Shown: positions 1 through 64,000 of the stretch, piece by piece | How positions within the stretch are numbered: position 1 is the stretch's first letter | Layout of the letters: every line of letters begins with the position of its first letter | Origin: an uncultured virus (IMG/VR IMGVR_UViG_3300042519_003322) | Taxonomy: Duplodnaviria > Heunggongvirae > Uroviricota > Caudoviricetes | Strand: one strand, 5' to 3' | IMG/VR virus record: IMGVR_UViG_3300042519_003322 | Length of the DNA: 64,000 bases | Made by a program: the position numbers and the translations under genes | Notes under the pieces: model-generated | The model's database searches: none | What the model saw: the letters and a program-made list of their open reading frames with translations, nothing else | Told to the model about the DNA's origin: nothing

Positions 1-379
1 CACGCATAACCAACTTGGATGCAGTTGCATCTGCGGTAGCGTCGGCAAGTTTGGTGAAATCCGTTGCAGAGAAAAGACCAGCACTTGCAGAAGTTGCAAG
101 ATTTGGGGTAATTGAAATTTGCCCACCGGAATCACTTATCGTTAGGGCTGTGGCGTGAGTGCCCGCGGCTATTACGCCAGCAGCCGCACCAATGCCAGCA
201 ACGACTTTTCGCCACGCAGCGGCAGTTGAATCATAGATTTTAATGACGCCATCGACACTATTGAAGTACATCCGGCCATCAAAAAGCTCGGTTGAGGGGT
301 CGGTAGTAAGGACCTCAAAACTGGCGTTAACTACCGCATTTTTATTGAGGTCAATATTTGTAAGAAACTTCTGAGCCAT
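1..379 (-). CDS. Virion structural / tail-fibre-like protein, N-terminal part (runs off the window)
   Basis: ATG at 379 after AGGA; MAQKFLTNIDLNKNAVVNASFEVLTTDPS...GRMYFN resembles N-termini of phage tail proteins; co-oriented with 389-1140. Confidence 0.55.
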   Translation of the reverse strand, partial: MAQKFLTNIDLNKNAVVNASFEVLTTDPSTELFDGRMYFNSVDGVIKIYDSTAAAWRKVVAGIGAAAGVIAAGTHATALTISDSGGQISITPNLATSASAGLFSATDFTKLADATADATASKLVMR

Positions 380-388
380 AGTGAGTCC

Positions 389-760
389 TTATGTAAGGTA
401 TGCGTACCCTGAAAATCCAGCACTAAATAGCACTGAAACCTGAGTGTCTGATAAATATTGTACCTCACCGTAGACCACGGTCCCAGCAGAATCGACAACG
501 GTTACTGAAGGCCTGCCGCCAAGAGTATGCGCAATGGTCCATGTTGACGAGGCCTGCTCCTGGATATGGACGTATCGCCTAGTGTTCGAGGAAGCAGGAG
601 CGGATAATCTAACAACAACCTGATTTGGGGCATCCTGATTGACGATTACTTGATTGGCAGAATCCTCATTAATAATGACATTATTAGGGGCGGATTGGTT
701 GACAACCACCTGATTGGGAGCATCCTGATTGACGATTACATTATTCGGGACATTACTCAT
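389..760 (-). CDS. Small virion structural protein with N-terminal NQxxPNxVxV repeats
   Basis: About 4-5 repeats of ~10 aa, then C-terminal WTIAHTLG..PSVTVVDSAG..FSGYAYL typical of tail-associated proteins. Confidence 0.55.
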   Translation of the reverse strand: MSNVPNNVIVNQDAPNQVVVNQSAPNNVIINEDSANQVIVNQDAPNQVVVRLSAPASSNTRRYVHIQEQASSTWTIAHTLGGRPSVTVVDSAGTVVYGEVQYLSDTQVSVLFSAGFSGYAYLT

Positions 761-1140
761 CGCGTCACTTCTGGACTCAAATTAAACTCCCCCTGAAGAA
801 CTCTAGTAACAGTCCCTGTCGAGCTAACTATCTCCAGGTCATAGACGCCGCTGGTAGAGACCGAAGCCGTAACCGAAGCACTGACGTTAATATATATTTG
901 ATTTGTGGCGGCCCCTGAAGGGTTGATTGTCAGTGCCCCGTTTGCCGTAGTGAGGTGCAGTAAGACGCTTGCCGAGTCTATGGTTCTACGTACCTGCATT
1001 CTGGCCGTAAATCCGGACAAATTATAAGGCTCAAATGTGTTCCCGGTCGGGTCAGTTGTGAGGTCGGGCTGCTCAATTTCTATTAATCGAGTAAAGGTTG
1101 AGCCCTGTTGACACGTTAAGTTATAATTTCCTGCCAACAT
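757..1140 (-). CDS. Putative tail/baseplate beta-sandwich protein
   Basis: QGSTF...YNLSGFTARMQVR...GVYDLEIVS...RVLQG...SPEVTR pattern of phage tail-associated proteins; overlaps next gene. Confidence 0.6.
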   Translation of the reverse strand: MLAGNYNLTCQQGSTFTRLIEIEQPDLTTDPTGNTFEPYNLSGFTARMQVRRTIDSASVLLHLTTANGALTINPSGAATNQIYINVSASVTASVSTSGVYDLEIVSSTGTVTRVLQGEFNLSPEVTR

Positions 1141-1317
1141 CGCGCCTAGAGCCTCCCAAAAAGCAGTTTCACTATTGATTGTAGATTAAATATCACTCAA
1201 ATATGGCCAAGTATTTGAACCGCTTGATGATATCTCTGTTTGAAAACATGATTAAATTCTCAATATTTCTTGACGGGGTCGTGTGACCGTTTTTTATTAG
1301 TCTGAGTCAAGACCTAT

Positions 1318-2412
1318 ATGAAACGCCGAACCCAAAAACCAACGATTGCATTCCTCACCCATGATTGGTGTTGGGGCACAGACCCTCTACAGCCGAATGG
1401 GTGCGCATGGTACAGGTGTAAGCTCCCTTCTGATGAACTGAACAAAAGAGGGTGGTTTAGTGCTGTTGGATTCCCGGGATATAACGAACAACGCGGATTT
1501 GGGATGCTCACAGAAGACGGTCGGTCTGTCCACGGATGGGACATTATTGTCCTGAAGCTTTTAATGCAGAAAGAAGTACTCGAATCAGTATTTAAGGCTC
1601 AAGCAATGGGGCAAAAAATCGTCGTAGATGTTGACGATTGGCACGACGGGCTGTCGGAATCGAATAGGGCTTATGCGGCAACTGACCCAAAAACTAACCC
1701 AGATTCAAATAGAGAGATATACGCACAGATAATTATGGCTGCCGACGCCATAATCACGTCAACACCGTTCCTGTTTGAATATTACAGCAAAAAACGCAAC
1801 AATGTTTTCATGGTGCGCAACGGCATCGACCTTCATCGATGGACGCGAAAGCAAATAACAGTTAACAAACGTCCTCGTATCGGATGGGTCGGAGCAACTC
1901 ATTGGCGCTCCAACGACCTTGAGCAGCTCAATAAGTTTATGGGCAAATACATTCAAAGCAGAAAACTTTTTTTTCAACATTCTGGACACAACCCAAGTGC
2001 GCCGCTGGCACATGAGCTTTTAGGAATTGATGAAAAGTATTCTAAAATTACATCCATGGCCCCAATTTACCAATACCCCAATTTATTTAAACAAATTGAT
2101 ATTGGAATTGTTCCTTTGAATAATATTGAATTCAATCACGCAAAATCCTTCATCAAGGGTCTTGAGTATGTGGCGGCCGGCATTCCCTTTGTTTCTTCAT
2201 ATTCTCCCGAATATCAATATTTAGCAGACAAGGGAGTAGGTCGAATTGCAAACACAAAAGACGAATGGATGCACCATTTAGACCAACTAATTGACGTCAC
2301 CGCGAGACGAAACGAAGCTGACAAAAATTACGAGATTGCAAAAGATTTTTCCATGGATGCTCGTGGTGATGACTGGGACGCAACGATGAAGTTCATCAAG
2401 GACAATATTTAG
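1318..2412 (+). CDS. Glycosyltransferase, GT-B fold (GT4-like)
   Basis: GCAWYR, DVDD, IGWVG, DIGIVPL...FNHAKSFIKGLEYVAAGIPFVSS. Confidence 0.8.
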   Translation: MKRRTQKPTIAFLTHDWCWGTDPLQPNGCAWYRCKLPSDELNKRGWFSAVGFPGYNEQRGFGMLTEDGRSVHGWDIIVLKLLMQKEVLESVFKAQAMGQKIVVDVDDWHDGLSESNRAYAATDPKTNPDSNREIYAQIIMAADAIITSTPFLFEYYSKKRNNVFMVRNGIDLHRWTRKQITVNKRPRIGWVGATHWRSNDLEQLNKFMGKYIQSRKLFFQHSGHNPSAPLAHELLGIDEKYSKITSMAPIYQYPNLFKQIDIGIVPLNNIEFNHAKSFIKGLEYVAAGIPFVSSYSPEYQYLADKGVGRIANTKDEWMHHLDQLIDVTARRNEADKNYEIAKDFSMDARGDDWDATMKFIKDNI

Positions 2413-2414
2413 CC

Positions 2415-3068
2415 GTGAATGATATTCGGTGGACTTTTGGGATAGTTACGGGATTTGAAGACCGTCAAAGACTTGATGAAATAATTAATTCAATAAGGAA
2501 TTTGTCCATTCCCGAATATGAAATTCTCTTGATTGGCGGGGGTGGCAATGAATTTTCTAATTCCGCCGAAGACTTGAGGGTAATCGATTTTGACGAATCA
2601 CAAAAATCTAAATGGATAACAAGAAAAAAGAACATTCTTGCCGCTGAAGCAAAATACGAAAATATTGTATTAATGCATGACTATCACGTTTTTGATAAAG
2701 ACTGGTATGTGAATTTTAAATCTTTTGGTACAGACTGGGAAATATGTTCATGCCCTCAGTATTTGATTACCGGAGCCAGAAACCCGATGGATTGGTCTCT
2801 TTGGGATAAGCCAGACCACGGCAGGGCATGGTCACTCGACTACGACGACTGGTCGCAAACCCAATACATGTATATCTCTGGCGGATTCTTTATAGTTAAA
2901 AAACACGTTCTACAAGAAGAGCCTCTTGATGAGTCTCGGGGTTGGAATGAAGAAGAAGATGTCGAATGGTCTATGAGGGTGCGTAACAAGTACGTCATGA
3001 AATGTAATGGTGGAAGCGTTGTTAGACACAATAAATGGCATAGACATGCCGGCCCGGAATCCCAATGA
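2415..3068 (+). CDS. Glycosyltransferase, GT-A fold (GT2-like)
   Basis: FGIVT...SIR, WITRKKN, VLMHDY, GGFFIVK, EEEDVEWS. Confidence 0.7.
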   Translation: MNDIRWTFGIVTGFEDRQRLDEIINSIRNLSIPEYEILLIGGGGNEFSNSAEDLRVIDFDESQKSKWITRKKNILAAEAKYENIVLMHDYHVFDKDWYVNFKSFGTDWEICSCPQYLITGARNPMDWSLWDKPDHGRAWSLDYDDWSQTQYMYISGGFFIVKKHVLQEEPLDESRGWNEEEDVEWSMRVRNKYVMKCNGGSVVRHNKWHRHAGPESQ

Positions 3069-4438
3069 AAAGTCAAAAACTGATTATATTTGACCTAGAT
3101 GGAGTGCTTATAGATTCACGCGATGTTCATTACGAATCGCTAAATAAAGCCCTATCTCTGGTTGGAGAAGAGTTCGTTATCTCTCGCAGTGAACATTTAT
3201 CTACCTTTGATGGACTTGGAACTACAAAGAAACTAGAAATGCTCACCTCTATGAAAGGGCTTCCAAAAGATTCCCATTCAGAAGTGTGGGAAAACAAGCA
3301 AAAGTCAACTATTGAAATATTGAGCTTATTGCCAAAAAACGCAAACGCAATAGACATAATGCAAACCCTAAAAGCGGATGGCTGGAAAATAGCCGTTGCG
3401 AGCAATGCTATTCGTGAAACAGTAATTACTGCTCTCAACGCCATAGGCGTCCTGCACATGGTTAGCCACATCATGAGTAACGAAGATGTAAAACATCATA
3501 AGCCTCACCCAGAAATGTACTGGCAGTGCATGATTAACTGCAGTGCAACTCCTTCTTCAACGATAATTGTTGAAGACTCGCACATAGGTAGAGAGGGAGC
3601 TAACGCTTCTGGGGCTCACCTCTATGCAATAAAAGACTCATACAGCCTAGATAAAGAAAGATTATTACGAATGGCATCAGAAATTAATGCAAGCCAAAGA
3701 ACAAATGTTGCGTGGAAGAACGAAAAGATGAACGTTCTTATTCCTATGGCTGGAGCTGGTTCACGTTTCTCCCAGGCTGGATACACATTTCCCAAGCCTC
3801 TCATCGAGGTTCACGGCAAGCCAATGATTCAGATGGTGGTCGATAATCTTAATATTGATGCCCATTTCATATTTCTTGTACAGAAAGAGCATTACGAAAA
3901 ATACAACCTCAAGCAAGTATTGAGCATTATTAAACCTGGATGCGAAATAGTAATTGTTGACGGAATGACAGAAGGGGCAGCATGCACGACCCTTCTCGCT
4001 TCTGACCTTATAGACAATGACGCCCCTCTTCTTATGGCAAACTCTGACCAGTTAATCGAGTGGAACAGCAATGAGTGCCTATACGCGTTTGATGCAGATG
4101 AAATTGACGGCGGAATACTTACGTTTAAAGCAACTCACCCAAAGTGGTCTTATGCAAAAATAGGGGAAGACGGGTTTGTTGATGAAGTTGCTGAAAAAAA
4201 TCCAATATCAGACAATGCCACGGTAGGGGTTTACTACTGGAAGCATGGCTCTGACTATGTTAAATACGCAAATCAAATGATTGAAAAAAACATAAGAACC
4301 AACAATGAGTTCTATGTTTGCCCCGTATTTAATGAAGCAATTCAAGACGGAAAGAAAATACGAATTAAAGAAGTTTCCGAGATGTGGGGAATCGGAACAC
4401 CGGAAGACCTCAACTATTACTTGGAGAACCATAAGTGA
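3065..4438 (+). CDS. HAD phosphatase fused to a sugar-phosphate nucleotidyltransferase-like domain
   Basis: N-term FDLDGVL, ASN, KPHP, IVEDS; C-term LIPMAGAGSRF..GY.FPKPLI, NSDQ, EK, GTPEDL. Confidence 0.85.
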   Translation: MKSQKLIIFDLDGVLIDSRDVHYESLNKALSLVGEEFVISRSEHLSTFDGLGTTKKLEMLTSMKGLPKDSHSEVWENKQKSTIEILSLLPKNANAIDIMQTLKADGWKIAVASNAIRETVITALNAIGVLHMVSHIMSNEDVKHHKPHPEMYWQCMINCSATPSSTIIVEDSHIGREGANASGAHLYAIKDSYSLDKERLLRMASEINASQRTNVAWKNEKMNVLIPMAGAGSRFSQAGYTFPKPLIEVHGKPMIQMVVDNLNIDAHFIFLVQKEHYEKYNLKQVLSIIKPGCEIVIVDGMTEGAACTTLLASDLIDNDAPLLMANSDQLIEWNSNECLYAFDADEIDGGILTFKATHPKWSYAKIGEDGFVDEVAEKNPISDNATVGVYYWKHGSDYVKYANQMIEKNIRTNNEFYVCPVFNEAIQDGKKIRIKEVSEMWGIGTPEDLNYYLENHK

Positions 4439-5142
4439 AAAAGACAAAAACGGACTACCTGTCCATGCAAAATAAGTATTATGACGAATATGCGAGTCAG
4501 TGGTCGTTGTCTTTCAGAGACCCTGTCGTTGGTTCGTACGATGCCCACAACAACTGGGCAGACTATGACACTGTTTTGTTTAAGGACTTTGATACAAATG
4601 GTCTAATTGCCCTCGAGTACGGGTGTGGCCCGGGAAGAAACCTTGTGAAGTTTTCTAACCGTTTTGCAAGAATCGACGGAATAGACATCTCCGATATCAA
4701 TATTGATAAAGCAAAGATAAACCTAGAACACAACAATATTTTTAACTCAAACCTTTACGTCACAAGTGGTGACAACTTATCGATGATAGAAGAAAACACC
4801 TATGACGTTGTTTTCGCTGTTATTTGCTTTCAACATATTTGTTCTCACGAGATTAGATTTAATATTCTTAAAGATATTTATCGAGTCCTAAAACCGGGAG
4901 GAAAGCTTTGCTTCCAAATGGGACACGGGGGCAAAGACGGAATTCCTACTGCTGGATATTTCGATGACATATTTGATGCGGCAAGCACTAACGGGCATGC
5001 AGATGTAAGCATTACAGAAGAAGCAGATATACAAAAGGACCTCGTTGACGAGATTGGGTATACCAACTACAAGTCAGATATCAGAGATACCGGTCCTGGA
5101 GACAATCACAGAAACTGGATATGGATTCAGGTTGAAAAATGA
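4435..5142 (+). CDS. Class I SAM-dependent methyltransferase
   Basis: LEYGCGPGR, GIDIS, YDVVF, RVLKPGG. Confidence 0.85.
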   Translation: MKKTKTDYLSMQNKYYDEYASQWSLSFRDPVVGSYDAHNNWADYDTVLFKDFDTNGLIALEYGCGPGRNLVKFSNRFARIDGIDISDINIDKAKINLEHNNIFNSNLYVTSGDNLSMIEENTYDVVFAVICFQHICSHEIRFNILKDIYRVLKPGGKLCFQMGHGGKDGIPTAGYFDDIFDAASTNGHADVSITEEADIQKDLVDEIGYTNYKSDIRDTGPGDNHRNWIWIQVEK

Positions 5143-6413
5143 TTTACATATCACATCGCGGAAACCTTAACGGGCCTAATCCTGAATTTGAAAATCAGCC
5201 AGACTACATTGAGCAAGCAATAGCGCAAGGCTTTGATGTTGAGGTTGATTTATGGATTAATGAATCTGGAATATTTCTTGGCCATGACTGGCCCCAGCAC
5301 CAAGTCCCAGCCGAGTGGCTGGTTGACAGAACAACCCAAATATGGGTTCATTGCAAAAACACTGACGCATTAAGTTTTGCTATGAGAAATGGTTTGAATT
5401 GTTTTTTTCATAACGTAGACGATTACACACTAACAAGCACGGGATATGTGTGGTCCTATCCAGGAAAAAAATACACCTCTGCAAAATGTATAAAGGTGAT
5501 GCCTGAAGCGAACTGGTCAGAACTAACTCCAGGATGGGAGATTCAATATGCTGGAGTTTGTTCAGATTTTGTATCGAAGTTAAAAAATCCGGAACCAGCA
5601 CCTCACATTTCCTCGGTATTAAAATCAATAGATTACAGCAAGCATTTTGTCATCGGAACCCCTCTAGTCCCATGGAAGTGCGAGGCTAGAGAACACTTGG
5701 ACTGGCTTTCAAACAGGGCTCAAATCATCGAAAAGTTTCCAAACGTTAAATGGTTTGCCGCACTTGAGACAGATGTGCGCGGCGTTGAACCATTCCACGA
5801 AGTCGTTGCTGCACTTCGCGAAGTCAATGGCGACTACTGGACCTACTCGATAAACGACATGCAGGCAGAAGTCACGTCCGGCAATAGATGGATTCGCATA
5901 GAAACTGGTCGTAACCTAATCCGAGAATTTGCTCAAAGACATAGGGTCACCTCTGGTCACCACTGGGGAGAAGACTGCGCCGAAAGGAACATTGGGGTAG
6001 TTAATTATCAAGCAATCCTATATGTCGACTCAGACATACAGCTAACAGTAGAGATTGTTGAAAAAATGCTTGAAGTAGACAGACCTCTTGTTGGGGCAAA
6101 TGTTGGGGCTTATTGTTTGTCTGGAAAAGTAATAAGCGAAAGCCCCCCAATTGAAGAGCACTGGACTACGGCCGGGTGTCTTCTTGTTAATTCTCCAGCT
6201 TTCTATGACCTTCCGTGGTTTCATAACTCGTATCTCAATTTAAGTGACGACCCTTCGTTTCAATCAATGGCGGAACGCCTGATGATGAGAGTTGGAGTTG
6301 AGAATCTAGACACGCCATACGGGATGACGTGGGTCAGAAAAGACATAGATGTTCAGCATAAAGGCAGACTGAGCCCTATTGAACAAAGAAACATTCCCAA
6401 GAGGGATATTTAA
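5139..6413 (+). CDS. GDPD-like phosphodiesterase domain fused to a GT-A-like domain
   Basis: ISHRGN..EN..GFDVEVD..GHD..WVHCKN..GVCSDF; C-term GRNL..LYVDSD..DDP. Confidence 0.7.
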   Translation: MIYISHRGNLNGPNPEFENQPDYIEQAIAQGFDVEVDLWINESGIFLGHDWPQHQVPAEWLVDRTTQIWVHCKNTDALSFAMRNGLNCFFHNVDDYTLTSTGYVWSYPGKKYTSAKCIKVMPEANWSELTPGWEIQYAGVCSDFVSKLKNPEPAPHISSVLKSIDYSKHFVIGTPLVPWKCEAREHLDWLSNRAQIIEKFPNVKWFAALETDVRGVEPFHEVVAALREVNGDYWTYSINDMQAEVTSGNRWIRIETGRNLIREFAQRHRVTSGHHWGEDCAERNIGVVNYQAILYVDSDIQLTVEIVEKMLEVDRPLVGANVGAYCLSGKVISESPPIEEHWTTAGCLLVNSPAFYDLPWFHNSYLNLSDDPSFQSMAERLMMRVGVENLDTPYGMTWVRKDIDVQHKGRLSPIEQRNIPKRDI

Positions 6414-6470
6414 TTGCACACATTATAAATAGCATGCTGTAAAATTGTTTCTGTCGGGAGAGGACAGGGA

Positions 6471-8783
6471 TTGAGAATTGGCAACAGATATATAAGACCA
6501 CGACCCAGCACATGGGCGATAATACCTATTTTGATTTTTTCGGTTGTTTCTTTTTTTTCGAGCCCATTAAAGGCCAGCACTCTAACAACCGATGGCGCCA
6601 ATGACTATTATTATGAGCTGCAAGCCGGAACTACATTTACCGTAAGAACCTACGCTCAGCAATACGGTATTGACAGCCAGCTATGGCTGTATGACAGTAA
6701 TAATACGGAATTGGCTTCAAACGACGACTTTTACGGTCTTGATTCATACATCTCTTATAACGTACAAGCAACTGGGACCTATCGCATCCGTACGGGCGTT
6801 TGCTGCGGGGACCCTACGAGGTGGTATGGAACATCTTACGTAGTCGAATCAGACTTAACGCCGACCAACACCCCATCCACAACCAGTACCAGCACAACCA
6901 CCACTAGCACTACCACTACGACTATCGCTCCGTATTTAAATAGTCCAGAAAACCTAATAGTCACATCCAGTAATGAAAATAAAGTTTATTTGTCGTGGAA
7001 CGCTCCGGAACAGTCAAATATCCAAGTGGAGAGATATGCCATTTTTTTCTCCAATGACAATTGGGTTTCTGGCTGGGCAATCTCATCTACGGACACATCT
7101 GCAGTTGTTGAAAATCTAGAACCAGGAACCACCTATCAATTTAAGGTTCGTGCCGACAATGATTCTGTCTCGGTTTATTCAGGTTGGAGTAATGAGGTTT
7201 CTGAAACAACCGCCGTAACTACCACGACCAGTACTACAACTACTACCGAGCCAGAGCCAGAACCCACAACTACTACCGAGCCAGAGCCAGAACCCACAAC
7301 TACTACTGAACCAGAACCAGAAATAGTTACAACCACTACAGAGCCAGAACCAGAACCAGAACCCGAAACCACAACAACCACGGAAGTGGAGGTTCCAGTT
7401 GGAACAACAACACCAGAAGAAACAGTTGAAGAAACGATACCTAAACCAACAGAACCACCCGAAACAACGCCAACGACGAGCGAACCGCCGATAGAAGTTC
7501 CAGAAGATGTTCAGGATGCCGCCGACACTGCCGTCGAGGACATTTTTGATACGCCCATATCTAATAACGAACTCGCAGAAGCTGTTGACGACTTGGTCGC
7601 CGATGCCGATACTCCTGAAGAACTAACTGCCGTAGTCAACTCCCTCCTTGACCAAGAACTCACAGATGCTCAGTTCTCCACGGTTATTGATTCTGTTTTT
7701 TCCGAGCCTTTATCTGATGAAAACTTTGCTGCGGCTGTAGATGCAGTGTTTGAAGACCCTAGCCAATTATCGGAAGAACAGTTCAATGATGCGGTTACTG
7801 CAGTGTTTGATGTACCTCTTTCGGATGAGCAATTCCAAGATGCCGTTGCGGCGGTCTTTGAAGACACCGAGTCCCTTAGCGAAGAGCAGTTTGATGCTGC
7901 AGTACAGGCAGTCTTTGATGAACCCCTAAGTACAGAACAGTTCGCGGAAGCCCTCGGTGCAGTGTTTGATGAACCAATTTCCGATGAGAAATTTGACTCA
8001 ATCATTTCTGCCGTCTTGGATGAGCCAATCTCTGATGAGCAATTTGAGGAATTGGTTAACGTCTTGGAGTCAGAAACGGTCACAGAAGAACAGGTCTCGG
8101 CTGCTGTCGACTCGGTCATTGAGAATGGGGTCACGGAAGACCAGGCTGTAGACCTCGCTACGAGCGCAAAAGTTTTGCAAAGTGTTGACGGCGACCAGGC
8201 TGCGGAAATATTCGAAGCCGTTGATATTTCGAATATAAGTTCAGAGGATGCAGCGCAACTTATTGAGGCTGTTCAAGATGCGCCTACCGAAGTCAGAGAG
8301 TCCTTAGAAGCCGAAATAAATATTTTCGATGGAGCCATTGACACATACGTTCCTTTAAATTCTCAGATTGACGTTGGCGATAGACGCACGGTTATTGCCG
8401 TAGGCGCAGCGGTAGCTGTGGTTGGTGGCGCAATAGGTGGCTCTAGTAGTTCTGGTGGTCCTAGTGGGACTGGCGGAGCGCCCAATAACAATAGTGCTCG
8501 CAAGCCAGAAGACGACGAAGAGTTCTCTGGCGAGATTGCGGGAGACAGCAAGGAATGGATTAAAAACTTAAGTGTTTTCCAGTACAATAATAATGTCCGA
8601 ACTTTTAAATGGAGTCTTTTTATGAAAAAATTTATTTATGGAGTACTCGGCCTGGGTCTTTCAATATCCGGCTCCCTGGTTGTCTATTTGACACTCTCGG
8701 GAAGTATTAAAACTATTGCCGGAGTGTCTTCTGGCATAGCTCTCCTAGGTGCTTTGTACCTTCATATGAGAGAGCCAGAATAA
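6471..8783 (+). CDS. Large acidic membrane-anchored surface protein (signal, PPC-like, FN3, T/P/E linker, acidic repeats, C-terminal TMs)
   Basis: Hydrophobic N-term; DSQLWLYD..NDD..DSYI; LSWNAP..LEPGTTYQFKVRA; TTTTEPEPEP repeats; repeated xxLSDEQFxxAVxAVF; hydrophobic C-terminal segments. Confidence 0.75.
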   Translation: MRIGNRYIRPRPSTWAIIPILIFSVVSFFSSPLKASTLTTDGANDYYYELQAGTTFTVRTYAQQYGIDSQLWLYDSNNTELASNDDFYGLDSYISYNVQATGTYRIRTGVCCGDPTRWYGTSYVVESDLTPTNTPSTTSTSTTTTSTTTTTIAPYLNSPENLIVTSSNENKVYLSWNAPEQSNIQVERYAIFFSNDNWVSGWAISSTDTSAVVENLEPGTTYQFKVRADNDSVSVYSGWSNEVSETTAVTTTTSTTTTTEPEPEPTTTTEPEPEPTTTTEPEPEIVTTTTEPEPEPEPETTTTTEVEVPVGTTTPEETVEETIPKPTEPPETTPTTSEPPIEVPEDVQDAADTAVEDIFDTPISNNELAEAVDDLVADADTPEELTAVVNSLLDQELTDAQFSTVIDSVFSEPLSDENFAAAVDAVFEDPSQLSEEQFNDAVTAVFDVPLSDEQFQDAVAAVFEDTESLSEEQFDAAVQAVFDEPLSTEQFAEALGAVFDEPISDEKFDSIISAVLDEPISDEQFEELVNVLESETVTEEQVSAAVDSVIENGVTEDQAVDLATSAKVLQSVDGDQAAEIFEAVDISNISSEDAAQLIEAVQDAPTEVRESLEAEINIFDGAIDTYVPLNSQIDVGDRRTVIAVGAAVAVVGGAIGGSSSSGGPSGTGGAPNNNSARKPEDDEEFSGEIAGDSKEWIKNLSVFQYNNNVRTFKWSLFMKKFIYGVLGLGLSISGSLVVYLTLSGSIKTIAGVSSGIALLGALYLHMREPE

Positions 8784-8897
8784 ATAATTTTTATTAGTAA
8801 TTTCTAAAGGCTTAATTCATTACAAATCTGCGTAATGTACAATTTATAAGTCGTCCCGGACCAACATATGGGTTATCAAAACTGAAAGCTGATTTGC

Positions 8898-9125
8898 ATG
8901 CAGGAAATTACGATAGCCATAGTTGGTTTAGTTGGGGCAATTGTGGTTGCCCTTATTGAAAAGGGTCGCAGAGAGAACAAGTCTGACCATAATGTAGTTT
9001 CAGAAAAACTTGACATTATTGGAAGAAACCTCGGTCGCTCGATTGACAGAGTAGAAAGTACCGTCATCCGCAACGAAATAAAGCTTGACCAGCACATCAA
9101 CGACCATGCCAAAGGGGATGTCTGA
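8898..9125 (+). CDS. Small single-TM protein (holin-like or unknown)
   Basis: N-terminal TM then coiled-coil-like tail. Confidence 0.5.
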   Translation: MQEITIAIVGLVGAIVVALIEKGRRENKSDHNVVSEKLDIIGRNLGRSIDRVESTVIRNEIKLDQHINDHAKGDV

Positions 9126-9334
9126 TGGCCACCAAAAAGAACATAAAGCCGATTTCAGGTAAGTCCCAACAAGAACAACAAGACCATGCGATATACGGTA
9201 GCCCCACTCGATACGTTGGCTCCAAAAACTCGACCTGCTCATGCGCGAATTGTGGAAAATTAATGGTCAAGGGAATGGTTCGCGTAAAAAACAATAGTTA
9301 CTACTGCTCCGCCAGATGTGCGTCTATTTCATAA
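9125..9334 (+). CDS. Small zinc-binding protein
   Basis: CANC...YCSARC; start overlaps upstream stop. Confidence 0.55.
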   Translation: MATKKNIKPISGKSQQEQQDHAIYGSPTRYVGSKNSTCSCANCGKLMVKGMVRVKNNSYYCSARCASIS

Positions 9335-9442
9335 ACAAAAATACCTCCGCTCGAGCGAACTGATGAGTGATAAATTATAAACAGGCCCTGCCACACGTCA
9401 AGAGACGTGGAGATTTTTCAAATTTATCCGAACTGAATCAAC

Positions 9443-9787
9443 ATGGCACACAATCAGGAATATGAACAAACTTGGCACAATGATGGCCACACTCTTCATC
9501 TCCGAATAAATAAGTCAGACCTTGAGATTATTGACATATTGTGCCCACACGAAGGCGCCTCTCCTTGTAAAAACATAATGGGAGACTGCATTGTGACTTG
9601 GTTCGTGAACCGCTTCGGGATGGACTGCAATGGAGGACTTTGCCCACCGAGTGAATTCATGGAAATATCATGGACCCTTGTTGGGGACATAAACAACTTT
9701 GACTCATGCCAACTCTGGTTTATGCCGCTAAATGACGAAATATTTAATGCCTGGATTATAACCAATACTCACTTAGTCGAAGAATGA
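9443..9787 (+). CDS. Hypothetical protein
   Basis: 114-aa ORF. Confidence 0.55.
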   Translation: MAHNQEYEQTWHNDGHTLHLRINKSDLEIIDILCPHEGASPCKNIMGDCIVTWFVNRFGMDCNGGLCPPSEFMEISWTLVGDINNFDSCQLWFMPLNDEIFNAWIITNTHLVEE

Positions 9788-9788
9788 C

Positions 9789-10247
9789 TCATTTTAAGTA
9801 GGGTGTTTTCGCCTGGCGGGCGGCAATCCTGTCTTCAATCTCGTTGAGTATTTCGTCTTCGGCATCAAGCTTCTCTTCTAGTGACATCATGGATGCATTA
9901 ACAAGCCGAATCCTCTCAGTCGCATCTTCCATGTATCTGGGGCCGAGCATGCGAACGCGGAACTCACGATGATAGGCAGCGGCGGATGACATCGCTAATT
10001 CACCACTGCGGGTCACTCTCCACGTATCTCTATTTATCCTTAATAGAAACCCAGCCTTTAATAGGCAGTTTGCTGGAACTAAAAAATCTCGATTATTCGT
10101 CCTAGAAAAAGAGCCGCTCAAGCAGGATTTTATTTCGGACGTCTTGAAATCGCCTTTGCGGAAAACGCCGTAGCAAAGGATTCTATACCCATTGCTTTTG
10201 TAGGGGAAGACTGGCCTGGCACTACTGAGTACTCTGGATGAAACCAT
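9789..10247 (-). CDS. Hypothetical protein, possible winged helix
   Basis: LLKAGFL..WRVTRSG wing-like motif. Confidence 0.45.
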   Translation of the reverse strand: MVSSRVLSSARPVFPYKSNGYRILCYGVFRKGDFKTSEIKSCLSGSFSRTNNRDFLVPANCLLKAGFLLRINRDTWRVTRSGELAMSSAAAYHREFRVRMLGPRYMEDATERIRLVNASMMSLEEKLDAEDEILNEIEDRIAARQAKTPYLK

Positions 10248-10263
10248 ACAGTAAGCATGTTAT

Positions 10264-10713
10264 CTAAAACGGAGAAGAATCGCCACCTTGGTCGGGCGTC
10301 TCGTTGGCAGAATTAACGTGCTTTAAAATTTTTATAGCACTAAGAATGTTACGTATATCAGGCTGCTCAAGAATTGCTTTATCGTTACATCTATAGACAT
10401 TTTGTCGATTGAGTTTTGTCTTTGTAATTAGCCCTGCATTTATTAACTGTTTTACTGTTTTATCAATCATTGTTTCGCTTAAATCAAGATAGACAGAGAT
10501 TGCACGAATAGTCATGTTCTGGTCTTCGATTAGAGCCGCAAGAACTCTCCCAGAAGTAGACAGAATATTAACTTCATGCTCTTTCTGGTAGCGGAGAATT
10601 TTCTTGCTATCCAAGGCCTGCATGAATTTTTCGACAGTTATCTCGCCGTCCCCTTCTTTGGAGATGGCGTCCTCAAGAACCTTTTTAATGTCATTAATTT
10701 TCTGAGACCTCAA
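10264..10713 (-). CDS. Winged helix-turn-helix (MarR-like) protein
   Basis: MTIRAISVYLDLSETMIDKTVKQLINAGLITK. Confidence 0.7.
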   Translation of the reverse strand: MRSQKINDIKKVLEDAISKEGDGEITVEKFMQALDSKKILRYQKEHEVNILSTSGRVLAALIEDQNMTIRAISVYLDLSETMIDKTVKQLINAGLITKTKLNRQNVYRCNDKAILEQPDIRNILSAIKILKHVNSANETPDQGGDSSPF

Positions 10714-10833
10714 GAGATACCTACACCTGTGTAGTTTAATGGTGTAGCATCTGTGATGACGGTGCGACCGATACAGAGAACACTAGTTGCGAAAGTAAGC
10801 ACAACAACGAGAATAGCAGGAAAAGGGGAACCC

Positions 10834-11112
10834 ATGTTGAGAGATTCACTTCAGAAATTAATCAATAATCCAGCCCGAAAGTGGGACTGCAAACTTGGGG
10901 GAATCATTAACTCCCTTGACGAGGAAACAGCGGAGACCCTTATTCAGGCCCTCTGTAGTAACACCTCGACTATGGGTCTCGTCAGAGCCCTGAAAGACGA
11001 CGGTATCCCAATAAGCAGAGAATACCTGGGAGAAAAAAGAAATACCTGCTTTAAGGGCGGGTCACAAAGTTGCTGTCTACAACAATCCGACTCAAACGAA
11101 AAGAGCAAATAA
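10834..11112 (+). CDS. Hypothetical protein
   Basis: AAAGGGGAA RBS before ATG 10834; abuts the phosphoesterase gene. Confidence 0.55.
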   Translation: MLRDSLQKLINNPARKWDCKLGGIINSLDEETAETLIQALCSNTSTMGLVRALKDDGIPISREYLGEKRNTCFKGGSQSCCLQQSDSNEKSK

Positions 11113-11114
11113 CA

Positions 11115-12329
11115 ATGGTCGCTAACAAAAATGCCCTAAATTCTACCCTCAAGACTATGGCAGAAAATGCCAGCCGTGAGGCCACCGGCAAGAAGGTCCT
11201 AAACGACATCGCAGCCATGCTTGAGCGCAAGGGGATTGACCCAAGCGAGGTTGGAAGCGTCAAGAAGGTTTCTCTGTATCAGTCGGTAACAAAGAACCCA
11301 GACACCGGCGAAGCGATTATCCACGACCTTCAGGCAATTCAATTTAGTCCTTCGTGGGATACCGGACCACAGTGGCCACTCATAGAAAAAGGGCCAAAAA
11401 TACAACTACAAAAGCCAAAGACAAAATCAGCACCCCCCAAGGAGTGGGAGACGGCAATTATCGTACCTGATATACAAATTGGTTTCTACCGAAAATCACT
11501 CGATTCATCGGAGCTAGAACCGATTCACGATGAGTTAGCCATAGCCGTGGCGCTAGCAGTCATCGAAGAAATGAAGCCAGACCAGGTAGTAATGGTTGGA
11601 GATAACCTTGACTTTGCTGAATTAGGGAAATTCCTTACTGCTGCCCCTTTTAAACAAATGCTTCAGGCTTCAATTGACAGGGCAACCATGTTGTGTGCTC
11701 AGGTCCGTGAGGCTGCGCCAAACGCAAAAATCACATGGATTGCTGGCAACCACGAGGCCAGAATGGCTAGATACATCCAGACCAACGCCGAAGCTGCTTT
11801 CGGAATTACGCGAGGGAAGTCAAATGACGAACTGCGCGAGGGTTGGCCCGTCATGTCGGTGCCATTTTTGTGCCGAATGGACGAATTTGGCGTCGACTAC
11901 CTCCCCGGATACCCGGAATCAGCACATTACCTGAACTCTAATCTTGTCGTTGTACACGGTGACAAAGTTGTGTCAAACAACTCGACCACCAAAAAGTACC
12001 TAGACAACGAAAGAATCTCGGTGATATACGGACACATCCACCGAAACGAGCTTGCCTACCGCACCTACCGCACGGACCAGGGTCCGCGCACGATTATGGC
12101 CGCTAGCCCTGGGTGTCTGTGCCGAGTAGATGGCGCTGTTCCTTCCACGAAATCAGGGATGGATGAATTTGGACGTCCAATTCTCCAAGGAGCCGAGAAC
12201 TGGCAGCAGGGACTAGGAATAGTCACCTATCAGCCATTTGGTTCTGGTAATGAATGGTTCAATTACGAGCCAATGTGGATATATAACGGTCGAGGAATCC
12301 TGCGAGGCAAGGAATATGTTGCCGAATGA
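11115..12329 (+). CDS. Calcineurin-like metallophosphoesterase
   Basis: PDIQ, GDNLD, GNHE, HGD, GHIH motifs. Confidence 0.85.
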   Translation: MVANKNALNSTLKTMAENASREATGKKVLNDIAAMLERKGIDPSEVGSVKKVSLYQSVTKNPDTGEAIIHDLQAIQFSPSWDTGPQWPLIEKGPKIQLQKPKTKSAPPKEWETAIIVPDIQIGFYRKSLDSSELEPIHDELAIAVALAVIEEMKPDQVVMVGDNLDFAELGKFLTAAPFKQMLQASIDRATMLCAQVREAAPNAKITWIAGNHEARMARYIQTNAEAAFGITRGKSNDELREGWPVMSVPFLCRMDEFGVDYLPGYPESAHYLNSNLVVVHGDKVVSNNSTTKKYLDNERISVIYGHIHRNELAYRTYRTDQGPRTIMAASPGCLCRVDGAVPSTKSGMDEFGRPILQGAENWQQGLGIVTYQPFGSGNEWFNYEPMWIYNGRGILRGKEYVAE

Positions 12330-12574
12330 GCGACGAAGAGACGTCTAATTACGAAAGATATACAGAGAAAGACCTGTATCGAGATTTAGAAACGCTCCGC
12401 AGGGCTGGACTCATTGAAATCGACGGAATACTCGACGATGGTCAATGGCTGTATACCATGACAGAAGAAGGAAGGTCTTTGCTAACCAAAACAAATGACC
12501 TGAATTACGATGTGTTATCGAATGTCTTTGAAAATATCGAAAAGGTAAATCAAGAAGGCGAAAAATTCACATGA
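12326..12574 (+). CDS. Small winged-helix-like protein (paralog of 52646-52879)
   Basis: DLETLRRAGLIE..GQWLYTMTEEG. Confidence 0.6.
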   Translation: MSDEETSNYERYTEKDLYRDLETLRRAGLIEIDGILDDGQWLYTMTEEGRSLLTKTNDLNYDVLSNVFENIEKVNQEGEKFT

Positions 12575-13206
12575 CAACAATCCTGGGCATACAAGGAGAG
12601 GGTTTTGCAGTATTAGCTGCCGACACAAGAATAACCTCTTTTCTTGAGGATGGCCCGGCATATCACATGACCACGCTCAGCCAAGGTGTCTCTAAAATTA
12701 CGACAAATGGTAAATACCTCATTGGTGCTGCCGGAGACCTGCGCGCAATAAACCTTCTTACCCACGCTTTTTCCCCTCCACCTGCTCATCCAGCAGATAG
12801 AGGCAAGAAGCTTGACCATTTCATGACAGTTAAATTTATCCCAGCTTTAAGAGCATGCTTCGACCTGCATGGCTACTCTCCCCCAGAGAACAAAGAGAAC
12901 AAAAACCACAACGCAGAACAAGCCTCATCGCTGCTTGTGGTCATAAATGCCACTATCTACCTAATTGACAGCGATTACTCCTGGCTAACTGATGCATCTG
13001 GCCTTTATGCCGTTGGCAGTGGGTCGGACTACGCCCTTGGTGCCGTACATTCACTCGCCGGCGGTAAAAAGCTCTCCGCTATACAGGCAAAAGGCATATG
13101 CCTCAAGTCCCTCAGTATCGCAGCGAAGCTTGACCCACATACCGGCTCCCCATATCACACCTACATTCAGACGGCAGAGCCCAAAAAACCAATAGAACAG
13201 AAGTAG
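12571..13206 (+). CDS. Proteasome-beta/HslV-like Ntn hydrolase
   Basis: MTTI N-terminus, AADTR, KI..GAAGD, YAVGSGSDYALGA, D..TG. Confidence 0.8.
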   Translation: MTTILGIQGEGFAVLAADTRITSFLEDGPAYHMTTLSQGVSKITTNGKYLIGAAGDLRAINLLTHAFSPPPAHPADRGKKLDHFMTVKFIPALRACFDLHGYSPPENKENKNHNAEQASSLLVVINATIYLIDSDYSWLTDASGLYAVGSGSDYALGAVHSLAGGKKLSAIQAKGICLKSLSIAAKLDPHTGSPYHTYIQTAEPKKPIEQK

Positions 13207-13214
13207 ATAAGTCA

Positions 13215-13460
13215 ATGAGTGAGTCAACATGGACATGGCTTCTCTTCTTCATGGAGATAGTTGGCGTATATGGCAGCTACACGGTTGGAAACAAGCGCTG
13301 GCACGGACACATGATTATCGCCCTGCACTCATTCCCCTGGGCAGTTTATTCAATACTGTTTAACAAACCAGGCTTCCTAGCCATGTGGATACTGTGGCAG
13401 GGCGTTCACTGGCGGAATATGTACAGGTGGCTACAAGACGGAAAACAAGACCCCGCCTGA
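13215..13460 (+). CDS. Small membrane protein
   Basis: Three hydrophobic Trp-rich segments. Confidence 0.55.
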   Translation: MSESTWTWLLFFMEIVGVYGSYTVGNKRWHGHMIIALHSFPWAVYSILFNKPGFLAMWILWQGVHWRNMYRWLQDGKQDPA

Positions 13461-13830
13461 CACTAATGTTAGATAAATTTATCTGCGGTTGACTCCGCTC
13501 GGCCTGACGATTATTACTGGTTACGACGCCGGCCTCAGAGCTGGAAATGAATAGGCCTCATATGCTGGGGAAACAAGGCGCCGCTTAATTCCCTCCACGT
13601 TTCTGAATTCCAGATATGGCTAAATCCCATAGAGAGAGTAAAGACAGTAGTAGTAGAACACCTACATCTCGACTGGCGGCGACAGACACTGCCAAAAACA
13701 TATCCGTCCAAACCACAAACATATCAATCCGACCAACAATTAACAAAAACTACTAGACAGGCATCCATATCTATTAATGGTGTATAAATAGTAGAGGAGA
13801 GAATTACATCGTATTTCTCAGGAGAATTGT

Positions 13831-14181
13831 TTGTCAAACGAAGATATAACACCCCAACAAAAATTACCCAAAAATAATGCCCAACCATCGCCGGCAATGG
13901 ATATACCTTTTAAAACTTGGTTTAATGATGCCAGTTGTAGAGGGCAAACGGCACTAATGTTCCCCAAACAACATAAGGACATTACATACATCGCACAAGC
14001 ACGAGCACTATGCAGAACATGCCCAGTCATCGAAGACTGCCTAGAGTACGCACTAGAGTTTCCGCCGGCCGATATGCATGGAGTCTGGGCTGGACTAACC
14101 AGCAGGCAACTGGCGGCAGAACAAAGAAGACGAAAAATCAAACCCACAAGACCGACACTTGCCCAAATGTGGGGCGACTAA
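13831..14181 (+). CDS. whiB: WhiB-family transcription factor
   Basis: W..ASC...ARALCRTCPVIEDCLEYAL...GVWAGLT: four Cys plus the GVWxG turn. Confidence 0.93.
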   Translation: MSNEDITPQQKLPKNNAQPSPAMDIPFKTWFNDASCRGQTALMFPKQHKDITYIAQARALCRTCPVIEDCLEYALEFPPADMHGVWAGLTSRQLAAEQRRRKIKPTRPTLAQMWGD

Positions 14182-14283
14182 GTCAGGGACATGCAGCCCA
14201 TCTAAAGCGGAAAAAACCCAAAAAGTTTCCGCGCCGGGCAGGATTTCGATTTTTTGAAAATTTTGTGGTTGACAAATACCAAT

Positions 14284-14628
14284 TCACTGGATGCGAATAT
14301 TACAAGTCTCACAAAATTGCATATTATTTAATTGGGTTATTTTTTGTTCGCACTCTTTTAGGCCGCACGGTTGGAGGAGTCGGTCTCCTCTGACATAGGC
14401 GAGTACGGTTTCTTGTATGGTGGGGATGGAGTACTGTGCTGAGCCGGCGTCGGGTATGCCTTTTTCGTTTCGGATGAATTCCCAGACGGCGTACAGCATT
14501 ACATCGTTGACTGCCAGGTTCTTTTTCCGGGCATAGTCAATTATTTCGTTTTTCTGTTTACCCTTCATGCGTACGTTCAGGATGACGTACTTGTCGACGA
14601 AGCGCGTCTTTTCTGCGCGCCGGCCCAT
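14284..14628 (-). CDS. Ribbon-helix-helix-like protein with C-terminal Cys motif
   Basis: VILNVRMKGKQKNEIIDYARKKNLAVNDVM; C-terminal PC..EC and CETC. Confidence 0.55.
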   Translation of the reverse strand: MGRRAEKTRFVDKYVILNVRMKGKQKNEIIDYARKKNLAVNDVMLYAVWEFIRNEKGIPDAGSAQYSIPTIQETVLAYVRGDRLLQPCGLKECEQKITQLNNMQFCETCNIRIQ

Positions 14629-14792
14629 TAGCTGTCGCGTTCGACTAGGGTCTTAATGTAGTCGGTGAGGGTCAGGTCTACTGCCTGGGACTGGGCGATG
14701 AGCTTCTCTTTGAAGTCTCTGTTGACGCGCAGGGTAAGTGTGACTACCGGCTTTGTTGGATGGGCGACGGGTCGGCCTGGGTTGCGTTTCAC
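14628..14792 (-). CDS. Small ribbon-helix-helix (Arc-like) protein, 54 aa, not in the ORF track
   Basis: Manual translation from GTG: MKRNPGRPVAHPTKPVVTLTLRVNRDFKEKLIAQSQAVDLTLTDYIKTLVERDS; stop overlaps next ATG. Confidence 0.7.
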   Translation of the reverse strand: MKRNPGRPVAHPTKPVVTLTLRVNRDFKEKLIAQSQAVDLTLTDYIKTLVERDS

Positions 14793-14970
14793 CCAATTGA
14801 ATTTACTGCAACAACAATGACCTCATTGCAACAACTACAGAAACGATTGAGGCAATTTTATAGGAGAACGGAAATGTACTGTGTGATATTTTCCAAATTA
14901 AACTGGAGCACATTATTAGGGGTATAATTTTCAGGAACTCCACAGGGTAACTCCTATTGCCTAATTTTTA

Positions 14971-15459
14971 TTAGGTCATCTTTTTTGTTGGGGGGTCTGG
15001 CACAGCATACTTGTCTCCCTCTACAGTTGCGAGCACCTTCTCGTACATTGCACAGAATACGTTTCGGTCTGCATTGGTGTGGAGGTTGTAGGCTGACTGG
15101 CCGAGGGCCTTGACTGTTAGGGTCATGACTTCTGACGCTGGGATGGATGGGGGCATGCCGGAGTTGACCTCCTGGGTTAGGGTCAACCATTTACCCCAAG
15201 CAGTAATGGGGTCATCGAATGGGGGTATTTTTGTGGTGGCATCTATGGTGAGTCTTCTGAGCTTGCCTGGCCTGGGGAGGAACTCGTCTACTACCGCTAG
15301 GTTTCTGAAGATTCGTTTGACGTCTGACGCCTCTAGGTCGTGCAACATCTCGTACCATGCATTGAGGGTGGCTTTGACCTCCGCCTCTCCATGAGGCATC
15401 TCTGTCCTGTAGGTGGCGTACACCTGGTCTACCAGCTCGACTAGCTCATCTTTGGTCAT
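14971..15459 (-). CDS. Helicase loader/inhibitor-like (G39P-like) protein
   Basis: MTKDE..LV...Y...AWYEML.D......FLP.PG..R pattern; follows an initiator-like gene. Confidence 0.55.
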   Translation of the reverse strand: MTKDELVELVDQVYATYRTEMPHGEAEVKATLNAWYEMLHDLEASDVKRIFRNLAVVDEFLPRPGKLRRLTIDATTKIPPFDDPITAWGKWLTLTQEVNSGMPPSIPASEVMTLTVKALGQSAYNLHTNADRNVFCAMYEKVLATVEGDKYAVPDPPTKKMT

Positions 15460-15830
15460 TCGTTTATCCAGTTAGATTTAGCTGAAGTTGTTGGGTTGTC
15501 ATTCATGTCTAGGAACTTCTCCACATGGTCGGCGTCTCTGAAGATGAGCGATATGTCATTATAGGCAGTCTTGGACTTGTTCTTCCCCATATGGAAGTCA
15601 GACAGCGCACAGCCATCGATTGCCTCCTTGCAGCCTTCGACGCTATATACAGCTATTGCCCATCTGAGGTCTCTCTCCCGCTTGATATCAAGCTGGGCAC
15701 GCTTCTTACTCATGACGTCTTTCCAGTAGACGAAGACTTCCATCACCAGAGGGAACGCTACTTTCTTACCGATTTCTATTTTGCTCTTATTGTGGACGTT
15801 GGGTCCTCGAGAATTTTTATCAGCGCTCAT
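15456..15830 (-). CDS. Phage replication-initiator C-terminal-like protein
   Basis: EVF.YW...YSVEGCKEAIDG..SDFHMGKN..Y.D..LIFR..VEKF. Confidence 0.55.
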   Translation of the reverse strand: MSADKNSRGPNVHNKSKIEIGKKVAFPLVMEVFVYWKDVMSKKRAQLDIKRERDLRWAIAVYSVEGCKEAIDGCALSDFHMGKNKSKTAYNDISLIFRDADHVEKFLDMNDNPTTSAKSNWINE

Positions 15831-15837
15831 ATTTACC

Positions 15838-15867
15838 AATCTACCTGGAGTCTTCCGCCACCGTCAA
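15838..15867 (-). promoter_or_regulatory. sigmaA-type promoter TTGACG-N18-TAGATT with motif C in the spacer
   Basis: 7 nt upstream of ATG 15830; a second copy TTGACG-N17-TACGTT at 16144-16172. Confidence 0.6.
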
Positions 15868-16397
15868 ACAATTTAAAGATAATTTAAAATAGACTTCACC
15901 TTAAACCGGCTGTTCTTATCTTGGTAGGAGATTCAACTTCACTATCTTTCGTAGATGGAGTTTAATCGGCTTCGCCGTAAGAGATACTTTGGAGGGGGTT
16001 TGGGGGAACCTTTACAAGTAATATTGTAAATGGACATCCCAAATAACACCTCCCCTCGGGGGTGTTCAACAATTCTGTAGGTATAGCGCTGGCCGGCGCC
16101 TGGAAATTTCCAACTTCTCTCTATTGAGATAAGCAGTTCTTGAAACGTATCAGACTCTTCCACCACCGTCAATCGGTTTCAGAGGTTTTTTTATTTTTTT
16201 CTTAAAAAATCTGGAGCGCTGCGAAATATTATAAATTTTGCGAGAATTTGCGAGTCACGGGAATTTTGATGTGATAAGTTGGCGGGGCTTCCAACGGATT
16301 CCCCTTTCATCCCGAAAGAAGCAGCCTCTTCGGGTTGAGATGCGGGTGGATTGGTAGGTGACCATCCGGCAGCTCCCCGAGGGGGCACCTTCGCTTT

Positions 16398-16754
16398 TCA
16401 TTCGCCCCACCAGAACTGATGACCTCTAGCCCGCCGGCGAGGACCCTGTCTGTCGGACGTTATCTTGGACAGAATCTCCTGAGTCTCCCTATCGAGCGTG
16501 CCTCCGATTTTGCGCAAGTACGCCGTCGGATGCTGTTCTCGATTTCTTGCTTTTTCTTTAACTTCTTCCTCGCGGAGGAATTCCTGCAGCTCGAGCTCGA
16601 GTAGGTCTTGAATACTTTTTTCAATATTTTTTGGATGTGAGCGGCGCTTGTAGATTCTTCTGTCTTTTGTCTGGCGGTTGGTCAGGGAATTTTTGATAAT
16701 GTTCGCTGCCACCCAGAACAAAATCCCAAAAATGATAACTGCTAGTGCTGTCAT
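16398..16754 (-). CDS. Hypothetical protein with N-terminal TM
   Basis: AAAAGGA RBS; hydrophobic start. Confidence 0.55.
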   Translation of the reverse strand: MTALAVIIFGILFWVAANIIKNSLTNRQTKDRRIYKRRSHPKNIEKSIQDLLELELQEFLREEEVKEKARNREQHPTAYLRKIGGTLDRETQEILSKITSDRQGPRRRARGHQFWWGE

Positions 16755-16925
16755 GTTTATTTTCCTTTTATTGTTCGCTGTCAATTGTGTCGTCCAGGTC
16801 AAAGTGGGCCATGCCCTCACAGAAATCCTGATAATGGGCTCTCATGTCGGCCTCTTTCAGAAGACGTTCGTCGACCATCCCTTGTAGAAAATCCAAATAT
16901 TCTGGATGTTCTTCCAATGGCCCAG

Positions 16926-17288
16926 TCATTTTCCGTCCGCCAGGAGTTCCTCATGCATTTTGTTCACTTTATCGTAGACGCGCATGGTCTGAAGAAGAAG
17001 TGCCGAAAATACTATTTTATGCTTCAGGTCCGCTCCGTCGAGCTTTTCCATCGTCGAAGACAATTCGAGAAGATTTTCCCTTATTTTGTTTAAATTGTCA
17101 GCTCGCTCATCCGACGTGAACAAATTTCCTGTTTCTTCGACGTACAGCAGCGAGTCGAACAATTTCTTGTCCTGTTCCTTGGTCATCTCGTACAGGCTTG
17201 CCAGGTAAGGGTCGTCCTCGATAACTGACTGGGGCGACACTTTCCATGTCCCTTTGAAGTTTTGATTTAATGGGTCCCAAATACTCAT
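16926..17288 (-). CDS. Hypothetical protein
   Basis: GAAAGG RBS, 120 aa. Confidence 0.55.
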   Translation of the reverse strand: MSIWDPLNQNFKGTWKVSPQSVIEDDPYLASLYEMTKEQDKKLFDSLLYVEETGNLFTSDERADNLNKIRENLLELSSTMEKLDGADLKHKIVFSALLLQTMRVYDKVNKMHEELLADGK

Positions 17289-17355
17289 TTGTCTAATACC
17301 TTTCTAGGTTGACTTATCTACTCCGTCTGGAGGGGGTTTAAATTACTTACTTTCT

Positions 17356-18063
17356 TCACGTATTCTTGGTTAAATTTAACAGGAACCAGCCACGTTCCCA
17401 CATCATACCAATTGCCGAGTAGCCAATGATGTCAGTATAGGTATCGGCGATTGATTCGTTAGCTGCTTGGCCGGCGCGTGATAGATGAAGATTTTTTAAT
17501 CTTGCCACCTTGTCATGACATCGGACAATCAGACCTTGGCGTCCGAAGCGGGCAATATTATTATGTCCATAATCTGACTGCTTCCGGATAAGCGTCGATG
17601 TTAAATCGTCCTGAAGTCTCCAGGTGTTGTCCTCAGTCTTCCAAATGTTGTCAGCTCCCGCTGCCGAAGCTGAAAAAAACGTATTTTCTGGATGGTCTTC
17701 GCCGGCCAACGGAAGTAAATTCCCGTTTTTTATGCCTGCCACCGCTGCGATAGAACCAAGATTCTTCCATTCTTCAACCCAGTACATTGGGTCCGATTCA
17801 AACCAGTTCATGTTCTGGACCATGCCTTCAAAATGATTATCAATCATCGAGAGGCCTTCGAGAATAGAATTCAAAAAAAGGTCATTTTCTAGAGGGCCGC
17901 ATGGATTCGAGCTGACAATCCTGGTTTTGATATTTTCTTCTTCTTTTTGCATGTGGGCCAGAGGCCGGGAGATTTGTTCTAAAATCTCAGAAATACAGGA
18001 GGCCGCAGCCTCGTTCCAGTTCCTTGGGTGCTCTGGTTCTAACTCATCCACCACCGTCAACAT
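17356..18063 (-). CDS. Nucleotide-modification-associated domain 1 (Nmad1/DUF1599) protein
   Basis: C-term KQSDYG.NNI..G.IVR.HDK.ARL.NL...ESI.DT..DI.GYS.IG. Confidence 0.75.
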   Translation of the reverse strand: MLTVVDELEPEHPRNWNEAAASCISEILEQISRPLAHMQKEEENIKTRIVSSNPCGPLENDLFLNSILEGLSMIDNHFEGMVQNMNWFESDPMYWVEEWKNLGSIAAVAGIKNGNLLPLAGEDHPENTFFSASAAGADNIWKTEDNTWRLQDDLTSTLIRKQSDYGHNNIARFGRQGLIVRCHDKVARLKNLHLSRAGQAANESIADTYTDIIGYSAIGMMWERGWFLLNLTKNT

Positions 18064-18066
18064 CTT

Positions 18067-18537
18067 TTAGTGCTCACCCTCTAGTAGTTGCTCCCAAGAT
18101 TCGGGAGGATTTCTAATTAGCTCGATTCTAGCCATGTCGGCGAGGTTTTCCAATTCATCCAGCCATAGTTCTTCGCTTTCAATGGTGAGCCCCGCTTCCT
18201 CCTCTGCGAATGATTCCATTTTACGCAGACGGCCGGCGATGAACTCTCGAGAGAAAGCCGCGATGATGGATTTATCATGAGAACCACGCATTAATACCGG
18301 TCCGTCTTCTCCATTTAATGCATCGCCAGGAACGTGTATACCAGTTACCACTGATTCGTCACTGTCTGCAAAAATAAATATGATGTTATTTGCTGGACGG
18401 TCATCGAGCTCTACTGAGGACGACGAAATCTGGTCTGCTATTAGTGCAGCGATGTCGGAGCTAAGCCCATGATTTTCTAATTTTTTGATTATATTTTTTT
18501 CTTCGTCATCTTCTGAGTTCCAGTATTCATTTTTCAT
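18067..18537 (-). CDS. Hypothetical acidic protein
   Basis: 156-aa ORF co-oriented with the Nmad1 gene. Confidence 0.5.
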   Translation of the reverse strand: MKNEYWNSEDDEEKNIIKKLENHGLSSDIAALIADQISSSSVELDDRPANNIIFIFADSDESVVTGIHVPGDALNGEDGPVLMRGSHDKSIIAAFSREFIAGRLRKMESFAEEEAGLTIESEELWLDELENLADMARIELIRNPPESWEQLLEGEH

Positions 18538-18808
18538 TTTTTCTCTTTTCTGCCATCTGGATGGCCGCTGCCGGCGGGGGAAATTTATGATTTTTTGTTA
18601 GGAATTAATATTCACATTTCTGACCATCGCAGCTACCGAATTGTCTGCAGAAAATTGAATAATTTAAGCAATCTGGGTCTCGACTGTCGGCCGCCAGGGG
18701 GCGCTCTTTTTCACTTTTACGACGTCCACGAGATTTTCCTATTTGATAAGTAATTAAATGGTTAACTAATCCCATTGTCTACCAAGGCTTTCTTTAGAAG
18801 TTGAGTCA

Positions 18809-19275
18809 TCACGACTTAAGATTTGTCTTTTCTATGACAGCGTCTGCAATCCATTCAGAGACGTCGAGTCCTGCATTGTCCCATTCATCGAATTCTTTAC
18901 AAATTTCTGCCCAAGCTTCCGAAGTAATTTCTTCTTCTTCGATATCCCTGTAGTCATAGGCTTCTTTGGTCCAGTAAAGCGCGCAGATTTCATCGTCCGG
19001 ATTTAAATCGTTCAGTTGCTTGAGTAGCGCTGACACTTTCATGAATCGTATCCCTCTACGATTAGGTGACCAGCGTCGTTGCCCTCTTGGTCTGAACTCA
19101 CGATTGCATAAGTGTTGTCAGTGAACTCAATAACAATTGTGTTGGCTGGTTGCGTCCACCAACTCATTCCTTTGATTTCTTCTTCAATCATATGGCGCAC
19201 GCGTTTGATTGTTTTTCCTGCGAGACCTCTAATGGCTGGGTCGAAATGTTCCGTATGTGTAGCTGTTGTGGGCAT
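18809..19275 (-). CDS. Two small hypothetical proteins (19039-19275, 18809-19042)
   Basis: ATGA-coupled pair downstream of the promoter at 19399-19427. Confidence 0.6.
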
Positions 19276-19398
19276 GATGCCTGCTTTCGTCTAGTAGGTG
19301 AAAAGTGAGGCTGGGACGGCTCCCCGACGGAACCTTTTCAAACTCTCGTGTACCCGCTCGAATTGCGGGCGTATAAGTGTCTGCCAACCTCCATGGGA

Positions 19399-19427
19399 AG
19401 CGTAGCGCCTCTCTGGGTATTTGTCAA
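19399..19427 (-). promoter_or_regulatory. sigmaA-type promoter TTGACA-N17-TACGCT
   Basis: Consensus -35, 17-nt spacer, TAnnnT -10. Confidence 0.7.
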
Positions 19428-19476
19428 CATATATTAAAGTATTTTAAGTAAAGAAAAAATGTGATTCTTCCACCAC

Positions 19477-19490
19477 CGAACACATGTTCG
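19477..19490. promoter_or_regulatory. LexA (SOS) box, Gram-positive/actinobacterial type
   Basis: CGAAC-ACAT-GTTCG matches CGAAC-N4-GTTCG; 17 nt before ATG 19508. Confidence 0.75.
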
Positions 19491-19507
19491 TACTAACGTG
19501 TCAATAC

Positions 19508-19882
19508 ATGGACAACATTACGAAATTCAACTTATACGTTGAGGCGCTCGAGACTTATATTCAGAAAAACGGAAATTCCAAAATCCCGGCCCCGTATATT
19601 GCAAAAATAAATGAAAAAAATATTCCTCTTGGGGCCTGGTCTGGATATATTCGTCAGAGATATCGCAAGAATCAGCTTCCTTCAGCCCGAATCGCCAGAA
19701 TGGAACAAATCAAGGGGTGGCAGTGGGGTCCGTTCCAGCCAGGGCCGGCGACGGATTCTTCAAGAAATGAAGCAATTCGCCAACTCCGCATTCAGGGGAA
19801 ATCCCTCCGGGAAATCGCCGACGAGTTTGATTTATCTCGACAGCGAGTTCATCAAATTATCAGAAAACTCAACATCGTATAA
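19508..19882 (+). CDS. Helicase-associated (HA) domain plus sigma70-region-4-like HTH regulator
   Basis: AL..Y...NG...IP..Y...LGAW...R..YR...L...RI..ME.I.GW.W; C-term GKSLREIADEFDLSRQRVHQI. Confidence 0.75.
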   Translation: MDNITKFNLYVEALETYIQKNGNSKIPAPYIAKINEKNIPLGAWSGYIRQRYRKNQLPSARIARMEQIKGWQWGPFQPGPATDSSRNEAIRQLRIQGKSLREIADEFDLSRQRVHQIIRKLNIV

Positions 19883-19932
19883 TAAATAGAGGGTCTTCCA
19901 CCACCGTCAATTGGTTCCCATGAGGAGGAGCA

Positions 19933-20283
19933 ATGGTTTCTAATAATTGGAAAAATACAAGCAAAATGAATTCGAGTTTTCCTCGGGCTATCCGGGATTC
20001 TCAAGGTCGGTCAATTTCAGGCGGGGCTTCTAGGCTGATGGATTCAGGCGGGGCTCCCAACCTAAAAAGCACTCGGCGGACTCGAAATCGCAATGCGGTC
20101 ATGGGGTTCATCTCGCTCGTCGTTCTCTACGCTGTCCTGCTGTTGCTTGGTGCGCATGTTCTGGAATCGGCAGGAGTTGTCTCGTGGTCCGTGGGCGTGT
20201 GGGATTCACTGGCACTGGCGACCATATACATCATGTGGCAGGCACTCAGCATGGTCATATGGGGCGAGGCAAAGAAACCGTAG
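19933..20283 (+). CDS. Two-TM membrane protein
   Basis: GAGGAGGAG RBS; two hydrophobic helices. Confidence 0.6.
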   Translation: MVSNNWKNTSKMNSSFPRAIRDSQGRSISGGASRLMDSGGAPNLKSTRRTRNRNAVMGFISLVVLYAVLLLLGAHVLESAGVVSWSVGVWDSLALATIYIMWQALSMVIWGEAKKP

Positions 20284-20380
20284 AGGGACTTATCTACTCT
20301 TACCGAATGGGGCGTGGCGGAAAGTCTGCCATGTAGTGAGGTGATGAAAAAAAACGAAATAATGAATAGGAGTAGTGCCA

Positions 20381-20614
20381 TCACTTATCTACTCCAGTTT
20401 CCAAACTGTCCTCTAAATCCCATTTGTGGGCGAGTGCCATTTCAGCGATGATGGGCATAACGCTCATTCCCTCAGTGCATGCCAAAGTTTCCCAATCACG
20501 CTGTGCCTGTTCGCCTGCGTACTTGCCCTGCTCTATGTCCTGCTTCATGCCCTCGTAGTAGTGGCACACTCTCGCTAGAGTTTCGTACAACTCGTCCAGC
20601 AGTTCCTCATTCAT
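20381..20614 (-). CDS. Hypothetical protein ending in motif A (GVDK*)
   Basis: GAAAGAAGG RBS. Confidence 0.6.
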   Translation of the reverse strand: MNEELLDELYETLARVCHYYEGMKQDIEQGKYAGEQAQRDWETLACTEGMSVMPIIAEMALAHKWDLEDSLETGVDK

Positions 20615-20815
20615 TTCGTAGCCTTCTTTCTAGTAGTGGTTTCTATTGTACCTTGACTTAGACCTTGCCCACTACCTCAGACGGAAAATCAAAGGAGCAT
20701 GATTCTCAACGGCTGAGGCAGTGGTGGTACATAGAGTAGATAAGTCCCCCTATGCCCAAATCCTTTCGGGGTGATGGTGGAATGAGTACCACCATCACCC
20801 TCTAAGGAGACTTAT

Positions 20816-22366
20816 CTACTCCATATCGGGAGAGGACTTGCCCATGTGGTTGAGCCATATCCTGCGGAATGTCCACGGGTACACGCTCTGCGCCTTGCCA
20901 TTTATGCGCAGGTTGCGCAGTTGCTCAATGGCTTCCTCAATATGGGGAACGACGATGTAGCCGTGTTGCTTGGCGTAGGTCATGCACTGCATGGCGAGCA
21001 GGTCAGAGAATCCGTCATTCTTTCCGCACACTCCACCGTCTGTTATCCAAACTAGAGGTGTGGTCCGATATTGGCGATTCTTTACGCCCCACTCAATAGC
21101 GGGGAAATCCACGCCGTTGCCATGTCCGTAGTCAATGTAGTCCACTGTCTCAACCATACGACCCTTATCGGCAACTACCCATGCGTTAGGAGAACCATCG
21201 TGGCGACCCTTATCGCTGTAAATCATCACTGTTGCGCCTTGTGCGTTCTCAATGATTTCAGCGATTTGTTCAGTAGTGAATGACATAGAACCACTAGCGT
21301 CAATGATGACCATGCCACCACTACCACGAACGGTCTTGTCAAAAACTCTCTTGGCAGGGTCGGTCATGAATCGGTGCATACGGCGAGGACGAATACCAAC
21401 ATTTGTGGCGATTCGCTTCTTGCCCATAGAACCAGTGTGATAGCGAGGTAGTGGCTCTCGGCTCACTCGTAGTTCCGCCCAAGAGACTGCTCCACTATTG
21501 TCGGCAGGGGCAATCTTGCCATGAGGATTCCCGTTCTTGTCTCCGTCTTTTTTGGACTCCTCGTATTCGCCACTGTGTTCCTCGCCTGACTTATCTACTC
21601 CACCTTCGGGCTTGCCATCTCCCTCTTGGTCACCCTTGCCACCCTTGCGCTTCTCAGGTGGTGAGAAACTGGCGAGCCTGTCCACCCATTCTGCGATTCG
21701 CTCAGTGTGAGTGAATCCGTATGGGGCGAGTCCATCGTGTTCGTCGGTACTTGCGAGAGTACGACTACCGTGTGCCTTGCGGATTTCTTTCATGGCTCGC
21801 TTGCCAATATCCAGCAGTGCGTCACCCCATGCTCTGTTATGCCTGCGAACACCGTTCAGGAATGTCTTGTGTCCAGCAGTACCAGCGGTAGCGATACACA
21901 TGGCAACTGCTCCAGCCCAATCATTGCTCTTGGCTAGTTGTTCTCCACTTGCTAGTTCGCTTCCGTCTGAGAGAAACTTCTTTACATCAAAGCCTCTCTG
22001 TTGGCAGAGATAGTTCACTCGTAGTTCCTCGGCAACGGTCATTGCTGTTTCTGAGGCTACTAATCGTGCTGTCCACATTTCCATTTGTTCGGGAGTCGGG
22101 GAAACTCGTGCATGCATCATTTCATGCCCACGAATAACACGCTCCATATCTCCATCTTGTGATGGGGCGAACATGATTCTTTTGGAAATGTCTGTACGAG
22201 GCTCGCCACGAACTGGTCGGCAATCCTCAACAGTCCATCGCTCATGCTCCAAGTCATTACGACCAAGCATGTTCGGTTCAGGGCGGTGTTCCCCTCTAGC
22301 AGAGTTATCTACTCCACTAGAAGGGAAGGCGCGACCCCTGCTATTTTTGGCAGGTGTAATAGACAT
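20816..22366 (-). CDS. vWA-domain (CobT-like) protein with N-terminal HExxH
   Basis: HEMMH; acidic Gly-rich linker; IIDASGSM MIDAS, GNG.D, WITDG; next to a MoxR ATPase. Confidence 0.8.
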   Translation of the reverse strand: MSITPAKNSRGRAFPSSGVDNSARGEHRPEPNMLGRNDLEHERWTVEDCRPVRGEPRTDISKRIMFAPSQDGDMERVIRGHEMMHARVSPTPEQMEMWTARLVASETAMTVAEELRVNYLCQQRGFDVKKFLSDGSELASGEQLAKSNDWAGAVAMCIATAGTAGHKTFLNGVRRHNRAWGDALLDIGKRAMKEIRKAHGSRTLASTDEHDGLAPYGFTHTERIAEWVDRLASFSPPEKRKGGKGDQEGDGKPEGGVDKSGEEHSGEYEESKKDGDKNGNPHGKIAPADNSGAVSWAELRVSREPLPRYHTGSMGKKRIATNVGIRPRRMHRFMTDPAKRVFDKTVRGSGGMVIIDASGSMSFTTEQIAEIIENAQGATVMIYSDKGRHDGSPNAWVVADKGRMVETVDYIDYGHGNGVDFPAIEWGVKNRQYRTTPLVWITDGGVCGKNDGFSDLLAMQCMTYAKQHGYIVVPHIEEAIEQLRNLRINGKAQSVYPWTFRRIWLNHMGKSSPDME

Positions 22367-22369
22367 GGA

Positions 22370-23098
22370 CTATTTCACTCCGTCCACGGCTAGAGCGTCA
22401 ATGATTTGCTTGGCTCGTGAGCCGAATGTCAGTTGGCATGCTCGTTCCATTCCAAGACTCTTGCGCAACTTGTCCAAGACCATAAAGGCTCGGAGAGAAA
22501 TGCGTTCTGTTCCACCGTCAGCCATACGAACGGCGTATCCACGCAAGTCGGGAGACAAGCGCAACAAAGCGTCGGGGTGTGGCTGGTTGATTCTGATACG
22601 AACGGGGAAACGGTCTGCGAGTGCGGTTGGCAACTCAGCCATGTTCTCAATGTTCGTGGTCATTACGGCAGAGAATCCCTCTAGAGGGCGAACACTCTCA
22701 CCAGTTTCGGGGTGCTGGAATGAGGCAGACTCGGGAGAGTCCAACATTGCGAGCAGAGTTGCGAATACATCTCCACCAGCCTTGTCCACTTCGTCCACGA
22801 TGAGGCGACCACCCTTAGTGCCATTGCCCTTCCATGCTTTGAGGGCAGAACCGTCAAGCCACTGGAATCCACCATTTGATGAGGGCATGAATCCACCCGT
22901 TACATCCATGTTGGTCATGTCCTCGGTGCAAACCAATCGGAAAGCACCTGCCTGAATATCTCCGAATGTAAGACCAGCGAAAGTCTTACCTGTTCCAGCA
23001 GGTCCGAACAGGATTACCCTGTCAATGCCTGAGTCAAGTGCGTCCTTGACATCTTGCCAACACTGTGGCAATACCGTTGCTTCGTTTATTGTACCCAT
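22370..23098 (-). CDS. MoxR-type AAA+ ATPase (CobS/CbbQ-like)
   Basis: GPAGTGKT, W.DG, LIVDEVDK, TTN, ALADRF; AAGGAG RBS. Confidence 0.88.
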   Translation of the reverse strand: MGTINEATVLPQCWQDVKDALDSGIDRVILFGPAGTGKTFAGLTFGDIQAGAFRLVCTEDMTNMDVTGGFMPSSNGGFQWLDGSALKAWKGNGTKGGRLIVDEVDKAGGDVFATLLAMLDSPESASFQHPETGESVRPLEGFSAVMTTNIENMAELPTALADRFPVRIRINQPHPDALLRLSPDLRGYAVRMADGGTERISLRAFMVLDKLRKSLGMERACQLTFGSRAKQIIDALAVDGVK

Positions 23099-23460
23099 GA
23101 TGATTTGCTCCTTTAGTAGCGGTTGGTTGGGATACACGAACCATACCACCCTCGGTACAGACTTTCATAATCTGTTTACACCTCATTATGTGTCCATATA
23201 TATAGAGAGAGACTTATCTACTCTCCATGCAGACTTATCTACTCTCCATACATATAGGGAGACTTATCTACTCTGTTCCTCTGAACGGCGGTGGCGAACC
23301 AGCAACGCACGAACTCCGATTTATCTATTACCCCCCCATTCGCCTTCACCGCCTTCCGTCGGCGAAAGCCCCGCTGGGGTGTCGGTGGTGGCCGGGGCTC
23401 CTGCCCAAAAAAGGAGACTTATCTACTCTAAGGTCTAGTCAGTAAAGAAAGGAGACTTAT

Positions 23461-23952
23461 CTACTCTTTGATATTTCTGTCAGCAACTACTCGCCACAAA
23501 CCCTTTTTTACTTTCGTGTAAAGGGGAGATTCCGTGAGGTGTCGCAGCGTTGTCTGATAAGAAAATCCCGAAATCTCAACCAGTTGTTCTGTTGAGTATT
23601 CTTGAGTTCTGTTCTCTTTCGCCCATTTATCAAAGGCGTCGTACTTCTCTTGTCGTCGTGGCATTCTGCTTCCCATGTCCAACGCCGTGGCTTCTATCTC
23701 CAGATGGGAAAGATATTTATCAGTAAAAGATTCCATGCCCTGCAATGAATAACGGCGCAATGTAGAAATGGGATTCCCAACAGAACCCTCTCTCTGCCAT
23801 ATCTCTAGAATATAAAGACCTCTGACAATTTCGGCTATTTTTGTTCTTTCGTCCCAGTGTGCGTACTGTTCTTTTGGCGTCTTATATTTCTTGTTGTATT
23901 CCGCATAAAGTCGTGCGTGTTCCTCAAGTGCGAAAGCGATGGTGAAGTTCAT
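23461..23952 (-). CDS. Hypothetical protein with C-terminal winged-helix-like segment
   Basis: YSTEQLVEISGFSYQTTLRHL..KVKKGLW; stop codon lies within motif A. Confidence 0.6.
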   Translation of the reverse strand: MNFTIAFALEEHARLYAEYNKKYKTPKEQYAHWDERTKIAEIVRGLYILEIWQREGSVGNPISTLRRYSLQGMESFTDKYLSHLEIEATALDMGSRMPRRQEKYDAFDKWAKENRTQEYSTEQLVEISGFSYQTTLRHLTESPLYTKVKKGLWRVVADRNIKE

Positions 23953-24095
23953 TTTGTTTTCCCTTTGTTTGGGTTGGTCTGCGACCATATCACTAAGGTA
24001 TCAGACTTTCTAAAGTGCTTGCGATAAAATCAAAAAAGTGCCACCGCTTGCTCGACGGTGACACTTCTTTGAGCAGTATGAGGATTGTGACTTAT

Positions 24096-24981
24096 CTACT
24101 CCAATAAGGCGAGGGCATTTCGTTGCGCACCGTCAATGAGGATTCGCAGGTCTAGGAGCATGTCCACCATCTCGGCAGAGGTCACCAACCCCCTGCCTGA
24201 GCAACTGGCTATTGCCTTGTCCAACATGACAGTTGCCTGCCCTAATAAGGTGGGGGTTGATGACTCGTCCATGACTTATCTACTCCTTTGTCTTTCGTTT
24301 TGGGGCTTCGTTCAGCAAGTCCTTGTAAGCGAGGGCATTTACAGCAAGGTGCATATAAGCGACTGTTGCCAATAGGTGGTCAGGGATTCTCCCGCCGACT
24401 TCCTCGTTCTCGTCCACCTCGGAGACAGTGCAGGTGGGTTCATCGTCAAATACGGGAACTCCCTTGTCGTCGTAGCGATACAGGGAAGTGACATTCCAAA
24501 TGTGACTGCCACTCCAGTCCACAGCCGTAAAGACGATTCCTTCTCTGACGGTAGAAAATGGATTTTCTTTGTAGTCCTTCTCAAACAATCTATTTCTGTT
24601 CACATCGCCAGCCCACTCAGTCTCCTCAGCGTCGGAAACATCATCTCTCATGTATCCCTCAACACAAAGGAGCAAGAAAGAGAATGGACGAATAGGCAAA
24701 GCATGGACAACTTCGTCATAAGCCTCTAAGACATTTTCTTTATGAATGAGAGGAACAACGGCAATGTGGTACGGAAGTGAAAGATTGTTTTCTTTTTGAT
24801 ATTCCAAAGCACCATCATGGTCAGGGTTGTCCTCATTGCTTTCCACAGCGATAAGCAGTAGCGGTGGATTGTCCTGCATGGGTTCGTCCTTGCACATTTC
24901 TGTTTTTGCGTAACAGACTCGGTTTAGGACTTCTTCCATTATGCTCTTGATGTCCTCATCAACTTTTTCTTGCGGTTTCAT
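24096..24981 (-). CDS. Two hypothetical proteins (24280-24981; 24096-24272, 58 aa, translated manually)
   Basis: GAAAGGGG RBS; both end GAG-TAG inside motif A. Confidence 0.6.
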
Positions 24982-25099
24982 TTCAGTTCCCCTTTCTAGG
25001 GATTGGTAGGTATGTGAACAGTACCACGATGGGTACAGATTTCTAAAAGTTATCTACTCTAAGTGGGAGTCGGTACAAGCCCCCACCTACAGTATTTTC

Positions 25100-25324
25100 T
25101 TACTTTTTCTTTCCAAGGAGTTTCGTTACCGAAACGCCCAATGCTTCACTTACGGCGAGCAGTGTTTCCACGCTCGGTTGGAATCGTCCATTCTCAATAC
25201 GATTTACGGTTTTACGGTCAAGACCAGCCCTGTCTGCTAGTTCTAACTGTGACCATCCATTGTCTTGTCTGCATAGTCGTACTGATTCAGAGATTACTTC
25301 TCCTGATTTTGTGATATTTCCCAT
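25100..25324 (-). CDS. XRE-family HTH regulator
   Basis: WSQLELADRAGLDRKTVNRIENG..PSVETL..VSEALGV. Confidence 0.9.
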   Translation of the reverse strand: MGNITKSGEVISESVRLCRQDNGWSQLELADRAGLDRKTVNRIENGRFQPSVETLLAVSEALGVSVTKLLGKKK

Positions 25325-25377
25325 TATGGGTTACTTCCTTCTTTGTTAGGGGGTTTGTATTTATTTACTTATTTGGC

Positions 25378-26133
25378 TTAGATAGATGAAATGAAAGTTC
25401 TTGGCGTTCTCCCTTCTTTTTCACAACGGCGAACATAGGACAAGTGCTTTTTGTATTCGGACATACAAGTAGTCATATCGTCATCGCACTGTTCCATGAG
25501 AAAGTTGTTCCATTCAGATTCGGCTTCGTACCATTCGTGGAGCATGTCATCAGTTGCTCCTTCGGCGTGGGCTTTTTCGCAAAGTTTGTGCAACTCGGGT
25601 GTCTGCCTATTAGGGTCACGATGACCCGACTCAATGGTGACTCCATTGTGGTAGACCGCCCAAAGCACAAAGGCTCGTGATTCCTCGTCTGAGGAAACTC
25701 CAAAGATGAGACTCGGATACAAAGCAGAAATAGCCAGTATTAGTCCATCGGCAGGACTCCAAGCAGTTTCGTAACGGAGAGAAAGTTGATTTTTATTGAC
25801 TTCAGGGTCATCTATCTCAACTCGGCATGCACCCCACTTACTTCCCCAAGTCTGCAATGCATTTGCGTACCCGTCAAAACCATCAGTTTCCAATGACGCA
25901 AAGACAGACATGACTGTTGTGACTTCCTCTCCCTCATCATTTTTGTGTACATGGGTACGAGTGGCACTGCCTCTTGGGTCAAGAGGAACGAGTTTGTTTA
26001 GTTCATACTCAGCAACGACTCGTGGTTGAGTTTCGTCTGACATGACATGGGCAACCGTGATATCTGCAAGAAACCTTTTGAGTTCTCGCTTACTTCCAGT
26101 GACTGTCATGTAGTTGTAGCACCAGTTTGGCAT
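25378..26133 (-). CDS. DUF1281/YubB-like ferredoxin-fold protein
   Basis: MPNWC.N...VTG; WGSKWG; YETAWSP. Confidence 0.75.
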   Translation of the reverse strand: MPNWCYNYMTVTGSKRELKRFLADITVAHVMSDETQPRVVAEYELNKLVPLDPRGSATRTHVHKNDEGEEVTTVMSVFASLETDGFDGYANALQTWGSKWGACRVEIDDPEVNKNQLSLRYETAWSPADGLILAISALYPSLIFGVSSDEESRAFVLWAVYHNGVTIESGHRDPNRQTPELHKLCEKAHAEGATDDMLHEWYEAESEWNNFLMEQCDDDMTTCMSEYKKHLSYVRRCEKEGRTPRTFISSI

Positions 26134-26401
26134 GGCTTCCTTCTTTCGGTTGGTGGGTGTGAGGAAAGCATACCATCGCTGGTACAGGCTTCTGTGTTGT
26201 GACTCTTCCACCACCGTCATTGTGTTTCCTGACTTATCTACTCTGTATGTGCTGTTGATTTCGTGCGTCCGATTTATCTATTACCCCCCAATCGCAAATT
26301 CTGCTCGCCTTCGGATTTTTTGTTTTTTCGGCGAGAGCCCCGGGGGCATTGAGTCCGATGCGGGGCTCCTGGCCAAAATAAACCCAATCGGGTGGACTTA
26401 T

Positions 26402-28264
26402 CTACTCTAATAGGCTGGCGTAAAGCAGGTTGGTCTTGACGGCCCTATCGCCACTGAGCCTTCTCGTCTGCCTGAGAAATCCAATGAGGTGGCTCACCTT
26501 TGGTAGGTGCATGTCAGTTTCATCGGACCAGCCGTAATCATCAAAGGATGACTTATCTACTGGTACTGGGGCGAACGAAATAAGTAGCACTTTTTCATCT
26601 TTGTCCGCTTGGCTCATGTGACATTCTGCTCCGACGAGAATCAGGTCACGATGAAACAAGGTATGCCGTAGGTACGACATTATGATGGACAAATACAGGA
26701 ACAGCACTTATCTACTCTGATACTGCTTTGATGGTGAAGTTCATGTCACTGGCAGGGGTCCGCTTTTTATCGTGAGGCATATAGGTCACGCCCATGGTGA
26801 GCGATAACATCATTGCCGAAATCTCAGCGTCGGTCATTCCGTAGTCATCACGCAATGTGTCCTCTAGCGAGCCATTGGCATACTCGTCCCAAATAATCGC
26901 CAGTGCTTCTACTGCAGAAGTAACTAGAGAATAGTAGTTGTACCAAATGATGTCCTGAATCTCCAATAACTCAGAAAGGCTATTTTTTGACTTATCTACT
27001 CCACGTGTCATTGGTTCACTCTCCACTCGGACTGGGGCATACAACCAAGGGCGAAAAAGTCCTCTAGTCCCTCTGCCGTTCCACAGTCTGAACAAACATA
27101 GGTTGAGTTGTCAGTGCGTGATAACGCTCCAACATATTTGCCTCGCTGTAGGTCATTTGGGATACCCCCGAAACAGCGAGGGCAGGTGTGTTGGTCAAGT
27201 GCGATACTCATGATTTTCTCATTTCTTTTTTGATTTGCTGTAACAGCATAAGGGTGTCTTTGTACATTTGACTGTCAGTTCCGTGAAGGTCGGCTTCCAT
27301 TTCTAGATTTGCCTCGTGTTCGTCGTGGAGTCTCCACAACTCGTCATCGCCTTCCTCAAGACAGGCAACATGGTCACTCCCCATCTCAACAATCTTCACC
27401 CAAGAAAGAATGGCTCGGAGAAAAGCAGAGCCAAAGTCGTAGTCGGGTGGGCATGCACGAACCTCAGTACGGAACTCCTCGATTTCGTGTTCGGGGACTC
27501 CCTCTCGTCGGAGAAAGTGGACAATCTCTGAGATGATATGGGAATCAGTCATTCCAACAATGCTGAGGCTGATGTTGTCATATTTGGGCTTTATTTGTAA
27601 GTGTGTCATGTTCCTCACCACTTGTAGTCTGTGTAAAAAATCGGATTTTCTGTGAAGTGAAGGTTGTTGCTACTTTCACTCATTCTGTATGTTCCATTCT
27701 TGCGGAGTCTCACTACCTTGACATCGCCAAGAGGGTCGGAGATTGCTTTGAGTCCTACCACGGGCAATGGCGCACCATCGGTATAGACCTGCTCTCCTCT
27801 AGTCATTGACCTGAGTGTAATCGTCTTGGCTGTCTTTTTGATTACCTCGTAACAGAGTGTGTCTGTCACCAGTGTCTCCGTCATGTACTCCTTTGTCAAT
27901 AACTCGGTCATGAATCCAGTGTTTGTCGTTTCCATCAGGAATCATCTCCATCATCATCGGCTTCGTCGTCAATGCCTTGGGGTGCTTCCACATCAGGGAA
28001 GTAAACGATAATGCCTCTGCCCATGTCATCAAAGACTGGACTGGAGAGTGCCATACACAAGTCATCGTCCGTAACCATAAGAGCGAAACGGAAAGCGTCC
28101 TGAATCCCGTCCATGTCAATGCCTAGACACTGCTTGCCATACATGTTGCGTCCGCTATAGGAGCGCAGTTCGGCTCCGTCAATGTCATTCAGGAGAGTCT
28201 GAATGTCCTCAACTTGCGTGTCCGTTAGTGCTTTGGGTTTATCCCATCCTGCTGTCATTCTCAT
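26402..28264 (-). CDS. Operon of small hypothetical genes (27935-28264, 27615-27935, 27208-27609, 27008-27211 Zn-finger, 26712-27011, 26402-about 26700)
   Basis: Overlapping stop/start chain behind the promoter at about 28310; CPRC..ALSRTDN..VCSDCG in 27008-27211. Confidence 0.6.
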
Positions 28265-28619
28265 TGGTGACCCCTTTCGGTCTTGGTTGTTGCCCAACAG
28301 TACCACGCTGGGTACAGACTTCCATAGTTATCTACTCTGATGAGACTCTTCCACCACCGTCATATATTTTCGGGAGTTATCTATTACCCCCCCATGCTCG
28401 TCTGGATTTTTCATTTTATTTTCATTTCGGAAAAACGGATTTATCTATTACCCCCCCCCATCGGCTGGATTTTCGGCGAGAGCCCCGGCCCGTTGCACAT
28501 GTCAGCGGGGCTTCTGCCTGAAATCGGGGGCGCACTCGAAAAGTTATCTACTCTACCAATGCCCAAAAAGTTATCTACTCTACTAATGCCCAGCGAAGCG
28601 CACTAGCAGAGTAGATAAG

Positions 28620-28955
28620 TCAATCGGGGTTGGGGGTGTTTCCGAATCGCACTTCATAACGGGCAAGTGCCGAAGGCAAATCGGCGCAGTAATCTCCCGA
28701 TTCCAGATACCACCCATCATCACGGCAGACAGCGACCCACACTCCGAACGGGTGAAGCGTGTTATGGGGGATGAGACACAGGACCGACCACACGGCGTAG
28801 GCGTCATACGAGCGAAGCAATCTGCTGGCGAGAATGGTCACAGGGAAGGTACTGCTACACGGGGTGAAGGTGTCCCCTATCGCCAATAGTTCGGGCTGGT
28901 CGTGGGGCAAGTTCGTCGGTGCTTGGGTAATCAGTGGGTACTTATCTACTCTCAT
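28620..28955 (-). CDS. Hypothetical protein starting in motif A (MRVDKY)
   Basis: Start 2 nt after the upstream stop; similar to 38978-39280. Confidence 0.55.
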   Translation of the reverse strand: MRVDKYPLITQAPTNLPHDQPELLAIGDTFTPCSSTFPVTILASRLLRSYDAYAVWSVLCLIPHNTLHPFGVWVAVCRDDGWYLESGDYCADLPSALARYEVRFGNTPNPD

Positions 28956-28957
28956 TA

Positions 28958-29407
28958 CTAGACCCCCTCTCCGCTTAGCCACTTGTCAAACTCTGCCTCA
29001 CTCAGCGAGTGAACCTTAGGCGTCAGGTCCACATTCGCAATAAGGTTCTTGATACGGTCCGTGATTTCCTCGTTAGCGAGTAACACTTCTGCCATTTCAC
29101 GGAAAGCACTGGATAGAAACTCTTTCGGAATATCGTGATTCTCTCCGTCGTATTCGCCATCTTGCGAAAGTGAGCCAATGATTACGCAATCACCAACGAG
29201 AGGGCGACCAAAGATGATACTTGCGAGGATGTTCGGCTCTAATCCGATGAGCAGTCCCTCGTCGTTCACATATCCGACGATGTCCTCATTCCTCACGCAG
29301 TCAATCCAGCCACCACAAAGTTCGTTCAGAACAAGGTGACCATTCTCTGAAGGTATTTCAGTGGGTTCTATTTCTCCCGTGGTCTTGATGAGTAGTCCTA
29401 GTGCCAT
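28958..29407 (-). CDS. DUF3846-like protein
   Basis: L..LCGGWID.V...YVNDEGL..L.PN..AS...LVGD.VI.G. Confidence 0.75.
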   Translation of the reverse strand: MALGLLIKTTGEIEPTEIPSENGHLVLNELCGGWIDCVRNEDIVGYVNDEGLLIGLEPNILASIIFGRPLVGDCVIIGSLSQDGEYDGENHDIPKEFLSSAFREMAEVLLANEEITDRIKNLIANVDLTPKVHSLSEAEFDKWLSGEGV

Positions 29408-29680
29408 TAGCGCGACCCCTTTCGGTCTGTTTGTTGTTAGGTGATGTCAGCGTACCACACGGGGTACAGACTTCCACATTTCCGAACTTATCTATTACCC
29501 CCCCAGTGTTCCTCGCCTCACTTTTGGGCAAGAGCCCCGTTGAGGTAGGCGTGCCGGCGGGGCTTCTGCCCCAAACTCTCGCTCGTCGGGTGGACTTATC
29601 TACTCTATCTCTCTCGCCCACTGGGGGACTTATCTACTCTCACTGCGGTAATGAGAGTAGATAAGTGTTGCCCTAGTTTG

Positions 29681-30076
29681 TTAGGCGGTCTTAGCGACGG
29701 GCTTCACTGCGCCTTTTGCTGGGCGTACCAACACTCGGACAGATGTGGTCACTGAGGTAATCGCCTTGACAACCTTCGCTGGAACTTTGCCTTCCTTGAC
29801 AGCCCTATCCCACGCTGAGGTATCCACGCTTGGCTTGGTGACGGTGCGGAATAGTGGTGCGCTGATTAGGTCACGCAACTTCTCAATGTCAAATGAGCGT
29901 CGGTCACTTGGGCTGATTTTGATGTTGATTTCCTCGTAGTCAAGCGTGTCCACGCCGTGCTTGGCATAGACAGCGAGCAAGAGTTCTTTCGCTTCGTCGT
30001 GAGCCTGCTCTGCTTGCTCTTTGGCGGTGAGAGCGTTTAGAAACGCCTCGGTTGCTTTGCTTACTTCCTTCTCCAT
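29681..30076 (-). CDS. Hypothetical protein, possibly Gam/Gp157-like coiled coil
   Basis: GAAAGGGG RBS; N-terminal coiled coil, RRSFD.EKL, K.SVD. Confidence 0.5.
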   Translation of the reverse strand: MEKEVSKATEAFLNALTAKEQAEQAHDEAKELLLAVYAKHGVDTLDYEEINIKISPSDRRSFDIEKLRDLISAPLFRTVTKPSVDTSAWDRAVKEGKVPAKVVKAITSVTTSVRVLVRPAKGAVKPVAKTA

Positions 30077-30648
30077 TGGAAACCCCTTTCGGTAGGTACT
30101 TTTATTGGGAGAACCACAGGCGTATTGCTTGTGGCTTGCCACAAGCATATACCGCCTAGTACAGACTTCCAACTTCACTTGACACTTATCTACTCTGATG
30201 TAGTCGGCTCGCCCCAACCCCCTTTGATGTAGGATTTATCTATTACCCCCCCATTGTCAGGGCTGACCCTCGTTTGGGGCGGAGGCCCCGGCGGTGTTGG
30301 GGTTTGTGGCGGGGCTTCTGCCAAAAAGTCGGCTTTTTTGCGAGATGGGTGGGTAATAGATAAGTGAGCATTTACATTTGGGATTACGACACTCGGCTTG
30401 CTCGGATACAACGACTGACAGACGAGGCGAACAGGCTTACGGCTCTTGTCCGTCAGGCGAACTCGGATACTCGCACTTGGCTCAATCGCAGTAGTTTCAG
30501 AGTTATCTACTCCAACAACATAGACACGCCCGATACAGAGTAGATAAGTAAGAGTAGATAAGTCGGAATAAGTAAAAGGGGCTGACTCACCACTATCGGC
30601 AAGCCAGCCCCTACTTTTGGGTGAAGTCCCTCTCAGAAGGGAAAGGGG

Positions 30649-31095
30649 TTAGAGGTACTTCACCACGCTGTGATAGGTGCTAGTGGAGACAACATCACTC
30701 ACACTCATCTCCAAAATACGGATAGCACTTTGGATTACTTCTTTGTCGTGGTTGTATTCATACTCACGGTATAGGTCGGGGTGAGTTGGTGCTTCCATAG
30801 CGAGCAACTTAGTGGGCATTTCCAATCGGAGTTCCACGACAGTATTCATTTTCGTACCAGCGGTGTGTCGCCAATCTGAGTTAGAAACTGACATCGGTGA
30901 AGATTTGTTGGTTTTCAGAAAAGCGAGAACTGCCTTGACTCGCTCTGTCTCGTACTTTTCTTTTGCTTTTTCGTAGTCGGCTTCCAACTTTTCATTTTTT
31001 GCGAAACGGACTTCACGCTCTGCTAATGATTTCTGTAAGGCTTTGATGAGTGCGCTCACCTCAACCTTTACATTTATGGTTTTTGCGTTAGACAT
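30649..31095 (-). CDS. Hypothetical protein
   Basis: AAGGAG RBS; own promoter at about 31155. Confidence 0.65.
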   Translation of the reverse strand: MSNAKTINVKVEVSALIKALQKSLAEREVRFAKNEKLEADYEKAKEKYETERVKAVLAFLKTNKSSPMSVSNSDWRHTAGTKMNTVVELRLEMPTKLLAMEAPTHPDLYREYEYNHDKEVIQSAIRILEMSVSDVVSTSTYHSVVKYL

Positions 31096-31252
31096 TTTCT
31101 CTCCTTGTCGGCAGGGGTAGGTGTTCCGCTGACAATAAGAACAGTACCACTCTAGGTACAGACTTCTAAGACTTATCTACTCTAGTAATAACAAAGTCCC
31201 CGACAGTCGGGGGAGACTATCGGGGACTAGGTATTGCTGGTGGAGATAGGTG

Positions 31253-31729
31253 CTAGTCGGTCTTTGTCACTCCAAATGTAACGAACTCACGAAAAGCCTC
31301 TGCCAACGAACCTGACGCTAATCCCTCGTCAAGCATTGTATTTTCTTTGTCATCTTGGAAACGGAGTACGCTCGCCACGCTCTCACGGTTTGCTACGACT
31401 GCGATACGGACTCGCCTGCGCTCAGGGTGCTTGCTAGGTGGCACATCTGCCTCGCTGTCAATCTCATCGGCGGGGAGTGGTGAAGCCCAACCACAAGTAA
31501 CCAACATTGTGTAGGCATAGCCCGAAGCGACGACTGCGCTTTCATCGTCATCTAACAGTTCATAGACATTGTAGTTCTTGGCTATGTTCTCAATACTGAT
31601 TTCGCCCTTGTCTCCCAAAGACACTCCATAGACCAGAGCGTGGGTCAGGTGGAACGGGTCGTACTCGTTACTTTCTAATGTCTGATGGAGATGGTTCTCC
31701 ACCATTTCGGCTACTTGGACTGCGTTCAT
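31253..31729 (-). CDS. Hypothetical protein (paralog of 38580-38981)
   Basis: YELL...GWASP...PSKHPERRRVRI. Confidence 0.65.
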   Translation of the reverse strand: MNAVQVAEMVENHLHQTLESNEYDPFHLTHALVYGVSLGDKGEISIENIAKNYNVYELLDDDESAVVASGYAYTMLVTCGWASPLPADEIDSEADVPPSKHPERRRVRIAVVANRESVASVLRFQDDKENTMLDEGLASGSLAEAFREFVTFGVTKTD

Positions 31730-32116
31730 TTGGGTTTCCCTTTCGGTTGGGTGTTGCGGTACTCCACTAAAGTACCACGACGGGTACAGACTTCCATTAC
31801 TTATCTACTCTATTCCTTTCCACCACCGTCATATATTTTTAGGCTGACTCGGCGTTGCCTGCGCCCTCAAAAAAAAACGGATTTATCTATTACCCCCCCA
31901 CTTGGCTCGCTCACCCCGCCCTTGCTTTTTTGGCGGAAGCCCCGGGGGAAACCGAGCGCAGCGGGGCTTATGGCCGAAATCGGACTGCTGGCGAAAAAGT
32001 AGAGGGGTGGACTTATCTACTCTAAGACCAAGAGAAAAAAAGAGAGAGGGGGGGCTTGCCTACCCCCGTGAAAGGGGGGGGTAGGGGGTAGGCAAGTATC
32101 CCGAACGCCTACGCCC

Positions 32117-32404
32117 CTACGAGCGTGGCGAGGCTATGGGCAGGTGAATGACCTGCCAAGTGTTTATCTCTGTGCCGTAGATACCGACGAGCCTACTGAT
32201 GACCGCCGATACATCGCCCTCACAATGCTGGTTGGCGATATCCCAGAGAGTTTGCCCACCTGCTACGGACACGGTAGCCCTATCGCACGAAAATCGTGGG
32301 GGCTGGCTCATCTGACCAAATCCCCAAACGATAAGCCAAAGCGAGGCTATGAGTAGGGGTATGAAAACCACCAAACGGCGAACGGCGTACTTATCTACTC
32401 TCAT
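32117..32404 (-). CDS. TM-anchored LysM-like protein starting in motif A (MRVDKY)
   Basis: TM then V.GGQTLWDIA...I..WQVI.LP. Confidence 0.65.
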   Translation of the reverse strand: MRVDKYAVRRLVVFIPLLIASLWLIVWGFGQMSQPPRFSCDRATVSVAGGQTLWDIANQHCEGDVSAVISRLVGIYGTEINTWQVIHLPIASPRS

Positions 32405-32850
32405 ACCGTCACCACGATTGCGATATTTTCCCACGGGTAAGACTTCTCAAAGATGGTCACATCGTTCCCCTTTTCATCGTGCTCAATGCGACGCACTTCT
32501 AGATGAGTTTCGTGAATAATGTATAGATACGCACACCACGCTAACTCTGTGTCTTTGTGTGTGAACAGAGCACCATCATCATCTAGTGCTATGTCTGTGT
32601 GGGCATATCCGTAGCCCTCTACTAGAGCCTTATCCTCGTAGAGGTTAGGCGTGCCACTCTTGGCAAGTGGTTCTATTTGTGACCACGAAGCCGTATCGGT
32701 GATAAGTGTCTGAATGACCTTATCTACTCCATCTCGTGCCACAAGTGCGCCCAATGCGTAGGTCATACGCTCAGGGTAATTGTCCCAATGGCAGTAACGA
32801 CCTTCCCAACCATTTTTGGTGGCTTTTGCCACTATTCCTCTTGTTGCCAT
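32401..32850 (-). CDS. Conserved phage hypothetical protein
   Basis: MATRG...YCHWD.YPE pattern; GAAAGGG RBS. Confidence 0.65.
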   Translation of the reverse strand: MATRGIVAKATKNGWEGRYCHWDNYPERMTYALGALVARDGVDKVIQTLITDTASWSQIEPLAKSGTPNLYEDKALVEGYGYAHTDIALDDDGALFTHKDTELAWCAYLYIIHETHLEVRRIEHDEKGNDVTIFEKSYPWENIAIVVTV

Positions 32851-33105
32851 TTCCTTGCCCTTTCGCTCGGTTTGACTAGATGTCAAAACTATACCGCCAT
32901 AGGTACAGACTTCCAACAGTTATCTATTACCCCCCCCATTTGTGCGACCACACCCAGCGATGGGCAGAAGCCCCGCAGGTCACCGAGCGAAGCGGGGCTT
33001 ATGGCTAAAACCCTCGCCCGAGAGGATTGGGGGGGTAATAGATAATTCAGAAACTTTTATGAAATACTTTTGACAATCCGACACGCAACGCCACTTGTAA
33101 TAAGT

Positions 33106-33411
33106 ATGAGTACCTACTATTCACAAACACCACTCCCGTACACACGCAAGCCACGCCACGAGTGGGATAGGCGTGACTTCTTTGATTACGAGGTGGACTC
33201 GTACTGCCGTTACGCCACTCGTGTCCGTTATCGCTCTCGTGAGTGGCACGAGTTCACAGAACGGTTCTTGCCCCATTGTGAACATTGGAACGGTTGCTGG
33301 GTAGCAGAGGAAGCGTGGCACGAGTTCACGCTATATCTCATACTCCCCGAGGGCGAATACACTCCCGAGGAATACCCCGAGGGTTGGCACTTCCGTAGAG
33401 GTTGCGAATAA
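33106..33411 (+). CDS. Hypothetical protein
   Basis: Divergent gene; followed immediately by motif A on +. Confidence 0.55.
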   Translation: MSTYYSQTPLPYTRKPRHEWDRRDFFDYEVDSYCRYATRVRYRSREWHEFTERFLPHCEHWNGCWVAEEAWHEFTLYLILPEGEYTPEEYPEGWHFRRGCE

Positions 33412-33488
33412 GAGTAGATAAGTCTGCTTACGAGTTATCTACTCTAGTTCGGGCGTGAACTAGAGTAGATAAGTGAGTCAGGGCTACT

Positions 33489-33968
33489 TCAGACTCGGCT
33501 CGCACATACAGGACCGATACCACGCTCAATGCTTGACGGGTCGGTTAGTTCAGCACCACAGATACAGCAGATTGAGTGAAGCACTCCAAGTTCGGCGCAC
33601 TCCTCAACGGTCATACGCATACTTGCCGACAGACGGTACATACCGCCACGCTCGTATGTGAAGCGTTCAGATTTGGTCGTGCCTTCAGGCGTGAAGCGAT
33701 TGGCATATAGGTTGCCTGACTTGCTCGCCTTCACACGGAACACCCCACCATCAGCGTCACGGTACATACCGACTTCCGTTACAGGATTGACTTCAGATTT
33801 TGCTTGCGATTTGTCACGGGTCATACCGTTCATAATGGCAATGATTTGTTTCTCAGATAGCGAACCCTTGACACGGAACTGCTGGAATAGGGAACGATAA
33901 AAGTCATTTTTTGACTGATTATGTTCTAGGTAGGAATATGCCTGTTCTATTTCGGTTTGAGTGGTCAC
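33489..33968 (-). CDS. DUF6011-like zinc-ribbon protein
   Basis: GSLSEKQ; CCICGAELTDPSSIERGIGPVCA. Confidence 0.75.
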   Translation of the reverse strand: MTTQTEIEQAYSYLEHNQSKNDFYRSLFQQFRVKGSLSEKQIIAIMNGMTRDKSQAKSEVNPVTEVGMYRDADGGVFRVKASKSGNLYANRFTPEGTTKSERFTYERGGMYRLSASMRMTVEECAELGVLHSICCICGAELTDPSSIERGIGPVCASRV

Positions 33969-34627
33969 GGTAATCCCCTTTCAGTTGGATACTCTCAGCG
34001 TACCTTATTGGGTACAGGTTTACGGACTTATCTACTCTAATAGCCTTCCCGTTACTGCCGTATATTTTTGAGCTGGCTGGTGGGCTGACGCTGGCTGATT
34101 TATCTATTACCCCCCCACTCGCCCCTGCCTCGCCCTTTTGGGCATAAGCCCCGCTGGTTTGCGCGTGATGCGGGGCTTCTGGCCTCATCTGAAATATCAG
34201 CAGGAAGGTAGAATGATGGGGGACTTATCTACTCTATCTGGCATTGACGGAGCAGATAAGTTGGCACACACCCGGGGTAGTTGCCTACCCCTCGGCCTCT
34301 TCTGCCATTTCGTTCTCCCATTCTGCGTAATGCTTATTACAAAAAATCTCGCGCGTTTTGAGTTTTGGATTATCCTCTCCATAACAACGCTCGCAATGTT
34401 CGTTAGTCCATTCTGTCATTTGACTGCCCCTTTCACTTGGCTACAGCAAGCGTACCACGATGGGTACAGACTTCTAAATCGTGCTTCAGCTCTTTTGATG
34501 TATGAGCCCCGGCAGGTCGCCGAGCGCAGCGGGGCTATTGCCCCAATCCAAACACCGGCTAAGTCGAATGGCAAGACTTATCTACTCTCCTACAACTAGT
34601 CAAGAGAGTAGATAAGTGTGAGCCTAG

Positions 34628-37600
34628 TTATTCGCAATCGTGCCCGTAGGCGTCGTCAGGCGTCATCTGCTTATTACACTCAGGGCAACGCCTAGACGAT
34701 AGGCGTACCCATCTGTCCATCATTGTAGTTAGGACATCGCCAATGATTATCGGCTCTAGGTCATTGTCGGTTTCATTACTCATTGTGAATCCTCGTCTCT
34801 GACTAGCACCAAATAGCAAGCAAATGCGATAGACACAATCGCCGTGATGGTGATGAATGGCAACCAACTCTCGCCATCGGTATTACGGCATATTCCCTCG
34901 GCACACTCGTAAGGTAGGTTCATCGGATTGCCTTAGTCATTCGGCATAGTGCCTCGCTAAGAAAGTAGTACGATTGCCCCAACGACTCGTTGGTGGTCAA
35001 TGGGCAGAATGGTGATTCTACGCCTGCTGAGATTAGGGCTTGGACTTCTGCGATTGCGCTGATTATTTCTTGGACTGTCATTGCCTGCGTCGTGCGCTCG
35101 GCGGTTGTGGTGGTCATATCAGTAGCATACCTTACAAGGTACACACTTGTCAGACTTATCTACTCTAGTAGCGAGGCGATATTTGCGCATTATTCTCATA
35201 CTCCGTAATCCACGCCTTCTAGCATTGGCGTAACTGTCATTAGCCCTGAGCCGTCGTGGTGAGAGAGTACTGCCGTTAGGTGGTGAAGATTGCCTCTTAC
35301 TTCTAATCTCCATTCCGTTCTGTCGGGCGTGATAGCCCGTAATAGTTCTTCGGCGGTATGGGCAACAACTACTCCCCGTAGTGCGCCATTCCATACGGGG
35401 AATCCCTCAATGAGAAACTTGCTACTAACGCTTAGTAGGTCGGTAACTATTTCTCCGAAATATTCCGTAGTCCATTCCCAACAATCGCCGTAGCAATCAT
35501 TACTCGGCGTAGAAACTTCAGTTTCTATATCGTAATCCTCGCAAGAACACTCATTGGTAAATACTGCCGTAGTTGTATTGGTCATATCCGTTCCCTTCAG
35601 TAGTGGATAATCTAACCATACCATTGGCGGTACACACTTGTAAATAGTTATCTACTCTCTATCTCTCGCTAAGACTTATCTACTCTTATTAGTCTCCGTG
35701 AACTCAGCCGTATTCATTCTTGTGTGTACGCCTTCGCCCTCAATCTGCGAGACTTATCTATTACCCCCCCACTACACCTCGCTTCGCCCCTTTGGGGCAG
35801 AAGCCCCGCAGGGCTATGTTGTTGGGCGGGGCTCCAGCTCGCAAGTCTCGCTCGGCTAGGTCGAATGGGGGAACTTATCTACTCTCTCAGGACTAGGCGA
35901 GAGAGAGTAGATAAGCGTAGGTGGCGAAATGCTATAGCCACTCAAATAAATCCCCGTCAGCAATCTCGGAGTAGTCAAGGTCATTCGCATCAGCGATAGC
36001 CTGCCACACCGACTCTTCTGTCAGAGGGGCATCAGGGTCAAGAAAATCTTGCCAAGATGTCGGGTTGGTTGGTTCTGTCATATTCACCCCCAATGCTCGC
36101 CTAGTAGTAATCCGTTCCATAGTTATCTACTCTCAACAACCAGCGAGACGCTCGTAGTAACTCTCCTGAGCGCTCTCGTAGATGGCGGTACGATAACGCT
36201 CAATCCATTCGGCAACCTCAGTAGGTGCTTGTTCTAGGTCTAGTTCACGAACCTTGCCTGAACCATTACAAGCGTCACAATCAATGTCATAATGCCCGTT
36301 CCCGTATGCGCGACGGGTCTCATCATCCCAATCGTTCCAAGTGTCAGGGCTAATTACTCCGAGACGGCGAGAGTGTCCACCGTTGCCCGAACAGTAATCG
36401 CAGATAACCCAATCAAACGCTAGAGATACCGTAGGTATTTCGCCGTCTTTCATAGCGTCAATGACCGCCCTAATTAGGCGAGCGTTCGCCTCATTTATTT
36501 CACTTTCTTTGGCTAGTTGTAGCCCGTCATAATCAATGTTCATTTGATAACCCCTTTCATAGGTATGCCCAAAGATACCAGCAGGGGTACACACTTCTCA
36601 AGAGTTATCTACTCTCATAGCACTACGCCCTCAAATAAATCCGAGTTATCTATTACCCCCCCATTGCGCCTCTGCCTTGCCCCTTTGGGGCAGAAGCCCC
36701 GGAGGTTCGTGGGTCTTATGCGGGGCTCCTGGCCGTAAAAAGAAACGGGCAAGGACTTATCTACTCTAAGTAGTTGGACAAGGACTTATCTACTCTTATT
36801 GGCAGGGCAGGACTTATCTACTCTAAGTAGTCGGGCGTCACCCTAGACCAACTCGTACCATTTCCACTTTGGGGCGTGCTTGCCATAGTCAATATTGTTG
36901 ATTGCCTTCAGTATGGCTCTGAGTTGGATATATTCCTTTTTTACTGCCGTTACTCCAAGATAGGGAACTGGCAGGGATATGCGACCAAAAGTAAAAATAT
37001 CGTTGAGTTCTTTATGGGTCTCGGCAATAAGAACACACTCGGCGTATCGCTCGGCTACGGTCTTGGGGTCTCGGTGAGTTGGCAGTAAGGCTAGGACTGT
37101 TTTGGCTCGTGCTTTGAGAGCCTCTGCTTCCTCGTGAGTAAGTGTCCTATGGTTCACTAGGGCGTCTGTCGTTTCATTCATCACTTATCTACTCTCTGGG
37201 CAGTCTGCGTACGGGTTGTCTTGACCTTCATTGTCCTCGCACAAACACCACCCAAACCGTTCTACTTGGGTAATGTGCGTGAGTTCTGCTAGTTCACCCC
37301 AACTAATAGAGTCGTCATTTATTTCACTCATCACTTATCTACTCTCCATTCACGGTGATAGTGGTTTTGTAACTTGCGCTGACTTTTGTTCGTATGTCGG
37401 CGTCTTGTGGAATGAGTGTATCCCATTCTGTAATTTGGTTGTATATCGCTGAGATGGTTTCATCGTTGAGTCGTTCTGACAGAAACAAGTTCCAGCCCAG
37501 ACCAGCACCGTGACAGTCCAGAACTAAGATGGCGTGGAATTGACCTTTACGGGTTTCTATTGCCAAGTGCCAGCCTTCATCATTCTCGTTGTCAAATGTG

Positions 37601-39974
37601 CGCTCTAGGTTCTTGCGTTCTGCTTCAGACATAATGTCGTCAAGTGTGTTCCACGCTTTGATTGTTCCCGTTAGTGGGCGGTATGCGATGTTGATGTCCA
37701 TTTCGTATCCCCTTTCAGTTGGATATCCAAAGAGTACCACCCTATGGACAGACTTCCAACTTATCTACTCTAAGTAGAGTCGGTCGTCAGTAGGGTAGGT
37801 ATTGCCCGTGTGCTTCGGTGCGACGCATATTGGGCTGATGCTCGTCAAACATCTCGTTGAGTATTTCTGTTACCAAAGCCAAAATGTCCTGAACGGTTTC
37901 GTCTCTGGCAATGCCATAGACAAGGTTGCCATATGAGTCACGACCCAACTCGTTGCGGTCAATGTCAAAAGTGATTGCTTGCGCCCATTCCTCAACGGTC
38001 TGAGTGTCGCCATTGTGGGCTATTTCGGGGATTATATTCCCAAGGACATTTTTGAGTGCCTGCGTAAGTTCGCTCGGCAAGTTGTTGTTGTTCATAACCG
38101 CAATGTACCACTATGGGTACAGACTTTCCAACTTATCTATTACCCCCCCATTGTGCCGACCATTGCCCCAGCGAAGCATAAGCCCCGCAGGCCACCGTGC
38201 GAGGCGGGGCTCCTGCCCAAAACAAATCACCGGTACACTCGAATGGTCGGGGACTTATCTACTCTCTCGGCAATAGTCCAAGAGAGTAGATAAGTAGGTG
38301 ACTAGAACTCAATCATTTCGGCTTCGGGCTTGCCCTCTGCCCTTTCGCGTGCCTCTGCCTCTGCCTCGTCGCGTTCCATCTGTGCCTCGCGACGCAAGCA
38401 ATCACGCTCGTACTGCTCAAGGTCATCAACCTCGTTATCGTCGTCCCAATCCTCGTCGTATGCGTCATTCCACATTTCGTATCCCCTTTCAGTTGGATAT
38501 CCATATCGTACCCTACGAGGTACAGGCTTCTAGGACTTATCTACTCTAAGAGTCGGGGGCTATCACGCCCACCATTCTCTCATTGTTCCCACCAATCGCT
38601 CAGGGCTTCACGAAGTGCGCCTACGCCCTCGCTACCCATATCCTCAACCTTGTCGGGGGTATTCGCCCGACGCATAATGGTAGTGAAACCCTCGGCACTC
38701 ATACAATTCACGATACGCACACGAATACGCTCGGGGTGTTGGCTGGGTCGGATTTCACCATCGGTACTAGGCGAGGCGAAACCCGTAATGACTAGCGCAA
38801 CGGCGTTCAGGCTGTCGGGTCGGCTGGTTATCTCCAACAGTTCGTAAGGATTGTCTCCCGAACTCAACAGGTACGCCCCATCATCATCGCACCCGTAAAG
38901 TAGTGCGCTCATCGTGAATGGGTCGGCTGAAGTCCTATGTACCAATTCGTCTATGGTCTTAGCGATAGTAGAAATGCTCATCGCTCAACTCCGATGTGGG
39001 CTAGTGCTTCCAACACATTGTGGAAGTAGTGCCCGTAGAAACAGTCCCAACCGCTCTCGGTGAGAATGACAGTCCACGAGGCGTAAGCGTGGAAGTTCTG
39101 CCCTTCACGGACTGCTACTACTTGCCAAGTAGCGAAAGTATCGCCACCCCATTGGTCGGGGTCGGCAGGCTTGTAGTCCTGTAACTTGCGGAACGCAATA
39201 ACAGTTGCCTCATTGCGTAGGCGAGTGCCTACGGACATCTCGGCGGTGGTGTGGTCAAACTCGGTTTCGGTAGTGGTCATAGCAGAACTATACCGCCTCA
39301 GGTACAGACTTATCTACTCTAGTAGTGCCGTTGTTCCGACGCTCGGAATTATCTATTACCCCCCCAGTCGGCTCGGGCGTACCGGTGGTTTGTTTCGGGC
39401 AGAAGCCCCGCAGTTGGGGCGAGTATGGCGGGGCTTTTGCCCGCAATCGCCACTCACCCTTCTCGAATGTGTCACATCAACTGCCACATTCGAGAAGGTG
39501 CGGTCGGGGGGCTTATCTACTCTCCCTCGGAACCGAATGAGGGAGAGTAGATAAAGAGGCTCAGTAGAGCGAGAACCCGTCGTCGTCCCACGATGACATC
39601 ACGAACTCGGTGGCGAACCCATCGCCGAAACACTTGCCAAGGAACTTGACCCAATCGTTCTGCTCGCCCACATCACTCCACTTGGCTTGTGTCAGGGCGA
39701 ACACCATACTCACGGCGATTGTGGCGAGGAGGTTTCTTTCGGGATAGTCGGTGACAACCTCATCGTCATCGTCAGACTCCCAAGGAAAGCCGCAGCGACC
39801 CTCGGTAGCGGCACGGTAGTCCTCGTAGTCCATGTTCTCCCGAGCGTAATCTCGACGCTCGTCGGGAACTGACGGGCTCATATTGGCTAGCAAACTGTAG
39901 TGGTCTGAGAAAACCCCAGCCACGATGGACATAGCGGTCGCCTGCGATACGCTCGGCATTTGTGTTGTTGTCAC
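34628..39974 (-). CDS. Run of small leftward cassette genes (34920-35117, 35196-35585, 36133-36543 CxxCxGxG Zn finger, 36843-37184, 37185-37331, 37339-37701, 37787-38095, 38302-38475, 38580-38981, 38978-39280, 39561-39974 and others)
   Basis: Each cassette follows a family promoter with a GAAAGGGG-type RBS or a leaderless start; 37185-37331 and 38302-38475 translated manually. Confidence 0.6.
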
Positions 39975-40234
39975 GCCCAAAGAGTACCACCATAGGGACA
40001 GGCTTACGAAGTTCTGTCATACGGGCTGACACATTCGAGAAGGCTGAGTATTGTCATATGAGCCGACACATTCGAGAAGGTCAATTTTGGCAAAAGCCCC
40101 GCAGGTTTGCCGAGTGCAGCGGGGCTGTTCCCTGAAACGGAACGCCGAGGCGAGATGGGGGGGTAATAGATAACTTGGAAGTCTGTCCGTCGTATGGTAC
40201 GCTCATCTCATCCAACTGAAAGGGGATATCAAAA

Positions 40235-41562
40235 ATGTCAGATACAGCACTCAAAACGAAAGTCATCGGCGCAATCGCTGATGGAACAATCGTCGGTGAT
40301 GGACACACCATCTACCTGCCGTCGTTCTACGCTCCACACTTCAGCGAGGCAGAACTACGCAAGGCGAAGCTCATCCACACTCACAAGTCGGACACATCCG
40401 ATTACAAGTCCACCATCTTTGACAAAGACGGGAAGCCGATGGAGAAGTTGGAAGGCGTCTACAACCTCAACTTCCTGTATTGGCTCTGTGGTGCGCTCGG
40501 CGTGAACTCACACAACGATTACAACGGCCGTGGTTCACAAGCACAAGAACTCGCCCGTCGTATCCGTGACGCAGTCAAGTAGAGAGTAGATAAGTCATGG
40601 ACACCGCCTACATCGTTCCCGCAGCACTAATGCGAGGATACGCACGAGGAGACAACGACGCTCTCACACTCGCAGAGAAAGACCACTCCCCCCTATCGGG
40701 GGAGTGGGCTGGCGAGAGTATGACCGAACTCCTCGGTGACCTGATTGCTCTCGCAGAGAATGATGAACACGCTGACGAAGTCTGCTTGGCGTATGAGCGA
40801 GGGTACTCGGCTGGATACGACCATCGCACAAGTCGAATGCTCCCCCAGTAATAGAGTAGATAAGTCTCACTCTCCCTTATCGTGCCGGTATTCTGATTTC
40901 GGGGGAAGCCCCGCTGGTCTGCGTGCGGTGCGGGGCTCTTGCCGTTTTTCCGAGTGCCGCGGAAATGGGTGGGTAATAGATAAGTTCGGGATTCTGTCCC
41001 TGTAGTGGTACAGTTTGGATATGACCAACACACTCACACATCACCTGCGCTTTGCGCTCGCCTCTGCCCTCTTGCGCCCTGTCTTTTGGGTCTGCCCAAA
41101 ACGCTTCGCTAATGGTCTTAATACGGAACTAAATGACCGTAGAGAAGGGGAGTCAGGATACGGCGTCAAGGAAACAATTTCCCGCTCTTTCTTTCTCAGG
41201 GAATATGGTCGCTGGGGCAGATTCGGCGACGAAAGAGGCTTTGATGTTCTGAGTTGTCGCAACCGCTCACTACGCTCGCGCCTGCGCTTTGCGTTCGCCA
41301 CCGCTCTCGCTCTCCTTGCCTTTCAGGTCTACCCATTCACAAACGAGAAAGAAGGTTACTGATTATGAACAAACAAGAAGCGCAGCGCTTTGCCAAAAAG
41401 AGGACACTGCCCGAACTCTACGAGATTATTCGCCTGAGTTCGGACTACGAGCGAACCGATGAGAACCTGCTCATCGTGGCTGTAGTAGACGCCGAGATTC
41501 GCAACCGAGTGGGGCAGGACCACCCCGTTGGTTTGGCGAGCATTCTCGCTCCCCGACCCTGA
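40235..41562 (+). CDS. Four rightward cassette genes (40235-40582, 40597-40851, 41021-41362, 41365-41562)
   Basis: Promoters at 40175 and 40986 and motifs A/B all flipped to the + strand. Confidence 0.65.
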
Positions 41563-42226
41563 CAGTAGAGTAGATAAGTTCCCCCATTCGGGCAGATGGG
41601 GGTCTTATTCTCTCGGGAGCCCCGCTGCCCACCCGGCCTTCACCTCGAGATTAGAAACGTTCACCCCTCGAGATTAGAAATCCTCATTCATCAAGCCCGC
41701 TGATAAAGCGAGAAAAGCTTCATTTATGTCCCGTATCACACTATTTTTGTACTCTTCTTTTGTGAGACGTATCACGAGCGTTTCTCTATCGCGTACAAAT
41801 GGGTCGCCCGCAGGCCACTCCTCCTCCATAGGTATTTCGAGCGTGTACCAGGTGCGATTTTCTGTTTTGTGAATTTTGTATTTACGGACTCTCTCTACTG
41901 TTGAGTCAAGACGAATTTTGTCAATATCTTCATTGTGGGCCATAACCAATAGCTTACTTCTTCTTGCCACCTCTGCTTGTCTACTTTGTGGCCCGGGCAT
42001 ACAGGGCAGGTAGGTAGCTCGGTGAGTAAAACGAGACAATAGAAGGTAGGGTTTATGGCTCGGGGCCGACGACCTGTCAAGTCGTTGGTTAAATGAGGTG
42101 AGTACCAAGCACTTGATGTGAGCCGAGTGAACAGTTATGCTGCTCGCGATGAAGCCAGCCATTGTGTGAGAGAACGGCCGAACCCCGGAACACTCGCCGA
42201 ATATAAAGATGAACGAAAGGAATCAT

Positions 42227-42817
42227 ATGCCCTACGACAAAAACAACAAATGGGTTAAAAGCCCAAGCAGGACAGCGCCTACCAATCATGTTCGACCAGG
42301 AACAAGCAAACTAATCAAAGATGACGACATGAGGGGCTGGTTAATGCTTCAGAAATGGTCTGATTTCGCTCAAAGCCTCTACGATTATTGCCTAAATAAT
42401 GGCGGCTTCACTGAGAAACAATTGATGGCTGCAGAAAAATTGCGAATCAAAGTCGACTCCACATATGACCCTTATGGCAAAGGGATTTGGGAGGGGGTAT
42501 ACATAGATGACGAAGATAAATATATCTTTAAAATTTCCATTGTTACCAAAAATAATAACGAGCAAGTACGGTCAATCAGAAAACGTTTAATAGACATGCC
42601 TGGATGGTCGGACATTAAGTTGGCATCTAATAAGGCGTTGCTATTCGGGTGCATTAAGGCCGGCACTTACCGCATGCTAAACGACGATGAGCTCGTAGAC
42701 ATTGGAAGAAGAACCGGTATATGCTGCGACTGCGGAAAAGTTCTTGACAATCCTAAAAGCATTGCAGCAGGCATCGGACCATATTGTGCGAAAATGCGCA
42801 GCCAAAGCAATCAATAA
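42227..42817 (+). CDS. DUF6011-like zinc-ribbon protein (second copy)
   Basis: GGFTEKQ; CCDCGKVLDNPKSIAAGIGPYCA; GAAAGG RBS. Confidence 0.75.
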   Translation: MPYDKNNKWVKSPSRTAPTNHVRPGTSKLIKDDDMRGWLMLQKWSDFAQSLYDYCLNNGGFTEKQLMAAEKLRIKVDSTYDPYGKGIWEGVYIDDEDKYIFKISIVTKNNNEQVRSIRKRLIDMPGWSDIKLASNKALLFGCIKAGTYRMLNDDELVDIGRRTGICCDCGKVLDNPKSIAAGIGPYCAKMRSQSNQ

Positions 42818-43603
42818 GAAGGAAAAATATGACAAGCAGAGATACTTACGACATTCTCACCTACGAAGAAGAACAGGAAGAATCTATGAACGGAATCAAT
42901 ATCCAAATCAACACACTTGTAGACGCAATGATTGACGCGGAGAAGTGTTTGTTCCATAACAGCCCGGACAACCTGATGGTGAACTCTTTGCTGAGAGAAG
43001 TAGCCGGTGTCGAGGAAACGAAGAGCCCCTTTGTTTTCCGTGGCTCGCATCCGGATTTACCCGTAGGCAAGTAACCATCGTGCTCGTGAACATCACAGTC
43101 CGCAACAACCAAAGAGGCCAATGCGAGATTTGTCATCTCAAGTCGTTCAGGTACAGTAGATGGTCGCACGTACAGATGTGGTACAAGAATCACAAGTGCG
43201 TCGACGGAATAAAGACTTCCCGCAATGGCTCGATGTCGGTAGGTGTCCGATGAGATACCTTCTGCCTGAACCATTTTGCTGCGAAGCTCAACGACCCGAT
43301 GGATTTACCTACCATCAGTTCGTAACCGTGTGCGACACTTGCTTGACGCAATTCCCCTATTATGATTGTTACTGCGAGTTAGAACACGAAGATTGTAACG
43401 AGTCAACGAAACGTGCGAATATCGCCTACCGAGAGAGCAACCGATGAATAACAAACTTTATAGCAGTTTTGAGAATTGGAAATTATCACGCAAGGAACTC
43501 AAAAGGCAGCGCCAGCTTGATAACTTCGCCACCGGTGAAGGTGCGTCTGGCGAGTCGGAAATTGATTGGCTCTCTGACGTAGTACGTCACGGAGAGTAGA
43601 TAA

Positions 43604-44056
43604 CTACTCGTTATTTGCTGCTGTCTCTGTATCGTCGATACCGGAGACTATTTCCTGAGCGATTAGCTTTGCGTACTTCCTACGTAGCCGCCAGATTTTG
43701 CGGTTCATCTCTATCATCTGCGTACTCATACGGGCTTTTGTAATTGCGTCATCATCAAATACGCCGTGGATACTAAACAGTGCGTCGTGAATTTCGGTAT
43801 CTTCTATGAGTATGTCCGAAATCCAGCCCGCACGAGTGTCTATGGCCATCATCAGTTCGCATAATCCCTCTACCCCGAATTCGTGATAAAAACGATTTAC
43901 GACAATGTTACAGAAGTGCGCCTGATACATCTTTTGAGCCTTCTGTGATTGAGACATAAACTCCGATAGCCACACGGCAAGTTCGGCACTCGACTTGTCG
44001 TCGAAATCATCTGTATCGTCATCAGCGTAGTCGTCGTCGTCTCTATCATTGGACAT
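43604..44056 (-). CDS. Hypothetical acidic protein
   Basis: AGGAG RBS. Confidence 0.55.
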   Translation of the reverse strand: MSNDRDDDDYADDDTDDFDDKSSAELAVWLSEFMSQSQKAQKMYQAHFCNIVVNRFYHEFGVEGLCELMMAIDTRAGWISDILIEDTEIHDALFSIHGVFDDDAITKARMSTQMIEMNRKIWRLRRKYAKLIAQEIVSGIDDTETAANNE

Positions 44057-44123
44057 ACTTTTCTCCTGCATTCTCCGCACCACACACACGGCGACGATAA
44101 ATAAATGATAACAGCGATAAACG

Positions 44124-45149
44124 CTAAACAGCCGACAAGAGATAGTCCTGTGTCTTTAATTTAGCCCGTGACACCCACGAGTTGGCTGCCATCGACGCCA
44201 GCGCTCTTTCTGTCAAAGTAGCGTCACGATAGTGGTCTAGATATTCTCCGATTGCGTTCACGAGAGACCAACCGTTGTACCCGTAGTTTTTTGCGTTGTT
44301 ATCATTGGAGTAAATGGCACGAACAAGAGTGACTACTTCATCTCGGTTTTTTGACTGACGGTCTGTTGCGTCTTTTGCTATCGGGAATACGGTTGCTAGT
44401 GTCCTGTCAAGTATTTGTGACGATGCGGGAACACTGATTGACAAGAGTTTTTCTGCTGCTTGCGAAAATTCTTTTGCCCACGCATTAGAAATGTTTAGAA
44501 CCTCGTTGGCGTGTTCTATTGCCTTATCCGCATTGCGTGTGTGTCTCGCCGTAAATACTCGCTTTCCTGAAGCGATACCCGCAATAACGGTATTTTTACA
44601 TACGGCACGAATACTCGTATTCGCAAAAGTGATAGCAGTCTTACCGTCGTGTCCGTTGTGTACGAGTAGATATCTTTCTATTGTGTCGTTCACGCCTGTG
44701 GGGTCAATGACTAAAGAACCCATATCTATTGACGCAAAGAATTCTCGCCCGCCGTGGAGAACTCCACAAGTATCAACTACTGCGTCGCCACCCGTAGCCC
44801 CAACGATAGTGAGCGCATAATCTAGACACTCTCTATTTTGTTGGACTACATAGCGTGTCCCGACGGTTGCTAGCCCATCAAATGAGCCGTCGTCGTTCAC
44901 CCGTACAGTTGCCCGTGAGTCTGGAACGAGGATTACAGTTCCATCAGGTTGCCTAATCGGTTCACCATAGTTGTCGCACACAGCCACCCGTGCCGTTACT
45001 ACATCAAAGTCTGCCCCTGCTGCGGCGAGCATTGCGTCTGCTGTCTGGAGCCCTTTCATCGCCACGCCCATACGGTGCCAAGGGATTTCCCTATCGGCAT
45101 AAGCCATACGAGCCGTGCCGTCGTCGTTCATTTCTATCTGATGAGCCAT
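44124..45149 (-). CDS. DUF932 (phage/plasmid-like, TIGR03299-type) protein
   Basis: MAH.IE...PWH.MG; Y.V.QN; HDG; R.VC.NT; RHT; W.L.NA..EY.DH. Confidence 0.85.
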   Translation of the reverse strand: MAHQIEMNDDGTARMAYADREIPWHRMGVAMKGLQTADAMLAAAGADFDVVTARVAVCDNYGEPIRQPDGTVILVPDSRATVRVNDDGSFDGLATVGTRYVVQQNRECLDYALTIVGATGGDAVVDTCGVLHGGREFFASIDMGSLVIDPTGVNDTIERYLLVHNGHDGKTAITFANTSIRAVCKNTVIAGIASGKRVFTARHTRNADKAIEHANEVLNISNAWAKEFSQAAEKLLSISVPASSQILDRTLATVFPIAKDATDRQSKNRDEVVTLVRAIYSNDNNAKNYGYNGWSLVNAIGEYLDHYRDATLTERALASMAANSWVSRAKLKTQDYLLSAV

Positions 45150-45345
45150 TGCGTCTCCGTTTTCTGTTACTAGATAAATCTATCTGAAAAACTTGCCGTA
45201 TAGGGGAAGGAAATCTAACGGGGCTCCCGCGGACAAAAAGAGAACGGCTAGGCGTTTGGGGTTTTCCCCTCGCTTGCGAGGGGCGAGCGTGGGGGGGTAA
45301 TAGATAACTCTCGCAAGTCTGTACCCCCCGTGGTACAGTTCGGGT

Positions 45346-45840
45346 ATGAACCGAACCGAACTTCTCAACTTAGTCCGAACCACAAGCCTCAACCTGATGA
45401 ACGCCTGCGAGGGCGACGGAACCATTTACGCCTGCTACGGAGATGATGAAATCATCGCTGAGTTCCCAGGGCTTATGACCAAGGCGCAAGTCATCGCCAA
45501 GGTTCGCAAGATGGACAGCGCAACCGCCGACCACCTGAACGAGGTGCTTATGTTTTCGGGTGAGTACGAAATGGTGAACGGCGTCGCCGTTTCCAAATAC
45601 GAACTAGAACGCCAAGCCGAACTTGCCCATAAAGCGGAAGCCGACACCGACGCAGACGGCGAAGCCTACGGAGAGTTCGTGATGAATTGGGTTATGGGCG
45701 GTGGACTCGCAAGCGACGCACCACAAGCGTGGCGACAGAAAGTTCTCGGAGAAGAACCCGTGCCTTACTATATGGACATGACCCCCGAAGAGCGCGAACG
45801 AGATAATATCCGCTTTGAGATGGAACAGGAAGGGTGGTGA
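45346..45840 (+). CDS. Hypothetical protein (leaderless)
   Basis: ATG 6 nt after TACAGT -10. Confidence 0.65.
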   Translation: MNRTELLNLVRTTSLNLMNACEGDGTIYACYGDDEIIAEFPGLMTKAQVIAKVRKMDSATADHLNEVLMFSGEYEMVNGVAVSKYELERQAELAHKAEADTDADGEAYGEFVMNWVMGGGLASDAPQAWRQKVLGEEPVPYYMDMTPEERERDNIRFEMEQEGW

Positions 45841-46089
45841 CCCCAACGGGAGTAGATAACTCGGCGCACACTTGCCCGACCTAGCCCCCTCTCACCTCTA
45901 GAGCGAGGACAAGCAAGCGAGCGCATTTCTCGCTTGTGCGTCAGCCCAACGAGCGAAGCGAGGCGGGAGAGTCAAGAATTATTGCGGGGCTCCTGGCCGC
46001 TAGGGGCGGGCGTGGGGGGTGATAGATAAGTTTAGAAGTCTGTACCCGTGGTGGTACGCTAAAGGTATCCAAGTGAAAGGGGATACGAA

Positions 46090-46278
46090 ATGTCAGATAC
46101 ATTCAGCATCTATCGGGTAGCGGTATTGACAGACGGGCGAACGGTAAAGACCGTAGACGGAACGGGCTTTCGTAGTGAGAAATCCGCTATGAAACATCTC
46201 GGGCTAGCGTTCTACTTTCCTGAAACGAGAGAAAATGAGCGCTCAGTCGATATCATCGTCGCCCGAACGATGCACTAA
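46090..46278 (+). CDS. Small hypothetical protein
   Basis: Promoter at 46032; GAAAGGGG RBS. Confidence 0.6.
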   Translation: MSDTFSIYRVAVLTDGRTVKTVDGTGFRSEKSAMKHLGLAFYFPETRENERSVDIIVARTMH

Positions 46279-46446
46279 CAACGCCGAAAAGTTATCTACT
46301 CTCACTCACGGGCGGTGGTGAGAGTAGATAACAGGTGGCGACTCCTAGCGGTCTACTTCTACTGAGCAAGGCGCACAAGCACCGAGCCGACAACTTATCT
46401 ACTCTCATAGATGAGCGCCGACACGGTGCGTGCGTCGTGTACCGAA

Positions 46447-47148
46447 CTAGTACGCCTGTGGTGCTTCTACCGTGAACGGTATTTTGCACTTAGGACACAA
46501 GGGGGACTCTGACCCTGCTTCGCCGAATATCGGTGACTCATCATCGGCGAGCGAGTACCCGTGAACAAGGGAGACCGCTTCGCCGTAGTTCACACTCACT
46601 GAGTGCTCTTCATCGTTCGGGCAGTGGAGATAATAATCGGCGTTGTCATACGGGAACGCTTCCGCCATATCAACCGTGACACGGAACGCCCTAGGCGTGG
46701 TATATCCGCCTCGGACATCTGCGCCCCCGTGTATTTGGAGTAGGACAAAAACTTCGTCACCGTCTGAGAATGTCACGCCCTGTAATGTCTGCGATAGTGA
46801 GTCATTCCCGTTATAGGTATTCCACGAATGAGCACTGCTGTCTTTTTCGGTTGCGAAACTTTCGGCTAATCCGAGGTGACTATCATCGGGGTTTGCTTCG
46901 CAGAAACTACGGAACTCTTCGTCTAAGAGTGGCGCATACTCAAGACGGTTGGTGAGGTAGTGATAGACAGAGAGCGTTACGCCCCAACTGTCTGCCCACG
47001 CTTCGGGTTCGCTGTTCCACTCTGAGAGCGTGCGCCCGTTATTCTTTTGCCAATGCCTCCCGTAGGCATCGCCACTATCTAGGATATGACGACCCGTGTT
47101 CTCCGTGAGCATTTCCGCAATAACTTGCTGGCTTGTGATTGTACGCAT
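46447..47148 (-). CDS. Conserved phage hypothetical protein
   Basis: ENTG.H.LDSG.AYGR.W; NTYN; QIHGGADVRGGYT. Confidence 0.65.
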   Translation of the reverse strand: MRTITSQQVIAEMLTENTGRHILDSGDAYGRHWQKNNGRTLSEWNSEPEAWADSWGVTLSVYHYLTNRLEYAPLLDEEFRSFCEANPDDSHLGLAESFATEKDSSAHSWNTYNGNDSLSQTLQGVTFSDGDEVFVLLQIHGGADVRGGYTTPRAFRVTVDMAEAFPYDNADYYLHCPNDEEHSVSVNYGEAVSLVHGYSLADDESPIFGEAGSESPLCPKCKIPFTVEAPQAY

Positions 47149-48099
47149 TTTGGATTTTCCCTTTCCGTGTAGATGTCAATACTGTACCACTAGGCGGACA
47201 GATTTAGTTATCTACTCTAAGTGGAGACAACTTATCTATTACCCCCCCACGCACCCTGTAAAAAAGGTATTTGTTTCGTGTTCGTGGGTAGGAGCCCCGC
47301 TCATTTGCTTCAGGAGATTATTTGTCCTGATGTCATGCGGTACATAACGGCATAGCAGTAACCCCTGCGTTGTTTCGTTCTGCTCTCGACTTCGGATAGC
47401 TTCCGTTCTGAGAGCCGGCCCATTTCATCCGGTGACCAATAGATGTCCAACTCCATCTCGGTATCTCTCATAAGCGATACGAGGTTTACTTCACTACCCG
47501 TGGCACTCTGGGGCGTCACGCCTGCGTCACGGCAGGCACGAAAAACTTTTGTTAGAAACAATGAACAAGTGAGCATCTGTTCTAAGTTTTCTTCATCGGT
47601 CAGGTAGTCGTTGGTCAGGTACGAAACACGAATGGACTGATGGAGGGCGTGGGGTGGCCTGTAAATTCCTGACACAGAGAGAGAGTACCACTCACTGTGC
47701 GGGCGGGTGTCCTATCCCCACTGAACTGTGTTCGTCGGTCTCTCTTCCGGCTCTACGGCAAGAACTTCTAGAAAGCTTCCCTGCTCTAGTAACTGATGAA
47801 CCATAGACACAGCTTCATCGATGCTCGATGGTGCGTCTATGTCATCTCTTTTACGGACTACGACGGTTATGCGGTAAGTGTTCATACCTAGCACCATACC
47901 GCATTACACAGTCGGGCAACACTCTGAGCCTGATAGTGCGTTTCACACGGGATACTTCTGATAATGCGTTGCGTACCATCTGAGGTAGGTACGGCTAACC
48001 ACACTTCTACGGTATTCCCAATGGTGTTGATATGAATGACTGTTCCTACCAATGAGAGTTTATCAATGGTGGTGGAGTGTAGGTCTAATGAGTTCATAG

Positions 48100-50220
48100 G
48101 TTCGTATCGTACCGTGACGGTGGTGGGTAGTCAATGGTATGGCTATCGGTATTGAGTAAGGGGTGGTAGAGGATAGGTATCCAATCAGATACCCGTAGGG
48201 TACCCGTGGCACTTGGCGATTTCGGGGGCTAAGGGGGTCAAGCACTAAGTGGAAAGTGTTAGGGGGCATAAGGGGGCATAAGGGGGATGGTGGTACGAGG
48301 GGTGGGTAGGCGTATAGATAGGCGCATAGTCATATGTTGCGGGGTGAAAGCGTCGCAAACTGCGGGGTGTGAGGGCAGGCGTACGAGGCAGGCGAGTAGT
48401 GGGGTGCGTATCACGATGTATCACGATGTATCACAATGGGTCACAATGGGTCATCGAGCAAGAGGTAGGTGGGCGAGGAGTATGAGCAAGGGGTCAAGGG
48501 GCAAGAGTAGATAAGGGTATGAGGTGGGGTAGGGATAGGTAGCGAGGGTAGGTGGCAAGGGTGAAGGTGTCGAGGTACTAGGTGGGGGTGGTAGGGGTAT
48601 GAGTACCCGTGGCATACCCGTGGCACTTGGCGATTTCCGGTCAAGGGGTTCAGTGGTGAAGGTGACGAAAGACAAGGGCGATGAACAGCGAGGGGCAAGG
48701 GTGAATGAATGAGTGAGTGATATGAGCAATGGTATGAGGGTAGGCACTAGGTGAAGGGAAGGCTATGAGTGAGTGAGTGGTGCGAGGTAGGGGGTATCAG
48801 TAGCGAGTGAGGCGCTATGTATGTATGTATGTATGTATGTATGTATGTATGTATGTATGTATGTATGTATGTATGTATGTATGAGGGGTATTAGTGAATG
48901 AGTGATATGAGTGATATGAGTGAATGAGATATGTAATAGGGGCATTAGGTAAGGGGCAATAGGTGAGCGAGTGAGGTGAGTGACTAGGTAAGGGTATTAG
49001 GTAAGTGGCGTAGGTGAGTAGTAATGAGCATGAGCAATGAATGAGTAGTGAGTGGGTAGTCATAGGCACGAGTAGTGATGAATGGTGCTAGGTGGGGTGG
49101 GTGGTATGAGTGAGCGATGGGTGAGGGGTATGAGTTAGTAAGTGAGCGAGGTAGGTGATGGTATGAGGTGATGGTGAGAGGTAGGGGGTGATGGTATGAG
49201 GGGTATGAATGAATGAGGTAGGTGATGGTGAGAGGTAGGGGGTGATGGTATGAGGGGTATGAATGAATGAGGTAGGTGATGGTGAGAGGTATGAGTGAAT
49301 GAGGGGTATGAGTGAATGAATGAATGAGTAGTGATGAATGGTGTTAGGTGAGTGAGTGATATGAGGTGAGGGGTATGAGTGAATGAGGTAGGTGATGGTA
49401 GGGGGTATGAGTAGTGAATGAATGAACGAATGAATGAATGATGGCAAGGGGTATTAGTAGTGAGTGATATGAGTAAGGGTGGTGGGGTATGACTACCCGT
49501 GAGATACCCGTAGCACTTGGCGAAAGTGATACGAGGTCAAGGGTACGAGGTAATGGGTGATGAGTGATAGGGGGTGATGAGCAGTAGGGGTGGTGGTGAT
49601 GAGCAAGGGGTATGGGTGAATGGTGATGAGTAATGGGGATAGGTGATAGGGGTATTGGTATGAGTGAGGGGTATGGGTACAGGTAAGGGGTATGGCTATG
49701 AGGTGAGGGGTATTGGTATGGGATACCCGTAGCACCTAGCGATTTCACTTATCTACTCTATTGCTTTGAGGCATTGCGTTGATGGTGTGCCTGCCCTATG
49801 CGTTGCGTTGATGGCATTGCGCATTGCGTCGTATGCGTATTGCTTATGCGTTGCGTCGTATGCGTTGCGTTTCATTGAGGCGTTGCGTCGCGTCGCGTCG
49901 TTGTATGTTGTGTGTTTCGTTTCGCTAGTGCGTTGCGATGTTGCTAGTGCGTTGCGTTTCATTGCGTGTTGCTAGTGCGTTTCGTTGAGGCATTGCGTAT
50001 TGCGTATTGCGTTGCGTGTTTCGTTGAGGCATTGCGTTTTGTTTTGTGTTTCGTTGAGGCGTTGCGTATTGCGTTTCATTTCGTATTGCGTTGCGTTTCG
50101 TGTTTAGTTCAGGGCATTGCGTTTCGTTGCGATGTTGCGTTTCGTCGTTGTGTATTGCGTTTCGTCATAGCGTGTTGCGTCGTTGCGTCATAGCGTGTTG
50201 CGTCGTTGCGTGTTGCGTTG
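48100..50220. repeat. Low-complexity, strand-biased non-coding tract
   Basis: G-rich, C-poor + strand to about 49740; (TATG)x17 at 48816-48883; 54-bp tandem unit at about 49165-49290; degenerate (GCGTT)n at about 49770-50220. Confidence 0.85.
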
Positions 50221-50538
50221 GACTTATCTATTACCCCCCCCCGTAAGCATTATCCGCCACCCCCGTAAGCATTATTCGCAAGCACTGCCCGCCCGCCCGA
50301 CTGTCCCGAACCCGACTATCGCTAGTCACTATGGGGCACTTCATTAGTGCGAGTGGGCGAATGACACTCCCCCATAACGGCGAAAAATGGGGGTGCTCTG
50401 TGAGCCCCGCACGCTTTCCGAACGCGTCAGATAGCGGTGGGCAGCCATAAATCAAAATTTAGAGCCCCTCTTTTTTTGTTTAAATTTATCCAATATCCTG
50501 AGTTGTCATAGGCCGGCGCCATACTGTATCCTCGCCTT

Positions 50539-51076
50539 ATGAGCACAATCTATGGTTATGACGAATTTTGCATCTTTGTACGCCAGGAGTATGACTATCT
50601 GAAGGCCGTCGACCCATCGATTCTCTTTGGGCAGGTGTATTTCAACTGTTTATGGGAGTTTCGACCCAACATCGCCAACAAGATTCGCGCTACCAAGTAT
50701 GACCCTTTTCACAAAGAGGAGGTTCATCCTTCCATTCACGTTCATGTCAAGGATTTGTGGGATGAGATGAATATGCAAGTTCTTTCGGGGGAGTAGTAGT
50801 GGTTTTGGGGTCTCGAGACCATATATATTTGTTGTCATGACTACAATCATTGCCGCATCCGTCATTGTGCTGTTTCTGTGGGTGTTCACCATAGCCATTG
50901 AGAGGGTGCTGGATGATAAAAGATGTGCTCGCTGCGGTACATGGGATAGGGCACGCTCTATGGTCAAATTAGACCCCTCTCCGGGCAAATCCGGCAAGAA
51001 GAGTGATGAGAAGTTCTGGCATACAGACTGTTTCCTCCTCAGCCATCCTGGCGTCGACCCCCCTTCCCCAAAATAG
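50539..51076 (+). CDS. Two small hypothetical proteins (50539-50796, 50837-51076)
   Basis: ORF track; second has a TM plus CxxC/HxxC. Confidence 0.5.
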
Positions 51077-51416
51077 GGGAACAATTCACATCCCAATTGG
51101 GTATCCGTCTGGCTATTCCGACTCCCTTCCGTGGAGGAATAAAAGGCCGGCGCTTATTTTTCTGACTCATATTTAGGGGGACCCCTATAAATTTGAGAGG
51201 CATTGAGCACTGTCGGATAAATTTATCCAGAATATGTAGGTCCCTAAAAAAAAAACGCGATTTGCTGTCGCTTTTGTGTTTAATGGAGTTATCCCCGGGG
51301 GCGGGTTGCCTTCGGCCGGTCCGTGCACTAGGATGTGTAAATGGTATAATTAACTACCACCAAATAAGAGCCCACTATTAACAGGGCCGTCCGTATTCCC
51401 CAAACACAGGAGATAA

Positions 51417-51956
51417 ATGAAATATCCGCTGAAACTTCTATTTTCCATACCCGCCATACTTCTAGCTGTTGCAGTTGGAGTGAATGCTCAAGGAAGAGAG
51501 GAAGAAAGCGTGAGCCTTACAACGACAATTGTCGCCCCTGCCGTTACAACAACGACACCGCCGATAACTGTTGTTCCAGTTGTTACAACAACTGTGGTGA
51601 CGCTTCCTGAAGGCTTCTCTCTGCCGACGCTTCCTCCCGAGGTTCCGTGTCAAGAATGGGCTCAAACGGCACTCGATGCTGGATGGCCTTGGCACCTACT
51701 CCCCGAACTTCTACGTGAAGTCTGGTCCGAGTCTCGTTGTCAGAATGTGATTGAGGGTCACCCTCAATGGAATGGTCATGACCGAGGACCACTTCAAATC
51801 AACCAAGTTTGGCTTGATGACATTGAAGCAAAGTATGGTGACTGGCGTGTAGTCAATGACCCTCGTTACAACTTTGCTTGGGCATGGGAAATGTACAGAT
51901 GGCATGAGGACCACGGCTACTGTGGCTTCAAGCCATGGTCACGTCCGTGTAAGTGA
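51417..51956 (+). CDS. Secreted lytic transglycosylase (SLT/lysozyme-like)
   Basis: Signal peptide, Thr-rich linker, ESRC, GPLQIN, DP..N, PW. Confidence 0.75.
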   Translation: MKYPLKLLFSIPAILLAVAVGVNAQGREEESVSLTTTIVAPAVTTTTPPITVVPVVTTTVVTLPEGFSLPTLPPEVPCQEWAQTALDAGWPWHLLPELLREVWSESRCQNVIEGHPQWNGHDRGPLQINQVWLDDIEAKYGDWRVVNDPRYNFAWAWEMYRWHEDHGYCGFKPWSRPCK

Positions 51957-51967
51957 GAGGAAACAAA

Positions 51968-52480
51968 ATGAAGCTATTAAAAAGATGGTTAATTGGCATT
52001 GTTCTCGTATCCCTAGTTGTGACCGTGGCTACCTGCGGTGCCGGCGAGGACAAGGCGAAAGCAGCACAAACGGTCAGTACAACAGCCCCTATTGATTTAT
52101 CTGGAGTCAATTGGACCGAACTAGCTCGTTTTATGTACGGGCGGTGCGGTGAATACCACGACTTGGCTATTTCGGTTGGCTGGACTGAGGCGCATTGGAA
52201 GAAGTTGAGTTTCGTGATGTACCGTGAATCACGTTGTAATACAATGTCATTCAATAGGACTGACCCAAATGGCGGAAGTCGTGGGCTCATTCAAATCAAC
52301 GGCTACTGGTGCAAAAAGAACAAGTACAACCCAACTGGCTGGCTTCAGGCAAAGGGAATCCTCAATACTTGCGAGGACTTGTTTATCCCTGAAGTCAATC
52401 TACGTGCAGGATTGGCCATGTGGAATTACAGCCAAGAACGCAACAAGTGTGGCTGGAGGCCTTGGGCAACCAGGTGCTAA
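51968..52480 (+). CDS. Secreted lytic transglycosylase (SLT/lysozyme-like), second copy
   Basis: N-terminal TM/signal, RESRC, GLIQIN, P.VNL, GWRPW. Confidence 0.8.
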   Translation: MKLLKRWLIGIVLVSLVVTVATCGAGEDKAKAAQTVSTTAPIDLSGVNWTELARFMYGRCGEYHDLAISVGWTEAHWKKLSFVMYRESRCNTMSFNRTDPNGGSRGLIQINGYWCKKNKYNPTGWLQAKGILNTCEDLFIPEVNLRAGLAMWNYSQERNKCGWRPWATRC

Positions 52481-52645
52481 TTGTACATTTTCTCATGTGG
52501 GTGATTTAGTGCCACGACAATAAGTTGCGCATATTGCCTATCGACGGTGCCTATTTCTTCCCAGACGTCAATTTCATGAGTGGAGCACAATAGCGTGCAA
52601 ATAGATGGATTATCGGCGTTATAGGAGTAGGCGTAAATACGACCT

Positions 52646-52879
52646 TCATCCAATTTCGTCATCTCCAAAAATATTTGCGGATTCCTCGTTGAGTATACGG
52701 AGGGTCTCTTCTTTGAGTGAAGAGTTCGACATCCGACTTGATACTTCATGGCCTTTTGACGTAGCGCCCCAAAGCCATTCGCCGTCGGCATTCATACCCA
52801 CGACCTCTATTAGGCCTAGTCTTCTCAAATATTCCATGTCGTTAATGATTTGATTGTCGGTATATTCTTCGTCCATCAT
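52646..52879 (-). CDS. Small winged-helix-like protein (paralog of 12326-12574)
   Basis: DMEYLRRLGLIE..GEWLWGATSKG. Confidence 0.6.
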   Translation of the reverse strand: MMDEEYTDNQIINDMEYLRRLGLIEVVGMNADGEWLWGATSKGHEVSSRMSNSSLKEETLRILNEESANIFGDDEIG

Positions 52880-52950
52880 GTGGGCATTTTACCTAGACGA
52901 AATCACGATGTCAACGCGAACTTCTTCTTAAATCCGAGACTTAATTCTTC

Positions 52951-53268
52951 TTAGGCGTGATTGCAGCATGGCGTCGAGGAGCTCGAGTTGCTTTGATGAC
53001 AATTCTGCCCAATGGTCTGGGCAAGTAAAGGAAATGTCTCGAGAAACTTCACAACACAATCGTGGCAGAGAATCCATTCCCTGGAACGCATATACCCAGA
53101 GAGTACGTCAGTGTTGTCGTCGAATCCCCCGTAGTAGCCGAACGTATCAAACGGCAGCACCCAACCCAGGTCAGGGTATGACCGTTGTTGCGTGCATGGC
53201 AGCAAAGAAAGACATGCTGAACATTGAGCGGTTTTCGGCCCTTCGGGGAATAAGGAAGCCTGGGTCAT
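52951..53268 (-). CDS. Cys-rich hypothetical protein
   Basis: CSAC, LCHDC. Confidence 0.5.
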   Translation of the reverse strand: MTQASLFPEGPKTAQCSACLSLLPCTQQRSYPDLGWVLPFDTFGYYGGFDDNTDVLSGYMRSREWILCHDCVVKFLETFPLLAQTIGQNCHQSNSSSSTPCCNHA

Positions 53269-53537
53269 CAGACTTCCGAATCTGTGTCGTCTGTACCTTT
53301 GCGTGAGTTGGAAATCATCAAGCCGGCGAGAGTTCCCGTAATGAAAGTTGCAACGCTTGAAAGAACGCTGAAAAACATCTTGTCGTTCTCGGCTTGAACA
53401 CCGATGGGCTGGGTGACGAACACGAGCGCATACAGGATTGCACCTGTCGTAATAAGAAGAACTCCGCCAAGGACGCAGCCAATAACAAATTTCAGGCGAG
53501 CATCCAGCTCATCTGACGAATAGCGTTTCTTTCTCAT
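53268..53537 (-). CDS. Two-TM protein, holin candidate
   Basis: Two hydrophobic helices; downstream of the endolysin. Confidence 0.55.
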   Translation of the reverse strand: MRKKRYSSDELDARLKFVIGCVLGGVLLITTGAILYALVFVTQPIGVQAENDKMFFSVLSSVATFITGTLAGLMISNSRKGTDDTDSEV

Positions 53538-53725
53538 GGTTGACTTCCTTTTCCGACAAGCGTGTACCAACAATGTCCATTTACTTCGCAAATAGGTGGG
53601 TTGCATTCCATGTTCTCCCAGTTTGCAGGGTCTTGACATGCATATCTATATGAACCATCCCCGCAAGAAGCCAGGAATGGGGCAAGAATTAAAGATAAGC
53701 CAATTGCTAATCTATGAATTTTCAT
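53534..53725 (-). CDS. Small Cys-rich lipoprotein
   Basis: Lipobox LASC; RY.CQDP.NW...C.PP.C...C. Confidence 0.6.
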   Translation of the reverse strand: MKIHRLAIGLSLILAPFLASCGDGSYRYACQDPANWENMECNPPICEVNGHCWYTLVGKGSQP

Positions 53726-53746
53726 GGCACCTCTTCTTTCGGGCCG

Positions 53747-54565
53747 TCAGCCGAACATTTTCTTCCAAGTGACGGGTCCAATGACGCCGTCTGCGGTGAG
53801 ACCATTAGCCTTTTGCCAGACCTTGACCTGAGCCTCGGTACCGGCACCAAAGTCGCCATCAACGGGGTTGGCCTTAACCATTGCTTGAACAAGTTTTACT
53901 GCGTCTCCCTTGGAGCCCTTTTTGACAGGGGCGCCCGGGTAGCCAAACGTCAAACCCCCACCGCCACCGGCAGGTGCAGCAGCAGCGGCGGCAGGAGCAG
54001 GTGCGGCAGCGGCGGAACCATCGGGAGAAGCGTCACCGAGGGCGTATTGCCAGTGCCATAGTTCAAATTCTTTAGAGGCAGGATTGTCGCCTTGGAGGTA
54101 GAAGCCCCACTTTGGTGCATTTGCGCACATCCAGTCGCCACAGGCGCCACCCATTGAGGTGAGTTTGCCATTGACATCATACCCAAGGTCAATCGCGAGG
54201 CCCCAACCATGATTCGAGCCCTTAAGACCAGTAGGGTCCGGTGCTGCCGAAGGGGCCTTGCCCTTCTTGAGGTACCAAGTCTTGCCTTCGTACTGACGGG
54301 TGACGCCAGTGCCAGTATCGGTGGTCACGTAGCGGTCCATAAACATGCTCAGCTGACCTTCGAATGAACGATAGTCGCCAACATTCTTAAGCTTGAAACC
54401 AGCAGCGAGGGCAGCGTCGTACATCTTGTTAAATTGTTCCGCAACCGGGGCGTACATTTGTCCGCCAGTTTTGACTTTTGCCAAAACATTTGCTGGCAAC
54501 TGGCCATTCTTGAACTGCTTAAGTGGTGTTGGTACTACGAGTTTAATGAAAGGATACTTGGACAT
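53747..54565 (-). CDS. Endolysin: peptidase M15 (VanY-like) plus peptidoglycan-binding domain
   Basis: YRS..Q, SNHGWGLAID, E.WHW; GSKGDAVK..Q..DGDFG..T..V..WQ...L.ADGVIGPVTW. Confidence 0.88.
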   Translation of the reverse strand: MSKYPFIKLVVPTPLKQFKNGQLPANVLAKVKTGGQMYAPVAEQFNKMYDAALAAGFKLKNVGDYRSFEGQLSMFMDRYVTTDTGTGVTRQYEGKTWYLKKGKAPSAAPDPTGLKGSNHGWGLAIDLGYDVNGKLTSMGGACGDWMCANAPKWGFYLQGDNPASKEFELWHWQYALGDASPDGSAAAAPAPAAAAAAPAGGGGGLTFGYPGAPVKKGSKGDAVKLVQAMVKANPVDGDFGAGTEAQVKVWQKANGLTADGVIGPVTWKKMFG

Positions 54566-54650
54566 GCGGGGGTCTCCTGGTTGATTATTCGACAAGTACC
54601 ATTATACATCCACGGCATCTCTTTGAAAAGAAGGCGCCCCCACAGTTAAC

Positions 54651-56567
54651 TTAGTTTAACTTTTCAAATAATCTCATAATCATCTGCACGGTGCTGTTTT
54701 CATCGGATACTTCGCCACCTTCTATGGCGGCGTCAACGACAGCCCGTTTCTTTTCTATTAAATCATAAATGTCTTCATCTATCGTTCCTGCCGCAAGCAT
54801 ATATGTTGAAGTGACGCTTCCTTTCTGACCAATACGATGCAAGCGACTGTATGTCTGGTCAAGGTCTGCTGGCGTCCATGGCAGTTCGACAAAAAGGCAT
54901 TCTTCAGCTGCCGTTAATGTGTGTCCGGTTTTTGCTGCCTGTATAGAAAGAACTATTACAGGCGCACTGTCAATACTCTCCGTCTGAAAACGACGTTTAT
55001 TTTCCTCTACTTCTTCTACTGACATACCACCCTGGATTCGAATATTTCCGAACTTGCGAGCGAGCTCATCAACGACCTCACGGTGGTGAGCAGCAACTAC
55101 GACTTTCTTGCCATTCTCAATGCGTCCATTAATCCATTCCGCCGCAACTTCCATTTTTGCTTTAGCGGCTAGTCTACGAAGAACAGACAACCGCACTAGG
55201 TGTTCATTGGCTTCAGCTCTAATCATTGCGGCGATAGCTGCGCCATAAGACGGCTTCCCTTGCTCTAGGGCAAGTTGTCGAGCCCGTTCTGCGATGTACA
55301 ACAAAATGTCTTTTTCTGCCTTGATGTATTCTTTCATCGCTGCAGGGTTACCTTCGACGAGAACCTTACTGTGCACTACCGGTGGTAAATCTGAAAGAAC
55401 TTGGTCTTTCGTGCGGCGTATGTAACAGGTGCCTCGGAGTCTTTCATTAAGCTCATCGAGATGGGAGTTCCCACTGATGTTCCATTGTCCAAAATTGTCT
55501 TGGAATGCTCCGCAGTAACGGCGATAGAAGCCCCACAGTCCCCCAAAGTCTTTAAGGCGACCGAGAATGTCTAGCTGTGACGCATATTCGTTAGGTCGAT
55601 TTGTTACTGGTGTCCCGGTGAGACAAAGAACAATCCCATCTTTGTGTGCGGACTTTGCTATTTTTACAGCAGCCTTTGTTCTCTGGGCTGTTGGCGTTTT
55701 TGCATAGTGGCTCTCGTCAAAAATATAAGAGCGATGGCCGGTTAGGCGCTTTTCCCAGTGAGCAATGTTGCTGTAACCAATAACGACAACGTCATAAGAA
55801 CCTTTTTCGGGGAAATCTTTGCGATTTATTACCGGCGCAATCTTTCGATTAGGTAGCCATCGATTCCATTCAGCAACCCAATTTAAAACAAGGCTTGGTG
55901 GACATACAACAACTGCAGGATACGAATCCCATACGTATTCTAATGTTGCAATCGATTGTAAAGTTTTTCCCAGTCCCATATCATCGGCGATAAATGTTCG
56001 ACGTGCATTTGCTGCATACGCAACGCCGGCATGCTGATACGGAAGTAAATCCCCCTGAAGATTTGGAATTTCTACTTTTGCATCAGTAGAGCGTGAAGCC
56101 TCGATGAACTGATTCATACGAGCGGTAACCTCACTCGACATCGCCGACACATCTGGCTGGACGACGACGTCAAACTTTTCGGCCCATTCCATGACGTTGA
56201 TTACTGATGAATTTGGAGCCTCCCAATAATGCTTATCTGCATTCCATGAAACTGCAGGAATCTGCTTGACGGCCTTAATGATGACGCGCTCATATGGTAC
56301 GCGAATAGCAATCGCGTCATTCTCTAGGGAGACCCTGGCGCTTCCTGTGCGTGGCTTCGGTGCACTGAATGTAAGAACATCGATTGTCACTTCGAAGTCA
56401 TGATTTATGGCAAAATCACGTGCTTCAGCAAGGGAGGTTATTGGAACCCGCCAAAGCTTGGACTGCTTGTCCCATCGCGCCCCACGAATCTGTTTAAGCT
56501 CTGATACCTGTTGGGCGTCGTAAGGGAAATCGAGCACTATCTCGTTTTTGTCTAAATACAACTTCAT
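54651..56567 (-). CDS. SNF2-family helicase (SMARCAL1/HARP-like)
   Basis: ADDMGLGKT, DESH, LTGTP..N, RRTK, QTYSRLHRIGQ; duplicated N-terminal PY...KQI....W...W domains. Confidence 0.9.
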   Translation of the reverse strand: MKLYLDKNEIVLDFPYDAQQVSELKQIRGARWDKQSKLWRVPITSLAEARDFAINHDFEVTIDVLTFSAPKPRTGSARVSLENDAIAIRVPYERVIIKAVKQIPAVSWNADKHYWEAPNSSVINVMEWAEKFDVVVQPDVSAMSSEVTARMNQFIEASRSTDAKVEIPNLQGDLLPYQHAGVAYAANARRTFIADDMGLGKTLQSIATLEYVWDSYPAVVVCPPSLVLNWVAEWNRWLPNRKIAPVINRKDFPEKGSYDVVVIGYSNIAHWEKRLTGHRSYIFDESHYAKTPTAQRTKAAVKIAKSAHKDGIVLCLTGTPVTNRPNEYASQLDILGRLKDFGGLWGFYRRYCGAFQDNFGQWNISGNSHLDELNERLRGTCYIRRTKDQVLSDLPPVVHSKVLVEGNPAAMKEYIKAEKDILLYIAERARQLALEQGKPSYGAAIAAMIRAEANEHLVRLSVLRRLAAKAKMEVAAEWINGRIENGKKVVVAAHHREVVDELARKFGNIRIQGGMSVEEVEENKRRFQTESIDSAPVIVLSIQAAKTGHTLTAAEECLFVELPWTPADLDQTYSRLHRIGQKGSVTSTYMLAAGTIDEDIYDLIEKKRAVVDAAIEGGEVSDENSTVQMIMRLFEKLN

Positions 56568-57227
56568 TGGATACAGGGTACTGTAAATCGGCGAGACTCG
56601 CACAGGGATATGTCGAAAGGAGAGATTGAGCGAGCCTCACCGATTTAAGAAAATACTAATACATGGGATTGCATATTTCTGAATAGTCTGGGTATTATTA
56701 CTAGACACTTAAAGAAGGGTAAATATGAAAAATTTTGCAAAGGGCTGGGAATAATGAACTGGACGACGATTCCTGTACTCGCCCTACTGGGTGTGGTTTA
56801 TGTAATTTTGAAGAAGTCAAAAAGATTTGAGGAAAAAGATTGAATCTCCCATCGATGTTTACTTGCAAGGGTTGCGGGCTGTCACTTCGTCCTGGCGACA
56901 ATACAGTAGAGCGTAAAGCTTCTGTTTGGCTAAAAGGAAACGGCAAGACAGTAAATCGCGTAATTGAGGAAATGTACGAGTACAAACATGTGTTTTGCAG
57001 TGAGGTTAAAATTCCCGAAAATCATTCACTTTTTTAACAATTTCAGATTTATTGGCCGTAGCTAATCTAAGGTCGTTGAAATTGTGAGAAAATTGATTCA
57101 TGCTTCGTAAAAAGAAATCAGAAGAAAAACCCTCAGATGAAAAGAACCCCAACAGGGGCGCTGTTCCCGTATCTGAGATAGAGGGTCGCCACAGTATACG
57201 TAAGGGTCCAAGCCGGCGGTGCTGCCC

Positions 57228-57497
57228 CTAAAACGGGGAGTCGTTTACGATGATTGGGGTCCTTTCCCCTACCCATGCGCCGAGGCAGTTATAACTGATG
57301 TATTCGGCAGCTTCGTCGTAGTCCATGTCGTCTCGACGGACAAGTACGCCAAGCATTTTTTCATAAGAGTAAACCGCCAGGACTGGTTCGTTCATTCTCT
57401 GGCTGTATCCAATAAAAGCTTCTTCAAATCCGTCCATCAGAAGAACTGATTCATCCATCTCTTCAAAAAGTTTAGAAATTTTCTCTCTTGTTGTCAT
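57228..57497 (-). CDS. Conserved phage hypothetical protein
   Basis: DGFEEA.IG...VYSYEK...EA.EY..YN..GAWVGE.TP. Confidence 0.65.
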   Translation of the reverse strand: MTTREKISKLFEEMDESVLLMDGFEEAFIGYSQRMNEPVLAVYSYEKMLGVLVRRDDMDYDEAAEYISYNCLGAWVGERTPIIVNDSPF

Positions 57498-57705
57498 TGT
57501 GTTTTCCTTTTCTTGATTTTGGATAATGCAATGGCCGCCTTATCAATCGGCAGAATTTTCACACGAGCGACGGCAGTAGTCGTCGAGGCTGCGGTCGATT
57601 CGCTTTTTATCGGCCTTACGGTCGTGCGCGGAAGTGCTTTTTGTTTTGGTGATGGTTTATTCTTCTTGTCTGTCACGACTATCCTCTTCCTATGTTTCTT
57701 TTATT

Positions 57706-57782
57706 TGGTGGGCCCGGCAGGACTTGAACCCGCGGCCAAGGGATTATGAGTCCCCTGCTCTAACCATCTGAGCTACAGGCCC
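57706..57782 (-). tRNA. tRNA with CAT anticodon, Ile2-like (Met not excluded)
   Basis: GGGCCTG..TAGCTCAG..GGGGA-CTCATAA-TCCCT..GGTTCAAGTCC..CGGGCCCACCA; full cloverleaf, encoded CCA. Confidence 0.92.
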
Positions 57783-58232
57783 TAGTTCGGAACTTCTATT
57801 GATTTGAGTTTGTGTTTACTAACATTCTTTTCGGAGGGATTGGAAGCCCGCCGGCATTCATTCGTAGCCATGTTTTTTCGCTAACTATTTCGTATGTCCA
57901 TGCGTCCTGAGTGTACCCTTGATTTCCGGGATGGGGCCGTCGGTCCACTAGTGATTGCAATATTGCTCTCTCTTTGGTTTCCTCTACCGTCACAAACCAT
58001 CTTTTAGAGGGGTCAGATGTATGCCAAATAACATACACAACATCAAGGTCCTTGCCCTCAACATGTATGGCTCCTAGTGTCCCCTTGTTGTTCGCCATGT
58101 ATTTTATCCTTTGGGTTTTAATTTGTAAGGAATATTATAAAATTTTAAATCAATTATGGTTTTCAATTTACAAATGAATTTGATATAAAGCGGGCACGCC
58201 TCGGTCACGATTTTCTACTTTCGCTAGCAGTT

Positions 58233-58655
58233 CTACGGAGTGAGCGGACGTAGAGCGATTGACTCAGCCTTAGCGAACTGGTCTTTGCACAAGTTCTCTC
58301 CACCAGACATAACTATAGAGTAATGAAGTTTTGCCTCATCATTATCCGCCGAGCCTTCGTTAATGCGGCCAATCACATCGTCAGCAGTCATGCCCTCGTT
58401 CATCAACTGACACCACAACTCGCCTGTCTGTACGATTTCTTCGTCAGGCATTGTTGGCGTTGAGCCGTAAAAGAAATACACGTCATCCAAGAATGATGTT
58501 TGCTCTTGAGTGAATGGACTATCCGTGGACGGGATTGTGTCGAAGACTGGGACTCCAGTCGTTGGTAAGGGAGCAAGAGTAGTCGTCTCTCCATCGGAGA
58601 TTCCTGCCGAACAACCGACGAGGAAAAGAAATGTTAGTGGTAGTAGGCTTTTCAT
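58233..58655 (-). CDS. DUF732-like lipoprotein
   Basis: Lipobox LVGC; FL.....G..WC..M..G......LC. Confidence 0.65.
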   Translation of the reverse strand: MKSLLPLTFLFLVGCSAGISDGETTTLAPLPTTGVPVFDTIPSTDSPFTQEQTSFLDDVYFFYGSTPTMPDEEIVQTGELWCQLMNEGMTADDVIGRINEGSADNDEAKLHYSIVMSGGENLCKDQFAKAESIALRPLTP

Positions 58656-58802
58656 ATCGTTGCTTTCTTTAGATAGGAGTTTTCACACAAAAAACATCAG
58701 TAACAGAAAAAGGATTATACACATTGCCCAAGAACATACAACCAATGACCAGACCAAGATTGCGTCAAATTTATGAAGCAATTTGGTAAAAAAGTTCCTC
58801 AT

Positions 58803-59225
58803 TTAGTTGTCAAACTTGTAGGCCTGTTCGGGACAGAAGTTCACAACCGCGGCTGCTGTAACATTGATAAGCAGTTCTTCTACTGCGGCATCACCTTCAG
58901 ATGATGAGACAATTGCGTCAAGTGCATCATAGCCAGTCATGCCACTGCGTAAACCATCACAAACCGCATATCCTGTGTCAATCAGGTCTTGGTCTTCAAG
59001 GTAGATGGGACCAGTGTTTTCGTTGTAGATGTCGTAGATGAACTCCTCTTCGTCGCTCCACGCTACAGGTGGCTGAGTGGGTGCTGGGGTCGCAATCGGT
59101 GCGTCAGTTGTCTTGGTCACCTTGACTGTTGTGTCGGGTGCTTCGGTACTAGTGACATACACGGTCTTGCTTCCGCAACCTACGAGTACGAGTGTGCCGA
59201 TAATGATTGGAATGAGTCGTTTCAT
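58803..59225 (-). CDS. DUF732-like lipoprotein (second copy)
   Basis: Lipobox LVGC; GYAVCDGLRSG...AAVVNFCPE. Confidence 0.7.
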   Translation of the reverse strand: MKRLIPIIIGTLVLVGCGSKTVYVTSTEAPDTTVKVTKTTDAPIATPAPTQPPVAWSDEEEFIYDIYNENTGPIYLEDQDLIDTGYAVCDGLRSGMTGYDALDAIVSSSEGDAAVEELLINVTAAAVVNFCPEQAYKFDN

Positions 59226-59423
59226 TTTGATTCCTTTTTCTTTGTTGTCGTGGGCATTACTTTTTACTTTCGCTTTCATCTAAATATGTGCGAACTGCTT
59301 CTCTAAGCATGGAGCCGATTGACAACTTCTTTTTATCTGAAGCGACCAAAAGTCTGTTATGCAACTCGCGTGAAATATGAAGAACCACTCGTTCAAAATC
59401 TTTATCGTTTGACATATTCACCT

Positions 59424-59762
59424 TCAGGTTGTTGTTTCGTTTATGGCTTTTCGCATAGCCTCTATCATGCGTTCCTTATTGAAGCCACCGTTCATTACTA
59501 CTCGTCCATTGGGCAAGCCGTTTTTAATGACGAGGAGAGCAGGTATCGATAAGATTTCGTACCGTTTGCCAAACTCTGGGAAATCTTCAATGTTGAGTTT
59601 TGCAAATGTAATCTCGCTTTGCATCTCTGTTGCGAGTTCGTCAATAATTGGAGCTATCTGGAGGCAGGGTTTGCACCATGGTGCCCAAAAATCAACAATA
59701 ACCGGCAGTTCGGCGCTGTTAATAAATTCGTCGTATGTATCAGATGTCAGCTCTGTTGTCAT
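59424..59762 (-). CDS. trxA: Thioredoxin
   Basis: VIVDFWAPWCKPC...SIPAL. Confidence 0.92.
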   Translation of the reverse strand: MTTELTSDTYDEFINSAELPVIVDFWAPWCKPCLQIAPIIDELATEMQSEITFAKLNIEDFPEFGKRYEILSIPALLVIKNGLPNGRVVMNGGFNKERMIEAMRKAINETTT

Positions 59763-59812
59763 GATGCAGATAGTATCCTAGTAGTTAATGAAAAGTGCAG
59801 CGTTTATTAAAT

Positions 59813-60268
59813 TTAGTCGTAGATTTCTTTTGTGAGTAAATCTTTTACATCTTCAGCCATCAACAGGAAACCCATGGTTGGGTTGCTGCCACCGACGGAA
59901 GTCTTTGTGGATTCGTTAAATTTATCCTTATTTAAACGTAAGTATCTTTTTAGTCTATTGACATCCACAATTACAAATCCTTGTTTTGGTGAAAATACAT
60001 AAACCCACCACTTCGCTTCAGTGACATTGATGCCGCTTTTTTTCCAAATTGATTCATCATTTTGGTCGCGCAACCCTTTCGGGTTTTGGTCTGTTTCTAC
60101 AAACATTCTGCCGTTTCTGTACCTATCCGTCTTGACTTCAAAAGAACCGTCTGACAGGACATTGAGAAAATCGGATATATCATTTTCGCTTTGTTGTCCA
60201 AATTTCAAGTCAGATGCAAAGTCAAAATTCCGTGCTGGGATGTCGAACTTATAGCTCATCCGGCACAT
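59813..60268 (-). CDS. PD-(D/E)XK-like phage protein
   Basis: FEVKTD...G..FVE...SGI..T.A.WW. Confidence 0.55.
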   Translation of the reverse strand: MCRMSYKFDIPARNFDFASDLKFGQQSENDISDFLNVLSDGSFEVKTDRYRNGRMFVETDQNPKGLRDQNDESIWKKSGINVTEAKWWVYVFSPKQGFVIVDVNRLKRYLRLNKDKFNESTKTSVGGSNPTMGFLLMAEDVKDLLTKEIYD

Positions 60269-60561
60269 CTCTAGTAATTAAAGTCTCAATTTCGCCTTCG
60301 GCGTTCGGCCCGTCATTGACTTGCAGACCAAGAATTTCAAATATATTTTCGGCAGCGTCTTCCGCGTTAAGGAGATTTTCTCGCTCGTCACCTGGACCGA
60401 TGTCTTCTTTATCTATGAAATGATAAATTGTGTTTGCAATTAAATCACTTAGAGAAAGTCTAAGTTCTGCTCCGCTTGAGTGTGTCATGGTTGACAGACT
60501 ACCATCGAGCCTGTATAGTGAGTACGCCTTAGGGCAACACTTAGAGAAAAGAGACAAACCA

Positions 60562-61038
60562 ATGAATTTAGCCCCAATCACAATCATCGGGAATCTGACA
60601 GCAGACCCCGAACTTACCTACACAACAACAGGACAAGGGAAGCTTAGCTTCTCTGTAGCAAACACCCATATCTGGTACGACGCTGCCGGAGAAAAGCAAG
60701 AGAAGACTAGTTTCTTCAACATCACTGCATGGCGCTATCTTGCCGAGAACTCCGCACGCACCCTTGAAAAAGGTATTGGAGTCATCGTCTATGGCCGTCT
60801 TGAGCAACGCACCTACGATGACAAAGAGGGCAATAAGCGCTCTGTTGTTGAGGTAGTTGCAGAGGAAATTGCAATCTCCACCAAGTCACTAGAGACCATC
60901 GAGCGTCGCCTGCGCAGTGAAAACTCCGAAGGCGGAGCACCTCGTGGAGGTTCTGCTCAGCCACGTCGAGCTCGCCCAAGCGCGGCAAAAGTCCCAGCAG
61001 GCGCAATGTTGATGCCAGAATCAGAAGAACCATTCTGA
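60562..61038 (+). CDS. ssb: Single-stranded DNA-binding protein
   Basis: IIGNLTADPEL, W..LAE, KG..V.V.GRL.QR, acidic C-terminal EEPF. Confidence 0.95.
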   Translation: MNLAPITIIGNLTADPELTYTTTGQGKLSFSVANTHIWYDAAGEKQEKTSFFNITAWRYLAENSARTLEKGIGVIVYGRLEQRTYDDKEGNKRSVVEVVAEEIAISTKSLETIERRLRSENSEGGAPRGGSAQPRRARPSAAKVPAGAMLMPESEEPF

Positions 61039-61086
61039 GCATTAAGTAGCCGTTATAGGGGCCTAATAAGCCCCACACGAAGAGCA

Positions 61087-61128
61087 AGAACCCGACCACT
61101 AGGGAAGCCTGGTATGGTCGGGTTTTTG
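61087..61128 (+). terminator. Intrinsic terminator after ssb
   Basis: AACCCGACCA...TGGTCGGGTTTTT hairpin plus T-tract. Confidence 0.7.
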
Positions 61129-61244
61129 CATTTATGGGCACATTTGGTGAATTAAAAACTTTTTAAAAAAAAATGTTGCTAAAGCAAAAAGGTCGCCATA
61201 TCATTTGAATTCCCATCAACCCACTTATTAAAAGGGAGATAAAA

Positions 61245-61493
61245 ATGTCAGAATACAGCAAGCTTCTTCAAAAAGGAATTAACCGAGGTAGGCCTCCACA
61301 TAGCCCAGAGCAGAAGGCCGCATCAACGCTACGAAACTCGCTTCGTCAGGAAGCACGTCGTCGTGCACACCTGGTACTCAAGACTCGCTACTGGGACGAG
61401 TTTGACGAAATCTATGAAGCCGAAATGAAAGAACTTGTCAAGAAAGCTTCTGCGTTAAATTCCACCAAATCACGCAAGACTCGCAAGCCCTAG
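61245..61493 (+). CDS. Small basic hypothetical protein
   Basis: AAAGGGAG RBS; RGRPP motif. Confidence 0.55.
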   Translation: MSEYSKLLQKGINRGRPPHSPEQKAASTLRNSLRQEARRRAHLVLKTRYWDEFDEIYEAEMKELVKKASALNSTKSRKTRKP

Positions 61494-61884
61494 TCCTCGT
61501 CCTGGTCTTCTTCTTGGTCGTCTTTTTCTTCTGAAAAAGCCAGTTCTCCGGTTTTAAATCGCATGTTTTTTCGCAAGTGCTTAAGCGTGGCGACCAAGTC
61601 GAGGGCCCGTTCCTGGTCCTGAGTGAGTCTTTTTGAGTCAATAGCGGCGATGTCTGCGAGAATTTTAATATCGCCATCAAATCCTGGGAATGTCATATTA
61701 AAAGTCCTTCTCTTTACGGAACCTTGTATTGCGCTTGAGCGCCTTTCGCCTGGATGAACCATATTCTAGCTCAAGCCAGTCATCAAAGTCCTCGTATGCG
61801 CCAGGACTATGCTGCATATATCTTTCGTACTCGGCTAGGAGCTGTAGATATTCTTCGTCGTCTGGGTCAAAATGCGTTGCCATG

Positions 61885-62373
61885 TTATGCTTTTTTTCTC
61901 GCTTTGGCCGCGGCTTCAGTATTGGGGACAAACTGTCGGCCCTTGCGGCTTCCTATTGTTTTCTTTCTATTGGTTGCAGTTCTTTGTGCCGGCGTCAACT
62001 TTGACCACGCCTTTGCTGGCAAGTATCTGGTAGTTCCACCTTTTCTGATTGCGGGCTTGCCGTCAGAGGTCGTCCATTTTTCACGAGTCCACTTCTTTAG
62101 AGAGCGCTGTGCTTTCTTCGGCTTGCCCCTATATCCTCCGCCAGCTTTTCGGTATTCCATCGCCAGAAGCTGCGCTTTTCTTGCACTCCACTGACCAGGC
62201 TTCCCTCCTCGCGAGCCAGCCATTATTCGGTTCTTAATCCGTTCGCGAACATTCGGCTTCGTGTAAGACATTTTTGCAGTTTTTTCCAGCACCCCTGGGG
62301 CATCTTCTACAAACTTTGCGATTGAGTCTTCGACCCAAGCAGGCGAGTCCGGTGAATTTTTATTTTCTCTCAT
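61885..62373 (-). CDS. DUF5872-like basic protein
   Basis: YTKP..RERIK....GG.PGQWSARKAQ....Y...GGGY; WT.EKW. Confidence 0.7.
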   Translation of the reverse strand: MRENKNSPDSPAWVEDSIAKFVEDAPGVLEKTAKMSYTKPNVRERIKNRIMAGSRGGKPGQWSARKAQLLAMEYRKAGGGYRGKPKKAQRSLKKWTREKWTTSDGKPAIRKGGTTRYLPAKAWSKLTPAQRTATNRKKTIGSRKGRQFVPNTEAAAKARKKA

Positions 62374-62589
62374 TTTTTCTTTTTCTCTTTTTGTTCTCTC
62401 TTGAGCGGCTTCATATATATAGGTGGCGTTGGAGTGCCCAAGGACGGTATGTCTAAAACAGAAACCTTACTATTTTTTGTTTCTTCTTTTGCCTTATTTT
62501 TTCCCGTCATTTGTCTTTTCGCAACAGGTAGTCCACGTTTTCCTATTTCGTTTAATTCTAAACTAAAAATATCTTTGTTGTCTTCTTCT

Positions 62590-64000
62590 TTACCAGGGCC
62601 CATAGTGTCCATTTTCGCTCATGCTCTTTTCTGCTTCTTCAAGGCTGAATACACTTACGTCCTGCTCTGCAATGTTGCCAATGGCGTAATAAACAGCCTT
62701 CGGGATTTCAACTTCATTCCCATTAGAGTAGTCCCTAACCCACTCGACGCCGTCTCTCATGAATTCGTTCCATGCGTGCGGGAACCTGAGTCCTTCGGCA
62801 TCTCCTCCCGTTCCAAGGGGATAGCCATGAGCTATTTTCATGCTTTCATAAGTTTCGGCCAAATCTCTTGCCTGCTCTATTGCTTCACTAAAGCAATCTC
62901 CGTCTCCGTTAGGGACTTTCTGATTATATTTTTTCTCGAATTCATCGTCATGCAATTGCATACTTCGTAGTAGGCGACCCCCGTTGTCGTCTGTTGCACC
63001 ACTTGAAAGGTGTTTCTGTGCGGCCTGTTCAAAAAGGGCGATAGAAGCATCTTCTACTTCTGTCATATTTGGAACGTTGAACTGATTTGGTACCTCAAAA
63101 CTTGCTATCGGTGTTCTGGCCTCAAAAATCTGATACTCCTGAGACGGGAACCCTTCTACTACCTCTCGCTCGGGAACTCTTACGAGATATGTTTTACTTG
63201 TTGGGAAGGCATTGCGCACGTATCCCCTGCTAGGCCCGAAGGAAGCATGGTTATAACTAAGATGTTCTTTGCCTGCTTTTGCTAGCGGATAGGCATATTC
63301 ATATCGCGCCATCACCCTTCGTCCATTATCAATATAGCCACGAGCAATGTCCCTCAAATATTCAGGATTAATGCGTTCGTCATCTTGGCCCGCTACGTAG
63401 GTCTGATATTCCTTGCGGTCCCTATCCCTGCCTGGAACTCTTGTGTTTTGGGCCAACTTTGGCCCATCCCAAACTCCAGTTTCATCATATTCTTTCAGCG
63501 CGAGTTGATAGGCATTGAAATTGCTTTCCGCCTCCTCGTAGAGGCTAATTATACTGTTTCGGGTTGTCTCATTGAGCCTCTGGGTATCCATGCCTTGACG
63601 CAAGTAGGTTCCGTCTCCGCCCTTGGGTAGCGTAAATGATGGGTCGAGGACTCCGCCCTCGAGTATCGGTGCGCCAGTATGAATCAACCACATCGCATCG
63701 GGGTCATCTTTGGTTAACGACCACTCCCTGTCCTCCCACGAACCACGTGATTCTCTTATTTTTTTGCCACGTTCGGCTAGGGCTGCAAAATTTGGGAGGT
63801 CGGCGATTGATACGGCATTTACATGTGCAATATCTCCATCATTTTCCATTCTGTCCAAATTGATAAGTCGTTCATTTACGTGGTCTAGTTGTTTTTCAAT
63901 TTGAGATAGGTAGCCATTAAATGTGGAACTTAAAGTGTCCTTGTCCCCCATCCCACTTGATTCTTCTGCTGAGATATTTCGGGTTATGCCTGATTTGGGA
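62590..64000 (-). CDS. C-terminal part of a large hypothetical protein (probably starts beyond the window)
   Basis: 453-aa ORF with frame open toward the window edge; C-term GDCF...HG...HAW.E...D motif. Confidence 0.5.
   Translation of the reverse strand, partial: PKSGITRNISAEESSGMGDKDTLSSTFNGYLSQIEKQLDHVNERLINLDRMENDGDIAHVNAVSIADLPNFAALAERGKKIRESRGSWEDREWSLTKDDPDAMWLIHTGAPILEGGVLDPSFTLPKGGDGTYLRQGMDTQRLNETTRNSIISLYEEAESNFNAYQLALKEYDETGVWDGPKLAQNTRVPGRDRDRKEYQTYVAGQDDERINPEYLRDIARGYIDNGRRVMARYEYAYPLAKAGKEHLSYNHASFGPSRGYVRNAFPTSKTYLVRVPEREVVEGFPSQEYQIFEARTPIASFEVPNQFNVPNMTEVEDASIALFEQAAQKHLSSGATDDNGGRLLRSMQLHDDEFEKKYNQKVPNGDGDCFSEAIEQARDLAETYESMKIAHGYPLGTGGDAEGLRFPHAWNEFMRDGVEWVRDYSNGNEVEIPKAVYYAIGNIAEQDVSVFSLEEAEKSMSENGHYGPW

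Follow-up and report, generated by a model that had tools for sequence, protein, structure and literature searches.

The DNA of an uncultured phage analysed here, a stretch of 64,000 nucleotides that we call the window, carries an array of about 20 near-identical promoter units, with one recurring set of short DNA signals lying between them. The first and last motif copies bound a block of about 33 kb of small genes (17.3–50.2 kb; 17314..50239, - strand), in which gene calls and the map place about 47 called ORFs and further uncalled small ones. Most lie on the - strand, with + strand islands at 40.2–41.4, 42.2–43.6, 45.3–45.8 and 46.1–46.3 kb. A preliminary description had reported this large gene-cassette array, and its observation is confirmed and is stronger than reported, with the correction that the array starts at about 17.3 kb and not at 20.28 kb.

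Architecture of the array

Along the map, the units follow the order gene end, motif A, inverted repeat, motif B, in some cases another motif A, promoter and genes, which bears out the four-part grammar proposed previously. Exact counting, suggested earlier as a check, gives 73 copies of motif A, 21 of motif B, 15 repeats and 21 promoters, the repeat being missing from some units. A fifth recurring motif is TTGACGGTGGTGGAAGA. Similarity is limited to these short motifs; from copy to copy, the intervening sequence is always different.

Motif A (GAGTAGATAA) has the consensus (A/T)nAGAGTAGATAA(G/C)T(C), which the preliminary description had not spelled out. All 73 copies (0.12 expected) are confined to 17,314–49,758 of the window. 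The pattern count and logo place 55 copies on the - strand (17314..49758), starting at 17314, 20290, 20385, 20812, 21591, 22305, 23214, 23235, 23264, 23419, 23457, 24092, 24276, 25050, 26234, 26398, 26708, 26992, 28328, 28544, 28571, 28942, 29596, 29630, 30186, 30503, 31173, 31801, 32013, 32391, 32720, 33435, 34028, 34225, 34578, 35156, 35648, 35676, 35875, 36123, 36605, 36757, 36786, 36814, 37185, 37335, 37761, 38255, 38537, 39310, 39513, 46292, 46395, 47208 and 49749. The pattern count places 18 on the + strand (20734..48514), starting at 20734, 28609, 29655, 30538, 30552, 33412, 33463, 34606, 35905, 38284, 39545, 40584, 40854, 41568, 43594, 45850, 46322 and 48505. Nine of these 18 are partners in inverted pairs of the form TTATCTACTC-N15-28-GAGTAGATAA, which lie just past stop codons and at convergent gene ends, and the rest fall in the + gene islands. 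Called ORFs cover 62% of the region yet hold only six of the 73 copies; six of the 73 end 2–4 nt before an ORF start codon and include the upstream stop.

The core TAGATAA(G/C)T is common to motifs A and B. Counted as motif A, or as motif B behind a G run, the core is 3–4 times more frequent than the promoters. It occupies gene ends (often as inverted pairs), stop/start junctions and a fixed position 30 nt after the inverted repeat, and at every promoter some 5 nt separate it from the -35 region downstream, which puts it at approximately -46 to -40. The proposal that motif orientation tracks the gene strand is borne out by strand counts. Between 17 and 40 kb of the window, 51 motifs are on the - and 11 on the + strand (genes 33 - and 1 +), and at 40.05–41.65 kb the motifs are 3 + and 0 -. 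The flips to + noted previously at 40.1–41.6, 45.3 and 46.0 kb are confirmed by the map and these counts. The complete relative G002 behaves likewise (60 - and 21 + at 88–117.2 kb; 23 + and 3 - at 117.2–127 kb).

The conserved promoter, P2, is real: the pattern AAGTCTGTACC-N5-6-TGGTAC has eight exact copies where none is expected, and a looser pattern finds 21 distinct sites (23 matches, two being the reverse reading of palindromic sites). Sites of the GGAAGTC-TGTACC-N5-TGGTAYnnT type lie on the - strand at 23140..23166, 25018..25044 (upstream of the HTH_3 gene g33), 26167..26193, 28297..28323, 29449..29475, 31141..31167, 31769..31795, 32888..32914, 33997..34023 and 35124..35150 (the last three looser matches), 34449..34475 (inside a repeat-bounded cassette), 35615..35641, 36572..36598, 37731..37757, 38102..38128, 38505..38531, 39287..39313 (with motif A itself at the -35 position) and 39981..40007, and on the + strand at 40988..41014, 45313..45339 and 46034..46060. 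P2 comprises a -35-like TTGGAA/TTAGAA, a 17–18 nt spacer holding TGTACC and an extended -10 element, TGGTACnnT, and is predicted from this anatomy to be a host sigma-A-type promoter. It is followed by a conserved leader, CCAACTGAAAGGGGA, which recurs in the units and contains the ribosome site GAAAGGGGA.

A search for AGCCCCG-N15-22-CGGGGCT found 14 exact copies of the inverted repeat with N17-19, all within 23,367–40,937, and none in 100 shuffles. A fifteenth copy with one arm mismatch (3' arm CGGGGCC) lies at 30284..30316, in agreement with the roughly 15 repeat-bearing modules described previously. The exact copies, given without strand, are at 23367..23399, 26336..26367, 28481..28512, 29533..29564, 31938..31968, 32969..32999, 34147..34177, 34505..34536, 35802..35833, 36695..36727, 38181..38211, 39404..39435, 40095..40126 (at the point where - and + genes diverge) and 40907..40937. 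The loops are 17–19 nt, and the arms are enclosed by a longer consensus palindrome, TTTGGGGCAGA-AGCCCCG...CGGGGCT-TCTGCCCCAAA.

Motif B (GGGGGGTAATAGATAA), searched with at most three mismatches, has 21 sites, 18 exact and three with one mismatch, versus 0.33 expected. The 15 copies on the - strand (16-mers; 23321..50239) start at 23321, 26274, 28377, 28441, 29488, 30236, 31883, 32920, 34100, 35754, 36646, 38133, 39349, 47232 and 50224, and the six on the + strand (30348..46029), which include the three mismatched ones, at 30348, 33030, 40158, 40968, 45292 and 46014. Its far end lies 40–62 nt past the repeat and, as had been noted to be typical, 45–50 nt past it in 10 of 14 repeat–B pairs. The repeat at 34505..34536 is not followed by motif B, and the one at 32969..32999, at a point of divergent ORFs, has B pointing outward on both sides (32920–32935 -, 33030–33045 +).

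Conservation and breakpoints among relatives

The array grammar is also present in two more lineages of related contigs. The anatomy of P2 and its distance from the core are the same in all three lineages (21 sites in the window, about 17 in G002 and about 18 in G005). The repeat-to-B distance is likewise fixed, the G run beginning at +27 to +33 in most pairs, and the sequence of B itself differs among the three. Even spread of the motifs over the genome would have spoken against a dedicated array; they are region-bound, since 117 of 119 GTAGATAA cores and all 14 repeats of G002 (156,276 bp) lie within 88–132 kb, or 28% of that genome.

The motifs are also strongly constrained. Compared with relatives of 90–99% identity, changed positions number 2/492 in motif A, 0/128 in motif B, 0/105 in the repeat arms and 1/105 in P2, counts somewhat biased by the use of sites perfect in the window, versus 553/5638 (9.8%) in other intergenic DNA and 19/143 (13%) in the hairpin loops.

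Relatives had been expected to differ at breakpoints within modules, and this stood in part. Among ten cassette-scale differences between close relatives, five have an end inside a repeat copy or no more than 20 bases from one, and in two a whole ORF lying between a conserved P2-leader and a conserved 3' flank has been swapped, while three break at ribosome-binding sites or start codons, outside A, B, repeat and P2; some coincidence with motifs is expected because all intergenic DNA here is motif-dense. In two indels (351–358 bp and 1566 bp), the hybrid flanks join inside the repeat. The 351–358 bp cassette, missing in the relative L071, has the repeat at 34147..34177 as its downstream and that at 34505..34536 as its upstream end, and the window/L071 crossover is assignable to the 3' arm. 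Another indel, a 700-bp + strand unit absent from L068, starts 4 nt past the 3' arm of the repeat at 40907..40937 and ends beside an orphan arm. One indel falls between A-P2 repeats with a 46 bp overlap, and one between repeats of motif A plus start codon; the gene 50 cassette (49 aa; 37185..37344, -), bounded by such direct repeats (GAGAGTAGATAAGTGATGA), is missing in L070.

Homologous cassettes are permuted in order between lineages, and genes g41 and g42 move separately, though one repeat interval is common to both. Homologues in G002 are present for 25 of 47 array ORFs versus 30 of 43 flank ORFs, so the gene content of the array is only moderately more variable.

Encoded proteins and candidate binders

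The phage has a genome of about 156–170 kb with myovirus-type tail genes, its terminase is at most 44% identical to that of any cultured phage, and its host is probably an actinobacterium. The dedicated machinery and the host-takeover or anti-defence role of the genes, both suggested previously, are hypothetical. No recombinase, RNA polymerase, sigma factor, sigma region 2 or transposase was found in the 90 window ORFs or 155 G002 ORFs, nor was any integrase, resolvase, HUH or DDE domain (E up to 0.01 in the window), and most products match no family in the domain search of window ORFs. With no phage RNA polymerase or sigma region 2 among these ORFs, transcription of the region must fall to host polymerase. 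Neither an integrase nor anything related to the two-domain immunity repressor was recognised among the ORFs of the window or G002, which makes a temperate lifestyle improbable. Among the products of G002 are a Rad52/22 protein and a PD-(D/E)XK/Cas4-like nuclease.

Two products might bind the motifs, judging from domain type, position and conservation. The first is g27 (19484..19882, +), with an HA domain and a sigma-70 region 4-like HTH by Pfam, a candidate binder of an asymmetric site. Its recognition region is invariant across the three lineages, and it is missing from the syntenic place in distant relatives without the motifs; its structure model gave no significant structural match. The second, g33 (25100..25324, -), a 74-aa Cro/C1-type HTH_3 protein encoded within the array behind its own A-P2, is a candidate for binding the P2 dyad GTACC-N6-GGTAC. 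The identity of the core in three lineages whose proteins are 50–85% identical would also fit a host factor as the binder.

Comparison with known systems

The analogies drawn previously with PeSL cassettes and stoperators are apt by the published descriptions of both (PMC2839356, PMC9283540). The PeSL (promoter-early stem-loop) cassettes of T4-type phages (PMC2839356, PMC4122927) are described, like the array, as compact intergenic composites made of a strong promoter of host-sigma type (predicted in the array), A+T-rich DNA ahead of -35 and a stem-loop from G and C runs (PMC2839356). They cluster, again as in the array, in hyperplastic regions filled with small orphan genes, and they bound indels or replacements between close relatives with crossovers at varied internal points (PMC2839356). 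The authors of that description raised the idea that a protein might recognise the GGGG...CCCC stem (PMC2839356). The array comes from an unrelated phage group and host phylum, however, and its stem-loop, with a long loop and invariant 7-bp arms, lies 60–150 nt upstream of the promoter, whereas that of PeSL is described as inside or touching it (PMC2839356). It also has two extra elements, the 73 copies of A and B at a fixed 30 nt, and conserves short boxes only, compared with about 100 bp in the PeSL description (PMC2839356).

Stoperators of cluster A mycobacteriophages are likewise described as asymmetric, roughly 13 bp long and present in tens of copies, at promoters, short intergenic spaces and stop/start junctions, with orientation tied to transcription (PMC9283540). 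In contrast to the genome-wide spread reported there (PMC9283540), the array sites lie within one quarter of the genome, are 3–5 times more numerous and often form inverted pairs, and neither a two-domain immunity repressor relative nor an integrase was recognised. The SAS/ESAS of cluster K mycobacteriophages, as reported, share with the array a 13-bp asymmetric repeat in one orientation in the non-structural genome part, sometimes 3–7 bp before the start codon and including the upstream stop codon, paired with imperfect inverted repeats of variable spacer; DNA-binding proteins were proposed because departures from the inverted repeat do not support RNA pairing, as in the array (PMC3203893). 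Just six of 73 A copies adjoin a start codon, however, the ribosome site lies in the leader and not in A, and the array repeat has a 16–20 nt spacer and lies upstream of the promoter rather than of the start-codon A.

Discussion

We lean somewhat towards the view that the array is a hyperplastic, probably early, gene block in which host-sigma-A promoters are combined with a regulator site that lies near -43 but also in other places, and in which the modules double as recombination patches. The block's short transcription units would number at least 21, with a near-identical P2 driving each. Co-regulation, proposed previously, is supported and is the natural reading because the units have a common promoter type and a common upstream core. 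The core might be the site for one sequence-specific DNA-binding regulator, most likely phage-encoded, acting on all promoters at once and, through the extra oriented sites, possibly on elongating polymerase. The inverted repeat and B might together form a second protein-recognised DNA element at the unit boundary, not a classical terminator.

The signals could instead work in RNA, the repeat and the inverted A pairs being hairpins that end, stabilise or are excised from transcripts, in the manner of the RNase III sites between T7 early genes, and the start-codon A being a translational operator. The position of the inverted A pairs past stop codons, the A copies abutting start codons and the agreement of motif orientation with transcription fit this reading, as do the G002 units with outward B copies, for which hairpins some 140 nt long are predicted (-60 to -88 kcal/mol). 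We nevertheless regard it as unlikely. The repeat has loops of 16–20 nt, none of the 15 copies has a U run directly after it, canonical U-tailed terminators are present elsewhere in the array, fold z-scores are modest (-0.6 to -3.6, one at +0.56) and Rfam gave no match. The core upstream of -35 lies outside that promoter's transcript, and the repeat with B on both sides stands at a divergence point where no transcript arrives. Protein recognition of DNA is favoured over an RNA helix because stem sequence is conserved and not pairing, compensatory change being found neither in the outer stem (36 repeats) nor in paired B copies. The same G002 units, B(reverse)-30 nt-repeat-30 nt-B, resemble a 140-bp element with terminal inverted repeats, and the modules are many and all intergenic, as relics of a small selfish palindromic (MITE-like) element without a role for the phage would be. 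It is very hard to credit such an origin when only the short motifs are alike and nearly invariant while neighbouring bases drift, the core keeps one place relative to the promoter and follows gene orientation in each of three lineages, and no transposase was found in window or G002 ORFs.

Integron attC sites carry 7-bp inverse cores around a variable centre, and single-ORF cassettes end in the site. The array shares these features, and its repeat, with invariant arms, might be a site-specific recombination site of an active cassette platform served by an unrecognised phage recombinase. The two indels joining exactly within the repeat, the third beginning 4 nt from an arm, and the oriented cores flanking the repeat at a fixed distance, like arm-type sites, would suit this idea, which we consider improbable: the window and G002 ORFs yielded no integrase, resolvase, HUH or DDE domain, promoters are carried by the cassettes themselves, attC has a much longer centre, A or P2 repeats or no repeat at all mark the remaining indels, and reordered cassettes are not repeat-bounded, as g41 and g42 illustrate. 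Moreover, arms and consensus flanks provide 10–18 bp of homology, which may suffice for annealing-type recombination. We give similarly little weight to the idea that polymerase itself reads motif A, whether as a sigma-dependent pause site or, with a modified or alternative holoenzyme, as a -10-like box. Motif A is strictly oriented with transcription, takes the -35 position of a P2 at 39,310, resembles the G002 P2 -10 region (TGGTAGATA versus TGGTACnnT) and in some modules follows motif C (TTGACG/ATGACG) by 17 nt (G002 111142, G5 22445). That spacing varies from 17 to 27 nt, however, and 75 aligned AGTAGATAA copies (the 73 motif A sites and two shorter matches) have no conserved upstream partner at a fixed distance. 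The actinobacterial box has the consensus TAnnnT, whose final T is lacking in TAGATA, and no phage sigma factor or polymerase was found in window or G002 ORFs.

For a hyperplastic block with a common regulator, the modules would act as short homology patches because they are repeated 15–70 times within 33 kb. When two of them recombine, perhaps through a Rad52-type annealing protein and an exonuclease of the phage itself, single-gene cassettes would be deleted, inserted or replaced while neighbouring units stay intact. On the best reading by analogy, this unrelated phage group might thus have an array that works like T4 PeSL cassettes to which sites of the stoperator or SAS/ESAS kind have been added.

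Motifs and their order in the array

The array of small genes and repeated motifs extends over positions 17,314-50,239 of the window. The four-part DNA grammar put forward in the preliminary description could be confirmed as an observation, because the inverted repeat, motif A, motif B and the promoter all occur far above chance and in a recurring order on the map. The interpretation attached to it, a co-regulated and possibly shuffled gene system, is partly supported. The repeat AGCCCCG-N-CGGGGCT has 14 exact copies, all at 23.4-40.9 kb, compared with none in 100 shuffles, and a fifteenth copy at 30,284 has one mismatch in an arm, in agreement with the roughly 15 repeat-bearing modules described before. 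Motif B has 21 sites (18 exact) for 0.33 expected. We resolved motif A as a 13-14-mer, (A/T)nAGAGTAGATAA(G/C)T(C), of which the 10-mer GAGTAGATAA is found in 73 copies (0.12 expected; 55 on the - strand and 18 on the +), all within 17,314-49,758 and 67 of them outside called ORFs. Motifs A and B have the core TAGATAA(G/C)T in common.

Along the direction of transcription, the elements follow each other as gene, A, repeat, B, sometimes a fifth motif (TTGACGGTGGTGGAAGA), A, promoter and one to four genes, where the motif A after a gene is often an inverted pair or a tandem run. The map and the strand counts bear out that the motifs turn to the + strand wherever the genes do. The far end of B, previously placed 45-50 nt past the repeat, lies there in 10 of 14 repeat-B pairs, and the G run of B starts at +27 to +33 from the repeat in most pairs of all three lineages. 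Many repeats of G002, a complete relative, have an outward-facing B on both sides; one repeat of the window (32,969-32,999) does so too, at a divergence point of ORFs.

Smaller elements accompany these motifs. CCATTCGA lies about 10 nt past motif A in four modules (34,540-34,580, 35,840-35,875, 38,215-38,255 and 41,578-41,600), and CCTTCTCGAATGTG occurs three times around 39.4-40.1 kb (39,440-40,090). Gene 29 (516 aa) contains one motif A copy (21,591-21,600), about 770 nt into the gene and in the reading frame without a stop; this copy is kept in the closely related contig L017 and, at the same relative place, in G002 (100,833-100,842). The fifth motif, (T/A)TGACGGTGGTGGAAGA, has seven window copies on the - strand (15,851-31,830), 10 in G002, seven in G005 of another related lineage, and 7-11 in distant relatives of about 40% protein identity (L019-L021). 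Its context is variable: TAnnnT comes 17-18 nt later at 15,865 and 16,170; the copy at 18,058 is the N-terminus of g23; and those at 28,361 and 31,830 open an 11-codon mini-ORF (MTVVE...) with its stop at or just past motif A. Mini-ORFs of 9-10 codons like the MTVVE... one also occur in G002 and G005.

The phage and its relatives

The ORFs of the window include WhiB, DUF732, DUF6011, DUF3846, DUF932, an SNF2 helicase, SSB, thioredoxin and a VanY-type lysin. The host is probably an actinobacterium, because WhiB, DUF732 and Rpf-like genes point there. Neither megablast of 8 kb nor tblastn of gene 29 turned up a near relative among 50,697 phage records; the helicase is 31% identical to those of Arthrobacter phages, and the terminase at most 44% identical to any record. 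A methionine tRNA (CAT; 57,706-57,782, - strand) is the only Rfam/ARAGORN match in the window.

The nearest record, G001, spans only 45.3-64 kb of the window. Searching IMG/VR for pairs of A copies spaced by 10-40 nt brought up a contig family with the same A, promoter, repeat and fifth motif. It includes the complete record G002 (156,276 bp, end overlap of 123 bp), which encodes capsid, portal, terminase, baseplate and a collagen-like fibre as well as ribonucleotide reductase, ThyX, a Rad52/22 protein, a Cas4-like nuclease, two WhiB and several small HTH proteins. Among 155 ORFs of G002 scanned, there were no RNA polymerase, sigma region 2, integrase, resolvase or transposase domains. A 2401-aa orphan beside the head genes (14,259-21,464, locus L087) found no support as a virion RNA polymerase, having no Pfam, PHROG or PDB sequence match. 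G002 also encodes a 2978-aa polyvalent protein (prohead protease, ArdC, MPTase and UvrD) and a 3061-aa protein with an RNase_T exonuclease domain.

The array is concentrated in G002 as well, with 117 of 119 GTAGATAA cores and all 14 repeats at 88-132 kb, or 28% of the genome. G+C is higher in the array, both in G002 (0.53-0.58 at 88-132 kb and at 96-136 kb against 0.45-0.49 elsewhere) and in the window (0.49-0.54 at 20,000-47,000 against 0.41-0.47 elsewhere). The lineage of G003-G006 has the same A, repeat and promoter and its own form of B, GGGGG-TGTGA-GAGATAA; the form in G002 is GGGGG-AGTG-GTAGATAA. The A-promoter composite was found only in about 11 contigs, all of this clade, and four of the five contigs with a single A-promoter match are chance. 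Single matches of the 16-mer B in IMG/VR were at chance level, with several per contig only in the lineage of the window. The distant relatives have the fifth motif and none of A, B, repeat or promoter.

A 1.85-kb stretch at 47,900-49,750, where the array has its upstream end, contains no called ORFs. Its strand skew is extreme (GC skew +0.6 on the + strand), and it has a (TATG)17 tract (48,816-48,883), 54-bp repeats (49,166-49,399) and, on the - strand, a CCAAGTGCCACGGGTA-like box in five copies; one can only guess at an origin, an injection-related region or a Rho-loading stretch. The segment 49,800-50,220, just upstream of the first motif B, holds runs of TTGCGT-type repeats (ACGCAA on the transcribed strand), and G002 has a similar ACGCA-rich stretch at the equivalent place (about 130.5-131.2 kb). 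The window also encodes a glycosyltransferase, an HAD/NTP-transferase fusion, a methyltransferase and DUF1599 (1,318-5,142 and 17,356-18,063), and G002 has RmlB/C/D-like enzymes and a nucleotidyl transferase at 133.6-137 kb; glycosylated DNA or virions are possible.

Constraint and the nature of the inverted repeat

We aligned six contigs that are 90-99% identical to the window (L017 and L067-L071) and counted the changed positions. Other intergenic DNA had changed at 553 of 5638 aligned positions (9.8%) and called coding DNA at 1241 of 15776 (7.9%), compared with 2 of 492 in motif A, 0 of 128 in motif B and 1 of 105 in the promoter boxes; as the sites were picked as perfect in the window, there is some bias, and the contrast is nonetheless large. 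Since no change was found in 105 positions of the repeat arms, compared with 19 in 143 (13%) of the loops, the arms are kept by sequence and the loop sequence is free.

Loop length is fixed, at 16-20 nt across 36 repeats (17-19 nt in the 15 window modules), and the repeat is located 60-150 nt upstream of the promoter in those 15 modules. The bases flanking the arms form a consensus palindrome with departures on one side and no compensation on the other. A permutation test of covariation in the 36 repeats gave no significant position (smallest p 0.057), and the paired B copies of G002 were compared by eye only. Folded as RNA, the 15 repeats gave weak long-loop hairpins with stability only modestly above that of shuffles, and Rfam at the gathering score matched only a tRNA in the window. 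An intrinsic (factor-independent) terminator consists of a G+C-rich stem and a short loop, with a run of U immediately behind the stem. With loops of 16-20 nt and no such U run in any of the 15, the repeats do not fit this class by sequence; at 40,907 a T run starts 7 nt past the stem. A consensus scan identified canonical hairpin and T-run terminators on the - strand at 30,577-30,612, 31,195-31,228 and 24,030-24,072, that is, directly past g41 and g42 and near 24.05 kb, so the phage uses ordinary terminators besides the conserved repeat. The same scan flagged no repeats, because its loop limit is 8. Taken together, the sequence-held arms, the uncompensated flanks, the nearly fixed distance between repeat and B, the weak U-less hairpins and the presence of other terminators favour recognition of the repeats by proteins as double-stranded DNA over a possible RNA role.

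Promoters and candidate binders of the core

The repeated promoter, P2, is a 45-bp composite of the core, about 5 nt, GGAAGTC, TGTACC, 5 nt and TGGTACnnT; after a gap of 20-40 nt come the leader CCAACTGAAAGGGGA and a start codon. The window has 21 distinct copies, eight of them with a strict 22-23-mer pattern for which none was expected. The -35-like TTGGAA, the 17-18-nt spacer and the extended -10 TGGTACnnT agree in sequence with the strong sigma-70-like early promoter of PeSL elements, and the extended -10 fits the actinobacterial pattern TGnTAnnnT. A consensus promoter scan flagged five to six P2 sites; its promoter-like sites overall were not enriched (13, compared with 19.9 in shuffles). 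Because we found no phage polymerase or sigma factor, P2 would be read by the unmodified host RNA polymerase, and expression would therefore be early.

Most P2 sites have a copy of the core upstream, at about -46 to -40, from where a bound protein could help or hinder the polymerase. The core is three to four times commoner than the promoters; its orientation tracks transcription; and its sites are found at gene ends and stop/start junctions, with six of the 73 A copies 2-4 nt ahead of a start codon. Cluster A stoperators (PMC9283540) show this pattern, and cluster K SAS/ESAS repeats (PMC3203893) show part of it. Three likenesses to known elements were dropped: to a DnaA box (TTATCCACA against TTATCTACT), for the orientation bias and promoter-fixed position of the motif; to a sigma-28 -10 box (GCCGATAA), as the logo of motif A shows no -35 partner; and to an UP element, for which 13 invariant bases would be unneeded.

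Two small proteins might bind these sites. The product of g27, a candidate core binder, combines an HA domain with a sigma region 4-like HTH; the recognition region does not vary across three lineages, and the gene is missing from the syntenic place in distant relatives that are without the motifs. When its structural model (mean pLDDT 68) was compared with the PDB by Foldseek, no entry reached E 0.001; the top-ranked ones, at E 0.46 or more, were HTH domains from resolvases, LuxR-type regulators and sigma factors. The 74-aa Cro-type product of g33, encoded downstream of its own A-promoter, could bind the dyad GTACC-N6-GGTAC within P2.

Gain, loss and exchange of cassettes

Homologous cassettes of the window, G002 and G005 are 35-90% identical and differ in order: g46, g45, g44, g43, g42, g41, g40, g39 ... 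g35 in the window, g44, g46, g43, g42, g41, g40, g39, g35 in G002, and g44, g41, g43, g40, g39, g42, g35 in G005. The helicase gene has a different place and is inverted. The two relatives have next to no counterparts of genes g47-g63: only g54, g57 and g61 give matches, and these are weak. Conserved genes are only moderately scarcer in the array than in its flanks: of 47 array ORFs, 25 have a G002 homologue (22 do not), compared with 30 of 43 in the flanks (13 do not). Most array ORFs have no Pfam or PHROG family.

Comparison of close relatives revealed 10 cassette-scale differences. Between the window and L071, a unit of 351-358 bp (promoter, 61-aa ORF and one A) between two repeats is gained or lost; L071 has just one repeat, whose loop matches the upstream copy and whose flank matches the downstream one, so that the crossover falls in the 3' arm. 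G005 differs from G003 by a 1566-bp unit with a repeat on either side, again with hybrid flanks and a crossover inside the repeat at no placeable position. The + strand unit of 700 bp that differs between the window and L068 starts 4 nt past a repeat and ends 19 nt past an orphan arm. Gene 50 (49 aa), by which the window differs from L070, lies between direct repeats of A plus start codon, and a 440-bp one-gene unit (G005 and G003) between two A-promoter copies with 46 bp of overlap. In two further cases, a whole ORF is replaced between a conserved promoter-leader and a conserved 3' flank. The remaining three are small ORFs added or exchanged at a ribosome site or start codon. The expectation that breakpoints fall in the modules thus holds for seven of the 10 (a raw count), which end in a repeat, A, A-P2 or P2-leader, and not for the three at ribosome sites or start codons. 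Another indel, of 59 bp, stops at the border of an A copy, and smaller indels between close relatives show no relation to the motifs.

Discussion

The simplest mechanism of the shuffling would be recombination at short repeated homology, for which the Rad52-type protein and the nuclease of G002 would be available. Alternatively, the repeat with its oriented cores at fixed distance might be the site of an unrecognised phage recombinase, making the array an integron-like platform that captures, excises and inverts self-expressed single-gene cassettes, all switched off together by the core binder. The invariant arms, free loops and exact breakpoints leave room for such a site-specific mechanism. 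Integrons have an adjacent tyrosine-recombinase integrase, and they recombine within an imperfect inverted repeat, at its conserved 3' core. Neither the window (E up to 0.01) nor G002 has a Phage_integrase match. Of the events found here, one has its crossover in the 3' arm, a second falls in the repeat without being placeable, and others lie elsewhere. We consider such a recombinase platform improbable.

The PeSL papers (PMC2839356 and PMC4122927) describe repeated cassettes that bound gene exchange in T4-type phages, as in the differences found here. The likeness extends to a sigma-70-like promoter per unit, as judged from its sequence, to indels and replacements bounded by the elements (7 of 10) and to confinement to a hyperplastic orphan-rich block, with a modest gene-content contrast to the flanks. 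The PeSL stem-loop lies within or touches the promoter and terminates transcription; the conserved repeat of the 15 modules here lies well upstream, has long loops and is without a U run directly behind it. Excised mini-circles are a further trait of PeSL cassettes. The carriers of PeSL are T4-like myoviruses, whereas this phage has no near relative among the phage records searched. As with cluster A stoperators, which are more than 20 asymmetric 13-mers at promoters and in short intergenic spaces, the sites here (73) are oriented with transcription in both the window and G002. Stoperators are genome-wide, whereas the cores of G002 are confined to one block, and they are bound by a monomeric immunity repressor with an HTH and a stoperator domain in temperate phages; in Pfam and PHROG scans of the ORFs, the generic HTH_3 of g33 was the only match that comes near an immunity repressor, and none was to an integrase. 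The cluster K repeat includes the ribosome site and lies 3-7 bp ahead of start codons, whereas few A copies here adjoin a start codon and a separate conserved leader has the ribosome site. By analogy, the array would function as a combination of PeSL cassettes with stoperator- or SAS/ESAS-like sites, and it belongs to none of the three by descent or by all defining features.

In summary, the principle of PeSL elements, in which repeated regulatory cassettes express and shuffle accessory genes, is not peculiar to T4-like phages. It also occurs in this unrelated lineage of large phages, probably with actinobacterial hosts, and its motif set is richer and sharper here. Because this motif set marks unit boundaries to the base, accessory cassettes can be delimited in metagenomic phage contigs and their exchange followed between strains. 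Given 73-119 copies of one invariant core, about twenty promoters are predicted to share a single master regulator, a prediction testable with the two small candidate proteins, and such a regulator would add a lytic-phage counterpart to stoperator-type control.

Follow-up and report, generated by a model that had tools for sequence, protein, structure and literature searches.

A putative regulator docking site repeated through one small-gene block of a phage of lake actinobacteria

Dispersed operators, through which one regulator governs a temporal gene class from many copies of its site, include the 17-bp asymmetric operators of P1 C1, the conserved inverted repeats of phiC31, the MotA boxes of T4 and the KorB sites of RK2. 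Such systems have far fewer copies than the locus described here, and several are palindromic or follow no orientation rule. The stoperators of cluster A phages are asymmetric 13-bp sites, oriented with transcription, that lie in short intergenic stretches and overlap stops and starts (PMC9283540, PMC6550527). In hyperplastic regions of T4-type phages, PeSLs set a stem-loop and an early promoter between variable genes of small size (PMC4122927), and the start-associated sequences (SAS) of cluster K lie 3-7 bp ahead of start codons and contain AGGAG (PMC3203893).

The locus analysed here belongs to the 157,419-bp genome of a phage of lake actinobacteria, from which a stretch of 64,000 nt (the window) was examined. 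Its repeated 13-mer, hereafter the box, shares with the cluster A stoperators and operators (L5 gp71, Bxb1, the TipsytheTRex repressor) the 13-bp length, asymmetry, many copies, orientation and, for some copies, a place at a promoter. Stoperators are reported as 'more than twenty' or 'as many as 30' over a genome of ~50 kb (PMC9283540, PMC6550527), compared with 76 boxes in 30 kb here. Unlike stoperators as described in these accounts, the boxes are restricted to one block of the 157-kb genome and come with inverted pairs, tandem triplets, a G-run class and promoter/inverted-repeat cassettes. A PHROG scan of 101 window proteins and PDB sequence searches with two candidates returned no relative of a cluster A repressor, and a Pfam scan of 208 proteins revealed neither an integrase nor any other lysogeny module; the latter result leaves an immunity-type silencer with no evident purpose. 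Also unlike the cluster A case, binding of the box is a prediction. The initial annotation had called the repeat stoperator-like; that reading stands for an asymmetric, oriented, strongly selected 13-bp site at junctions, overlapping stops and starts, and does not carry over to a cluster A repressor, a lysogeny module or a spread beyond one 30-kb block.

The array resembles PeSL regions in its repeated composite cassette and in gene content and order that are shuffled between relatives; unlike PeSLs as described (PMC4122927), which belong to another host and promoter type, it has in addition an exact 13-base oriented box at stops, at starts and in genes. The SAS/ESAS of cluster K are likewise 13-bp and asymmetric, in a single orientation and confined to the non-structural half of the genome; SAS sometimes hold the upstream stop, are kept across subclusters beside different genes and have inverted repeats alongside (PMC3203893). 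Unlike SAS in that account, only about 10 of the 76 boxes are start-adjacent, and the ribosome site of the array is a separate word, GAAAGGGG.

Copies, confinement and orientation of the box

Allowing up to two mismatches, AGAGTAGATAAGT has 76 matches in the window (46 exact, 21 with one mismatch, nine with two), of which 56 lie on the minus and 20 on the plus strand. In 100 dinucleotide shuffles the average count was 1.20 and the highest was 5. The more than 70 oriented copies proposed from a first look at the sequence are borne out, 74 of the 76 falling within 20287-49759. Genome-wide, 73 of 74 core matches are located at 17.3-49.8 kb of the window; the boxes are restricted to one 30-kb block. 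There is little or no variation at positions 2-11 (GAGTAGATAA); A or G is found at position 1 and G or C at position 12, and the sequence on either side of the box is almost uninformative. The array and its boxes, with strand and mismatches, are as follows.

20287..47700, unstranded: array of ~50 small, mostly ORFan genes, with nearly all boxes and every private promoter, G-run box and GC-rich inverted repeat
13200..13212, plus, 2 mismatches: TAG stop of gene 12571-13206; next start 2 nt on
17312..17324, minus, 1 mismatch: intergenic
20288..20300, minus, exact: intergenic
20383..20395, minus, 1 mismatch: VDK and TGA stop of 20381-20614; ATG 1 nt on
20733..20745, plus, exact: antisense single copy; kept in lineages B, C and D
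20810..20822, minus, 1 mismatch: TAG stop of 516-aa gene
21589..21601, minus, 1 mismatch: within 516-aa gene (GVDKS); in relatives 18 nt off instead
22303..22315, minus, 2 mismatches: within 516-aa gene (GVDNS); retained in C and D, partly in B
23212..23274, minus: three tandem exact boxes (23212, 23233, 23262)
23417..23429, minus, exact: GC-rich inverted repeat 18 nt later
23455..23467, minus, exact: TAG stop of 23461-23988
24090..24102, minus, 1 mismatch: TAG stop of 24096-24272
24274..24286, minus, 1 mismatch: TAG stop of 24280-24981; next gene's ATG 1 nt on
25048..25060, minus, 1 mismatch: abuts -35 of promoter-like element
26232..26244, minus, exact: ATG of 280-aa gene 11 nt on
26396..26408, minus, exact: TAG stop of 26402-26707; precedes GC-rich inverted repeat
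26551..26563, minus, 2 mismatches (CCAG...): in ORF; weakest member
26706..26718, minus, exact: TAG stop of 26712-27095
26990..27002, minus, 1 mismatch: among first codons (MTRGVDKS)
28326..28338, minus, 1 mismatch: abuts promoter-like element
28542..28620: boxes 28542(-), 28569(-), 28608(+); tandem plus inverted partner, ahead of GC-rich inverted repeat
28940..28952, minus, exact: first codons MRVDKY
29594..29666: boxes 29594(-), 29628(-), 29654(+); pair with 13-nt spacer and tandem copy
30184..30196, minus, exact: promoter-like -35 11 nt on
30501..30563: boxes 30501(-), 30537(+), 30551(+)
31171..31183, minus, exact: abuts promoter-like element; canonical terminator-like hairpin ahead
31799..31811, minus, exact: abuts promoter-like element
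32011..32023, minus, exact: ahead of GC-rich inverted repeat
32389..32401, minus, exact: ATGA stop/start junction, first codons MRVDKY; retained in B, C and D
32718..32730, minus, 2 mismatches: in gene (GVDK); identical in B, C and D
33411..33474: boxes 33411(+), 33433(-), 33462(+); right border of 90%-identity cassette common to lineage D
34026..34038, minus, exact: abuts promoter-like element
34223..34261: inverted pair 34223(-)/34249(+)
34576..34617: inverted pair 34576(-)/34605(+), 16-nt spacer
35154..35166, minus, exact: abuts promoter-like element (leaderless-type)
35646..35686, minus: tandem boxes 35646 and 35674; 35646 abuts promoter-like element
35873..35916: inverted pair 35873(-)/35904(+)
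36121..36133, minus, 1 mismatch: gene junction; ATG immediately after
36603..36615, minus, 1 mismatch: abuts promoter-like element
36755..36824, minus: three tandem exact boxes (36755, 36784, 36812), ahead of GC-rich inverted repeat
37183..37195, minus, exact: TAA stop of 37185-37334; ATG 1 nt on
37333..37345, minus, exact: TAG stop of 37339-37740; ATG 1 nt on
37759..37771, minus, exact: 1-nt overlap with -35
38253..38295: inverted pair 38253(-)/38283(+), 17-nt spacer
38535..38547, minus, exact: abuts promoter-like element
39308..39320, minus, exact: occupies -35 place of leaderless-type promoter-like element
39511..39556: inverted pair 39511(-)/39544(+)
40583..40595, plus, exact: immediately after TAG stop of 40235-40582; ATG 1 nt on
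40853..40865, plus, exact: past stop of 40597-40851; ahead of GC-rich inverted repeat
41567..41579, plus, exact: past plus-strand gene, ahead of hairpin
43593..43605, plus, 1 mismatch: TAG stop of 43444-43599
45849..45861, plus, 2 mismatches: 8 nt past stop of 45346-45840
46290..46333: inverted pair 46290(-)/46321(+)
46393..46405, minus, exact: intergenic
47206..47218, minus, 1 mismatch: 3 nt into promoter-like element
48504..48516, plus, 1 mismatch: within C-depleted block; may be fortuitous
49747..49759, minus, exact: TAG stop of 49753-49962; then a 30-nt element with 4 copies in C-depleted block

Against crude in-house codon-model gene calls, 50 boxes are co-oriented with the gene strand, 13 are opposed and 13 are ambiguous, as expected for the asymmetric, mostly coding-strand repeat first annotated. 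Removal of inverted-pair members, the check named at that stage, left the bias in place: 41 co-oriented, 3 opposed and 9 ambiguous among 53 boxes (binomial p = 1.6e-9). The 9-13 ambiguous boxes are so classed because of short plus-strand ORFs, which are probably spurious. Divergent inverted pairs are found downstream of many stop codons.

The earlier gene-end assignments were recovered in full, namely GAG-TAG at 20816, 23461, 24096, 24280, 26402, 26712, 37339 and in the plus-strand ORF 43444-43599, AGA-TAA at 37185, and VDK followed by TGA at 20381; two further box-borne stops were detected at 13206 and 49753. The same was true of the copies in first codons (MRVDKY at 28955 and 32404, MTRGVDKS at 27011) and of those kept in frame inside genes (GVDKS at 21591, GVDNS at 22305, GVDK at 32720). 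All in-gene boxes are in the sense orientation, in which one of three frames is open, versus three of three in antisense. The VDK peptide is forced, because the box has only one open reading frame.

Promoter cassettes

A repeated intergenic cassette has the order inverted box pair, GC-rich inverted repeat, G-run variant box, box at the -35, sigma-A-like promoter and ribosome site. Its elements are listed below.

23140..47212, both strands: 23 promoter-like elements of 32 nt each (-35-like TTRGAA, GTCTGTACC, N6-10, tGGTAYnnT)
Promoter-like elements, minus: 23140, 25018, 26167, 28297, 29449, 31141, 31769, 32888, 33997, 34449, 35124, 35615, 36572, 37731, 38102, 38505, 39287, 39981, 47181
Promoter-like elements, plus: 40172, 40983, 45308, 46029
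23319..50238, both strands: 17 G-run variant boxes, GGGGGGG-TAATAGATAA(G/C/A)T
G-run boxes, minus: 23319, 26272, 28375, 28439, 29486, 30234, 31881, 32918, 34098, 35752, 36644, 38131, 47230, 50222
G-run boxes, plus: 40159, 45293, 46015
23367..40937, unstranded: 14 GC-rich inverted repeats, AGCCCCGS-N6-24-SCGGGGCT, at 23367, 26336, 28481, 30284, 31938, 32969, 34147, 34505, 35802, 36695, 38181, 39404, 40095, 40907

Boxes placed ahead of a GC-rich inverted repeat are on its upstream side, where the hairpin would be of no help to a roadblock.

The promoter-like elements appear genuine: the strict pattern has 19 matches in the genome, all in the array, versus a shuffle mean of 0.015. Six have a -10, 6 nt and then ATG or GTG, as in leaderless actinobacterial genes. 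The promoter call is made solely on this private conserved pattern, since a generic sigma-70 scan of the array gave no enrichment (13 found versus 20.2 expected). Upstream of the -35 of 21 promoter-like elements, the 13-mer occurs in 11 and the G-run variant in six; box or variant ends 0-2 nt ahead of the -35 in 17 of the 21, outside that promoter's own transcript, and the promoter-adjacent boxes are centred near -44. Counted by boxes, 12 of the 76 (about a sixth) adjoin the -35 of this promoter type.

The same position is the class II activator place, and the box could be a positive element at which an activator or promoter-specificity factor recruits host RNA polymerase to the array promoters. 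Candidate factors would be a phage WhiB-like protein (two WhiB-like ORFs are present), a sigma-4-like HA-HTH protein, which matches sigma-70 region 4 with E = 1e-5, or a virion-delivered factor; the surplus copies would then act as reservoirs or auxiliary sites, or be promoters that have decayed. The AT-rich site of WhiB7 and the sites of class II activators likewise lie directly upstream of the -35, and the -35-like hexamers here are weak (TTAGAA, ATGGAA, CGTAAA). A site near -44 could serve a class II activator and a repressor equally well, and for the -35-abutting copies the activator reading is as compatible as the repressor one. However, 64 of the 76 boxes are not beside a promoter-like element; copies in genes and at 1-nt stop/start junctions are conserved between lineages with no -10-like element following; and four of the 21 promoter-like elements have no box at all. 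We therefore regard a positive element as rather unlikely. The conservation of non-promoter and intragenic copies is easier to reconcile with a roadblock or a coating of the DNA than with a role at promoters only.

Conservation and gene exchange between lineages

Despite DNA identity of only ~72% and only about half of the array genes in common, three or more related phage lineages retain the box. At orthologous places in lineage B, box columns are 88% identical (206/234) versus 61% for the flanks (578/952); the corresponding values are 82% versus 60% in lineage C and 79% versus 61% in lineage D. The box/promoter grammar is also present in all three, and copies at stops, at starts and inside genes are positionally conserved, with one intragenic box replaced between lineages by a new copy 18 nt off. 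In a complete relative (G002, 156,276 bp), all 48 sites are within 92.1-127.6 kb, 39 co-oriented and one opposed.

The genes themselves turn over: homologues in lineage B exist for 24 of 50 array genes, versus 98 of 132 elsewhere, and the lineages differ in gene order. Lineages A and D share a 333-bp gene at 90% identity over a background of 60-75%, with sharp borders within ~10-25 nt of boxes, a proximity confounded by the fact that boxes sit at gene borders anyway. These data would agree with boxes in promoter/stem-loop cassettes serving as identical short joints for cassette gain, loss and swap by a phage Rad52-like annealing protein and a Cas4-like exonuclease. Rad52-like, PD-(D/E)XK and RuvC genes are present, and PeSLs are described as composite terminator/promoter motifs mediating shuffling (PMC4122927). 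As the primary selected role of the box this is improbable: 13 bases are short for annealing-based recombination, the joints in read data are short-sided, of low depth and not trustworthy, and exchange gives no reason for strict co-orientation, a fixed -35 distance, copies in a conserved gene or tandem triplets.

Still less probable is a signal at the RNA level, in which a sense word in early mRNAs would act in translation or processing. It could mark a ribosome site or signal coupling in the manner of the cluster K sequences, serve as a translational operator of the RegA kind or be a target of a nuclease, and inverted pairs would form 13-bp hairpins. The boxes are in sense orientation, about 10 copies either fall in the first codons or lie 0-2 nt (or 11 nt) ahead of a start, the G-first variant puts GGAG 10 nt ahead of ATG, and start-associated sequences are also 13-bp, asymmetric and oriented (PMC3203893). 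Nevertheless, 20 copies are antisense, the majority lie away from start codons, the array has a ribosome site of another sequence, and promoter-abutting boxes are upstream of their own promoter's start site; being outside that transcript, they argue for a DNA-level signal. That the boxes have no function and reflect chance or recent duplication of one intergenic repeat can practically be dismissed, for although the cassettes resemble duplicates of each other, the box is exact while its flanks have diverged, it is retained in lineages with ~72% DNA identity and different genes, and 76 copies stand against 1.2 expected.

A candidate regulator of the array

Most likely, the box is the docking site of one regulator of the small-gene block, and we consider it probable that it serves the array as a regulatory site bound by protein at the DNA level. 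RGAGTAGATAA(G/C)T would be docked by one sequence-specific protein, most likely phage-encoded; we infer a monomer from the asymmetry of the site and the predominance of solitary copies. Two candidate DNA-binding proteins were considered.

19508..19882, plus: HA domain + HTH protein at the array border, a candidate box binder
25100..25324, minus: XRE-type HTH protein of 74 aa, inside the array

A fold search with the HA-HTH candidate gave nothing at E <= 0.001. For the XRE protein, the palindrome TGTACC-N6-GGTACA would be a more plausible target than the asymmetric box.

The full model, in which a single repressor gates promoters and also blocks read-through, is advanced tentatively, with slightly less than an even chance. 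The protein bound upstream of the -35 (at about 17 of 21-23 promoters) would touch or occlude the contact of sigma region 4 with the -35. The ~55 other copies, transcription-oriented at gene ends, at tight junctions and in long genes, would form an orientation-dependent, stoperator-like block to read-through, with inverted pairs blocking transcription either way. Secondarily, identical boxes may become joints for cassette exchange between related phages. With initiation stopped and read-through at junctions blocked, the bound protein would switch the whole array as one unit.

A 13-base word confined to one block of the genome

Searching the window with AGAGTAGATAAGT, the 13-mer called the box here, returned 76 matches at up to two mismatches, of which 46 are exact, 21 differ at one position and 9 at two; 100 dinucleotide shuffles averaged 1.20 matches and reached 5 at most. 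All but two lie within 20287..49759, the interval proposed in an initial annotation made from the sequence alone, and the coordinates at which that annotation had placed the word in stop codons, gene starts and reading frames were all verified against the sequence. Aligned, all copies show GAGTAGATAA with little or no variation, A or G at position 1, and G or C at position 12. Outside the box there is almost no information, except for a weak C on its 3' side, and across the 76 copies conservation is limited to a word of one strand. Neither the 13-mer nor its complement was found in the literature searched, where shorter substrings matched unrelated primers only.

A second IMG/VR record of the same phage, G001 (119,748 bp, rated 71% complete), has both ends inside the window, one of them within the box array. 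It is 100% identical to window positions 1-7606 and, reversed, to 45278-64000, and these identical overlaps close the genome at 157,419 bp. The 10-base core of the box occurs 74 times in this genome: 73 copies fall within about 32 kb (window 17.3-49.8 kb) and one elsewhere. Mean spacing is about one site per 340 bp.

The box-rich block contains about 50 small genes, mostly without a family match, and the window as a whole has an actinophage-like gene set (WhiB-like ORFs, DUF732, DUF6011, DUF932, a VanY-type endolysin, an SNF2 helicase and an SSB). The best protein match of the helicase in the 'phages' collection is 31-33% identical, and that collection gave no megablast match. The phage is present in 20 DNA runs labelled lake water metagenome; no RNA run containing it was found among the 23 runs listed. 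Loci L006 and L007 of G001 encode a tryptophan halogenase, a 2OG-Fe(II) oxygenase and glycosyltransferases, together with collagen-repeat and fibronectin-repeat proteins of about 1000 aa.

Features of the window
12571-13206: HslV/proteasome-like peptidase gene, whose TAG stop is contained in an outlying box at 13200
13957-14181 (+): WhiB-like ORF with a basic C-terminal tail, RRRKIKPTRP; a second WhiB-like ORF lies at 75377-75874 (-) of the full genome
19508-19882 (+): protein with an HA domain and a helix-turn-helix (HA-HTH)
20287-47700: array of about 50 small genes holding nearly all boxes
25100-25324 (-): XRE protein, 74 aa
33069-33401 (+): 333-bp gene within the minus-strand array
48100-50240: non-coding block

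About 1.6 kb of this non-coding block is nearly C-free on the plus strand, at 0-7 C per 100 nt. This C-depleted stretch includes a (TATG)n run at 48815-48885 and is followed by a nearly A-free stretch of about 450 bp. Four copies of an element of about 30 nt, ATACCCGTRGCACYTRGCGAWWTC, lie in the block, the last adjoining the box at 49747. No block with any base below 5% was found in the complete relative, G002.

Orientation and the encoded peptide

With gene directions taken from our own, crude codon-model gene calls, 50 boxes run with the genes, 13 against them and 13 are ambiguous; 56 of the 76 are on the minus strand, and in the plus-strand gene stretch at 40.2-45.9 kb the boxes change strand too. 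The bias persists once members of inverted pairs are removed (41 with, 3 against and 9 ambiguous; n=53), and G002 gives 39 with and 1 against, which bears out the earlier proposal of a transcription-oriented word. Placement classes overlap: 12 boxes adjoin a promoter-like element, 9 lie at most 75 nt upstream of a GC-rich inverted repeat, about 13 contain a stop codon, about 10 of 76 adjoin a gene start or sit within the first codons, 4-6 are intragenic, 23 belong to inverted pairs and 16 have a tandem neighbour. Many are in long intergenic cassettes, others in short intergenic spaces.

Read in sense, two frames of the box are closed, one by TAG and the other by TAA, so that only (R/G)-V-D-K can be read, and the VDK peptide is forced by the DNA. 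In a 516-aa gene, the box at 21589 is missing at that place in the related lineages B, C and D, all of which instead have one displaced by 18 nt, at a position that is empty in the window (lineage A). The intragenic boxes at 22303 and 32718 are kept in relatives. The initial annotation had set VDK conserved in homologues lacking the DNA motif as a refuting condition, and these copies answer it: the DNA word drives the VDK peptide, and not the peptide the word.

A repeated cassette with promoter-like elements

The long intergenic regions are repeats of one cassette.

Parts of the cassette, read along the genes
1. Stop codon
2. Often a divergent inverted pair of boxes, spacer 13-18 nt
3. T-run, inverted repeat AGCCCCG...CGGGGCT, A-run
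4. G-run variant of the box, GGGGGGGTAATAGATAA(G/C)T
5. Box ending 0-2 nt before a -35-like hexamer, then GTCTGTACC, 6-10 nt and tGGTAYnnT
6. About 25 nt, GAAAGGGG and ATG, or exactly 6 nt and ATG/GTG

Among 21 promoter-like elements, the 13-mer adjoins the -35 in 11, the G-run variant does so in 6 and neither in 4; a looser pattern gives 23 elements. The strict pattern has 19 matches, every one of them in the array, and the remaining 130 kb has none (shuffle mean 0.015). All -10 parts fit TANNNT with a TG-like extension, and six elements look leaderless. A generic sigma-70 scan found no enrichment in the array (13 found versus 20.2 expected), and the promoter call therefore rests on the private repeated pattern. 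Downstream of boxes, TANNNT is enriched only at +23/+24, which corresponds to the promoter class. The box itself was rejected as a sigma-A -10, as no internal hexamer, read from the sequence, fits TANNNT.

Terminator-like sites numbered 34, against 18.0 expected. The array has 14 GC-rich inverted repeats in fixed order with the promoter-like elements. In polarity, with the T-run leading and the A-run trailing, they are the reverse of a canonical intrinsic terminator, and outer-stem covariation over 32 copies was not above shuffles, so that their role as terminators is putative. An Rfam scan matched tRNA only.

Two further motifs accompany the promoter-like elements. A palindrome, TGTACC-N6-GGTACA, spans the spacer and -10 of array elements (for example at 31141-31172 and 45308-45339) and is a possible operator of some dimeric regulator, for instance the XRE protein. 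An extra conserved word, ATGACGGTGGTGGAAG, lies just upstream of some promoter-adjoining boxes (26195-26215, 28340-28360 and 31812-31830), and is present in G002 (lineage B) too.

The array is found in at least three lineages besides that of the window. A scan of viral contigs for the inverted pair gave 50 loci on 23 contigs. Of these, nine carry 33-48 boxes each and one more represents the phage of the window itself; about 12 low-GC viral contigs, each having a single pair, were set aside as chance matches. A prophage or host array was rejected too: in genome contigs the pattern gave 20 loci, single pairs in unrelated taxa with no array. Segments common to the relatives and the window are 71-72% identical on average. 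G002, a complete record of 156,276 bp, has 48 boxes at up to one mismatch, all within 92.1-127.6 kb and syntenic with the window array. At orthologous places box columns are 79-88% identical versus 60-61% for the 25-nt flanks, a gap that the aligner may have widened by anchoring on the box. Lineages B, C and D share the box-plus-promoter grammar of the window; position 12 prefers C in lineages C and D, and the G-run class of lineage B reads GGGGGG(G/A)TAGTAGATAAGT.

Gene content turns over in the array: homologues in G002 exist for only 24 of 50 genes there, versus 98 of 132 genes elsewhere, and gene order differs across lineages. The 333-bp gene at 33069-33401 is 90% identical between A and D, against 60-75% for its neighbours, and has boxes on both borders. 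It looks like a recent cassette transfer, and its borders, in this one case, would fit exchange at boxes. Candidate breakpoints in cassettes amount to this one clear case and block ends near boxes, both confounded with gene borders. Some read joints (four DNA runs, contigs only) lie near boxes; with sides of 20-35 nt and low depth, they are not relied on here.

Known systems, candidate readers and meaning

The closest match to the box system is the stoperators of cluster A mycobacteriophages (PMC9283540, PMC6550527). Like L5-type stoperators, the box is asymmetric, about 13 bp long and present in many copies, its orientation follows transcription (41 to 3 in the window, 39 to 1 in G002), and it occupies short intergenic spaces and adjoins promoter-like elements, although many copies are in long cassettes. 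Unlike them, it is not spread across the phage genome: it keeps to about 32 kb of 157 kb, and to one block in G002 too. No match to the gp71-family immunity repressor was found among 101 window proteins (PHROGs), nor any integrase or other lysogeny gene in 208 proteins (Pfam). The stoperator-like reading of the initial annotation is supported for size, orientation and position at junctions. Because the sites keep to one block and neither a repressor homologue nor lysogeny genes turned up in the proteins scanned, we do not file the box as a stoperator, while holding with no more than moderate confidence, by analogy, that the system would work like one.

The cassette as a whole resembles PeSLs (PMC4122927), in which a stem-loop and then an early promoter lie between ORFans of a hyperplastic region. 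The array is predicted from sequence to share this plan, with its 14 GC-rich inverted repeats, 23 promoter-like elements and low gene sharing. Start-associated sequences of cluster K lie 3-7 bp upstream of starts and contain the Shine-Dalgarno core; in contrast, only about 10 of 76 boxes are start-adjacent, and the ribosome site of the array, GAAAGGGG, is separate. The complement of the box matches the DnaA-box sequence TTATCCACA at 7 of 9 positions, a likeness treated as chance.

That the box keeps a fixed contact with the -35, and there lies outside the transcript of that promoter, favours a site acting at the DNA level, and the asymmetry and many single copies argue for a monomer. For the promoter copies an activator site fits equally well; conserved sense copies at promoter-free junctions and within genes argue for a role in elongation or coating besides initiation.

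HA-HTH (19508-19882) is a candidate reader. In each of lineages A, B, C and D it is encoded at the edge of the array, with a helix-turn-helix invariant across all four, and its AlphaFold model has two domains joined by a Pro/Gly linker (pLDDT 83.1). A Foldseek search of the PDB with this model returned local helix-turn-helix matches only, none of them at E <= 0.001, and PDB sequence searches with two candidates were insignificant. The XRE protein, inside the array and 70-75% identical in B, C and D, would suit the palindrome better than the asymmetric box. Further candidate binders are a wHTH protein at 10264-10713, the two WhiB-like ORFs and a GerE/HTH_38 protein of G001. A phage RNA polymerase or sigma factor as reader was rejected, none being found by Pfam or PHROGs. 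The genome also has three giant ORFs: one of 3305 aa (window 62590-64000 onward in G001, L062) with a PolC/DnaQ-like exonuclease part, one of 2887 aa (L063) with protease (head-protease-like), ArdA-like and helicase parts, and one of 2849 aa (L009:7258-15804) with no match.

The cassette grammar provides a map of transcription units for a block of otherwise unknown genes and a testable model of block shuffling, and the exact, orthogonal 13-base word, together with whatever reads it, might be developed into a compact regulatory part for actinobacteria. It is conceivable, though we think it improbable, that one small phage protein reads the oriented word as a promoter gate, a polar insulator between about 50 single-gene units and a universal splice joint for swaps between co-infecting lake phages. 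If so, a whole host-takeover gene library would be switched as a single unit while its genes were re-assorted one at a time, and with about one site per 340 bp no dispersed operator system yet described would be denser. If one protein reads the boxes, some 75 sites in 30 kb would give this phage family control of about 50 genes, a density far above that of mycobacteriophage stoperator systems, and polar transcriptional roadblocks would extend beyond temperate immunity, as the 157-kb phage looks lytic.
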